Shown: piece after piece, positions 1 to 26,807 of the stretch | How positions within the stretch are numbered: position 1 is the stretch's first letter | How the letters are laid out: every line of letters begins with the position of its first letter | Origin: Desulfurellales bacterium | GTDB taxonomy: Bacteria; Campylobacterota_A; Desulfurellia; Desulfurellales; Hippeaceae | Assembly (NCBI GenBank): GCA_027074255.1 | Contig: JALTDI010000108.1 | Coordinates: 1 to 26,807 of the forward strand | Direction of reading: 5' to 3' | Length of the DNA stretch: 26,807 nucleotides | Translations under genes and position numbers: made by a program | Notes under the pieces: generated by a model | The model's input: only the letters and a program-made list of their open reading frames with translations | Database searches by the model: none | Told to the model about the DNA's origin: nothing

Positions 1-2
1 TT

Positions 3-425
3 AGAGAAATGGAAGATTTGCAGAAAAATCAGCGTCCTTATATCATTAAAGAGATTGAGGAAGCGAGGGCGAAGGGCGATTTGAGTGAGAACGCCGAATA
101 TCATGCGGCAAAAGAAAAACATGCTTTAATAGAAAATAGGATTTCTGAGCTGTCAAAAAAAATCAATAACGCACAGGTTGTGGATCCGAACAGCATTTCC
201 AAAGACAGAGTGGGCTTTGGATGCACGGTTGTGCTATATGATTTGGATAAAGACGAGAGCGTTGAATATATGATTGTAGGAGAAGACGAATCCGATCCCA
301 ATAATGCAAAAATTTCCATAAACAGCCCCATTGCCAAAGCGCTGCTCGGCAAGGAAGAAGGAGATGAGGTGCTTGTTAAGGTGCCTGCCGGAGACAGAAG
401 ATTCGAAATAGAAGAGATTAAATAA
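3..425 (+). CDS. greA: Transcription elongation factor GreA (5' truncated by window edge)
   Basis: Contains ARAKGDLSENAEYHAAKE and ISINSPIAKALLGK, the GreA signatures. The frame is open to the window edge and is about 20 aa short of a typical GreA, so the true start is upstream. Confidence 0.95.
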   Translation, partial: REMEDLQKNQRPYIIKEIEEARAKGDLSENAEYHAAKEKHALIENRISELSKKINNAQVVDPNSISKDRVGFGCTVVLYDLDKDESVEYMIVGEDESDPNNAKISINSPIAKALLGKEEGDEVLVKVPAGDRRFEIEEIK

Positions 426-1162
426 TGGAATTAAAGATACTGGAAAATATTGAAATTGCATCAAATATTTATTCCTTAAAAATAGATAACCCGGCTTTGT
501 TTGATGTTGTACCGGGTCAGTTTTTTATGGTTAAAATCAACGGTTTTGACTATCCTCTGCTTAGAAGACCTTTTAGTGTTGCGTCATTTGAAGACGATCA
601 TATAGGTATTATATACAAGGTTGTCGGGGAGGGAACAAAAATTTTGTCCGATAAAAAGCCCGGGGATTTTATTGATTTATTGGGCCCTCTTGGAAACGGC
701 TTTGGTGATGTTGAGAAGGATAAAAAGATATTGCTTGTCGGCGGCGGTATAGGTATTGCTCCTTTTATATATTTGAAGAATGTTTTGGAAAATGATTATA
801 AGATTAGTTATAAGGCATTCTTCGGTTTTAACACAAAGGATGAAATTTATATAGATTTCGGAGAGATAGCAACAATAGACGGAAGTTACGGTTTTGAGGG
901 CAATGTTGTTGATATGGTTGAGAACGAGATTGATAATAATTCTCTGATTTTTGCCTGCGGACCAACTATTATGCTCAAAAGATTGGCTTATTTGTGCTAT
1001 GAGAAGAATTGCGATATGCAGGTTTCTTTGGAATCGAGGATGGCCTGCGGCATCGGCGTGTGTCTTGGCTGTGTTATTGAAACAAACGACAAAGATTTTA
1101 AAAGGGTTTGTGTTGACGGACCTGTTTTTGATTATAAGGATATAGCATGGCAAACTCTGTAA
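425..1162 (+). CDS. pyrK: Dihydroorotate dehydrogenase electron transfer subunit (FAD, 2Fe-2S)
   Basis: LRRPFS FAD motif, LVGGGIGIAP NAD motif and C-terminal MACGIGVCLGC...VCVDGPVF 2Fe-2S motif. Start overlaps the greA stop (TAATG). Lies next to pyrD. Confidence 0.93.
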   Translation: MELKILENIEIASNIYSLKIDNPALFDVVPGQFFMVKINGFDYPLLRRPFSVASFEDDHIGIIYKVVGEGTKILSDKKPGDFIDLLGPLGNGFGDVEKDKKILLVGGGIGIAPFIYLKNVLENDYKISYKAFFGFNTKDEIYIDFGEIATIDGSYGFEGNVVDMVENEIDNNSLIFACGPTIMLKRLAYLCYEKNCDMQVSLESRMACGIGVCLGCVIETNDKDFKRVCVDGPVFDYKDIAWQTL

Positions 1163-2070
1163 ATATGTCCGTTAAATTGAGCAATATCATATTTAAAAAC
1201 CCTATTTTGGCGGCTTCGGGGACATTCGGATACGGATTTGAATATCAGAAATACCTGGATTTGAATATGCTTGGGGGTTTCATAGTAAAAGGACTGAGCG
1301 TCAAAGAGAAGAAGGGCAACAAACCGCCGAGGATTGTTGAAACACCCTGCGGAATGCTGAATGCAATAGGTTTGCAGAATGTTGGTGTAGATAGATTTGT
1401 TAATGAAAAACTTCCCGAGATTAAAGATTTAAACACGCATATAATTGCCAATATATACGGAAGCAAGGAGGCTGAATTTGTTGAAATAGCTGAAAAGCTT
1501 GATTTAGAGAAGGCTGTTTCGGCTATCGAGGTCAATGTGTCATGCCCCAATGTTTCCAAAGGCGGTGCACTTTTCGGTAAAAACCCCGATTCCGTTTTTA
1601 ATTTGACGAAGCTTATAAAAAGCTCAACAAAAAAACCCGTCATTGTCAAATTAACACCCAACGTAGAAGATATTTCTCTTATAGCTGAGGCGGCTGAATC
1701 GGCCGGTGCAGATGCCGTAAGTTTGATAAATACCATTACCGGTATGGTTATAGATATAAAGGCAAAAAAACCTTTTTTGGCGAATAAAACCGGAGGACTG
1801 AGCGGCCCTGCCATATATCCTGTGGGCGTGAGAATGGTTTATGAGGTATATGAGAAAATAAATATACCTATCATAGGTGTAGGCGGTATATATAACAGCG
1901 ATGTTGCCATTCAGTACATTATGGCCGGTGCATCTTTAATCGAAATAGGAACCGCAAATTTTATAAACCCCGACATAACAGTGAAGATTATCAAAGGTAT
2001 GAGGGAGTTTTTGAGTCGTGAAAATATTCAAAGTGTTTCGGATATTGTTGGCGCTGCTCATAGCATGTAA
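1147..2070 (+). CDS. pyrD: Dihydroorotate dehydrogenase family 1B, catalytic subunit
   Basis: KNPILAASGTFGYG, NAIGLQN, NVSCPN (catalytic Cys), VKLTPN and GGLSG motifs; paired with pyrK. Confidence 0.95.
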   Translation: MANSVNMSVKLSNIIFKNPILAASGTFGYGFEYQKYLDLNMLGGFIVKGLSVKEKKGNKPPRIVETPCGMLNAIGLQNVGVDRFVNEKLPEIKDLNTHIIANIYGSKEAEFVEIAEKLDLEKAVSAIEVNVSCPNVSKGGALFGKNPDSVFNLTKLIKSSTKKPVIVKLTPNVEDISLIAEAAESAGADAVSLINTITGMVIDIKAKKPFLANKTGGLSGPAIYPVGVRMVYEVYEKINIPIIGVGGIYNSDVAIQYIMAGASLIEIGTANFINPDITVKIIKGMREFLSRENIQSVSDIVGAAHSM

Positions 2071-2569
2071 TTTTGCGTCATTTTCCGCTGCATCCGATAA
2101 TTTAGAGCATATTTTTAAACTTTACAGCAATAAAACGTCAACGCTGTGCTTCAAACAGACATCTATTAACGGAATGAGCGGCCAAAAGATAATCAGAGAC
2201 GGCAAACTTACCATAAATGCTAAAAAAAACATGGTTTTTGACTATAAAAATGAAAAGGTGATTATAAACGACTTTGAGGCCATTGATTATGTTCATTCCA
2301 AAAAATATATTTACAAGCTTTCTGGTTTTAACAGAGTCCTGTTTTTGCTGTTTTTGGGCAAAGAAGATGTAAATCGTTTATTCAGCATCCGATTTAAAGG
2401 CAAAGAATATGTGCTTACGCCAAAATATAAAAGCAATATAGATAAGGTCTATGCCTATTTTAAAAATGACTCTCAGATTGACAATATGACTATTTCAGAC
2501 ATATATTCCAACAAAACCATATATCAATTTTATGCTCCTCCTTGTAAGCGAACACAAAGCGGAAATTGA
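2018..2569 (+). CDS. LolA-like periplasmic lipoprotein carrier protein
   Basis: Sec signal peptide, F-x-Q...G-K-L-T-I...F-D-Y pattern typical of the LolA fold, 183 aa, RBS GAGGGAG upstream of a GTG start. The match is divergent. Confidence 0.6.
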   Translation: MKIFKVFRILLALLIACNFASFSAASDNLEHIFKLYSNKTSTLCFKQTSINGMSGQKIIRDGKLTINAKKNMVFDYKNEKVIINDFEAIDYVHSKKYIYKLSGFNRVLFLLFLGKEDVNRLFSIRFKGKEYVLTPKYKSNIDKVYAYFKNDSQIDNMTISDIYSNKTIYQFYAPPCKRTQSGN

Positions 2570-4202
2570 GCCACTTTTAAAGCTATATCCTCTTAAAAAG
2601 CACTCTAATCTGTTAGAACACGATAATCTTGCCGTTTTCATAAACTACGGACAAAAATCTTTAAATCTCGGTTATAGTGTGACGTCTATTTTATCAAAGC
2701 ATGATGAGATAAATATTGCTGTTTTGTTTGGATATTCGGGCTCATTAAACGATGAGTTTAAGATAGGGGATGTTTTTTTCGGCAGGAAAGTAAAGCTTAT
2801 GCACAATAAAAAACCGGTTTTTAATCCCATTGATATGCCTTATATCAGGGGTGAAAAATCGGCTGAAATGATTAGTCTGCTTGATGAGTATGATACAGAT
2901 AATGAATTTTTAAGTCTATTTGCCGATACGGTTGATAAAGAGAGCTATTTTTTTGCCAAAGCGACAAAGAGCGTCAATAAATTCGGTTTAGTGCTGAGGG
3001 TGATAAGCGATGATAATTCAGGTATGGCATCAGCCGATTTTGCAAGAAAAAATTTTCGCTGCGATGTAGCTAAGGTGAAAGACATAATTGATAAATTGCT
3101 GTTAATAGAAAAGGACAGCGTTCTTTTTGAGATATTCAGATATACGGGTATTTTTGATATAAACGTTTTGAAAGGGCTTGGAAAGTTGATTGCAAAGCGC
3201 AGGTTGACATTTTCTCTAAGACAGAAACTCTACAAAAAAATCAAAATCAATATGTCAAAACCGTATAAGCCGAAAAAAATCACCAAACCTGCAATATTTT
3301 TGGAAAAAGGGGTTGATAAAAGCAGGATAGGCATTCGCATTGATAAAAAAAGATGCTTTGAAATTGACGATTATACGGCATATTTTCACAATCTGTCGGA
3401 TAGAATGGCTTTTATTTTTGCAGACAAAAAGGGAGAATTTTTGAGAAAAACGCCCGATAGCTACACGCCGGACAAATCATACGGATATTCAATTCTTAAT
3501 GCCTATAATTGTCTATACGACTGTTCATACTGTTTTTTGAAGGGTTATTTTAAAAGTTTTAATCCTGTTGTTTTTTTAAATTATGAGGACTATTTCAAAG
3601 CCGTTGAGGATACTTTGGAAAAGGATAAAAAACGTCCCTTATATTTTTATTCTGGAACATTTTCCGATTCTTTGTCTTTCGGTGCATTTTGTGATTTTAA
3701 TTTGAGACTTGTTGAGTTTTTTAAAGGCATTGATGAGGATATTTATCTTGAATTAAGAACAAAATCAGACAGTATTGAAGAGCTGAGCAAGCTTGAACCG
3801 AGTAAAAAAATAATTGCTGCATTTTCTCTAAACCCGCAAATTATCATAGACAAATATGAGCATTTTACGCCTAATCTTGAAAGAAGACTTGCCGCAATTA
3901 GGAAACTTGACGATAAAGGTTTTCAAATAGGCATAAGATTTGACCCTGTTTTTGTGGATTATATCGATGAGTATACAGAGTTGATAAACAAGATAAAAAC
4001 GATAAAAAACCTCCATTCCGTGGAGATAGGTTTTTTGAGATACGATAAGAACGACTATGCAAATCTGCTTATCAAAAATGCTTCCATATTAAAAAAACTT
4101 ATACCAGCTGATGGAATGTATAGATATCCGAATGACAAAAGAGCCGAGTATGTAGGCATTTTTTCAAAATTGATGCATAAATTTTATGTAAATATGGAAT
4201 AA
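2532..4202 (+). CDS. Fusion: N-terminal MTA/SAH nucleosidase / nucleoside phosphorylase-like domain plus C-terminal spore photoproduct lyase (SplB)-like radical SAM domain
   Basis: N-terminus has GYSGSL...IGDV, VDKESY and LRVISD (PNP_UDP_1-type motifs). C-terminus has NCLYDCSYCFL (CxxxCxxC), YSGTFSDSL, LELRTKS, AFSLNP and IGIRFDP, as in SplB-family proteins. Confidence 0.75.
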   Translation: MLLLVSEHKAEIEPLLKLYPLKKHSNLLEHDNLAVFINYGQKSLNLGYSVTSILSKHDEINIAVLFGYSGSLNDEFKIGDVFFGRKVKLMHNKKPVFNPIDMPYIRGEKSAEMISLLDEYDTDNEFLSLFADTVDKESYFFAKATKSVNKFGLVLRVISDDNSGMASADFARKNFRCDVAKVKDIIDKLLLIEKDSVLFEIFRYTGIFDINVLKGLGKLIAKRRLTFSLRQKLYKKIKINMSKPYKPKKITKPAIFLEKGVDKSRIGIRIDKKRCFEIDDYTAYFHNLSDRMAFIFADKKGEFLRKTPDSYTPDKSYGYSILNAYNCLYDCSYCFLKGYFKSFNPVVFLNYEDYFKAVEDTLEKDKKRPLYFYSGTFSDSLSFGAFCDFNLRLVEFFKGIDEDIYLELRTKSDSIEELSKLEPSKKIIAAFSLNPQIIIDKYEHFTPNLERRLAAIRKLDDKGFQIGIRFDPVFVDYIDEYTELINKIKTIKNLHSVEIGFLRYDKNDYANLLIKNASILKKLIPADGMYRYPNDKRAEYVGIFSKLMHKFYVNME

Positions 4203-4228
4203 AGATTTATTTCTTTATTTGTGAAAAA

Positions 4229-4242
4229 TTGATATAGGTCAA
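4229..4242. promoter_or_regulatory. Crp/Fnr-family (FNR/DNR/NnrR/HcpR-like) binding site
   Basis: TTGAT-ATAG-GTCAA, a 9/10 match to TTGAT-N4-ATCAA. Centred at 4235.5, about 41 nt upstream of the start predicted from the extended -10 at 4261-4269. Confidence 0.7.
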
Positions 4243-4260
4243 GGAAATGGAATTCAGCAG

Positions 4261-4269
4261 TGCTATAAT
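4261..4269 (+). promoter_or_regulatory. Extended -10 element of putative activator-dependent nos promoter P1
   Basis: TG-C-TATAAT, a perfect extended -10. There is no good -35, and the Fnr-like box occupies the class II activator position. Confidence 0.65.
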
Positions 4270-4288
4270 TAAATAACAAGGAGAGAAA

Positions 4289-4360
4289 ATGTTGAAGCAG
4301 GATTTCATTGTGCGCTATATCTCTGTAAAAGGAGAAATTATTGTTATTAAATATAATTGA
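4289..4360 (+). CDS. Putative 23-aa leader/upstream ORF (MLKQDFIVRYISVKGEIIVIKYN)
   Basis: AAGGAG at 4278-4283, ATG 5 nt later, TGA at 4358-4360. No family recognised. Confidence 0.3.
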   Translation: MLKQDFIVRYISVKGEIIVIKYN

Positions 4361-4385
4361 CAAAAATAAATATTTTATGTAATAT
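4357..4385 (+). promoter_or_regulatory. Sigma70-type promoter P2 upstream of nosZ
   Basis: TTGACA (4357-4362), 17 nt spacer, TAATAT (4380-4385). Confidence 0.6.
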
Positions 4386-4456
4386 TTTAGTAAGAAAAAT
4401 TAGCAGGTAGTTTTTGTTTCACATATATTTAGTTTTATTGTTTTGAGGAGGTGTTT

Positions 4457-6520
4457 ATGGATAAGGATAAGAAAAAAGGCGGGGTGTCAAGAAGAACCAT
4501 ACTTAAACGAGCGGCCATTGGTGGTATAGGCGCTGCTGCGCTTGGTGCGGGGCTATCTGCCACTAAAACACCCAAAGCCGATGCAGCCGGGATTTCCGGT
4601 GAATTGGCAAAGGTGATGAAGGAAAGAAATCTTACCCCCGATAATGTTCTTGCTGCTGCAAAGACGTATATCCCAGAAGGCGTACATGATCCTTATATCT
4701 GTTTGTCATCCGGTGGACAGAGCGGCCATTTGTTTCTTTATGGTGTTCCTTCAATGAGACTTATTAAAACTATAGCTGTTTTTGCTCCAGAGACATGGCA
4801 GGGCTGGGGGTATGATAAGGAATCACAGGAAATTATTAAACAGGGCTCTGTTCTGGGAAGACCTGTTCATACCGGCGATACTCACCATCCTGGATTTTCA
4901 GAAACAAAGGGTGATTATGATGGTGAATATGCTTTTATTAATGATAAGAGCCAGGGTAGAATAGCTGTTATAGACACTCGTGACTGGCAGACAAAGCAAA
5001 TTGTTAAAAACCCTGTGTTGAAATCTACACACGGCGGAACAAGCGTCACTCAGAACACGGAATATATCTTTACAGCCTGTCAGTATGCTGCACCGTATGA
5101 TAATAAGTATCATGATCCTATGGATCAGGAAGTTTACAACACAATTTTTAGAGGAGGCCATACATACTGGAAGTTCGATAGGAAAAAAGGCAAAGTGGAT
5201 ATGGAAAATTCATTTACCATTGAATTGCCGCCATATATGCAGGATATTAACGACTGCGGTAAATTAATGAGTGGTGACTGGGGTTTTTCTAATTCTTTCA
5301 ATACGGAAAGGTACACAGGCGGAATAGAACGTGGTATGCCTCCGTTTGAGGCAGGTTGTTCTGCAAACGATACCGACTTCATTCATATGACAAACTGGAA
5401 AAAGGCTGAAGAGGTTATTAAGAAGGGTAATTATAAGACGATTAATGGTCACAAGGTCATACCTATTAAGGTTGCTGTTGAAAACGGTCTTGTCTATTTA
5501 ATACCTGTTATGAAGAGTCCTCACGGAATAACAGTTAGTCCGGATGGCAGGTATATTTTGGCATCGGGTAAACTGGATACTCACACCTCTGTTTACGATT
5601 TCAAAAAGATTCAGCACCTGATAGAAAACAAGATATACGACGGAAGAGATCCCTACGGACTTCCCATTCTCTCAATGAGAAGGACACTTCATGGTATGGT
5701 ACAAACTGGTCTTGGTCCTTTGCATAACCAGTTTGACGTTGCTGACACCCATATAGCATACAACTCTCTCTTTGTTGATTCGGCAATCGTTAAGTATGAT
5801 TATTTAAAACTCAAAGTTTTGGACAGGATACCTATTCATTATAATGTAGGCCACTTGACAGCCGTTCACGGTGATACGGTAAATCCGAGAGGGAAATATT
5901 TAATTTCTCTAAACAAACTTGCTATTGATAGATTTGCTGATGTTGGTCCTCTGCATCCTCAAAACCACGAATTGATAGATATATCTGATCCTTTGAATAA
6001 AAAAATGAGAATGCTCTATGCTATGCCTTTCCCGCTTGGCGAACCTCACTATGCACAGATTATAGAGACAAAGACAGTTGAAAAGAGAGCATGGAAGGTA
6101 TATCCTCTTGGAACAGACCCGGTAACTATGGCAAGATCACCCAACAGAACTCTTGCAGGCCGTGAGAAAATCGTAAGAAAAGGCAACCATGTAGAGGTTT
6201 GGGGAACAGCAATCAGGAGTCACTTCAATCCTGAGCATATATACTGCAAGGTCGGAGATAAGGTTACTATTCATATAACGAACCTCGAAAGGGCTGAGGA
6301 TGAGACCCACGATTTTGGAGTTTACTACTTCAATGTAACAGCATCACTGGAGCCCGGAAAAACTGCTACCGTTGAATTTGTGGCTGATAAAGAGGGAATA
6401 TATCCGTTCTATTGCCAGGAATTCTGCTCTGCTCTGCACCTTGAAATGTTTGGCTACATAGCCGTATTGCCAAAAGACGGTAAATTCCCCGAAGGTGCAT
6501 TCTTTAACAAGGAAGGCTAA
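4457..6520 (+). CDS. nosZ: Nitrous oxide reductase, clade II type, with Tat signal peptide
   Basis: All seven CuZ His motifs are present (DTHH, THGG, SPHG, GPLH, NVGH, GEPH). CuA site is ETHDF plus CQEFCSALHLEM. Clade II-type N-terminal core DPY...SGGQSG...GVPSMRL.K.I.VF. Signal SRRTILK, h-region, ADA cleavage site. RBS GAGGAGG favours ATG 4457 over the ORF-track start at 4451. Confidence 0.97.
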   Translation: MDKDKKKGGVSRRTILKRAAIGGIGAAALGAGLSATKTPKADAAGISGELAKVMKERNLTPDNVLAAAKTYIPEGVHDPYICLSSGGQSGHLFLYGVPSMRLIKTIAVFAPETWQGWGYDKESQEIIKQGSVLGRPVHTGDTHHPGFSETKGDYDGEYAFINDKSQGRIAVIDTRDWQTKQIVKNPVLKSTHGGTSVTQNTEYIFTACQYAAPYDNKYHDPMDQEVYNTIFRGGHTYWKFDRKKGKVDMENSFTIELPPYMQDINDCGKLMSGDWGFSNSFNTERYTGGIERGMPPFEAGCSANDTDFIHMTNWKKAEEVIKKGNYKTINGHKVIPIKVAVENGLVYLIPVMKSPHGITVSPDGRYILASGKLDTHTSVYDFKKIQHLIENKIYDGRDPYGLPILSMRRTLHGMVQTGLGPLHNQFDVADTHIAYNSLFVDSAIVKYDYLKLKVLDRIPIHYNVGHLTAVHGDTVNPRGKYLISLNKLAIDRFADVGPLHPQNHELIDISDPLNKKMRMLYAMPFPLGEPHYAQIIETKTVEKRAWKVYPLGTDPVTMARSPNRTLAGREKIVRKGNHVEVWGTAIRSHFNPEHIYCKVGDKVTIHITNLERAEDETHDFGVYYFNVTASLEPGKTATVEFVADKEGIYPFYCQEFCSALHLEMFGYIAVLPKDGKFPEGAFFNKEG

Positions 6521-6539
6521 AATTTGAAAGGAGTGGGCT

Positions 6540-6926
6540 ATGAAGAGATTGTTGAGAATTGAAATTGTATTGTTTGCCGTAGTAGCACTATTGAGTTTGG
6601 GTTCGGTTAGCTCGTTTGCCGGCCAAAACTATAAGGCTCTCTACCAAAAAACAATAAAGACAAATGACGGTATAAGGCATCAGATAAAAATAGTTAAGGC
6701 AAAGCTATTAAAAGCCGGCTATAAAAAGAACACCACAGCAGTCGGAATAATGAGCGATGCAAATGACCAGATAAAATATGCAAACGAAGTGAGAACTAAG
6801 TCTGATAAATTGGCAAAAGAGGGTAAATATAAGTCCGCTTATTTGTGGGCTTATCAGGAATTCCAATATCTTGTAAAGGCTGTTGTTAAATTGAATGTTA
6901 TAAATAACCTGTTAACATCTAAATAA
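6540..6926 (+). CDS. Secreted alpha-helical protein of unknown function (nos accessory X1; paralog of 8189-8584)
   Basis: RBS AAGGAG, Sec signal ending SFA-G, no Cys or heme motif. Shares N(Y/F)..Y.K...TN.G and AK..K(Y/W)..AY(L/I)WA..E(F/W).YL with X2. Confidence 0.8.
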   Translation: MKRLLRIEIVLFAVVALLSLGSVSSFAGQNYKALYQKTIKTNDGIRHQIKIVKAKLLKAGYKKNTTAVGIMSDANDQIKYANEVRTKSDKLAKEGKYKSAYLWAYQEFQYLVKAVVKLNVINNLLTSK

Positions 6927-6946
6927 TTTTAAGGGTTTATTATTTA

Positions 6947-6984
6947 GGGGACGAAACCTAAAACGGCTTTGTCCCCGTATTTTT
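6947..6984 (+). terminator. Intercistronic hairpin (partial terminator or mRNA stabiliser)
   Basis: GGGGACGAAACC-TAAAAC-GGCTTTGTCCCC imperfect stem followed by GTATTTTT. Confidence 0.55.
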
Positions 6985-6995
6985 GGAGGCTTGTT

Positions 6996-7403
6996 ATGAA
7001 AAAGAGTTTAATGGGTATCGCAATGGCGGTAATAATGCTGGCAGTGGGATTGAATTCGGCTAATACTTTTGCAGCCGGCAGTAAAACATTAACAAAGCAG
7101 GATATTTCAAAGCTGAGGGATGTTTTTGATAATTACGGCTGCAGCGGCTGCCATATGTATATGCACAAAGACAGTACCTCAGGTCCGGCTGTGGCTGTCA
7201 TAGCGGCATTGTCAAAAGCAAAACCTGAAAAATGGGTTATAAGCTGGATTATGAATCCAAAGCCACACTATGCAGAGCCGGACGTTAAAGCTTTAATCAA
7301 TCAATATGTTCAGTATATGCCTAACAACGGCGTAAAGAAGGAAGACGCCAAAAAGCTGTATGACTACTTAATGGCGGTGGCAGATGGAAAAGTAAAAAAA
7401 TAA
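6996..7403 (+). CDS. Periplasmic monoheme cytochrome c (NosC-like)
   Basis: Sec signal, CSGCH heme motif, distal YMPN Met and W..WI.NP motif. RBS GGAGG supports ATG 6996. Confidence 0.88.
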   Translation: MKKSLMGIAMAVIMLAVGLNSANTFAAGSKTLTKQDISKLRDVFDNYGCSGCHMYMHKDSTSGPAVAVIAALSKAKPEKWVISWIMNPKPHYAEPDVKALINQYVQYMPNNGVKKEDAKKLYDYLMAVADGKVKK

Positions 7404-7409
7404 GGAGAT

Positions 7410-8192
7410 ATGGCAAAAGTGAAATTGGAAAAATTCCAAATTTATGGATTAATAGGAGCGGCTGTTTTTTTTGTGGCTCTTTTGTGGCCTAAGGTTTATG
7501 ATAAAAATGTTTATCAAAATAAATTGAATGCATCAAGAGTCGAAATGGTTTACGGCTTAAAGGGTTTTGTAAAGAACTGGGAGTATTTGGGTAGGAAGAT
7601 ACCCCGATTTGTTGTGCCTGTCGGTTCCAAGGTTATTGTTCCTCGCGGAAATCCTCTATGGAGAATCATACTTGATGCCCCTCAGTATCCAAGAACCGCT
7701 TTTCCCGACGGTCTGCTGGTCAATATTTATATTAACGGGCCTGCTAACGGGTGTAAAACCATGTCTTGTTTGCATGAGATAGATACGATTAATCACTATA
7801 TAGGTATGCAGTCTTTGAGTATAGCATCTCCCGTTATGAGCAGAATAGGCGGGTATCTCGCTTTTTTTATGTTTTTATCTTTACTTGTTTTTGTGTTCGT
7901 CAAAAAGAGGCTGCTCGGGTATCTTGTGATTTTGCCTCTTGTGACTCCGTTCATATTTTTAACCGTATTTTCTTTTTGGACGCATTGGTTGGGGTACAAT
8001 TTAAACGCGTGGGCATCGTTTAAGGTCCATGAATTTACTCCTATTCTCTACGGCATAGGAAAGGTTGCCCAGTTTTCTACACATAACAGGCCTGCTATCG
8101 GGTTTTCTATTCTTTTGATTTCTGTTGTGTTTATATCACTGTCGTATCTTTCAAAAAGAAAATATTTAAAGCAGGAAGGACTTTTGAAATGA
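7410..8192 (+). CDS. nosB: NosB, clade II nos membrane protein
   Basis: PLW.I.L.APQYP...GL and HEIDTINHYIGM conserved blocks, one N-terminal and three C-terminal TM segments, located in the nos cluster. Confidence 0.85.
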   Translation: MAKVKLEKFQIYGLIGAAVFFVALLWPKVYDKNVYQNKLNASRVEMVYGLKGFVKNWEYLGRKIPRFVVPVGSKVIVPRGNPLWRIILDAPQYPRTAFPDGLLVNIYINGPANGCKTMSCLHEIDTINHYIGMQSLSIASPVMSRIGGYLAFFMFLSLLVFVFVKKRLLGYLVILPLVTPFIFLTVFSFWTHWLGYNLNAWASFKVHEFTPILYGIGKVAQFSTHNRPAIGFSILLISVVFISLSYLSKRKYLKQEGLLK

Positions 8193-8584
8193 AAACAGCT
8201 CGTTTACCGTTTATATTAGCTGTCTTTGTTAGCGTGGTTTTTTTAACAAGCACTGCATCTGCTGGTAATTTTCAAGATAAATACAACAAACAGCTGATGA
8301 CAAACAGGGGAATGGTCGCAACCGATTTTATGATATTCACGTGGTTTAAGCAGCATCCAGAATATAAGCAGTATGAATCTATTAAAGACAGGGTAGATTA
8401 TTTTTATAAAGAACTCGAACAAGCAAAGCAGGCGCATTTTCGAGCTCTATCATTTGCCAAGGATAAAAAATGGCAAGACGCATATATTTGGGCGAAAAAA
8501 GAATGGAAATATTTGAATGATATTGCAGTTAAGGGCAAAAAAACGCAGGATAATCTGATGGAGCTAGAAAGTAAAAAGGAATAG
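8189..8584 (+). CDS. Secreted alpha-helical protein of unknown function (nos accessory X2; paralog of 6540-6926)
   Basis: ATGA overlap with the nosB stop, Sec signal ending ASA-G, and the motifs shared with X1. Confidence 0.8.
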   Translation: MKTARLPFILAVFVSVVFLTSTASAGNFQDKYNKQLMTNRGMVATDFMIFTWFKQHPEYKQYESIKDRVDYFYKELEQAKQAHFRALSFAKDKKWQDAYIWAKKEWKYLNDIAVKGKKTQDNLMELESKKE

Positions 8585-8593
8585 GAGCCATAA

Positions 8594-9130
8594 ATGAACA
8601 GATTTTTAAAACTTGCTTTGCCGATTCTGATACCGATTTTGGGTATGGGTATAATTTTTATAGTTATATTCGGTATTCCCAAGAAAAATAATGCTATGAA
8701 GCCTGTTCCTATACGGTGGGGAGAAGATGTATGCGTCAGATGCGATATGAGCATAGTGGACGGTTATCATGCAGCTGAAATTATTAACCCTGTAACAAAA
8801 AAGGCGTATAAATTTGACGATATCGGCTGTGCAGTTATATGGCTCTATAAAGAACACAAATTTAAGTGGGCAGATAGGGCTGTTATTTGGGTCACAAGTG
8901 CAAAAAACGGTGCGTGGCTTTATGCCAAAAAGGCCTGCTGGGTTAGCGGACAGATAACACCTATGGGCTTCGGTTTCGGAGCATATAAAGAAAAACCGCA
9001 TCAATATAAAGAATGCATACCTTGGAAAACTGTTGTGAAAACCATATTCAAAAAAGAAGAGAAATTTGAAAAAGCCCTCTACGGCGGATATCCCTCAGGA
9101 GGCACCTCGGATAATGCTTCAAAAAAATAA
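8594..9130 (+). CDS. nosL: NosL-family copper chaperone (copy 1, N-terminal TM anchor)
   Basis: CVRCDM (CxxCxM), YKFDDIGCA and TPMGFGFGAY motifs. Confidence 0.88.
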   Translation: MNRFLKLALPILIPILGMGIIFIVIFGIPKKNNAMKPVPIRWGEDVCVRCDMSIVDGYHAAEIINPVTKKAYKFDDIGCAVIWLYKEHKFKWADRAVIWVTSAKNGAWLYAKKACWVSGQITPMGFGFGAYKEKPHQYKECIPWKTVVKTIFKKEEKFEKALYGGYPSGGTSDNASKK

Positions 9131-10382
9131 GCTTATATATTTGACTGTTATTGCAGTTATATTGTTTTCCCTCAATGTTAAGGCAAATACTTTGCAGGAT
9201 ATAATAGATAAGACAGCGCCCGGCGGCATAATAAAATTAAAAAAGGATATATATTACGGCGACATTATTATTAAAAAACCTTTAACACTTGACGGAGGTA
9301 GTCAGGCCATAATAGACGGCGAAGGGAAGGGTAATGTAATAACTGTTTTGTCGGACAATGTTACAATTAAGAACCTTATTATTCAAAACTCCGGTGAGCA
9401 GGGCTGGGAAATGGATGCAGGTATTGCTGTCAAAAGGGCAAATCATATAAAAATACTGCATAATATTATAAAGAACTGCTTGTATGGAATACAGACGAAA
9501 TATATGAACCATAGTTTGATTGCATACAACAATATAACGTCAAAACCTTATAAACAGGTAGGGCTGCGCGGAGATGCCATCAGACTTTGGTGGAGTAATT
9601 ATGATTTACTGAAAGGTAATTACGTACATGATTCAAGGGATTTGATTGTGTGGTTCTGTCGACACGATACTATTCAAGACCAAACAACCGTCAGGTCGAG
9701 ATATGGTATTCACTTTATGTATTCAAACTACGACAAGGTTGTAAACTATCGCGGAGACCGCAATATGGTCGGAATATACGATATGTACACAACACACGTT
9801 GAAATAGACGGCGCTTTGATTACAAACAACACGACGGTAACGGCAATAGGATTAGGTTTGAAAGACGCAAGCAACCTTGTAGCAAAAAATGTTACCGTAG
9901 AACACTGCACGAGGGGTGTGTTTATCGATGAATCGCCTTATGAGCCTGGCATGAGCTGCAAATTTGTAAACGATAGGTTTTATTACAACACCATAGCAAT
10001 GGATTTTAACACGGACGTTACCAGAAACAAAAATATATTTACACACGACGATTTTGTCGGTAATTTCAAGGACGTAAGGGTAAGCGGAGGAATGCTAGAT
10101 AAAAAAAGAGGGATTTGGAGCAATGATTATTGGGACAGGTATGTAGGCTATGATTCAAACGGGGATGGTATAGGTGATTTGCCTTTTTTTGAAATGAAGT
10201 ATTCCGGCGTTATATCTGAGGATAATCCTAATCTAAGACTTTTTACAGGCTCACCTATATTTACTTTCATAGACTTTATAGAAAAACTTATACCGTTTTC
10301 AAAACCAAGCATTCTTCTTGTGGATAAAAAACCTTTGATGAGATTGTATTTACCCAAATTACATAAAAAAGGAGAAGATTGA
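9114..10382 (+). CDS. nosD: NosD periplasmic copper-transfer protein (CASH beta-helix)
   Basis: RGDAIRLW, SRD, RYGIHFMYS...MY (His/Met/Met) and YWDRY.GYD.NGDGIGD motifs. The signal peptide and a GGAGG RBS fit ATG 9114. Confidence 0.92.
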   Translation: MLQKNKLIYLTVIAVILFSLNVKANTLQDIIDKTAPGGIIKLKKDIYYGDIIIKKPLTLDGGSQAIIDGEGKGNVITVLSDNVTIKNLIIQNSGEQGWEMDAGIAVKRANHIKILHNIIKNCLYGIQTKYMNHSLIAYNNITSKPYKQVGLRGDAIRLWWSNYDLLKGNYVHDSRDLIVWFCRHDTIQDQTTVRSRYGIHFMYSNYDKVVNYRGDRNMVGIYDMYTTHVEIDGALITNNTTVTAIGLGLKDASNLVAKNVTVEHCTRGVFIDESPYEPGMSCKFVNDRFYYNTIAMDFNTDVTRNKNIFTHDDFVGNFKDVRVSGGMLDKKRGIWSNDYWDRYVGYDSNGDGIGDLPFFEMKYSGVISEDNPNLRLFTGSPIFTFIDFIEKLIPFSKPSILLVDKKPLMRLYLPKLHKKGED

Positions 10383-10383
10383 G

Positions 10384-11079
10384 ATGGACAGACGCATCTT
10401 TGTGAAGTATCTAAGCATGACAGTTGTAGGAACGGCTGTTGGAGTTGGTGTTACTCCTCTTTTGACAGAGGAACAGCAGACATTGTTGAGGCCGCCGGGT
10501 GCTATTAATGAAAAGGATTTTCTCGGAGCCTGTATAAAATGCGGATTGTGTGTTCAGATATGTCCTGTTGATGCCATTAAGCTGGCTGATATCAATAAAG
10601 GACTATCCTACCAAACGCCGTACATGGATGCCAGAACAAATGCCTGTGATTTTTCCTGCAAAGGTATTCAGTGTGTTCTCGTGTGCCCGACATACGCATT
10701 GGTGCATGAGCTTGCCGAAAATGCCGAGGCGGTTCGCATCGGTCTTGCGGTTGTTAAGCCGGATCTATGCCTTGCGGTTAAAGGTGAAAAATTGAAAACA
10801 AAATCTAAACATAAATGGGATGAATGGAAATATAAATGGAAAGTTAACCCCGCTTCTTATACCAAAGAGATATGCAACTTATGCTACGATAAGTGTCCGA
10901 TTGGACCCGGAGCCATTACAATAGAAGAAAGAAAAGATAAAAAGACAGGCAGGACTTATCAGATTCCTGTTGTTAAAAGCGGATGTACGGGCTGCGGCGT
11001 ATGCGAAATGGTTTGTCCGGCCGAACCGGCCGCCATTGTAATTATTCCCGGAATGAAATGGGGTGAGAAAAATGGATAA
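10384..11079 (+). CDS. nosG: NosG (NapG/MauM-like) periplasmic polyferredoxin
   Basis: Tat motif DRRIFVK, LRPPGA and four 4Fe-4S Cys sets (CIKCGLCVQICP; CDFSC...C..VCP; C...CNLCYDKCP; CTGCGVCEMVCP). Confidence 0.9.
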   Translation: MDRRIFVKYLSMTVVGTAVGVGVTPLLTEEQQTLLRPPGAINEKDFLGACIKCGLCVQICPVDAIKLADINKGLSYQTPYMDARTNACDFSCKGIQCVLVCPTYALVHELAENAEAVRIGLAVVKPDLCLAVKGEKLKTKSKHKWDEWKYKWKVNPASYTKEICNLCYDKCPIGPGAITIEERKDKKTGRTYQIPVVKSGCTGCGVCEMVCPAEPAAIVIIPGMKWGEKNG

Positions 11080-11998
11080 TAAAAATATAAAAACTGAAAA
11101 CAAGATACAAAGTAAAGAAAAGGTGAAAAGGGGTAACTTTTACGAACTGTTTATCAATACGAGAAAAATAAGACCCAAGCGTATATCGTATAGATGCGTA
11201 AGATGGTTTTCCATAATTCTTATAGCCGCAACTTTTGCACTTTCATTTAAATGGGCGCTTGATTTTCTTGCAGGGAGCCTTAACGGCTCAAGACTGATGA
11301 GTTTTTTCCTGATTGACCTATATACGGGACTTGAATATGTTGTAGCCCATAAAATGATTACGATGAATGCGGTCATTGGTTTTCTGACTATTTTGGCTTT
11401 TTACTTTATAGTTGGCGGCAGGACGTTTTGCGGTTGGGTTTGTCCATATAATCTGCTTGCCGAGTTAGGCGAGATAATCCATGAATATTTGAGAAAAAAG
11501 GGAATAATTAAAAAAAGAAGAATGTATTCAGAACATGTGAGATATGTATTTTGGGTTATATTTATATTGATACCGCTGATAACGGGTGTGATTTTCTTTG
11601 AATCCTTTAATCCGGTTGACATACTAAACAGGGCTTTTATTTACGGACCCACGGTTTTGCTTTTATGGGTGCTGCTGCTTTTGAGCATTGAGGTTTTTTA
11701 CGCCAGGCGATTCTGGTGTAAATATGTGTGTCCGACAGGAACAACATACGGCATGCTCGGTAAAGTAAGTATGCTGCGGGTTAAATTCGATTTGAATAAT
11801 TGCACCCACTGCGGCAACTGCTATAAAGTGTGCATAGAACCGACGCTGCTTACCGACGCCTTAAAGGAATCGCACGATACTCAGGATAAAACGGCATTTG
11901 TCAAGGGCGCCGCATGTATAAACTGTGCACGCTGTATTGATGTTTGCGCTTATGATGCTTTAAAGTTTGATTTAAGGTATTTGGATAAAATACTCTGA
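11072..11998 (+). CDS. nosH: NosH (NapH-like) membrane polyferredoxin, quinol dehydrogenase component
   Basis: Four TM segments, CGWVCP and WCKYVCP motifs, and C-terminal CTHCGNCYKVC and CINCARCIDVC clusters. Confidence 0.9.
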   Translation: MDNKNIKTENKIQSKEKVKRGNFYELFINTRKIRPKRISYRCVRWFSIILIAATFALSFKWALDFLAGSLNGSRLMSFFLIDLYTGLEYVVAHKMITMNAVIGFLTILAFYFIVGGRTFCGWVCPYNLLAELGEIIHEYLRKKGIIKKRRMYSEHVRYVFWVIFILIPLITGVIFFESFNPVDILNRAFIYGPTVLLLWVLLLLSIEVFYARRFWCKYVCPTGTTYGMLGKVSMLRVKFDLNNCTHCGNCYKVCIEPTLLTDALKESHDTQDKTAFVKGAACINCARCIDVCAYDALKFDLRYLDKIL

Positions 11999-12013
11999 TT
12001 GGAGGCCGATTTT

Positions 12014-12658
12014 TTGATTGATATTAAAGGGCTTGGAAAGGATTTTGGCAAGGGCATAGTGCTTCATGATATAAACTTACATATTGGAAAGGGCGAGAGA
12101 ATCATGGTTGTAGGCGGAAACGGAAGTGGAAAGACTACAATGCTGCGCTGTATAATTGGTTCTTATGTCTATAAAGGCGAAATAAGAATTATGGATATGG
12201 AGGCAAGGCACAATAAAAGCAAACTTGCCAATTATATAGGGTATGTACCTCAAATCCCTCCGCCGATTCTTATGACAGTTCAGCAGCTGATAGAATTCAT
12301 TTGCAATATAGATAACAAACAGGATGAAGAAAATGTTATATACGATGTTTTGAAGAAGCTTCAATTCGAGGATATCGGTATAAAAAGACACTTTAAAAAA
12401 CTTTCCGGAGGCATGCAGAAAAAGGTCTTGATGGCAATAGCTTTGGGAAGACAGCCGAATATTTTAGTATTAGATGAACCGCTTGCCTATATAGATCCGG
12501 ATAGCAGGGTCATAATTTCCAATGTTGTCAATGCCATGCCGAATGATTTAACACTGATTTATACGTCACACAGAGAAGAAAAGGGCAGTATAAGGGCAGA
12601 TAGAATCATAGAAATGGATAACGGAGAAATTATTAGGGATGAACCCTATTCATCATAA
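12014..12658 (+). CDS. nosF: NosF ABC ATPase
   Basis: Walker A GGNGSGKT, signature LSGGMQKK, Walker B ILVLDEP. GGAGG at 12001-12005 supports TTG 12014. Confidence 0.88.
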   Translation: MIDIKGLGKDFGKGIVLHDINLHIGKGERIMVVGGNGSGKTTMLRCIIGSYVYKGEIRIMDMEARHNKSKLANYIGYVPQIPPPILMTVQQLIEFICNIDNKQDEENVIYDVLKKLQFEDIGIKRHFKKLSGGMQKKVLMAIALGRQPNILVLDEPLAYIDPDSRVIISNVVNAMPNDLTLIYTSHREEKGSIRADRIIEMDNGEIIRDEPYSS

Positions 12659-12686
12659 ACGAAAATTGTTTAGCGGAGGCATGATA

Positions 12687-13223
12687 ATGAAATTTGCCAA
12701 AATGTTTTTTATGTTTGCTGCGGTATTTGTGTTTACAGTGTTCATCGGCTCTTTGTCTCATGCTGCTTCTACCGAAACGGCATTGAAGCCCGTTCCTATT
12801 AATTTCGGGCACGATAGATGTAAAAGATGCTTTATGCTGATTAGAAGCCCTCGTTATTCGGCTGAGGTCGGTAATATGCAAAGCGGTAAAATTTATAAGT
12901 TCGATGATATCGGCTGCGCTGTAATGTGGCTTTATAAAGATTGTCATTTTGCTTGGTATAAAAGTGCTAAGATATGGGTGAGTGATGCCAAAACGGGTAA
13001 ATGGCTCAATGCAAAAACAGCATGCTGGGTTGACGGTGAAATTACGCCTATGCATTTTGGCTTTGGTGCGTATAAAAGGGGCGAAATAAATAAAACATGT
13101 TTAAATTGGAAGACAGTAAAGAAATTAATTTTGAAAAGGGGTATAAAAAAAGAAAACCGTATGAAAAAATTTGTTCCTAAAAAATGGGAAATAAAAGTAA
13201 AAAAAATGTGCATACTAAACTGA
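12687..13223 (+). CDS. nosL: NosL-family copper chaperone (copy 2, cleavable Sec signal)
   Basis: CKRCFM, YKFDDIGCA and TPMHFGFGAY motifs; clearly similar to copy 1. RBS GGAGG lies 7 nt before ATG 12687. Confidence 0.86.
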   Translation: MKFAKMFFMFAAVFVFTVFIGSLSHAASTETALKPVPINFGHDRCKRCFMLIRSPRYSAEVGNMQSGKIYKFDDIGCAVMWLYKDCHFAWYKSAKIWVSDAKTGKWLNAKTACWVDGEITPMHFGFGAYKRGEINKTCLNWKTVKKLILKRGIKKENRMKKFVPKKWEIKVKKMCILN

Positions 13224-13261
13224 CAAGAAATCCTCATTGATGAGTCTTTTCTTGTTATACT
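13223..13261 (+). promoter_or_regulatory. Inverted repeat with overlapping extended -10 before nosY
   Basis: ACAAGAAA...CTCA-TTGA-TGAG...TTTCTTGT (13223-13255); TG-T-TATACT at 13253-13261. Confidence 0.35.
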
Positions 13262-13278
13262 GTTATGAGGTGTGAGGG

Positions 13279-14106
13279 TTGAGAAATTTAATCAATATGG
13301 TTGTTTTTGAGATAAAGGATTCCTTTAGAGGAAAATGGTTTTATATCTATTTTGTCATTTTTTTCGGATTAATGGTTGGATTTTTGTGGTCGGGTATAAC
13401 TGCTTCTCAGGTTTTGGGATTTACGGGTTTATCCAGGGTTTTGATTGGCTATATTGAGATTACGATAATTGTTTTGCCTCTGTTTATTTTAATAAGCGCA
13501 TCGAGGTCTGTGGTTATGGAAAGAGAGCTTTTTATCCTTGAGTACCTCGTTTCCTTTCCTTTGTCCATATCTCAATATTATTGGGGTAAATTCATAGGTA
13601 GGTTTATAGTTATCATTATACCTATCTATACGGCTTTGCTTGCAAGCTTGATATGGGGATTGACAAAGCATTTTACCATACCTTTGGGATTGTACGCCAT
13701 ATATTCTGGTTTGGTAGCAGCTTTGTCCTTGTGTTTCCTCGGTATATCATATTTTATTTCTTCTTTGTCGCAGAGGCAGGATACGGCTATATTCACAGCA
13801 TTCTTTGTTTGGTTTTTCTTCGTTATTCTCCTTGATGTGGGTATTTTGGGTCTTTTTCTGCAGTTTGGCATAAACTTAAACCTTGTTCTTGCAATGGCCC
13901 TTGCCAACCCTCTGGAGTTGTTTCGTATAGCGGCTTTCAGCCTTTTTGACACCAAATTGGCGGTTATAGGACCGATTGCATGGACTCTTTTGAGTAAAAT
14001 CGGCAATAACGGACTTTTGATTTTTTCTTATATATATCCTGTTGTTACGGGGCTTTTCATAGGTTTTATAGGCCTTGTCTATTTTAAAAAGAATGACTAT
14101 ATTTAA
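13279..14106 (+). CDS. nosY: NosY ABC permease
   Basis: About six TM helices with E.KDS.R.KW, ERE...LEYL.SFP, GKF.GR and NPL.LFR motifs; located in the nos cluster. Confidence 0.88.
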   Translation: MRNLINMVVFEIKDSFRGKWFYIYFVIFFGLMVGFLWSGITASQVLGFTGLSRVLIGYIEITIIVLPLFILISASRSVVMERELFILEYLVSFPLSISQYYWGKFIGRFIVIIIPIYTALLASLIWGLTKHFTIPLGLYAIYSGLVAALSLCFLGISYFISSLSQRQDTAIFTAFFVWFFFVILLDVGILGLFLQFGINLNLVLAMALANPLELFRIAAFSLFDTKLAVIGPIAWTLLSKIGNNGLLIFSYIYPVVTGLFIGFIGLVYFKKNDYI

Positions 14107-14126
14107 AAAATGAGGGGGAGATGATT

Positions 14127-15098
14127 ATGAAAAAGATTGTAATCTTGATTGCAGTTGTTATTTTTCTTTCTGTTAATTCTTATGCAGTAAATCTTCAGTC
14201 TATCATAGATAAATCTGCAGAAGGTGCAGCTATTAATCTGAAAAAAGGAAATTATACCGGTAATGTTGTAATAATAAAAACATTAACCCTAAATTGTAAC
14301 GGTGCTGTCATCAACGCCCATGGCAAAGGTGATGTATTGGTTATAAAAAGGGCAAAGGATGTGGTTATAAAAAATTGCGTTTTGCAAAATTCGGGCTCAA
14401 GCGGCTGGAAAATGGACGCGGGTGTTCAAATTATCGGAGCAAAGGGTACTGTTTTAAAGAACAATACAATAGAAAATTGTTTGTACGGCATTGTCGCAAA
14501 GTCGGCCAAAAAAACAATGATAGAAGGAAATGATATATCGTCAAAACCGTACAGCGAGGGTGTAAAAGGCGATGCCATACGGTTGTGGTGGAGCAGCAAC
14601 AGTGTAGTCAAAAACAACAAGATTCACAATTCGCGTGATGTCGTTTCACTGTTTTCAAATAACGTTATTTTTGATTCAAACAGAGCATCGTATTCCCATA
14701 TAGGCGTTATGGTGCAGAACTCAAACAACAACAAGATTTTGAACTTTAAGGGCTATAATAACGAGGTAAATATTCTTTTAAACTCTGCTGACAATACCGT
14801 TATAAAAGATTTTTCCATTAAAAATAAAGGAAAATTCAGAGGCATAGCTTTAATTAGGGCAAGTAATACTTTGATTGAAAATGGCTCCATAGAGCAGTGT
14901 AATAAGGGTCTTGTGATTAATCTGTCCCCTGCAAAAAGCGGCAGCAAAAACTACTTAAAAAACATTAGAATCAGAGGTAACAATATAGGCATATATCTGC
15001 ATACGACAGCAGAGCAGAGAGATAGAAACATATTGAAAAAGATAAGCTATGAGGGCAACAAAGTAAATTTAATGGATGAGTGGAAAACGCATAAATAG
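14127..15098 (+). CDS. Second, truncated NosD-like beta-helix protein
   Basis: Sec signal. The N-terminal half parallels NosD1 (QNSG..GW.MDAG; I.SKPY...GDAIRLWWS; H.SRD). It lacks the HFM copper motif and the C-terminal GDGIGD region. Start could be 14121 or 14127. Confidence 0.8.
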   Translation: MKKIVILIAVVIFLSVNSYAVNLQSIIDKSAEGAAINLKKGNYTGNVVIIKTLTLNCNGAVINAHGKGDVLVIKRAKDVVIKNCVLQNSGSSGWKMDAGVQIIGAKGTVLKNNTIENCLYGIVAKSAKKTMIEGNDISSKPYSEGVKGDAIRLWWSSNSVVKNNKIHNSRDVVSLFSNNVIFDSNRASYSHIGVMVQNSNNNKILNFKGYNNEVNILLNSADNTVIKDFSIKNKGKFRGIALIRASNTLIENGSIEQCNKGLVINLSPAKSGSKNYLKNIRIRGNNIGIYLHTTAEQRDRNILKKISYEGNKVNLMDEWKTHK

Positions 15099-15106
15099 GG
15101 GGAGTT

Positions 15107-16117
15107 ATGGGAAAAAAGAAAATTAATAAAGTGGGATGGTGGTTCCTTGGAGTAGGAGCAGTTATTTTATTTATAGTTGCTCTTAATATGTTTCACGAGT
15201 ACGGCAGCAGCGGTAAAGTTAAGCTTCTCTCAAAGGCCACTGTTGACGGTAAATTAAACCCCGGTGAATATACCAACAGTTTTACAGATAAGAAAAACGG
15301 GTACAAACTGTATTGGAGAATAAGCGGTAAAAACATATATTTTGGTATGCATTCGCCCAAAAAAGGTTGGGTTGCTGTCGGTCTCGGCGCAAAGAAAGCC
15401 ATGCAGGATGCAGATATATATATTGCTTATGTAAAGGACGGCAAAGCACATATAAGAGAAGAATGGGGAAACACCCCTTATTCACATATACCGATAAAAA
15501 ATATGGGTGAAAAAAATGACGTGGAAAAATATGCCGGTAAGATAAATTCAAACGGTATAGATATTGAATTTGAAAGGCCTCTGAAAGTTTTACAGAAGCA
15601 TACAAAATCCATAGAAAAAAGGGACATGAACGTTATATTTGCTTTTTCCACTGCTGCCGATTTTACGACATATCACGGTGCAGGCTCAAGAGGCTCTACA
15701 AAGATAAACTTCTTTGCAGTCTCAAAGGCAAAAAAGAGTGGCGGCTTAAAGATGTGGGTTGAGGATGTGAAATCGTATCAGATAGCCGCTATTACCTGGG
15801 GAGTCCTGTTTTTAATGGCGGCATTTATAGCTTTTGTCAGTGTTTGGATTGAAAAAGACTCTGACAGCCCGATTCATGTTAGAAAAGAAATTGTTGGAAT
15901 AGGCCCTTTTATTAGCATACTGACTCTCGGTATATTGGATATAATTTTGATCATTGCATTTATAGTCGAACTGTTTTCTAAAACAACTCCGTCTGTTCGA
16001 GGACTTACCGCTTCATTGGTTTTTTTACTGATTGCTGTTATGATTGCTTTGTATAGGCACTACTATATTGATGAAGAGGTTATGGTTCACGAAATGGACG
16101 ATGAGCTTCCATGGTAA
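15107..16117 (+). CDS. Membrane protein with periplasmic DOMON (putative heme b, Met/His) domain and three C-terminal TM helices
   Basis: N-terminal TM, VDGKLNPGEY, GWVAVGLG..KAMQDADI (Met), IEFERPL, FTTYHG (His), three TM helices and an acidic tail ending ELPW. Lies directly upstream of the Rieske gene. Confidence 0.72.
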   Translation: MGKKKINKVGWWFLGVGAVILFIVALNMFHEYGSSGKVKLLSKATVDGKLNPGEYTNSFTDKKNGYKLYWRISGKNIYFGMHSPKKGWVAVGLGAKKAMQDADIYIAYVKDGKAHIREEWGNTPYSHIPIKNMGEKNDVEKYAGKINSNGIDIEFERPLKVLQKHTKSIEKRDMNVIFAFSTAADFTTYHGAGSRGSTKINFFAVSKAKKSGGLKMWVEDVKSYQIAAITWGVLFLMAAFIAFVSVWIEKDSDSPIHVRKEIVGIGPFISILTLGILDIILIIAFIVELFSKTTPSVRGLTASLVFLLIAVMIALYRHYYIDEEVMVHEMDDELPW

Positions 16118-16133
16118 AATTAAGGGGGTAAAA

Positions 16134-16742
16134 ATGGGTGAGAAAAAGATAGTGTATAACGAATGTACAACAAGAAGAAAGATTTTAAAGGGTATGCTGG
16201 GTATTGCCGGTGTCGGAGCTTTGGGCGGATTGACATTGTCTTTTGGAACAATCAAATCTCCCTCAAATAAGAAAAAGAGGCAAAAAGTGGCAAAGGGAGA
16301 CAAACTTGTTTTTGCCGTAGGACCCAATGCCGGTAAATTGATAAACATGAAAGATTTGCCGCTCAAAAAAGGAATCCTTGCTTTTCCAAAAGGCAAAGAA
16401 GAACACAATAACCTCATACTGCTGTTTCATGCCGAAGAGAAGGAGTTTCAAAAACCGACAAAGATTGGCTACACCGTCGAGGGTTTTTGTGCATACAGCG
16501 CTATCTGCACACACATGGGATGTACCGTAGAATGGTATCCTCAAAAACAGTTTTCTTTTGATTTTCCACATCTATTTTGTCCGTGCCATCAATCTGTGTT
16601 CGATGTATTTCATGGAGCAAAGGTATTGGCAGGTCCTGCACCGAGGCCGCTCCCTCAACTGCCCTTAATGATAGCCGACAATACAATATCGGCGGCAGGT
16701 GATTTTGACGGACCGATAGGGCCTAAACAGGGGGTGGAGTAG
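16134..16742 (+). CDS. Rieske 2Fe-2S subunit of a Rieske/cytochrome b complex
   Basis: Tat motif TRRKILK, box I CTHMGC, box II CPCHQSVF and GPAPRPLP motif. RBS supports ATG 16134. Confidence 0.93.
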   Translation: MGEKKIVYNECTTRRKILKGMLGIAGVGALGGLTLSFGTIKSPSNKKKRQKVAKGDKLVFAVGPNAGKLINMKDLPLKKGILAFPKGKEEHNNLILLFHAEEKEFQKPTKIGYTVEGFCAYSAICTHMGCTVEWYPQKQFSFDFPHLFCPCHQSVFDVFHGAKVLAGPAPRPLPQLPLMIADNTISAAGDFDGPIGPKQGVE

Positions 16743-16743
16743 C

Positions 16744-17970
16744 ATGTACGATTGGATTAATGAAAGACTTGATTTGGATAGGTTCAAAGATAAATATTTA
16801 ACCAAGGTTTTCCCCGTGCACCCCACATATTTTTTTGGTGAAATAGCTTTATTTAGTTTTGTAATACTTGTGTTGACAGGAATATATCTTTTGTTTAGCT
16901 ATGTTCCTTCATCCGAAATAATAAAGGTCGGCGGCAAAAAAATGCCGGCTGCATACCATAGCATTTTAATGATAAATGCTCAGCCTCTCGGTTTGATGAT
17001 GAGATATGTGCATCACTGGGCTGCTCATATAATGATAGCTGCTGTAATGTTGCATATGGCGAGGGTCTTTTTCTCGGGTTCATTTAAAAAGCCGAGAGAG
17101 ATAAATTGGTTTATAGGTATGATTTTATTAACGCTTGCAATCCTTGCCGGCTTTACGGGCTATTCATTGCCTTTTGATGCTCTTTCAACCGTTGCTACGG
17201 GAATAGGATACGAAATTGCAAATTCCGTGCCCTACATTGGTAATGCCGTTGCAAAATTTGTCTTTGCAGGCAAATTCCCAGCTCCCGGTTCATTGCAGAG
17301 GCTTCTTATGTATCATGTTGTGCTGCTTCCGGCCATAATTGCTGCCGTGATAGGCATTCATATGGCCATAATGGTAAAGCAGAAACATACCCAGCCTTAT
17401 AAGAATAAAGATATTGCAAAAAGCGGCAAAATTCTCGGAATACCATTATATCCGCAGCAGATGAGTCTTATGATGTTCGTTTTTTTCTTTGTTTTTGCAG
17501 TGCTTTTTTTCCTATCAGCATTTTTGCCTGTTCACAATGTTGAATATTTCGGGCCTCCTACACTGCAGACACCCATGGTTAAACCCGACTGGTATTTATT
17601 ATGGATATTCGGCATAATAAAACTAATACCCGGAACATGGAATATACCGCTTAGCGCGACAGCCTCTATAAGCCCTGAGGTGATAGGGGGACTTATTTTG
17701 CCGAGTATTATTATGCTGATAATAGCCATTGTACCGTTTCTTTCATATTCAAAAGAGTCTGTGGATTATTGGGAACCTGCAAGTTTGAGGCCGATAGGGA
17801 CATCTCTTGGAGTATCTTTTATAGTTATGTTTATAGCTTTAAGTGTAACGGGCTACCAGGCTGAGCTCAACATACCGATATCCATATGTAGGATATATAC
17901 AATTGTGCTGCCGGCAATAGGTTTTTTTACAAGCTATTACCTGATTAAGATAAAAAGTATAAAAAAGTGA
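16744..17970 (+). CDS. Cytochrome b subunit (unsplit) of a menaquinol-oxidising Rieske/cyt b complex
   Basis: GEIALFSF..LVLTG, heme His pairs RYVH...LH and YH...IH, GFTGYSLP and Qo motif PDWY. Confidence 0.93.
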   Translation: MYDWINERLDLDRFKDKYLTKVFPVHPTYFFGEIALFSFVILVLTGIYLLFSYVPSSEIIKVGGKKMPAAYHSILMINAQPLGLMMRYVHHWAAHIMIAAVMLHMARVFFSGSFKKPREINWFIGMILLTLAILAGFTGYSLPFDALSTVATGIGYEIANSVPYIGNAVAKFVFAGKFPAPGSLQRLLMYHVVLLPAIIAAVIGIHMAIMVKQKHTQPYKNKDIAKSGKILGIPLYPQQMSLMMFVFFFVFAVLFFLSAFLPVHNVEYFGPPTLQTPMVKPDWYLLWIFGIIKLIPGTWNIPLSATASISPEVIGGLILPSIIMLIIAIVPFLSYSKESVDYWEPASLRPIGTSLGVSFIVMFIALSVTGYQAELNIPISICRIYTIVLPAIGFFTSYYLIKIKSIKK

Positions 17971-17999
17971 TTGACTTGAAAGAGATTTTAGTGGATAAT
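17971..17999 (+). promoter_or_regulatory. Sigma70-type promoter for the downstream cytochrome c gene
   Basis: TTGACT (17971-17976), 17 nt spacer, GATAAT (17994-17999). RBS AGGAGG at 18015-18020. Confidence 0.55.
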
Positions 18000-18028
18000 T
18001 AAAAAAAGAAAAAAAGGAGGATATATTT

Positions 18029-18385
18029 ATGAAAGTAAAGTTTTTGGCAACCGCAGCTTTTGGAGCTTGTATGCTATTTGCAGGCAGCAATATCTCTTTT
18101 GCTGGTGATAAAAGCCCCGGCTATAAATTGGTTAAGGCGAACGGCTGTTTAGCCTGTCACTCTGTGGATCAGAATAAAGTCGGACCCTCTTACAAAGTTA
18201 TAGCCCAAACGAACAAAAAATTGTACGCTAAAGACGCTATAAAGCATATAGAAGAAGCCATAGAAAAGGGTTCAAAAGGTGTGTATAAAAAACTTGGAAT
18301 TACAGCTGTTATGCCTCCCTACGGATATCTTGGAAAAGAAAAGATTGAAACCATAGCAAAGTGGATTTTATCCCAGTCAAAATGA
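18029..18385 (+). CDS. Soluble periplasmic class I cytochrome c (c551/c552-like)
   Basis: Sec signal, GCLACH...VGPSY and distal VMPP Met. Confidence 0.92.
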   Translation: MKVKFLATAAFGACMLFAGSNISFAGDKSPGYKLVKANGCLACHSVDQNKVGPSYKVIAQTNKKLYAKDAIKHIEEAIEKGSKGVYKKLGITAVMPPYGYLGKEKIETIAKWILSQSK

Positions 18386-18412
18386 GAAGCTAATTGTATT
18401 CCCATATAGCAC

Positions 18413-18451
18413 AAAAAAAGAGGGGGGATTGCAATCTCTCCTCCTTTTTTT
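18413..18451. terminator. Intrinsic terminator, potentially bidirectional
   Basis: A7-GAGGGGGGATT-GC-AATCTCTCCTC-C-T7, an 11-bp stem with two G-U pairs flanked by A and T tracts. Confidence 0.8.
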
Positions 18452-18524
18452 AATAGGTCGGCTACATTGGGTTTAGGTAACGCTCTTTAATTAATATTTA
18501 GCTATTTTCTTAAAAGGAGGATTT

Positions 18525-20957
18525 ATGAGCGAGAAAAAAAACGGATTGAGCAGGCGTAATTTTATTAAAACAACAGCGGCGGCCGGTGCCTTGGCTTACG
18601 CAGCCCCTTCTGTCTTTGCAAAAAGATTGCCGAGCAAACCCGTATTGGATACATACACAACTCCTACCGCTACTCACTGGGGCTCTGTTGAGGCTATCGT
18701 AGAAGGCGGAGAGTTCACAAGAGTTAAAGCCTTTAAAGATGATTACCCGATACCGATGACGCAGGGTCTTGCAGACAGGGTAAATGCTCAAAATAGGGTA
18801 AAATACCCTATGGTGCGAGAAAGCTATTTAAAACACGGATATAGGAGCAACAAAGCTTTGAGGGGCAGGGATAAGTTCGTAAGGGTAAGCTGGGAAAAGG
18901 CTTATGATATTATCGCAAAAGAGATGAAAAGAATTAAATCAAAATACGGCAATTCCGCTTTCTTTGCCGGCAGCGTAGATTGGCATAGTGTGGGTAAACT
19001 GCATGCCGCACCGACCCTTTTGAGAAGAATGTTGAATCTATACGGTGGATTTACGGATGATACGGGCGATTTCAGTGTTCAGGCTGCAATGACGATATTA
19101 CCCCATGTTACGGGTAATATAGAGGTTTATGATAAACAAACGGCCTGGCCTACAATAATAGAGCATACGGACACGGTTATTCTTTGGGCTGCCGATTTGC
19201 TGAAAAACAATCAGATAGGATGGGACCCGCCAGATCATTACGCTTATAATGCAATAAAAAAACTTAAAGAAAAAGGCAAAAAAATTATATCCATCGACCC
19301 TCGATATACCGATACAACAGAATTTTTAAAGGCCGATTGGATAGCCATAAGACCCAATACCGATGTTGCCATGATGCTTGCAATAGCTTACACGCTATAT
19401 AAGGAAAACCTCTATGATAAAGCATTTTTAGACAAATATACCGTTGGATTCGACAAATTTTTACCGTATTTGCTCGGAAAAACAGACGGTGTCGAAAAAA
19501 CACCAGAATGGGCTTCAAAGATTGCCGAAATAGATGCCGATACGATTAAAAAAATAGCGAGAGTTATGGCAAAAGGGCGCACAATGATAATGAGCGGCTG
19601 GGCAACCCAGAGACAGGACCATGGAGAGCAGGCTCCCTGGATGGTAGTTACGCTTGCCGCTATGCTGGGACAGATAGGTCTTCCGGGCGGCGGCTTCGGT
19701 TTTAGTTATCATTATGCATCAGGCGGTGCACCTGAGGCCAATGCTCCATCTCTTCCGGGTATTTCATCTCAAGATAATCCGGTGAAGACGGAAATACCGT
19801 TTGCCCACGCCGTAAGTGATTTATTGCTTCACCCTGGCAAAGTTATTGATTTTAACGGTTCAAAGATTAAATATCCCTTGATAAAACTTGTCTGGTGGGC
19901 CGGCGGCAACCCGATGAGCCATCAAATGGATAGAAATAGAGAGATAAAAGCCTGGAGAAGGCCGGACACTATAATAATTAACGAAATTTATTGGACGTCA
20001 ACGGCAAAGTTTGCCGACATAGTTCTGCCTGTGACGACTACTTTTGAAAGAAACGATATAGAAATTATAAGCGAATACACAAATAGATATATCGTTGCCA
20101 TGAAAAAAACCGTGGAACCGCTTTATGAGTCAAAGAGCGATTATGATATATTTGCAGGTATATCAAAGAAACTTGGATTTGAGAAGAAATTCAGCGAGGG
20201 CAAAACCGATATGGACTGGATAAAACAGTTCTATTCTATCGCGCAAAAGCAGGCTAAGATTAAGAAACTTAATATGCCTGAATTTGATGAATTCTGGGAT
20301 AAGGGCTATGTTGAATTCCCTGTCACCGAGGAGGCAAAGCAGTGGGTAAGGTATGGTGATTTTAGAGCAAATCCGCTCAAAAACCCGCTTGGCACCCCAT
20401 CAGGCAAGGTGGAAATCTTTTCCAACACAATAGCAAAGTTTAAGTACGACGATTGCCCCGGACATCCTACGTGGATGGAGCCCATAGAATGGCTCGGGAG
20501 CAAAAAAGCCAAAAAATACCCATTGCATATGGTATCGTCTCATCCGAAATTCAGACTGCATTCACAGCTTGATAATACATGGCTTAGAAGTCTCTATGAA
20601 ATAAACGAAAGAGAGCCGATGTGGATAAATCCTAAGGATGCTAAAAAATACGGAATCAAAGAGAATGATCTTGTAATGGTACACAATGCAAGGGGTAAAC
20701 TGCTTGCATCAGCTGTTATAACCGACAGGATAAGGCAAGGTGTTATACTTGTTCACGAGGGAGCCTGGTATGACCCTGATAAACCGGGTGAAGTCGGAGC
20801 TATGTGTAAACACGGCAACCCGAATCTTGTTACGCTTGATAAGGGGACGTCCAAATTAGCTCAGGGTAATATTGCAAACACCGTTTTAGTAAAGGTTACA
20901 AAATACAAAAAGACGCCGCCGAAGGTTACCGTCTTTGATGTGCCGGCGGGGGGTTGA
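18525..20957 (+). CDS. torA: Periplasmic molybdopterin oxidoreductase, DorA/TorA/BisC (TMAO/DMSO/sulfoxide reductase) group
   Basis: Tat motif SRRNFIK, ATHWG, RVKYPMVR, GDFSVQA (Mo-ligating Ser) and SSHPKFRLHSQ. No N-terminal FeS cluster motif. Substrate is uncertain. Confidence 0.85.
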   Translation: MSEKKNGLSRRNFIKTTAAAGALAYAAPSVFAKRLPSKPVLDTYTTPTATHWGSVEAIVEGGEFTRVKAFKDDYPIPMTQGLADRVNAQNRVKYPMVRESYLKHGYRSNKALRGRDKFVRVSWEKAYDIIAKEMKRIKSKYGNSAFFAGSVDWHSVGKLHAAPTLLRRMLNLYGGFTDDTGDFSVQAAMTILPHVTGNIEVYDKQTAWPTIIEHTDTVILWAADLLKNNQIGWDPPDHYAYNAIKKLKEKGKKIISIDPRYTDTTEFLKADWIAIRPNTDVAMMLAIAYTLYKENLYDKAFLDKYTVGFDKFLPYLLGKTDGVEKTPEWASKIAEIDADTIKKIARVMAKGRTMIMSGWATQRQDHGEQAPWMVVTLAAMLGQIGLPGGGFGFSYHYASGGAPEANAPSLPGISSQDNPVKTEIPFAHAVSDLLLHPGKVIDFNGSKIKYPLIKLVWWAGGNPMSHQMDRNREIKAWRRPDTIIINEIYWTSTAKFADIVLPVTTTFERNDIEIISEYTNRYIVAMKKTVEPLYESKSDYDIFAGISKKLGFEKKFSEGKTDMDWIKQFYSIAQKQAKIKKLNMPEFDEFWDKGYVEFPVTEEAKQWVRYGDFRANPLKNPLGTPSGKVEIFSNTIAKFKYDDCPGHPTWMEPIEWLGSKKAKKYPLHMVSSHPKFRLHSQLDNTWLRSLYEINEREPMWINPKDAKKYGIKENDLVMVHNARGKLLASAVITDRIRQGVILVHEGAWYDPDKPGEVGAMCKHGNPNLVTLDKGTSKLAQGNIANTVLVKVTKYKKTPPKVTVFDVPAGG

Positions 20958-20964
20958 TTTTTCA

Positions 20965-21591
20965 ATGAAAATTACTGCTTTGAGGTTTTTAACAACTGCT
21001 CTGTTTTTTTTGATATTCAGTTTAACCGGGTATGCATATGGAGGGGATGTTTTATATGCATCCTCTCCCGTTAATATCTTTTTGGACAACACGCACACAA
21101 AAGCAATAGGAACAGCTGAAATAGGTGCGAAGGTCTATCAGATAAAAAAGACCGGTCAATGGGTTGAGGTTAAAATCAAAGGGTGGCGGCAGAAAGGCTT
21201 GAAATCCATTATATACGCCTTTATGGGTAAGAGGATTTTAAAGGTTCAATTGACGCCTGTCGGGGAAAAGTTTGTAAATGTCTTAAAGACCATAAAGGAT
21301 AAAGATACGCAGCTGACATGGTATGAGGTTGAAATCAGCAATGTATGGATAAATTCAAAGTACCTTGCTGACAGTATGGACAGCGTATGGCAATCCGTTT
21401 CAAAGCTATTTCACGAAAGATGTTCTATGTGCCACGCTCTGCCGAAATCAACAACATTTACGGCAAATCAGTGGCCGGCAACTCTGCGTGTTATGACAAG
21501 AAGAGCGGCTTTGGATAAAGAGCAGGCTGATGTTGTCTCTAAGTTTTTACAGTATCATGCAAAAGACACGAAAAATTTGAAAGAGGATTAA
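20965..21591 (+). CDS. Monoheme cytochrome c partner of the molybdoenzyme (TorC/DorC C-terminal-domain-like)
   Basis: Sec signal, SH3-like N-terminal region, CSMCH...F.ANQW...M motif; directly downstream of the torA-like gene. Confidence 0.82.
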   Translation: MKITALRFLTTALFFLIFSLTGYAYGGDVLYASSPVNIFLDNTHTKAIGTAEIGAKVYQIKKTGQWVEVKIKGWRQKGLKSIIYAFMGKRILKVQLTPVGEKFVNVLKTIKDKDTQLTWYEVEISNVWINSKYLADSMDSVWQSVSKLFHERCSMCHALPKSTTFTANQWPATLRVMTRRAALDKEQADVVSKFLQYHAKDTKNLKED

Positions 21592-21592
21592 T

Positions 21593-22294
21593 TTATTTAA
21601 TTTTTTGCAAATATGCCGCTATGTCGTTGTAACCTGCCTCTTTTGCCTTTTTCAGCGCAGTATAATCGTTGACATCTCTTAGGGAGGTGTCAGCTCCTTT
21701 TTCAATTAAATATTTTACAACGTCGAAGTTGCCCCTAAATGCAGCCTTTATAAGAGCCGATTCTCCAAGCGAATCCTGAATGTCTATTTTTGCTCCTTTT
21801 TCAATCAAATATTTAACTATTTCTACAAAGCCGTCTCCTATTATTCCCTCGGAAGCTGTCATCAAAGCTGTGTTGCCGTAGTTGTTTTTTGCATTTATGT
21901 CAGCTTTGTGCTCACAAAGATATTTTACCGTTTCAAACATACCCCTTTTTGCGGCCTCAATTAGGGGTGTGTTGTTCCATTTATCCTTGGCATTTACGAA
22001 AGCTCCGCTGTCTATGAGCGTTTTGATTATTTCAAAATCGGCCTTTGAAACAATTGCTTCCATTAAAACGCTGTTGCCCCACATATTCTTTGCGTTTACC
22101 TTGGCTTTCTTTTCTATTAAGTATTTTACAACATCTATGCAGTTTGAGGCTGCGGCTTTCATAAGAGGTGTTTCTGAGAATTTATTTTTTCTGTTAATAT
22201 CTGCTCCCTGTTCAATGACTTTTTTCACTTTATCCAATCTGCATTCTTCTGCATATTCGGATAATTCCCTATTAAGCGAGGTTTTTGTTTTCAT
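21593..22294 (-). CDS. Cytoplasmic ankyrin-repeat protein (about 5 full plus 2 capping repeats)
   Basis: Repeated TPL/TAL..AA..G...VVKYLIEKGA..N units; AAGGAG RBS on the minus strand; no signal peptide. Confidence 0.92.
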   Translation of the reverse strand: MKTKTSLNRELSEYAEECRLDKVKKVIEQGADINRKNKFSETPLMKAAASNCIDVVKYLIEKKAKVNAKNMWGNSVLMEAIVSKADFEIIKTLIDSGAFVNAKDKWNNTPLIEAAKRGMFETVKYLCEHKADINAKNNYGNTALMTASEGIIGDGFVEIVKYLIEKGAKIDIQDSLGESALIKAAFRGNFDVVKYLIEKGADTSLRDVNDYTALKKAKEAGYNDIAAYLQKIK

Positions 22295-22449
22295 AGCTAA
22301 TCTCCTTAAAAATCAATAAATTCAGCTTTTTTATAATAATGAATATCGTATATATTTCAACGTCAAAATTATTGCCTTTTTGATTTTTATGTTTACCGGT
22401 TTTGTGCTTTCGTATTTGAATTTGTTTTGCAGGTTTATTTTTTATTGAC

Positions 22450-22479
22450 TTGACAAAACCGCATCAAAGTCCTTATTAT
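22450..22479 (+). promoter_or_regulatory. Sigma70-type promoter for the MBL hydrolase-ubiD pair
   Basis: TTGACA (22450-22455), 18 nt spacer, TATTAT (22474-22479). RBS GGAGG at 22497-22501. Confidence 0.5.
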
Positions 22480-22508
22480 TAAATGAAATACTTATCGGAG
22501 GTATAGTT

Positions 22509-23342
22509 ATGGAGTTAAAAATTACTATCTTGGCTGAAAACAGTGTAGTTGTTCCCTTTGATGTCATAGGTGAACACGGTTTCAGCGCCTTTGTTGAAAC
22601 AGACGATTTTAATTTCCTCTTTGACACGGGACAGGGCAGGGCTCTTGTAAATAATTCGATAGCACTGAGAAAGGATTTAAGCAGCATCAAATTTCTATAC
22701 CTGTCTCACGGGCATTATGACCACACAGGCGGTATGGTCGATTTGTTAAAGATAAAATCACCGCTGGATGTGTATTCTCACCCCAATATCTTTTCAGAGC
22801 GTTATTGGTTTAAAGACGGCATAAAAAAATACATAGGCGTGCCTTTTAGCAGGGAATATCTTGAGAGCCTCGGTTCAAACTTCATATTTCACAAGGAATT
22901 TAAAGAGATAGACACAAATATTTTTTCATCCGGTGTTGTTGATAGAAATACGACTTTTGAAAAAATAGACAAAGAGATGAAGGTTAAAACACAAACAGGT
23001 GAACTTGTTCAGGATCAGATATGGGATGACTATTCTCTGGCGATAAAGACCTCTAAGGGGCTGGTTGTTATATTGGGTTGTGCGCACGCAGGCATAGTAA
23101 ACATACTTAACCACTTTATAGAAAAGACCAAAGAAAAGGAGATATATGCCGTTTTGGGCGGAACACATCTCGGTTTTGCAAACGACGAGCAGATAGACGA
23201 AACGATTAAAGTTCTTGATAAATACAACATACAAAAGCTCGGTGCATCTCACTGCACTGGATTGAGTGTAAGTGCAAAATTATTTAACAGACTGGGGGAT
23301 AGGTTTTTCTTTGCATCCGTCGGAGCTGTTCTTGAAATATGA
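22509..23342 (+). CDS. MBL-fold metallo-hydrolase
   Basis: GEHGFS, LFDTG, LSHGHYDHTGG, GCAHAG, GGTHL and SHCTG motifs. Confidence 0.9.
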   Translation: MELKITILAENSVVVPFDVIGEHGFSAFVETDDFNFLFDTGQGRALVNNSIALRKDLSSIKFLYLSHGHYDHTGGMVDLLKIKSPLDVYSHPNIFSERYWFKDGIKKYIGVPFSREYLESLGSNFIFHKEFKEIDTNIFSSGVVDRNTTFEKIDKEMKVKTQTGELVQDQIWDDYSLAIKTSKGLVVILGCAHAGIVNILNHFIEKTKEKEIYAVLGGTHLGFANDEQIDETIKVLDKYNIQKLGASHCTGLSVSAKLFNRLGDRFFFASVGAVLEI

Positions 23343-25129
23343 TGAACATTGTTGAGCGTTTTAAAAATTATATAAAGGTTATAGATTCTGAGGTTGATGT
23401 TAATCTTGAAATGGCTCATATAGCCTATGCCGAGGCTAAAAAGGAAGAGCCGAAAATTTTGCTTTTCAATAAACCCGTCGATAAAAAACTAAATAAGAAA
23501 TACTCCATGCCCGTTTTGATGAATCTTTTTGCAAATGAACGTATTGCAGTTGAGATATTAGGGGCTCACCCGGACGAGATTGCAGAAAAAATAGAGAATG
23601 CTCTTAAAATGCAGCCCCCGAAAAATTTAAAAGATAAAATTGATATGTTTAAATTTTTATTCGGTATTAGACGCATATTCCCCAAAAGGTCAAGCAAAAG
23701 AGGACGCTGTCAAGCAAAAGAAATAAAAAGCTTGGATGATTTGCCGATATTAAAGACCTGGCCCAAAGACGGAGGAAAATTTATCACTATGGGTCAAGTT
23801 TATACTCATAGTATAGACGGGCAGATAAATAATGTCGGAATGTATAGGCTGCAGGCCTATGGCAAGAGCACTCTCGGTATGCACTGGCAGATTCATAAAG
23901 ATTCAAATCATATTTTTCATCAATATAAAAAAGCTAACAAAAAAATGCCTGTAACAGTGGCTATCGGGGGTGACCCTCTTTATAGCTGGTGCGCAACCGC
24001 TCCTTTGCCTCAGGGTATATTTGAGCTTTTGCTCTATGGGTTTATAAGAAATACAAACCCTATTTTGGTTAAGAGCCTCACAAACGATATATATGTGCCC
24101 GAAAATGCGGACATCATAATCGAGGGGTTTGTTGATCCTATCAACGAGCGTATTGAGGGTCAATTCGGAGATCATACGGGATATTATACACCCAAAGAAC
24201 CTTACCCCGTTATGGAGGTTACGAAAATTACTTCAAAGAAATCACCGATTTTCCTTGCAACGGTTGTCGGCAAACCGCCTTTGGAGGATAAGTATCTCGG
24301 ATGGATAACAGAAAGGGTTTTCCTTCCGCTTATTAGGATGCAGTCTCCCGATTTAATAGATTATAAGATGCCGGAAAACGGAGTATTTCACAACCTTATA
24401 CTGTGCAGGATATCTCCGAAATATCCCGGACATTCATTGCAGATTATGCACTCATTGTGGGGCAGCGGACAGATGAGTTTTGTTAAACATGCGGTTTTTG
24501 TTGATGAGGACGCTCCGCCTTTAACGGATTATAAACAATTGGCCGATTATGTGCTGAACAGACTTTCTAAGGAGAAAGTATTGGTTACAAAGGGCATTTT
24601 GGATGCACTTGACCATTCGTCTCCCGAAGCCTTGGTCGGAGGTAAACTCGGTATAGATGCAACCGGGGATACGGTTGAAAAACACGTAGAAATTTTAAAA
24701 GACAATGAACTTTTTGAAAGAATGAAACTGATTGATAAGAGTATAACAAACATAAAACAGTATTGTAAGGACAGTGCGAACCCAGTAACCATCATTGCCG
24801 TGAAAAAAGACAAGCCCGTAAGGATAATTTTTGAAAGTCTAAGAGGTCTGCATAGGTTCCTTTCCGTTGTGATTTTTGTTGACGATATAAATAATGTGAA
24901 TAATCCGTATATGCTTGTTTGGCGCATAGTCAATAATATAGATGCCCTAAGGGATGTCTGGATTGACGACATAATAGGTGTTGATGCTACGACCAAAAGC
25001 AAAAAAGACGGATTTATGAGACAGTGGCCGGATGATGTTGTGTGCGATAGAGACACCTTTTATAGTTTGAAGAAGAAGGGCTTGATAGATATAGACGAAA
25101 AAACAATAATAGACTTTCAGCTTTTATGA
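23339..25129 (+). CDS. ubiD: UbiD-family prFMN decarboxylase, probably menaquinone (futalosine pathway) associated, long form of about 600 aa
   Basis: N.GMYRLQ, MHWQ.HKD, EGQFGDHTGYY, GKPP.ED and LDHSS motifs, plus a duplicated C-terminal N.D..RD...G.DAT segment. Confidence 0.85.
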   Translation: MMNIVERFKNYIKVIDSEVDVNLEMAHIAYAEAKKEEPKILLFNKPVDKKLNKKYSMPVLMNLFANERIAVEILGAHPDEIAEKIENALKMQPPKNLKDKIDMFKFLFGIRRIFPKRSSKRGRCQAKEIKSLDDLPILKTWPKDGGKFITMGQVYTHSIDGQINNVGMYRLQAYGKSTLGMHWQIHKDSNHIFHQYKKANKKMPVTVAIGGDPLYSWCATAPLPQGIFELLLYGFIRNTNPILVKSLTNDIYVPENADIIIEGFVDPINERIEGQFGDHTGYYTPKEPYPVMEVTKITSKKSPIFLATVVGKPPLEDKYLGWITERVFLPLIRMQSPDLIDYKMPENGVFHNLILCRISPKYPGHSLQIMHSLWGSGQMSFVKHAVFVDEDAPPLTDYKQLADYVLNRLSKEKVLVTKGILDALDHSSPEALVGGKLGIDATGDTVEKHVEILKDNELFERMKLIDKSITNIKQYCKDSANPVTIIAVKKDKPVRIIFESLRGLHRFLSVVIFVDDINNVNNPYMLVWRIVNNIDALRDVWIDDIIGVDATTKSKKDGFMRQWPDDVVCDRDTFYSLKKKGLIDIDEKTIIDFQLL

Positions 25130-25138
25130 TAACAAAGC

Positions 25139-26539
25139 TTATGAAATCAGAGATTTGACAAGATTTAAAGCTTCGTCTTTTTTGCGTATTGTGCCGAGTA
25201 TTTGGGCTTTTTTTGTCTCTTTTAACAAAAAATCAAGTATTTTTTTATCCACTTTAAATGAATCGAGTATATCGTTGCCGTCAATAAGGCCTCTTTCTTG
25301 TATCTTAGGTTTTATAGAAAAGTAGAATTCGTTTGCCATGAATCTCAAAAACTCAACATATTTTTCTCTTTTTATGGCGCTTATTTTCCCCTTTGCCAAG
25401 GTGTCTGCAAGGGCAAAAAACAGCAGGTCTATTCCTTTCTCATCGTAATTGATAAAAAACTCTATTATATCATTTTTGCCAAGTTTATTTTTATCCCAAA
25501 GGGAGAATATGTATGAAGGCTCTATGTGTTTTTCTATAAAAAATTTTGTTAATTTTAATATCGATTTGCCGAATGTATATTCTTTTGCATATTTACTGAA
25601 TAGCTCCGAGCTTTTTTTCTCATGGTTCGGGAATTTTACCCTTCCGTCCTTGTTCACTATTTTTGAAAACGGTTTACCTGCATCATGAAAGATAGCCGCA
25701 AGTTTTAGGGATATTAATACCGTACCCTTTTTGGATGTAAAATGCATAAGATATTTTGTGTAGCATTTGCCGAGTATCCTCTCCAAACGATTGAATGACC
25801 ACTCGATAAAGTTATAGACACTCAACGAATGTGTTTTAACATCAAATAGGTGGTGTTCACTCTGAATACATCCGTTTGTTAAGGACAAATCCTCAAATAC
25901 AGAATCTATAACCGATGCTTTGTCCATTAAGAGCAGATAGGCAAATGTGTTGTTTAGGGAAAGGAATTTTTTCAATTCATCCGTTATCCTCTCCTTAGAT
26001 GTCGAGCTTAAAAGATTACTGTCCCTCTGCGCAGCCTTGAGCGTTGAGGGCTCTATGTCAAATCTGTTCAAAGCAGCAAGCCTGAACGCCCTTATAATCC
26101 TTACCGGGTCCTGTTTGAAACAGTCATCCCTGTTTATTCTAATAATTCTTTTTGATATGTCATCTTGACCCTTCAAAGGGTCTATAATTTCGTCCTTATC
26201 CAAGTCGTATGCAATGGAATTAATTGTAAAATCCCTTTTTTCCAAGTCTTTTTCAATAGAATTATTTCTCGGCAGGGTTAGGTCTATTGTTTTCAGCCTG
26301 CAAAATATTCTATACGTTATGAGCTTTTTTTCATACTTGATATATTTGCATTTGAGTTGAGATGTGAACCTATTAACAATTTTGTCTATATCACCGAAAA
26401 CAACAAAATCGTAATCCTGAGTCTCTTTTGAGAGAAAAAAATCCCTTATTGCGCCTCCCACAAGGTATATTTTTGCATTTTCTTCCGTTGAAATTTTATG
26501 AAGGTTGTTTATGTATAAGTCTATTATTTTTTCTTTCAT
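25139..26539 (-). CDS. Class II tRNA nucleotidyltransferase with HD domain (probable CC-adding type)
   Basis: LVGGAIRD, DYD, RDFTINS, DPVRIIRA and HD motif FHDAGKP. ATG 26539 is preferred; GTG 26557 is an alternative start. Confidence 0.85.
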   Translation of the reverse strand: MKEKIIDLYINNLHKISTEENAKIYLVGGAIRDFFLSKETQDYDFVVFGDIDKIVNRFTSQLKCKYIKYEKKLITYRIFCRLKTIDLTLPRNNSIEKDLEKRDFTINSIAYDLDKDEIIDPLKGQDDISKRIIRINRDDCFKQDPVRIIRAFRLAALNRFDIEPSTLKAAQRDSNLLSSTSKERITDELKKFLSLNNTFAYLLLMDKASVIDSVFEDLSLTNGCIQSEHHLFDVKTHSLSVYNFIEWSFNRLERILGKCYTKYLMHFTSKKGTVLISLKLAAIFHDAGKPFSKIVNKDGRVKFPNHEKKSSELFSKYAKEYTFGKSILKLTKFFIEKHIEPSYIFSLWDKNKLGKNDIIEFFINYDEKGIDLLFFALADTLAKGKISAIKREKYVEFLRFMANEFYFSIKPKIQERGLIDGNDILDSFKVDKKILDFLLKETKKAQILGTIRKKDEALNLVKSLIS

Positions 26540-26696
26540 ATCTTTAAATATTATCACAAAGAGATAAAAAAATAAATAGAATTTATTAAGTTAAATGAAA
26601 ATTTGAATCCATCAACCTAAGGGGTATTTTTAGTGCAAAAAAGACAGAAGCGGTGTATATTTCATATTGTTTAAGATAGATGTTAAACTGTTTTTC

Positions 26697-26725
26697 TTGA
26701 CAAAATAACCCATTATAAAGATACT
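26697..26725 (+). promoter_or_regulatory. Sigma70-type promoter for the gene running off the right edge
   Basis: TTGACA (26697-26702), 17 nt spacer, GATACT (26720-26725). Confidence 0.55.
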
Positions 26726-26758
26726 CATCGTTGTTGGACTTTTTGGAGGTTTGTCGGT

Positions 26759-26807
26759 TTGGAGATTTTAAGAGGTTTTAAGGATGTGCTGCCTAAGGAT
26801 ATTGAAA
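26759..26807 (+). CDS. hisS: 5' fragment of probable histidyl-tRNA synthetase
   Basis: GGAGG at 26745-26749, TTG start, peptide MEILRGFKDVLPKDIE matching the HisS N-terminal RG.KD.LP motif. Only 16 codons are visible. Confidence 0.55.
   Translation, partial: MEILRGFKDVLPKDIE

Follow-up and report, generated by a model that had tools for sequence, protein, structure and literature searches.

A modular respiratory island of a Hippea-like bacterium from a hydrothermal vent, in which one Rieske/cytochrome b complex probably serves both an N2O reductase and an S-/N-oxide reductase

The window, that is, the whole stretch of 26,807 nucleotides analysed here, belongs to a metagenome-assembled genome (MAG) of a Hippea-like member of the Desulfurellales from a hydrothermal vent. 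It contains 19 open reading frames (ORFs), all on the forward strand, that span positions 4451/4457 to 21591 (Table 1). A clade II nos set that includes NosGH is followed by the genes of a DOMON protein, a Rieske protein and a cytochrome b, then by a cytochrome c gene, torA and torB. A previous sequence-only reading had listed 19 co-oriented genes with these identities, four Tat substrates and three c-type cytochromes. The ORF list and the profile searches confirm the genes, motif inspection finds four twin-arginine motifs (NosZ SRRTILK, NosG DRRIFVK, Rieske TRRKILK, TorA SRRNFIK), and the 144-aa cytochrome, the 118-aa cytochrome and TorB, all monohaem, have one CXXCH motif each. An assembly chimera where the cytochrome c gene meets torA is ruled out by an independent Logan contig, which covers positions 17384-19017 with zero differences. 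The sequencing runs containing the window sequence are DNA metagenome runs only, with no RNA run among them.

Table 1. Features of the block and its borders, with positions in the window.
Feature	Positions	Strand	Basis
Crp/Fnr-like palindrome TTGATATAGGTCAA upstream of nosZ	4229..4242	+	Exact pattern match
Sigma-70-like promoter candidate TTGACA-17-TAATAT before nosZ	4357..4385	+	10/12 matches, consensus match only
nosZ, clade II-type N2O reductase	4457..6520	+	TIGR04246 771 bits (cut-off 625); Tat signal; no fused cytochrome c domain
orf128, secreted protein without known family	6540..6926	+	Signal-like N-terminus; kept in relatives' nos clusters
Monohaem cytochrome c, NosC-like, secreted, 144 aa	6996..7403	+	One CXXCH; weak PF00034 match
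NosB-like integral membrane protein, 260 aa	7410..8192	+	At least 4 predicted TM segments; two genes after nosZ
orf131, secreted paralogue of orf128	8189..8584	+	Cross-matches of 26-29% identity, weak
NosL paralogue, 178 aa	8594..9130	+	44-51% identity to relatives' NosL regions (tblastn)
nosD	9066..10382	+	TIGR04247 346 bits (cut-off 300)
nosG, NapG-like poly-ferredoxin with Tat signal	10384..11079	+	NapG/MauM HMMs E 1e-45, below cut-off; Fer4 domains; DRRIFVK
nosH, NapH-like membrane quinol dehydrogenase subunit	11063..11998	+	TIGR02163 243.9 bits (cut-off 213); 4 TM
nosF, ABC ATPase	11999..12658	+	PF00005
nosL	12639..13223	+	Weak PF05573 match, E 0.003
nosY, ABC-2 permease	13279..14106	+	PF12679; 6 TM
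Truncated NosD paralogue (NosD2)	14121..15098	+	TIGR04247 162 bits, below cut-off; profile positions 1-285 of 377
DOMON membrane protein, 336 aa, likely third subunit of the Rieske/cytochrome b complex	15107..16117	+	PF03351 E 5e-21
Rieske [2Fe-2S] protein with Tat signal	16134..16742	+	PF00355; CTHMGC and CPCH boxes; TRRKILK
Cytochrome b, 8 TM, fused b6/subunit IV type, 408 aa	16744..17970	+	PF13631, PF00033, PF00032
Monohaem cytochrome c, soluble, 118 aa, candidate for the shared electron shuttle	18029..18385	+	PF00034; signal peptide; one CXXCH
Intrinsic terminator, cytochrome c gene to torA	18413..18451	+	dG -17.1 kcal/mol, z -4.6
TorA/DorA-family periplasmic S-/N-oxide reductase with Tat signal	18525..20957	+	TIGR00509 1097 bits, PRK15102 975 bits, both above cut-off
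TorB, stand-alone monohaem TorC-tail-like cytochrome	20965..21591	+	TIGR02162 positions 204-384 of 387, E 1.6e-40; one CXXCH
Convergent ankyrin-repeat gene (ank), closes block	21593..22294	-	Ank Pfam families

With the clade I model TIGR04244, NosZ reaches 381 bits, which is below 625, and the protein is 88-93% identical in 7 relatives. At its N-terminus, the twin-arginine motif and the hydrophobic stretch that follows it take the place of the Sec-type signal expected for clade II. The maturation genes expected of a clade II cluster, nosD, nosF, nosY and nosL, are all present, the last with a weak Pfam match, and the real start of nosD is probably the ATG at 9114. While nosL is kept in most relatives, G025 and G026 are without it, and it is absent from the cluster of Hippea jasoniae (G012), which has a copy nearby; NosD2 is kept in every nos-carrying relative. 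The position of the NosC-like cytochrome c is conserved in all relatives. The NosB-like protein has no match in the HMM libraries used, which contain no NosB model; its nearest Atlas clusters are of ca 260 aa, with members of known phylum mostly from Campylobacterota, and its gene has the place described for nosB of clade II, downstream of nosZ and a cytochrome c gene (PMC11096178). Profile searches gave no Pfam or NCBIfam match for orf128, and for NosR no match in the window other than a weak NapH-like overlap.

Judged by its sequence, the Rieske/cytochrome b complex looks catalytically competent, with the four haem-ligand histidines (pairs His90/His104 and His191/His206), a PDWY Qo motif at position 281 and both Rieske boxes. 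The solved structures closest to the cytochrome b are actinobacterial QcrB, and the best HMMs for the cytochrome b/Rieske pair, NF050120 and NF050121, score below cut-off; in alignments with Rieske homologues, roughly the first 30 residues of the ORF as listed remain unmatched. There is one copy of a bc-type cytochrome b per genome in both the window's genome and H. jasoniae. A membrane-bound c-type subunit (c1, f or dihaem c) is not encoded with the pair, the adjacent cytochrome c being small and secreted. This 118-aa cytochrome follows the cytochrome b in every locus of the family with nos or tor and is absent in Desulfurella, which has neither.

The DOMON protein has one N-terminal and three C-terminal TM segments and no CXXCH motif, and its residues M99, H127 and H190 do not vary between phyla. 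Its gene lies directly upstream of the Rieske-cytochrome b genes in all Desulfurellales loci, and also in Acetothermia and Gemmatimonadales; in an unassigned MAG, a shorter DOMON gene and a small ORF are found there. A profile search against solved structures gave no match, the AlphaFold model is mediocre (pLDDT 66), and a literature search for DOMON combined with Rieske and cytochrome b returned nothing relevant in the library used.

We now consider the second reductase. The TorA-like enzyme does not reach the cut-off of the strict TorA equivalog TIGR02164 (929 vs 1465 bits), its nearest solved structure is the Rhodobacter DMSO reductase 1eu1 (916 bits), and the Haemophilus influenzae enzyme 7l5i has a close score. 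These values bear on the option that the enzyme is mainly one of periplasmic sulfoxide repair or detoxification (of, e.g., methionine sulfoxide or biotin sulfoxide) with any reduced cytochrome c as donor, in which case the cluster would combine N2O respiration with a maintenance enzyme. The fit to the broad S/N-oxide family TIGR00509 instead of TIGR02164 and the closeness to 7l5i would agree with this, as would the dual respiratory and repair role of a Campylobacter concisus homologue (PMC10653797). However, the nearest solved relative is a respiratory enzyme, a dedicated TorB partner has been kept, and the enzyme strictly co-occurs with an energy-conserving complex (see below), which makes a main role in repair improbable. 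Downstream, the ank gene follows torB in 7 genomes, two with unlinked torAB included, and in G017, which is without torAB, it comes directly after the cytochrome c gene.

It is important to note that the block is divided. The strong terminator that separates the cytochrome c gene from torA recurs in all relatives as a hairpin with a T-run at the same position, which rules against one operon for all 19 genes. We propose that the genes from nos to the cytochrome c form one long transcription unit and that torAB is a separable add-on behind the terminator, past which transcriptional read-through may occur; in the loci L005 and L015 there is hardly any space for a separate promoter between terminator and torA. 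The notion of a single obligate co-transcribed unit has thus to be given up, since the terminator cuts off torAB and torAB is unlinked in two genomes of the same genus. No regulatory motif shared by nos and tor was found, and any co-regulation of the modules is hypothetical. A Crp/Fnr-type box common to both was considered and rejected: it was seen before nosZ in two lineages only, with similar flanks in G017 (locus L018) and not in H. jasoniae, and never before torA. Because matches with one mismatch allowed are no commoner in the window than expected by chance, the palindrome is a lead only.

We now turn to the distribution of the parts among relatives; the phylum set available to the survey comprised 37 genomes, all Desulfurellia-like. 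The cytochrome b occurs in 9 of the 21 genomes of the family, and the same nine carry nosZ (8), torA (8) or both, while cytochrome b, nosZ and torA are all absent from the other 12; these relatives are not independent samples. In the gene-neighbourhood check suggested with the sequence-only reading, for nosZ, Rieske/cytochrome b and torA, the complete block is met again in three genera, the cultured H. jasoniae among them; it is present in G010, G012 (H. jasoniae) and G016, and probably also in G015 across a contig break. In G026, G025 and G017, nos and the core are adjacent. G019 has the core, the cytochrome c and torBA without nos, and is the one genome with tor and no nos, as G017 is the one with nos and no tor; locus L006 has the core with nos only, and L004 the core with tor only. 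In G025 and G026, which belong to the same genus as the window, torA-torB-ank lies on a different contig and has a separate promoter-like site. Desulfurella has the Rieske/cytochrome b core alone, without nos, tor or the 118-aa cytochrome c, from which it follows that one or more further partners of the complex exist.

One could argue that the juxtaposition has no meaning and that respiratory genes have gathered by chance in a recombination-prone accessory region. The module content does vary among close relatives, the per-gene identity across relatives is mosaic, and the flanks differ between genomes; they are non-syntenic in any compared genome, and no empty site or island boundary could be defined. 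However, the order nos-core-cytochrome c-torAB-ank is the same in three genera in spite of different flanks and unrelated contexts, the co-occurrence in the family is exact, and the parts match established electron-transfer partnerships. A chance gathering is accordingly very unlikely.

Which electron acceptors the complex could serve can be narrowed down from the other genes of its carriers. Searches of the tested carriers, of 94-99% completeness, detected neither a haem-copper oxidase/NorB nor a cytochrome c peroxidase, and in 3 of the 5 tested, H. jasoniae included, they detected no NapC/NrfH. The NapC/NrfH family PF03264 has no match in the window's genome (G000, 76% complete) or in H. jasoniae (99% complete), and the statement that the locus has no quinol dehydrogenase of the NapC/TorC type is in line with this, none being found there. 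As the carriers lack an oxidase or peroxidase and H. jasoniae lacks NapC/NrfH in these searches, NosZ and TorA are the only electron sinks that could be identified for it.

The Rieske/cytochrome b-cytochrome c unit might still serve nos only, with torAB as a mere neighbour in the island that draws on another quinol dehydrogenase or cytochrome donor. This would fit the terminator between the units in every relative, the unlinked torAB in G025 and G026 and its absence from G017, and also the linkage of nos to Rieske and cytochrome b genes, which is a known clade II trait according to the Fig. 5 legend of PMC11096178. Another case in point is G001, where torAB lies beside napGH-like genes and the only cytochrome b match is a distant one, not of this type, so that TorAB may have another donor there. 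On the other hand, G019 has the core, the cytochrome c and torBA with zero nos, every torAB genome of the family has the cytochrome b, and the search of H. jasoniae turned up no TorC/NapC. Furthermore, TorB is a stand-alone TorC tail, which has been linked to Qcr-dependent TMAO respiration (PMC6195509), and L005 and L015 are nearly without promoter space before torA. We therefore regard service to nos alone as unlikely, somewhat less so than the two alternatives above.

Our preferred reading, to which we assign a probability of roughly 0.6, is that the block constitutes an anaerobic respiratory island of modular build, with one quinol-oxidising hub and two terminal enzymes. From the genes, motifs, synteny and co-occurrence we infer its electron route, proton balance and substrates as follows. 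Menaquinol would give up its electrons at the Qo site of the only Rieske/cytochrome b complex, in which the DOMON protein would take the place of cytochrome c1. From the Rieske cluster the electrons would reach the 118-aa secreted cytochrome c, with a haem b of the DOMON domain as a probable intermediate. This carrier would reduce NosZ, perhaps via the nos-encoded 144-aa cytochrome c, and, through the TorC-tail-like TorB, the TorA/DorA-type reductase. The Q-cycle in quinol oxidation would make both of the periplasmic reductions energy-conserving, in line with proposals for N2O in Wolinella and TMAO in Campylobacter. NosGH would be a second, NapGH-like quinol-oxidising pair, for NosZ alone, and might account for the larger part of its electron supply. 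In relatives, the core occurs with or without the nos module and likewise with or without the tor module. The idea of one Q-cycle complex and a soluble cytochrome c feeding two reductases, put forward from the sequence alone, is supported in part: it has on its side the exact co-occurrence in the family, the independent adjacency of each module to the same core, the single cytochrome b, the Qcr-dependent type of TorB and the lack of a detected oxidase or peroxidase, and what falls away is the obligate unit.

To call the block an undescribed system would be too strong, since Rieske, b-type and c-type cytochrome genes in clade II nos clusters have been published (Fig. 5 legend of PMC11096178); it looks like a new combination of known respiratory parts and no new kind of system. 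Two published ideas, the need of clade II N2O respiration for a Rieske/cytochrome b complex and energy-conserving periplasmic TMAO/DMSO reduction via such a complex, would here reach deep-branching, oxidase-free sulfur reducers of hydrothermal vents, a group for which neither kind of respiration is known. The cultured H. jasoniae is predicted to be a non-denitrifying N2O reducer and a respirer of S-/N-oxides; a literature search on N2O use by Hippea or Desulfurellales returned nothing relevant in the library used. The presence of NosGH and Rieske/cytochrome b in one nos cluster makes their division of labour toward a clade II NosZ testable in a natural system. Relatives with or without nos and with or without tor beside the same core provide natural 'deletion variants' for comparison. 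The greater novelty may lie in the DOMON subunit that stands in for cytochrome c1. One can speculate, tentatively, that the complex belongs to an undescribed, widespread Rieske/cytochrome b type that acts as a portable electrogenic hub in oxidase-free obligate anaerobes, with a haem b-binding DOMON third subunit and with reductase modules (nos to one side, torAB to the other, others in other phyla) attached via a small soluble cytochrome c. If so, a single hub of this type wired to two reductases would be seen for the first time in the window, with H. jasoniae as a cultured carrier.

Finally, the block can be compared with known systems. Sanford et al. 2012 reportedly found Rieske, b-type and c-type cytochrome genes within clade II nos clusters. 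Such clusters are of the Anaeromyxobacter, Desulfitobacterium and Desulfosporosinus types in Fig. 5 of PMC11096178. The present block shares with them a clade II-type nosZ, a cytochrome c and a nosB-like gene downstream, nosDFYL, a Rieske/cytochrome b pair inside and apparently the lack of nosR/nosX. It differs in having also nosGH, a Tat instead of a Sec signal on NosZ, duplicates of NosL, of NosD and of small secreted proteins, and a TorAB module after the cluster; the DOMON gene before the Rieske gene may be a further difference. The NosZ of Wolinella succinogenes is fused to a cytochrome c domain, nosC1 and nosC2 belong to the cluster, and the genes of the bc complex, which is of the dihaem cytochrome c type, lie at another place. 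In the present block, in contrast, NosZ ends after CuA, and the cytochrome b within the cluster is of a different, actinobacterial/Thermus-like lineage. What the block has in common with the Wolinella nos cluster (Hein, Witt and Simon 2017, on this cluster and N2O respiration, as cited in PMC11539149 and PMC13274427) is a NosGH-type quinol dehydrogenase module and probably NosB.

The Campylobacter jejuni TorA-TorB system, in which TMAO respiration depends on a QcrABC complex with a dihaem cytochrome c and TorB is of the same kind as here (PMC6195509), resembles the present one in its Tat-exported TorA/DorA-family enzyme and in a stand-alone monohaem TorB that is a homologue of TorC's C-terminal domain, with no TorC. 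Unlike in C. jejuni, the complex is without a membrane cytochrome c gene and lies 0.5 kb upstream of torA, and no haem-copper oxidase was found in its tested carriers. In C. jejuni, qcr is not known to be linked to torAB, and oxidases are present. With actinobacterial QcrABC and Thermus FbcCXFB the complex shares its closest HMM matches, which are below cut-off, its closest solved structures and the PDWY Qo motif; it differs from them in its shorter cytochrome b (408 aa vs about 540) and in the 336-aa DOMON protein that stands in the place of QcrC/FbcC.

The block was found to consist of 19 open reading frames, all co-oriented on the + strand and spanning 4451/4457 to 21591, whose identities were assigned by Pfam and NCBIfam (see table). 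A motif scan places twin-arginine motifs on four of the proteins (NosZ, NosG, Rieske and TorA) and gives each of the block's three cytochromes a single CXXCH. The gene, Tat-substrate and c-type cytochrome counts of the sequence-only reading (19, four and three) are thus borne out by the ORF calls and the scan. That reading had also noticed no NapC/TorC-type quinol dehydrogenase, and indeed no NapC/NrfH-family gene was found even in the whole of the window's genome (76% complete, 359 contigs). The cytochrome c/torA junction is real, because the richest run yields a Logan contig that covers 17384-19017 with zero differences.

Features of the block and of the related loci (window positions unless a locus is named)
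Feature	Position	Strand	Assignment or remark
556-aa protein	2532-4202		radical SAM domain
23-codon ORF	4290-4361		good ribosome-binding site
NosZ	4457 (start)	+	TIGR04246, 771 bits (cut-off 625)
NosZ N-terminus	4457-4560	+	SRRTILK
128-aa small secreted protein	6540-6926	+	no Pfam/NCBIfam family
144-aa cytochrome c	6996-7403	+	Pfam/NCBIfam
260-aa membrane protein		+	
131-aa small secreted protein	8189-8584	+	no Pfam/NCBIfam family
NosL paralogue, 178 aa	8594-9130	+	
NosD		+	TIGR04247, 346 bits
NosG, NapG-like		+	Pfam/NCBIfam
NosH		+	TIGR02163, 244 bits
NosF		+	Pfam/NCBIfam
NosL	12639-13223	+	Pfam/NCBIfam
NosY		+	Pfam/NCBIfam
NosD paralogue, truncated	14121-15098	+	
DOMON membrane protein, 336 aa	15107-16117	+	Pfam/NCBIfam; directly upstream of Rieske-cyt b
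Rieske protein		+	Pfam/NCBIfam
Cytochrome b		+	Pfam/NCBIfam; follows Rieske
118-aa cytochrome c	18029-18385	+	Pfam/NCBIfam
Terminator	18413-18451		dG -17.1 kcal/mol, z -4.6
TorA/DorA-family reductase		+	TIGR00509, 1097 bits; PRK15102, 975 bits
TorB, monohaem cytochrome	20965-21591	+	
Ankyrin-repeat gene	21593-22294	-	cytoplasmic; convergent to torB
Identity mosaic	9066-18385		compared with relatives' loci L002-L019
DOMON genes of other loci	L021:8360-9361; L022:8359-9360; L020:8381-9013		directly upstream of Rieske-cyt b
Desulfurella trio	L009:6252-11227		
Sister-family torB-torA	L014 (G001:C21:14000-22778)		

NosZ has a clade II score with a model named 'Sec-dependent', yet its twin-arginine motif is clear; it differs from the Wolinella-type enzyme in being without the fused cytochrome c domain. 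The nos cluster contains three duplicated accessory pairs, namely the small secreted proteins, the NosL-like proteins and a full and a truncated NosD, all of which are conserved in the relatives. Upstream of nosZ, the 556-aa protein has its spore-photoproduct-lyase-like domain confined to the C-terminal half, and its N-terminal 300 residues give no Pfam match at E 0.001.

In cytochrome b, both bis-His pairs (H90/H104 and H191/H206) are present along with the Qo motif PDWY, and the Rieske protein carries CTHMGC and CPCH. Neither the window's genome nor the 99%-complete genome of the cultured Hippea jasoniae has another bc-type cytochrome b. By family and by structure, the complex best matches actinobacterial QcrA and QcrB, with scores below cut-off. 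The window encodes no membrane cytochrome c alongside the Rieske/cyt b pair; in its place, 5' of the Rieske gene, there is the 336-aa protein, which combines a DOMON domain with one helix at the N-terminus and three at the C-terminus. The same DOMON-Rieske-cyt b trio occurs in one Acetothermia MAG and one Gemmatimonadales MAG, and as a variant with shorter DOMON genes in an unassigned MAG; the neighbours at these loci are cupredoxins, cytochrome d1-like propellers or multihaem cytochromes. M99, H127, H190, E249 and a C-terminal IPW are invariant in the DOMON family at 22-37% identity, and a profile search returned many DOMON domains, with the full 320-336-aa architecture in about ten representative clusters among the best 150. 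Judged from these sequences, the DOMON protein looks like an undescribed third subunit replacing cytochrome c1, and no paper on such a subunit was found in the literature searched.

We searched 28 genomes of the order for cytochrome b, NosZ and TorA. In the window's family, cytochrome b is present in nine of 21 genomes (the window's own included), exactly those with nosZ (eight) and/or torA (eight), while all 12 genomes lacking it, three complete ones among them, have neither reductase; the compared genomes are related to one another, and this co-occurrence is a pattern rather than a statistical test. Haem-copper oxidase/NorB and cytochrome c peroxidase were looked for in 94-99% complete carriers and found in none of those tested, and NapC/NrfH was not found in three of five tested carriers, including H. 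jasoniae. For the complex in the tested carriers, we could find no cytochrome c-dependent sinks other than NosZ and TorA.

The full order, from nos through DOMON-Rieske-cyt b and cytochrome c to torA-torB and an ankyrin gene on the opposite strand, is found in H. jasoniae and two further genomes (G010 and G016), and almost certainly, across a contig break, in a fourth (G015). The outer flanks of the full block have nothing in common between genera, so the block holds its internal order in different contexts; the window's own flanking genes sit elsewhere in other genomes. In the two genomes of the window's own genus (G025 and G026) torAB is unlinked: nos, core and cytochrome c are followed by housekeeping genes, and torA-torB-ank lies on a separate contig. 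In another genome (G017) the ankyrin gene comes directly after cytochrome c and torAB is absent, and since the outer flank is shared with G015, this is a clean indel of torAB. One genome (G019) has core-cytochrome c-torB-torA and no nos, and four Desulfurella genomes have the trio beside cytochrome c biogenesis genes, without nos, tor, an oxidase, the 118-aa cytochrome or any adjacent cytochrome c. The nos, core and tor modules are demonstrably separable.

Several observations concern these arrangements. The ankyrin gene always ends the block; in G025 and G026 it travels with torAB, and in G017 it has kept its place after the cytochrome c gene. At the Desulfurella locus the trio directly follows CcsA/ResB genes and a two-component system. 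In the only genome of the sister family (G001, 89% complete), torB-torA adjoins napG/napH-like genes and another molybdopterin enzyme, the only cyt b-like frame found is a distant one of 284 aa, and TorAB may have a different electron donor. Identity is also a mosaic: for nosD and torA the nearest sequences are in the same-genus genomes (88-90%), which have no nosL between nosF and nosY, whereas for nosY, the second nosD, DOMON, Rieske and cyt b they are in the Hippea genus (78-87% vs 69-79%); this pattern suggests recombination inside the cluster. The closest loci belong to MAGs named Desulfurellaceae, Hippea and Desulfurellales, and the runs containing the window sequence are hydrothermal vent metagenomes. 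In the same vent study, a further sample yields a contig that diverges at 18369, just past the cytochrome c gene, and continues as the G026-type arrangement without torAB at that place; both arrangements therefore co-exist in the vent field.

The intergenic gaps are short or negative all the way from nosZ to the gene of the 118-aa cytochrome c. Immediately 3' of the latter lies an A-tract/hairpin/T-tract terminator, and a hairpin with a T-run is found at the equivalent position in every relative, with or without torAB behind it. At two relatives' loci (L005 and L015) torA starts only about 10-30 bases beyond the terminator; this leaves little promoter room, and torAB there may thus depend on read-through. 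The unlinked torA has its own TTGACA-17-TATCAT site. A Crp/Fnr-like box is present 5' of nosZ in the window and in G017, and none before torA. A single operon of all 19 genes is unlikely. The 23-codon ORF lies between the box and a promoter-like site 5' of nosZ.

The stretch had been read as a self-contained module in which one Q-cycle complex and a soluble cytochrome c feed two reductases. This reading is supported in part: the exact co-occurrence in the family and the full block in several genera speak for it, but the separable modules and the terminator before torA speak against it. A shared hub for both reductases is plausible, and directly testable in the cultured relative. From the gene content, motif, synteny, co-occurrence and transcription-unit data we infer a route modelled on the published Wolinella and Campylobacter jejuni schemes. 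The quinol oxidised at Qo would likely be menaquinol, because a futalosine-pathway decarboxylase gene lies within the window. One electron would pass from the Rieske cluster to the soluble 118-aa cytochrome c, probably with a DOMON haem b as intermediate, and would go on from that cytochrome to NosZ, possibly via the 144-aa cytochrome, or alternatively to TorB and then TorA. NosGH would be a second quinol-oxidising pair, specific to nos.

No report of N2O or S/N-oxide respiration in Hippea-like sulfur reducers was found in the literature searched. New here are the occurrence in such oxidase-free organisms, a single nos cluster that encodes both NosGH and a Rieske/cyt b complex, the DOMON type of that complex, and the physical attachment of torAB. 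To call this an undescribed system goes too far, as each principle behind a shared hub is already established in other systems. Namely, clade II nos clusters have been published as containing Rieske, b-type and c-type cytochrome genes (PMC11096178), and also published are the Qcr dependence of Wolinella N2O respiration (PMC11539149, citing Hein et al. 2017) and the TorA-TorB-Qcr arrangement of C. jejuni (PMC6195509). In the Wolinella and C. jejuni models of the latter two sources, a net H+/2e- of 2 results from the Q-cycle.

Follow-up and report, generated by a model that had tools for sequence, protein, structure and literature searches.

Probable replacement of a Sec signal by a Tat signal in a clade II nitrous oxide reductase lineage of Desulfurellaceae and Hippea

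In a lineage of clade II nitrous oxide reductases (NosZ) from Desulfurellaceae and Hippea, an ancestral Sec signal has probably been swapped for a Tat signal in the common ancestor of the lineage, on an enzyme that appears catalytically intact; we regard this reading, including the working proposed for the enzyme below, as likely. The swap appears to be separate from the Tat-type clade II enzymes already known. The gene was studied in a stretch of 26,807 nucleotides (the window) from contig JALTDI010000108.1 of a Desulfurellales bacterium. Near-identical nosZ genes (90-92%) are present in six Desulfurellaceae, Hippea or Desulfurellales MAGs, and three further relatives in the lineage share about 75% identity. 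Desulfurellaceae and Hippea constitute a thermophilic vent group, and NCBI labels place Desulfurellaceae in the Campylobacterota. In our literature search, we found no paper describing a Tat-type NosZ in Hippea or Desulfurellaceae.

The clade II core and its presequence

The window NosZ scored 771.3 bits against the NCBIfam profile TIGR04246 ('Sec-dependent nitrous-oxide reductase'; cut-off 625), 380.7 bits against the clade I model TIGR04244, below its cut-off of 625, and 190.4 bits against the clade III lactonase-type model NF052460 (cut-off 700), which covered the C-terminal half only. In trees with clade I as the outgroup, the protein was placed inside clade II under four starred nodes. 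The CuZ ligands His143, His144, His192, His356, His423, His466, and His531 align to H79, H80, H128, H270, H325, H376, and H437 of PDB 1qni, and the CuA ligands His618, Cys653, Cys657, His661, and Met664 align to the CuA loop of the same structure; both sets are invariant in all nine lineage members. The alignment to 1qni ends at query residue 669, which corresponds to chain residue 577 of 581. The fold is clear from sequence identity to NosZ proteins of known structure; at the level of sequence, the gene is that of a catalytically intact clade II NosZ with all metal ligands present. No CxxCH motif occurs anywhere in the protein, which ends at residue 687 (the stop codon ends at position 6520), 23 residues past Met664, the last CuA ligand, and thus has no fused haem c domain. 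The assignment to clade II and the missing cytochrome c domain had both been claimed in an earlier interpretation of this DNA made from its letters alone (the sequence-only reading), and both are borne out.

A GGAGG core lies 5 nt before the ATG at 4457, and the residues that would be translated directly 5' of this ATG are also conserved across loci, which fits a common ribosome-binding site. No alternative start retains the h-region yet loses the RR pair, and the only in-frame alternative ahead of the h-region, a GTG at codon 10, still has SRR 3' of it. As for the promoter-like site further upstream, such sites are as numerous in the region as expected from shuffled sequence, which makes the one at 4357..4385 weak evidence.

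The N-terminus of the window NosZ reads MDKDKKKGGVSRRTILKRAAIGGIGAAALGAGLSATKTPKADA, with the predicted cleavage at its end, followed by AG. In this 43-residue presequence, SRRTILK is followed by an h-region of weak hydrophobicity and a c-region with basic residues; ADA precedes the predicted cut, with a further alanine beyond it. S11, R12, R13, L16, and K17 are invariant in 9/9 lineage members, as are A41, A43, and A44, so that an A-x-A is conserved in the presequences of the lineage, and the c-region carries at least one Lys or Arg in each of the nine. The second position after the RR pair is occupied by Ile, Leu, or Val in the lineage, not by the consensus Phe. Counted up to a landmark in the mature protein, the presequence has 48-49 residues in the lineage, compared with a median of 30.5 in 60 Sec-type neighbours, and the hydropathy of the h-region is 1.74 in the lineage and 2.36 in the same neighbours. 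A loose regular expression for Tat signals also caught four Sec-looking signals and was replaced by profile and feature comparisons.

Aligned over its full length (1-29) to residues 10-43 of the window NosZ, the NCBIfam profile TIGR01409 (TAT_signal_seq) gave 16.6 bits (cut-off 16.7) and 13.1 bits when the whole protein was scanned; the orthologues L001 and L004 scored 22.3 and 16.7 bits. Among other proteins of the window, the NapG-like NosG scored 15.2 bits and the Rieske protein 13.6 bits, and hence the scores of the NosZ lineage (16.6-22.3 bits) equal or exceed those of the Rieske and NapG-like Tat substrates encoded alongside it. In whole-protein scans at E<=0.1, TIGR02811 matched 9/9 lineage members and TIGR01409 matched 6/9, and the 25 families listed for the 60 Sec-type neighbours include neither profile. 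Only in this lineage does the alignment to the clade I model start at model position 2, on residues 10-11; in Sec-type relatives it begins at model positions 33-43. Neither tatA nor tatC was found in the window, but the organism uses Tat, as a TorA-like reductase encoded in the window bears a TAT signal of 26.7 bits.

From these presequence features we infer Tat export of the window NosZ, with cleavage predicted after ADA43, in agreement with the sequence-only reading. It is unlikely that the RR pair is incidental, that the enzyme is exported unfolded by Sec, and that the long N-region is a quirk of the lineage. Such an interpretation could draw on the fact that the clade II family is Sec-type overall, that the window score for TIGR01409 is just under the cut-off and the Pfam TAT_signal model found no match on the 60-aa N-terminus, and that P0037, P0073, P0096, and P0097, among the 120 clade II sequences listed, have RR in short, Sec-looking signals. 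However, it would have to account for V-S-R-R-x-x-L-K being kept in 9/9 members across 74% identity, despite synonymous changes in the motif codons (AGA/CGA/AGG, CTT/CTG/TTA, and AAA/AAG), for a length, low hydropathy, and basic c-region that differ from those of the 60 Sec neighbours, and for the matches to the Tat profiles.

Origin of the Tat-type signal

The NosZ lineage is monophyletic (100/100 in two trees) and is nested in a 100/100 clade of Sec-type sequences from Nitrospirota (Dissulfurispiraceae), Campylobacterota, and Proteobacteria/Myxococcota. There are three Tat-type groups within clade II, each monophyletic and set apart by starred branches, and both the archaeal group and a second group ('TRREL') are located elsewhere in the tree from the lineage. 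An AU test in which all Tat-type clade II sequences were forced into one clade, with groups defined after the first tree had been inspected, gave a cost of 367.6 lnL and rejected the constraint (p-AU 1.3e-69). Taken together, the nesting among Sec-type NosZ and the AU rejection point to a local replacement of a Sec by a Tat signal and not to acquisition from Chloroflexi or archaea. The sequence-only reading had proposed a distinct NosZ lineage, possibly acquired from thermophiles. The first half of this proposal stands, as the lineage has full support in two trees, bears a Tat-type signal, and lacks the haem c domain; the second half does not agree with a core that is nested among Sec-type enzymes.

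Horizontal acquisition of the whole gene from a clade II donor of Tat type, e.g., thermophilic Chloroflexota or archaea, is thus extremely unlikely. Potential donors do exist: one paper (PMC11409646) reports Tat-type clade II NosZ in archaea and in a Chloroflexota subgroup as exceptions to the equation of clade II with Sec. In our data, RR motifs are present in 32/32 members of the archaeal group, in which two clusters are named Caldiarchaeum and Thaumarchaeota. In addition, no synteny upstream of nosZ was found between the window and the related MAG loci, which indicates that the cluster moved or that its neighbourhood was rearranged. For the catalytic core, however, a joint Tat-type clade is rejected, and the nearest relatives (59-64% identity) are Sec-type, the named ones being from Nitrospirota and Campylobacterota. 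The other possibility, namely that the Tat signal is ancestral, kept from a clade I-like Tat-exported NosZ while Sec signals arose repeatedly in neighbouring lineages, also seems very unlikely to us. The clade I outgroup is Tat-type, the archaeal Tat-type group branches off, at an unresolved fork, close to where the main clade II radiation begins, and the three changes between Sec and Tat that the tree needs cannot separate gain from loss without a root, rooting on clade I being an assumption of our trees. On the other hand, three more supported nodes stand above the lineage, and every other branch from them is of Sec or lipoprotein type, retention would need at least four independent losses as opposed to one gain, and past the generic motif the presequence cannot be aligned in detail to clade I signals.

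A local replacement is best seen against the closest named relatives, the Nitrospirota/Dissulfurispiraceae-named NosZ P0010 and P0022 (649 aa, 61-63% identity); among all Sec-type sequences, P0007 and P0008 come nearest, with 64%. Like the window NosZ, P0010 and P0022 consist of the propeller and CuA domains, have no CxxCH, end after CuA, and match TIGR04246, and they group with the lineage at 88/97 in the first tree and within a common 100/100 clade in the second. In contrast to the 43-aa Tat-type presequence of the window NosZ, their signals are Sec-type, 29-35 aa long, with a hydropathy of about 3.1 and no RR. Therefore, as these sister enzymes also have no haem domain and keep a Sec signal, loss of the haem domain is not by itself the cause of the switch. 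Nor does heat alone demand Tat, as the names of Nitrosophilus alvini and Dissulfurispiraceae, both thermophilic groups, occur as sources of Sec-type NosZ sequences.

The cNosZ of Campylobacteria (Wolinella/Sulfurimonas/Nitrosophilus type, about 864 aa), which by NCBI labels belong to the same phylum as the window, have cores 57-59% identical to that of the window NosZ, but they are equipped with a Sec signal and, fused at the C-terminus, a monohaem domain with CxxCH near residue 781. The contrast with Wolinella-type cNosZ implied by the sequence-only reading is therefore apt. The archaeal Tat-type enzymes share with the window NosZ a clade II-like core and a twin-arginine N-terminus, but are phylogenetically separate; their representative P0126 is 44% identical to the window NosZ and scores 585 bits with TIGR04246, below the cut-off, and by eye their N-termini have no evident A-x-A after the hydrophobic stretch, whereas the window NosZ has ADA. 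The lineage likewise does not form one clade with the 'TRREL' group, which may or may not correspond to the reported Chloroflexota subgroup. Clade I NosZ (TIGR04244; PDB 1qni, 3sbp, and 1fwx) resemble the window NosZ in their Tat-type signal and metal ligands, but have C-x-W-F-C in the CuA loop where the window NosZ has C-x-E-F-C, and the window NosZ branches outside clade I, in a window without nosR or nosX.

The nos cluster and a proposed working of the enzyme

Table 1. Features of the nosZ region and the downstream gene cluster in the window
Feature	Positions	Strand	Basis
Promoter-like site 5' of nosZ (TTGACA, 17 nt, TAATAT)	4357..4385	+	10/12 consensus positions; weak
Shine-Dalgarno GGAGGTG	4447..4453	+	Sequence; supports ATG 4457 as start
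nosZ, clade II nitrous oxide reductase precursor, 687 aa	4457..6520	+	TIGR04246 771 bits; ligands align to 1qni
Predicted Tat signal peptide, residues 1-43, predicted cleavage after ADA43	4457..4585	+	Profiles, conservation, length, hydropathy
Twin-arginine motif S11-R-R-T-I-L-K17	4487..4507	+	Invariance in lineage
CuA cupredoxin domain of NosZ	6179..6472	+	Cupredoxin_1, COX2 matches
orf128, small secreted helical-looking protein, paralogue of orf131	6540..6926	+	26% identity to orf131, E 2e-8
Monohaem cytochrome c (CSGCH), Sec-type signal	6969..7403	+	Homologue of the haem domain fused at the cNosZ C-terminus
NosB-like protein, 260 aa, integral to the membrane; roughly four hydrophobic segments counted by eye	7410..8192	+	Size, position
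orf131, paralogue of orf128	8189..8584	+	Sequence comparison
NosL-like protein 1, 178 aa	8594..9130	+	PF05573 E 0.062, below cut-off; 55% identity to orf194
nosD	9066..10382	+	TIGR04247 346 bits, cut-off 300
nosG, NapG-type poly-ferredoxin, RR signal MDRRIFVK	10384..11079	+	NapG family
nosH, NapH-type membrane quinol dehydrogenase subunit	11063..11998	+	TIGR02163 244 bits, cut-off 213
nosF, ABC ATPase	11999..12658	+	Family match
NosL-like protein 2, 194 aa	12639..13223	+	Sequence comparison
nosY, ABC-2 permease	13279..14106	+	Family match
Second, shorter NosD-like beta-helix protein, 325 aa	14121..15098	+	TIGR04247 162 bits, below cut-off 300
DOMON-domain membrane protein	15107..16117	+	Family match
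Rieske Fe-S protein, RR signal TRRKILK	16134..16742	+	Family matches
Cytochrome b	16744..17970	+	Family matches
Monohaem cytochrome c, 118 aa	18029..18385	+	Family match

In having NosG and NosH as an electron module, together with a gene that is NosB-like, the window cluster (Table 1) resembles that of Wolinella. Among the 28 window ORFs scanned, the ApbE/NosX family is absent, and NosR is represented only by a 32-bit partial match on NosH (cut-off 1000). The sequence-only description of a nosB/nosGH cluster without nosR and nosX agrees, within the window, with the presence of NosG and NosH and the absence of the other two genes, while its nosB is a plausible candidate by size and position. 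The corresponding protein is 79-84% identical in 6/6 loci, has no curated family match, and retrieved only unnamed 260-aa Campylobacterota clusters in a look-up (Atlas score 0.96). The gene for orf128 follows nosZ in 6/6 loci, and its Atlas look-up returned unnamed clusters only. The possibility that orf128 and orf131 are a NosP/NosQ acid-protection pair was considered and dropped, as a preprint on NosP/NosQ places nosPQ in clade I clusters only. The window also encodes a menaquinone decarboxylase, for which the best match has 69-70% identity and named Campylobacterota and Aquificota matches have 57-63%; these values fit a Desulfurellia host but are no proof of one.

The counterpart of the cNosZ haem domain in the window is a separate 144-aa cytochrome c, encoded two genes downstream of nosZ. 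It is 29% identical over 108 aa to residues 749-853 of the cNosZ P0122 (pairwise E 6e-12) and gives weak matches to cytochrome c models; its translation probably begins at ATG 6996.

For the working of this system, we propose an order of events whose export and copper-loading steps are borrowed from clade I NosZ, which, in work attributed to Heikkila et al. 2001, is reportedly exported as a folded apo-protein and loaded with copper in the periplasm. While still in the cytoplasm and free of copper, the precursor would fold both its seven-bladed propeller and its cupredoxin domain. The Tat translocase would then recognise S-R-R-T-I-L-K and export the folded NosZ, and signal peptidase I would cut it after A-D-A43. 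Loading of CuA and CuZ may take place in the periplasm with the help of the NosDFY and NosL-like proteins encoded downstream. Electrons from menaquinol could enter via NosGH, the Rieske/cytochrome b complex encoded nearby, or both, and would reach CuA through the separate, Sec-exported monohaem cytochrome c that is homologous to the campylobacterial NosZ haem domain. In such a scheme, Tat export may be permitted by the absence of a fused haem c domain, as such a domain has to be matured in the periplasm while the chain is still unfolded.

Consequences for annotation, ecology and surveys

It is customary to equate the NosZ clades with export routes, i.e., clade I with Tat and clade II with Sec, and automatic annotation accordingly calls clade II proteins 'Sec-dependent'. 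In fact, the NCBIfam model would give this label to the window NosZ, so that the concern of the sequence-only reading about standard clade assignment was justified. The present lineage breaks the rule inside the Campylobacterota and appears to do so by an independent event; signal type would therefore be a labile character and not a clade marker. The Tat-type enzymes and their 61-64% identical Sec-type relatives of common architecture make a natural pair that could be used to test the choice of route, and whether cytoplasmic folding aids maturation under heat or acid.

Desulfurellia are a lineage of vent thermophiles and, in part, acidophiles. It is conceivable, though we consider it doubtful, that clade II enzymes went from Sec to Tat at least three times (in Desulfurellia, in the archaeal group including those under the names Caldiarchaeum and Thaumarchaeota, and in another group) as an adaptation in which the large propeller folds in the buffered cytoplasm and avoids a hot and/or acidic periplasm, with the splitting off of the haem domain as the enabling step. 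If this were true, Tat would allow N2O respiration where Sec-exported NosZ matures poorly.

The lineage may also be overlooked in the field. As the sequence-only reading had suspected, the published clade II primers nosZ-II-F/R may miss it: in silico, they mismatch at their 3' ends in 7/7 lineage sequences. Given these mismatches, hydrothermal amplicon surveys may undercount the N2O reducers of this lineage.

Sequence and signal peptide of the enzyme

The nosZ gene lies in a long array of genes, all on the same strand, in a window with a G+C content of 38%. Its product contains a NosZ propeller repeat and a cupredoxin/COX2 CuA domain (Pfam). The best NCBIfam match is to the clade II 'Sec-dependent' model TIGR04246 (771.3 bits vs a cut-off of 625); the clade I 'TAT-dependent' model TIGR04244 gives 380.7 bits vs 625, and the clade III lactonase-type model 190.4 bits vs 700. 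The top solved-structure matches, at about 280 bits, are all clade I enzymes, and alignment to 1qni locates the seven CuZ histidines (H143, H144, H192, H356, H423, H466, and H531) as well as the CuA ligands (H618, C653, C657, H661, and M664). In contrast to the C-x-W-F-C of 1qni-type clade I enzymes, the CuA loop is C-x-E-F-C, in clade II style. No CxxCH haem motif was found in the protein, and the chain ends 23 residues beyond M664. Model score, missing motif and short C-terminus confirm what a sequence-only reading had claimed, namely a clade II NosZ without a haem domain, and the enzyme looks intact.

The N-terminus reads MDKDKKKGGVSRRTILKRAAIGGIGAAALGAGLSATKTPKADA followed by AG. Its interpretation as a Tat signal was tested by N-terminal profiles, conservation, whole-protein profiles, physical features, and alignment to the clade I model. 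TIGR01409 (TAT_signal_seq, cut-off 16.7 bits) covers residues 10-43 in an end-to-end alignment that scores 16.6 bits, and reaches 22.3 and 16.7 bits on the orthologue N-termini from two related genome records (L001 and L004, respectively). Among other window proteins, it gives 15.2 bits for the NapG-like NosG, 13.6 for the Rieske protein, and 26.7 for the TorA-like molybdoenzyme, all from families known to use Tat. The Pfam TAT_signal model did not match the window NosZ N-terminus. When nine lineage members were aligned (the window protein, three database relatives at 74-76% identity, and five MAG orthologues at 90-92%), V10, S11, R12, R13, L16, K17, A41, A43, and A44 were invariant, with a drifting h-region between them. 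Codons for the invariant residues differ among six nucleotide sequences (R12, AGA/CGA/AGG; L16, CTT/CTG/TTA; K17, AAA/AAG), and this synonymous change indicates that selection acts on the presequence peptide.

At E<=0.1, the Tat-target model TIGR02811 matches all nine whole lineage proteins and TIGR01409 matches six. Neither is among the 25 families listed for 60 Sec-type neighbours; as the last of these families have a single member each, a family beyond them would match at most one neighbour. Measured up to a fixed mature landmark, the presequence is 48-49 residues long in the lineage, whereas the 60 neighbours span 24-44 residues with a median of 30.5. The most hydrophobic 12-residue stretch has a Kyte-Doolittle mean of 1.74 vs a median of 2.36 in those neighbours, and about 3.1 in the closest Nitrospirota relatives. 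In this lineage alone, position 2 of the clade I model is already aligned, with residues 10-11, whereas Sec relatives start to align at model positions 33-43. Textbook Tat signals share such a length and low hydropathy, together with a basic c-region and A-x-A. The presequence is best read as a Tat signal. The Tat assignment of the sequence-only reading is upheld as a prediction by the profiles, the nine-of-nine conservation, and the features that differ from the Sec neighbours.

Distribution and origin of the lineage

Orthologues of this nosZ with 90-92% identity occur in six genome records, titled Desulfurellaceae bacterium (three), Hippea sp., uncultured Desulfurellales, and Desulfurellales bacterium. 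The top database matches of the window's menaquinone decarboxylase, a housekeeping protein, are at 69-70%, followed by Campylobacterota and Aquificota at 57-63%, a pattern that makes a Desulfurellia-type vent bacterium the probable host. Hippea species are thermophiles, some of them acidophilic. In the protein database, the cluster of the window NosZ comprises 38 sequences, and four other clusters share 73-75% identity with it; SRRxLLKK signals are present in its own cluster and in all four others. The remaining sequences among the 120 listed all have Sec-looking signals, including P0037, P0073, P0096, and P0097, whose RR within a short Sec-looking signal was caught by a first, loose regular expression. 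Synteny from nosZ to the Rieske gene is kept in the related loci, at 51-88% protein identity. The DNA upstream of nosZ is not shared between the window and these loci. In the window, LolA-like and SPL-like radical SAM genes occupy this stretch. In record L004 (4095-9668), the genes found there encode a TonB-dependent receptor and TonB, an uncharacterized protein, and an OmpR-type two-component system; L003 and L005 share with L004 the region of the receptor gene. The nos cluster therefore has no conserved upstream junction.

Two maximum-likelihood trees of 56 (tree 1) and 60 rows (tree 2) were calculated under LG+G4 with 1000 ultrafast bootstraps and SH-aLRT, leaving out the signal-peptide columns and the extensions at the C-terminus; their root rests on clade I outgroup sequences picked by TIGR04244 scores. 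In both trees the Tat lineage is monophyletic (100/100), in agreement with its proposed distinctness, and is nested within a strongly supported clade (100/99-100). The lineage shares this clade with Sec-type NosZ of 649 aa, of which some bear Dissulfurispiraceae or Nitrospirae as source name; with haem-domain cNosZ of ~864 aa, where the named sources are Campylobacterota; and with ~765-aa enzymes, where they are Beta/Gammaproteobacteria and Myxococcota. The sister of the lineage varies, being Nitrospirota in tree 1 (88/97) and all the rest of the clade in tree 2 (82/70). Several long branches were flagged, none in or adjoining the Tat lineage.

An origin of this NosZ from thermophilic Chloroflexi or archaea had also been proposed. 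A search with the RR-bearing P0126 recovered a group (P0272-P0303) with RR motifs in all 32 members, whose source names include Caldiarchaeum subterraneum and Thaumarchaeota archaeon, and a second RR group of seven members with M-x-x-TRREL signals (P0321, P0329, P0373, P0376, P0377, P0386, and P0387). Despite its RR motifs, the 32-member group includes at least one protein that the database names 'Sec-dependent nitrous-oxide reductase'. In tree 2, the window lineage and these two groups are each monophyletic (100/100) and placed apart, so that a minimum of three signal-state changes is needed. Forcing all 18 Tat-type clade II sequences together, in groups chosen after tree 1 had been inspected, lowered the log-likelihood by 367.6 (AU test, p-AU 1.3e-69), which rejects the proposed origin for the catalytic core. 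Given the clade I root, one Tat gain in the lineage is far more parsimonious than at least four losses around it. Most probably, a member of a Sec-type subclade had its signal peptide replaced in situ.

Clade II primers have been printed in PMC6440730 and PMC11148229. In silico, the forward primer is mismatched to the window nosZ at its 3'-terminal base, and the reverse primer at two bases, the third and fourth from the 3' end. The same mismatches occur in all seven sequences, with one extra forward mismatch in L003 and L004. They arise because Asn replaces Thr after LGPLH and Gln replaces Thr in Y-C-T-E-F-C; the latter Thr is invariant in the 60 Sec neighbours, where Thr is also the majority residue after LGPLH. 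With the 'Sec-dependent' TIGR04246 as the top model, mis-naming is likely as well. Distinct lineage, mis-naming, and primer mismatch stand from the earlier interpretation, and the Chloroflexi or archaeal origin of the core falls.

According to PMC11409646, clade II is generally Sec-type with nosB, Tat exceptions are reported in archaea and a Chloroflexota subgroup (refs 9 and 16 therein), and four WWTP MAGs of the Chloroflexota class OLB14 have Tat together with nosB. PMC11828985 equates clade outright with signal type. In a full-text literature collection with few subscription journals, no discussion of NosZ export was found for Hippea, Desulfurellaceae, or other taxa with Desulfurell- names. 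A Tat signal on a clade II core is already known as a phenomenon. This lineage and its taxon seem to be undescribed, as does its independent origin.

Export, copper loading and neighbouring genes

Clade I NosZ is exported by Tat as a folded apo-enzyme and receives copper in the periplasm. By analogy, the NosZ of this lineage would be exported folded and loaded there. Directly downstream of nosZ lie genes for copper loading (NosD, NosF, NosY, and two NosL-like paralogues) and for NosG/NosH, the electron module of clade II. The DOMON, Rieske, cytochrome b, and cytochrome c genes that follow suggest a dedicated bc-type complex alongside NosGH. Two electron modules in one nos cluster are notable.

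Whereas Campylobacterota-type cNosZ carry a fused C-terminal haem domain, a separate monohaem cytochrome c (144 aa, Sec-type signal) is encoded two genes past the window nosZ. It shares 29% identity over 108 residues (pairwise E 6e-12) with the fused domain of one such cNosZ (P0122, residues 749-853). A c-type haem domain matures in the periplasm from an unfolded chain, which ties the fused enzymes to Sec; a NosZ whose cytochrome is encoded separately would be free to use Tat. This would be a permissive condition and not a sufficient one, as haem-free Nitrospirota relatives stay Sec-type. An appealing possibility is that folding in the cytoplasm helps the enzyme where the environment is hot or acidic. 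However, Nitrosophilus alvini and Dissulfurispiraceae, both thermophilic groups, are also among the source names of Sec-type NosZ, which is evidence against heat as a simple driver.

Features of the nosZ region (window positions)
Feature	Position	Strand	Remarks
Shine-Dalgarno GGAGGTG	4447-4453	+	GGAGG core five bases before ATG 4457
nosZ	4457..6520	+	ATG 4457, stop 6518-6520, 687 residues
Clade II primer sites	5711-5727 and 6414-6432		722-bp product in silico
Small secreted paralogues, 128 and 131 aa	6540-6926 and 8189-8584		26% identity; shared K-x-x-x-A-Y-x-W-A motif
NosL-like paralogues	8594-9130 and 12639-13223		55% mutual identity; C-x-x-C-x-M motif
Second, shorter NosD-like beta-helix protein, 325 aa	14121-15098		after nosY; TIGR04247 162 bits, under cut-off 300
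DOMON membrane protein, Rieske protein (RR signal), cytochrome b, monohaem cytochrome c	15107-18385		directly after nos genes
TorA/BisC-family S/N-oxide reductase and 218-aa protein	18525-21591		reductase with clear Tat signal (TIGR01409 26.7 bits)
Ankyrin-repeat protein, 233 aa	21593-22294	-	between TorC-like gene and metallo-beta-lactamase-fold gene

The genes for cytochrome c and the NosB-like protein lie between those of the small secreted paralogues, which are kept in all six related loci and match no Pfam or NCBIfam family; the paralogues possibly act in NosZ maturation or protection. Matches of PF05573 to the NosL-like pair are weak (E 0.06 and 0.003), and duplication of this copper chaperone within a single nos cluster is unusual. 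The short NosD-like protein has counterparts of 57-64% identity in five of the six loci. For the 218-aa protein after the TorA/BisC reductase, the match to the pentahaem TorC profile is confined to the C-terminal half (positions 204-384).

Follow-up and report, generated by a model that had tools for sequence, protein, structure and literature searches.

Free-standing helical proteins of a nos cluster are homologous to the domain that follows CuA in clade II nitrous-oxide reductase

The nos cluster of a Desulfurellales bacterium encodes two small proteins, here called X1 and X2. From sequence homology and structural models, both correspond to a three-helix bundle of approximately 105 residues that clade II nitrous-oxide reductase (NosZ) carries after its CuA (cupredoxin) domain. 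In most of the clade II organisms searched, this bundle is fused to NosZ. It is unnamed, neither Pfam nor NCBIfam has a model of it, and its structure has not been solved. We think it rather probable that X1 and X2 are detached copies of the clade II NosZ tail, and that X1 is a NosZ subunit that positions a dedicated cytochrome c. The window, that is, the whole stretch of DNA analysed (26,807 nt), contains the following features around the two genes:

4451..6520, + strand: nosZ, clade II nitrous-oxide reductase, with a leader of the twin-arginine type; C-terminal extension absent
6540..6926, + strand: X1, a putative free-standing clade II NosZ C-terminal three-helix-bundle domain, 128 aa
6540-6620, + strand: predicted signal peptide of X1, as read from the sequence; mature part 6621-6923
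6947..6984, + strand: GC-rich hairpin with a trailing U run, in the gap between X1 and cytochrome c
6996..7403, + strand: monohaem cytochrome c (CSGCH), homologue of the C-terminal haem domain of cNosZ
7410..8192, + strand: nosB-like membrane protein, 260 aa, named by position
8189..8584, + strand: X2, a divergent paralogue of the X1-type domain, 131 aa, translationally coupled to nosB
8189-8263, + strand: predicted signal peptide of X2, likewise read from the sequence; mature part 8264-8581
8594..9130, + strand: nosL', a second NosL-like gene with a weak Pfam NosL hit

X1 starts 19 nt past the nosZ stop codon, with AGGAG 8-9 nt upstream, while the ATG of X2 overlaps the nosB stop as ATGA. Both N-termini show the basic, hydrophobic and small-x-small pattern of a predicted Sec-type leader, ending in SSFA before GQNY in X1 and in TASA before GNFQ in X2. 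The two proteins are real paralogues. Their full-length sequences match by BLASTP at E 2e-8 with 26% identity, and the mature parts alone still match at E 4e-6. The alignment of the domain family (38 rows) is nearly gapless across about 105 residues. An earlier, sequence-only reading of this DNA had described X1 and X2 as paralogous, Sec-exported helical proteins that share a set of motifs and lack cysteine and haem-binding sites. This description holds throughout: the listed motifs are present, the mature proteins contain neither Cys nor CxxCH, and separate AlphaFold2 models of the two give the same bundle of three long, antiparallel helices spanning about 100 residues.

The model of X1 has a pLDDT of 97.3, with helices at residues 4-31, 38-66, and 70-99. 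That of X2, built from X2-type sequences alone, has a pLDDT of 96.1. Compared with NosZ proteins in AFDB and the ESM Atlas, the models superpose with TM scores of 0.83-0.90 and rmsd values of 1.1-2.1 Å. The top AFDB match of X1 is a 677-aa protein (TM 0.90), which X2 also matches, and X2 fits best to NosZ from Bacteroidota and Campylobacterota (TM 0.83-0.88). Structure searches, one of the checks proposed earlier, returned NosZ C-termini as the best matches for both. With Foldseek against the PDB, where the NosZ chains stop short of the domain, every match was a generic or designed helical bundle with E >= 0.7, and the family profile found no PDB sequence with an E value under 0.019.

Sequence profiles lead to the same enzyme. 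In a library of 1.84 billion representatives, the profile search matched the C-terminus of P0036, a NosZ of 749 aa, at residues 641-731 (E 1.3e-10). It also matched residues 653-756 of P0043 (863 aa; E 3.1e-7), the ‘Sec-dependent nitrous-oxide reductase’ (cNosZ) of Aliarcobacter butzleri, in which a cytochrome c domain follows at residues 770-856. With hhalign, X1 aligned to residues ~655-758 of the A. butzleri cNosZ (97.2%, E 3e-11), and the X2 profile aligned to the profile of the NosZ-fused segments (98.2%, E 5.4e-14). A 188-aa protein that appears to join the domain to cytochrome c (P0045) begins partway through the domain. It may be no more than a piece of cNosZ that was called wrongly.

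The fused form can also end without a haem domain. In Betaproteobacteria, fusion is the rule. Across 80 loci, the NosZ frame, wherever it is assembled, contains the domain motif 100-101 residues past the CuA motif, and the next open reading frame encodes a CxxCH protein wherever downstream sequence is present. Here the domain forms the final ~110 residues of a NosZ polypeptide that has no haem domain. Carriers include Azonexus, Dechloromonas, Sulfuritalea, Rhodoferax, and others, and the same haem-free fusion occurs in Bacteroidota.

No Pfam or NCBIfam model covers X1, X2, or the fused segments, in keeping with the earlier description of an unrecognised family; scans gave only sub-threshold hits to HEPN, PorE, and TcdB_N. 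HEPN (PF05168) was rejected at 14.7-15.4 bits against a cut-off of 22, with only 40 residues covered. The small metal-binding protein family SMBP (PF16785) was rejected for the family as a whole, as there was no Pfam hit at E <= 1 and no family-wide His. The sole invariant column of the alignment is an Ala, and no redox or metal ligand is conserved across the family, whether His or Met. Helix 3 carries a conserved surface-type stripe (Q/W/Q/Y/K). The literature searched, with most subscription titles outside its scope, held no description of the helical segment, and an earlier mention is possible.

In the genome samples searched, the domain is specific to clade II NosZ, apart from one Bacteroidota-like sub-branch. 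Within the phylum of the window, it occurs in 10 of 37 genomes. These are the same 10 that encode NosZ, and it occurs in none of the other 27. All 34 genomes of a Rhodocyclaceae-like family with a clade II NosZ over the cut-off carry it (34/34), while the clade I-only genomes of that family contain no complete copy, only fragments at contig edges. In a sample of Pseudomonadota, the domain is present in 5/5 genomes with clade II NosZ versus 0/296. The exception is the Bacteroidota-like sub-branch (P0038, P0052), where the domain adjoins an aldehyde dehydrogenase, away from nos genes. Co-occurrence with nosZ, which the sequence-only reading had put forward as a check, is thus borne out. That reading would have fallen had the pairwise similarity been insignificant or the distribution independent of nos, and neither is the case.

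The statement that the recognised nos gene set contains no such protein is correct for gene names, but not for the domain: most of the clade II organisms searched have it within NosZ itself. X1 is therefore more plausibly a domain or subunit of NosZ that has become detached, and less plausibly a new accessory factor. The more specific roles suggested for X1 and X2 fare less well. A folding chaperone is a poor fit, because a transient chaperone would not be expected to be permanently fused to the mature enzyme in other organisms. A thermostability subunit is unsupported, since the domain also occurs in mesophilic Betaproteobacteria. X1 and X2 are unlikely to form an obligate heterodimer, as X2 is found only in the family of the window and three other loci (L095, L014, and L011) have X1 alone.

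The NosZ of the window scores 771 bits against TIGR04246 (cut-off 625), with residues 69-674 of 689 covered, and is 56% identical to residues 23-650 of the A. butzleri cNosZ. Its leader, SRRTILKRAAIGG, is of the twin-arginine type by motif. The NCBIfam TAT model scores 13.1 bits, below its cut-off of 16.7, and the twin-arginine call therefore rests on the motif. The Sec-type signal that counts among the marks of a clade II cluster is absent from this NosZ. The other marks are present: a NosZ over the cut-off, nosB (by position only), nosGH-type genes that encode NosG-like and NosH-like Fe-S proteins, and no nosR. The nosB-like protein has no hit in Pfam or NCBIfam, and its name is one that we take from its position and the published order of clade II clusters. 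A gene for 252-273 aa is kept at this position in five other loci (L001, L004, L012, L014, and L095).

X1 lies directly after nosZ and ahead of the monohaem cytochrome c, and about 20 orthologues occupy the equivalent position. Between X1 and the cytochrome c gene, the hairpin at 6947..6984 has a predicted RNA centroid of -17.6 kcal/mol, and hairpins of differing sequence occupy the same place in L001, L004, L014, and L095 (z -1.7 to -3.9). It may be an attenuator or a stabiliser of the mRNA 3' end. Since a hairpin parts nosZ and X1 from the downstream genes in all five loci, X1 belongs to the unit of the structural gene. The cytochrome c open reading frame is listed from a TTG at 6969, but its likely start is the ATG at 6996, which is preceded by GGAGG; its orthologues have 135 aa. 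The protein is 29% identical to residues ~749-853 of P0043 (E 2e-12), whereas a second cytochrome c in the window (18029-18385) showed no match to the cNosZ haem domain.

X2 follows nosB, and is consequently a member of the family by homology and fold rather than by position. Together with nosL', which is 55% identical to the nosL-like gene at 12639-13223, it lies between nosB and nosD, and both genes are absent from L095 and L014. In the tree of the domain, X2 sits on a very long stem (1.97) that is weakly attached to the X1 clade, and it may have arisen by local duplication or by transfer. Both proteins are under purifying selection. Against L001 and L004, dN is 0.20-0.22 for X1 and 0.35-0.37 for X2, in each case far below a saturated dS, and X2 is fast-evolving. 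Three residues, Met17, His31, and His58, are invariant within the X2 clade and absent from X1.

The split arrangement recurs in other lineages. The triad of nosZ, a free X protein, and cytochrome c is found in L011, L014, and L095. In L011, the cluster comprises nosZ, X, cytochrome c, and NosR-like genes, with no nosB nearby. All four of the Tat-type NosZ examined are accompanied by a split X. Tat export as the sole cause of the split was nevertheless rejected, since L011 combines a split X with a Sec-type NosZ.

Under our preferred reading, X1 would bind mature NosZ as a stoichiometric subunit after Sec export, and would serve as a rigid adaptor that holds the dedicated monohaem cytochrome c at CuA, where electrons enter. 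In cNosZ, the fused homologue must fill this role, as the spacer that separates CuA from the haem. X2 would be a lineage-specific, fast-evolving duplicate that was inserted with the second nosL and is translated in step with NosB. It could offer a similar docking surface to a second partner, either NosB or NosL'. A direct electrostatic pair of X1 and cytochrome c is not favoured, as both are basic (pI 9.9 and 9.3, respectively; NosZ 6.8). The betaproteobacterial domain ends its polypeptide without a haem domain, and a function independent of cytochrome c is therefore possible. X2 lies at a distance from nosZ and the cytochrome c gene, so that gene position does not tie it to a docking role. 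A bolder form of the proposal, to which we give only a small chance, makes the domain the clade II adaptor that defines electron entry. X1 would clamp cytochrome c onto CuA, X2 would be a matching receptor on NosB or NosL', and a single tethered assembly for N2O respiration would unite NosZ, cytochrome c, and the quinol-dehydrogenase module of the membrane. If true, such an assembly would involve an undescribed class of subunit, and could help to explain why N2O reducers of clade I and of clade II differ in their kinetics.

Other partners for the domain are conceivable. It might tether NosZ to NosB, or to NosGH/NosB, instead of docking cytochrome c, with X2 as the NosB-bound copy and an X1-X2 pair bridging NosZ to NosB. 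Helical bundles often pair, X2 is translationally coupled to nosB, and the domain and nosB are both features of clade II clusters. A NosB/NosC2 model from the literature also belongs here (as cited in PMC11539149). However, the L011 cluster has its triad without nosB, most lineages in which X and nosB occur together lack X2, and the profile search found no NosB-X fusion among the 1.84 billion representatives. We regard a tether of this kind as unlikely. The domain could instead be purely structural, a cap or brace of the CuA domain or of the head-to-tail NosZ dimer, and a mere spacer in cNosZ. Its fusion to haem-free NosZ in Betaproteobacteria and Bacteroidota would suit such a role, as would the lack of conserved redox or metal ligands in a family whose only invariant residue is Ala, and a basic X1 would be suited to pack tightly against a NosZ that is near-neutral or acidic. 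Clade I NosZ is nevertheless stable without the domain, and the helix 3 stripe and the invariable neighbouring cytochrome c gene suggest a partner site, which makes a purely structural role improbable.

A role of X1 and X2 in maturation, as chaperones or in copper handling, with X2 acting alongside NosL' in copper delivery, seems to us very unlikely. X2 and nosL' were gained together, and the Met and His residues invariant in the X2 clade would be compatible with such a function. SMBP is also a weak protein-language-model neighbour of X2, but its score of 0.79 lies within the range that shuffled sequences reach. Against metal handling stand the missing Pfam SMBP hit, the absence of Cys, and the lack of any family-wide His or Met. 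Moreover, in most lineages the domain is covalently kept on the mature enzyme, unlike a transient chaperone.

Foremost among the candidate biological N2O sinks are organisms with clade II NosZ, and to our knowledge the electron route into this enzyme has so far only been modelled. In some lineages the domain is a separate, easily expressed protein of 11 kDa. The split genes offer a natural experimental handle, as X1, NosZ, and cytochrome c can be made separately. Annotation can also be corrected: the ‘hypothetical proteins’ that follow nosZ in such clusters are NosZ modules.

On sequence grounds, the nosZ, X1, and cytochrome c genes of the window are collinear with the three parts of the A. 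butzleri cNosZ. This 863-aa enzyme, of the Campylobacterota (Wolinella succinogenes) type, has the same three modules in the same order, with the helical domain between CuA and the C-terminal cytochrome c. The two clusters have the accessory genes nosB, D, G, H, F, Y, and L in common. In place of one polypeptide, however, the window has three genes with three separate export signals. Its NosZ leader is of the twin-arginine type, while that of cNosZ is Sec, and it adds X2, a second nosL, and a second NosD-like gene. The clade II NosZ with a haem-free tail (Azonexus, Dechloromonas, Sulfuritalea, Rhodoferax) has a homologous domain that aligns almost without gaps, and a cytochrome c gene comes next, as in the window. 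There the domain is within NosZ, whereas in the window it is a separate protein with predicted Sec export. The order of nosZ, free helical protein, and cytochrome c is shared with L011, L014, and L095, each of which has a single copy of the domain, while the insertion of X2 and nosL' is confined to the window's family.

A clade II nos cluster lies in the window and includes the genes for the two small secreted helical proteins X1 and X2. Its features are as follows:

4451-6520, + strand: nosZ (match to TIGR04246)
6540-6926, + strand: X1
6947-6984: GC-rich hairpin and U run, separating X1 from the cytochrome c gene
6996-7403, + strand: monohaem cytochrome c
7410-8192, + strand: nosB-like membrane protein
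8189-8584, + strand: X2
8594-9130, + strand: first NosL-like gene
after the first NosL-like gene, + strand: nosD
after nosD, + strand: two Fe-S proteins of the NosG/NosH type
after the Fe-S proteins, + strand: nosF
12639-13223, + strand: second NosL-like gene, between nosF and nosY
after the second NosL-like gene, + strand: nosY
14121-15098, + strand: second, shorter NosD-like gene, after nosY
end of the listed cluster, + strand: DOMON, Rieske, cytochrome b and cytochrome c genes

Against the clade II model TIGR04246, the window NosZ reaches 771 bits (cut-off 625). The match stops 15 residues short of the stop codon, and this NosZ therefore lacks a C-terminal extension. The cytochrome c reading frame is listed from a TTG at 6969, while the ATG at 6996 is preceded by GGAGG and yields a protein of 135 aa, as in orthologues, with a normal signal peptide. 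Positions 2532-4202 encode a 556-aa protein with a nucleoside-phosphorylase-like N-terminal part (PNP_UDP_1, weak) and a radical SAM / spore-photoproduct-lyase-like domain.

X1 starts 19 nt downstream of nosZ, with a good Shine-Dalgarno sequence, and the start of X2 overlaps the stop of nosB as ATGA. The sequence-only reading had described both as secreted paralogues without cysteine, and this description holds. Their leaders, as read from the sequence, are predicted to be of the Sec type, each ending in a small-x-small site, and neither mature protein contains Cys. The two share 26% identity, which is significant over the full length (E 2e-8) and for the mature parts only (E 4e-6). A collection of 5.8 billion proteins holds approximately 20 X1-type and 10 X2-type homologues, which align nearly without gaps. 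Relative to the orthologues at L001 and L004 (loci in other genomes), synonymous sites are saturated, X1 has a dN of 0.20-0.22, equal to that of the cytochrome c and NosF, and X2 is the fastest-evolving gene in the cluster (dN 0.35-0.37). Given these homologues, the similarity of the paralogues, and dN set against saturated synonymous sites, X1 and X2 are real, constrained, paralogous proteins.

Neither Pfam-A nor NCBIfam has a model for this segment, whether fused or free. A profile built from both types and searched against 1.84 billion representative proteins matched 30 proteins in all at E <= 0.001, and several of these matches place the domain at the C-terminus of NosZ proteins. It occupies residues 641-731 of a 749-aa protein (P0036) and residues 653-756 of the 863-aa Aliarcobacter butzleri ‘Sec-dependent nitrous-oxide reductase’ (P0043). 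The latter is of the Campylobacterota cNosZ type, and in it a cytochrome c domain (770-856) follows. Several NosZ fragments have the same arrangement. Profile comparison agrees, both for the joint profile against the C-terminal part of P0043 (hhalign probability 97.2%, E 3e-11) and for an X2-only profile against the fused domain (98.2%, E 5.4e-14).

The X1 model, from a 38-row alignment, is a three-helix bundle (residues 4-31, 38-66 and 70-99; pLDDT 97.3, pTM 0.88), and X2, modelled from sequences of its own type only, shares this topology (pLDDT 96.1). Structural searches also led to NosZ. The best AlphaFold DB match of both models is one unnamed 677-aa protein (TM 0.90 for X1, 0.84 for X2), and in the ESM Atlas X2 most closely resembles NosZ clusters of Bacteroidota (725 aa), Campylobacterota cNosZ and Pseudomonadota NosZ fragments (TM 0.83-0.88, rmsd 1.4-2.1 A). 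The PDB returned only generic or designed bundles, each with E >= 0.7, and no solved NosZ chain there extends into the helical segment. Sequence, fold and position thus all show X1 to be homologous to a segment that elsewhere lies covalently within mature NosZ, and that in cNosZ joins CuA to the haem domain. The suggestion that X1 and X2 are new accessory factors was right about their link to nos, but they do not form a new family: X1 is a detached NosZ domain, and X2 a lineage-specific paralogue of it.

This uncharacterised domain is clade II-specific in the genome samples searched. As the sequence-only reading had proposed should be checked, its occurrence follows that of clade II NosZ. In the window's phylum, it is present in 10 of 37 species genomes, precisely the 10 with NosZ. 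In a Rhodocyclaceae-like family (121 genomes), all 34 genomes with an over-cut-off clade II NosZ carry it in the same frame, another five positives are fragments at contig edges, and genomes with solely clade I-type NosZ (~440-500 bits) contain no complete copy. In 301 evenly sampled Pseudomonadota, the domain occurs in five genomes, the same five that have clade II NosZ, and is absent from those with only clade I-type NosZ or without NosZ. The exception is a Bacteroidota-like sub-branch (proteins P0038 and P0052), where free-standing homologues lie away from nos, upstream of a 543-aa aldehyde dehydrogenase (L009 6001-6393; L097 3624-4034), and may have acquired a different role.

Scanning one genome for each GTDB species gave at least 581 matching stretches. 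The best 80 all belong to Betaproteobacteria and relatives, including Sulfuritalea, Sulfurisoma, Azonexus, Dechloromonas, Rhodoferax, Zoogloeaceae and Ca. Desulfobacillus. In these 80 loci, wherever the NosZ frame is assembled, the motif lies in frame, 100-101 residues past the CuA motif and 16-20 before the stop, and a CxxCH reading frame comes next wherever downstream sequence exists. In Azonexus hydrophilus, the domain makes up the final 112 residues of this frame. Separately, two loci (L012 7001-11649 and L013 4146-8794) carry a tandem pair of NosZ genes (749 and 799 aa), each above core NosZ length, then cytochrome c, nosB and nosD.

Most probably, X1 would bind NosZ as a subunit and position its dedicated cytochrome c to pass electrons to CuA. 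Three details agree with this reading. In P0043, helix 3 ends approximately four residues before the first haem-domain helix, so that the bundle holds the haem domain rigidly at one tip. A hairpin stands at the same place, 3' of X1 and not of nosZ, in five loci with differing sequences (the window, L001, L004, L014 and L095). This places X1 in one unit with the structural gene, and the hairpin may govern the proportion of nosZ-X1 to downstream transcripts. The window NosZ has a twin-arginine-type leader (4451-4590, SRRTILKRAAIGG) despite its ‘Sec-dependent’ clade II score. All four NosZ with such leaders (the window, L001, L004 and L014) have the domain as a separate, Sec-exported gene, and all fused forms examined have a Sec leader; L011 combines a Sec-type NosZ with a split-off domain. 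The subunit reading is weakened by the basic pI of both X1 (9.9) and the cytochrome c (9.3), NosZ being near neutral, and by betaproteobacterial NosZ that has the domain without a haem domain. Among the rivals, a purely structural cap is improbable. The same low probability attaches to a tether to NosB or the membrane module. Free-standing copies lie between nosZ and cytochrome c both in L014 and L095, which have nosB and one copy only, and in L011, which has NosR-like genes and no nosB nearby.

Less probable still is a maturation or copper role, which would concern mainly X2. X2 is found only in the window's own family, where it occurs jointly with an extra nosL between nosB and nosD; in L095, from the sister family, and in L014, nosD directly follows nosB and nosL is single. 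The window's NosL-like paralogues are 55% identical, and the first copy (8594-9130) was gained along with X2. The X2 clade sits on a very long stem, and the domain tree therefore does not place its origin. Invariant residues particular to X2, among them Met17, His31 and His58, together with a conserved layer (Q10, H58 and K78) that X1 lacks, suggest a new specific partner or ligand.

No description of the helical segment was found in the full text searched, a scope that excluded key subscription reviews. Papers mention just the C-terminal monohaem domain of the Epsilonproteobacterial enzyme, and the helical part goes unmentioned in a 2026 review. The split arrangement is a clean system in which to study this domain experimentally. 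Three successive genes of the window match three successive parts of A. butzleri cNosZ: NosZ matches residues 23-650 (56% identity), X1 aligns with ~655-758, and the adjacent cytochrome c matches ~749-853 (29% identity, E 2e-12), while the window's other small cytochrome c (18029-18385) shows no match. The window therefore encodes a ‘split cNosZ’ or, put the other way round, cNosZ fuses these three genes.
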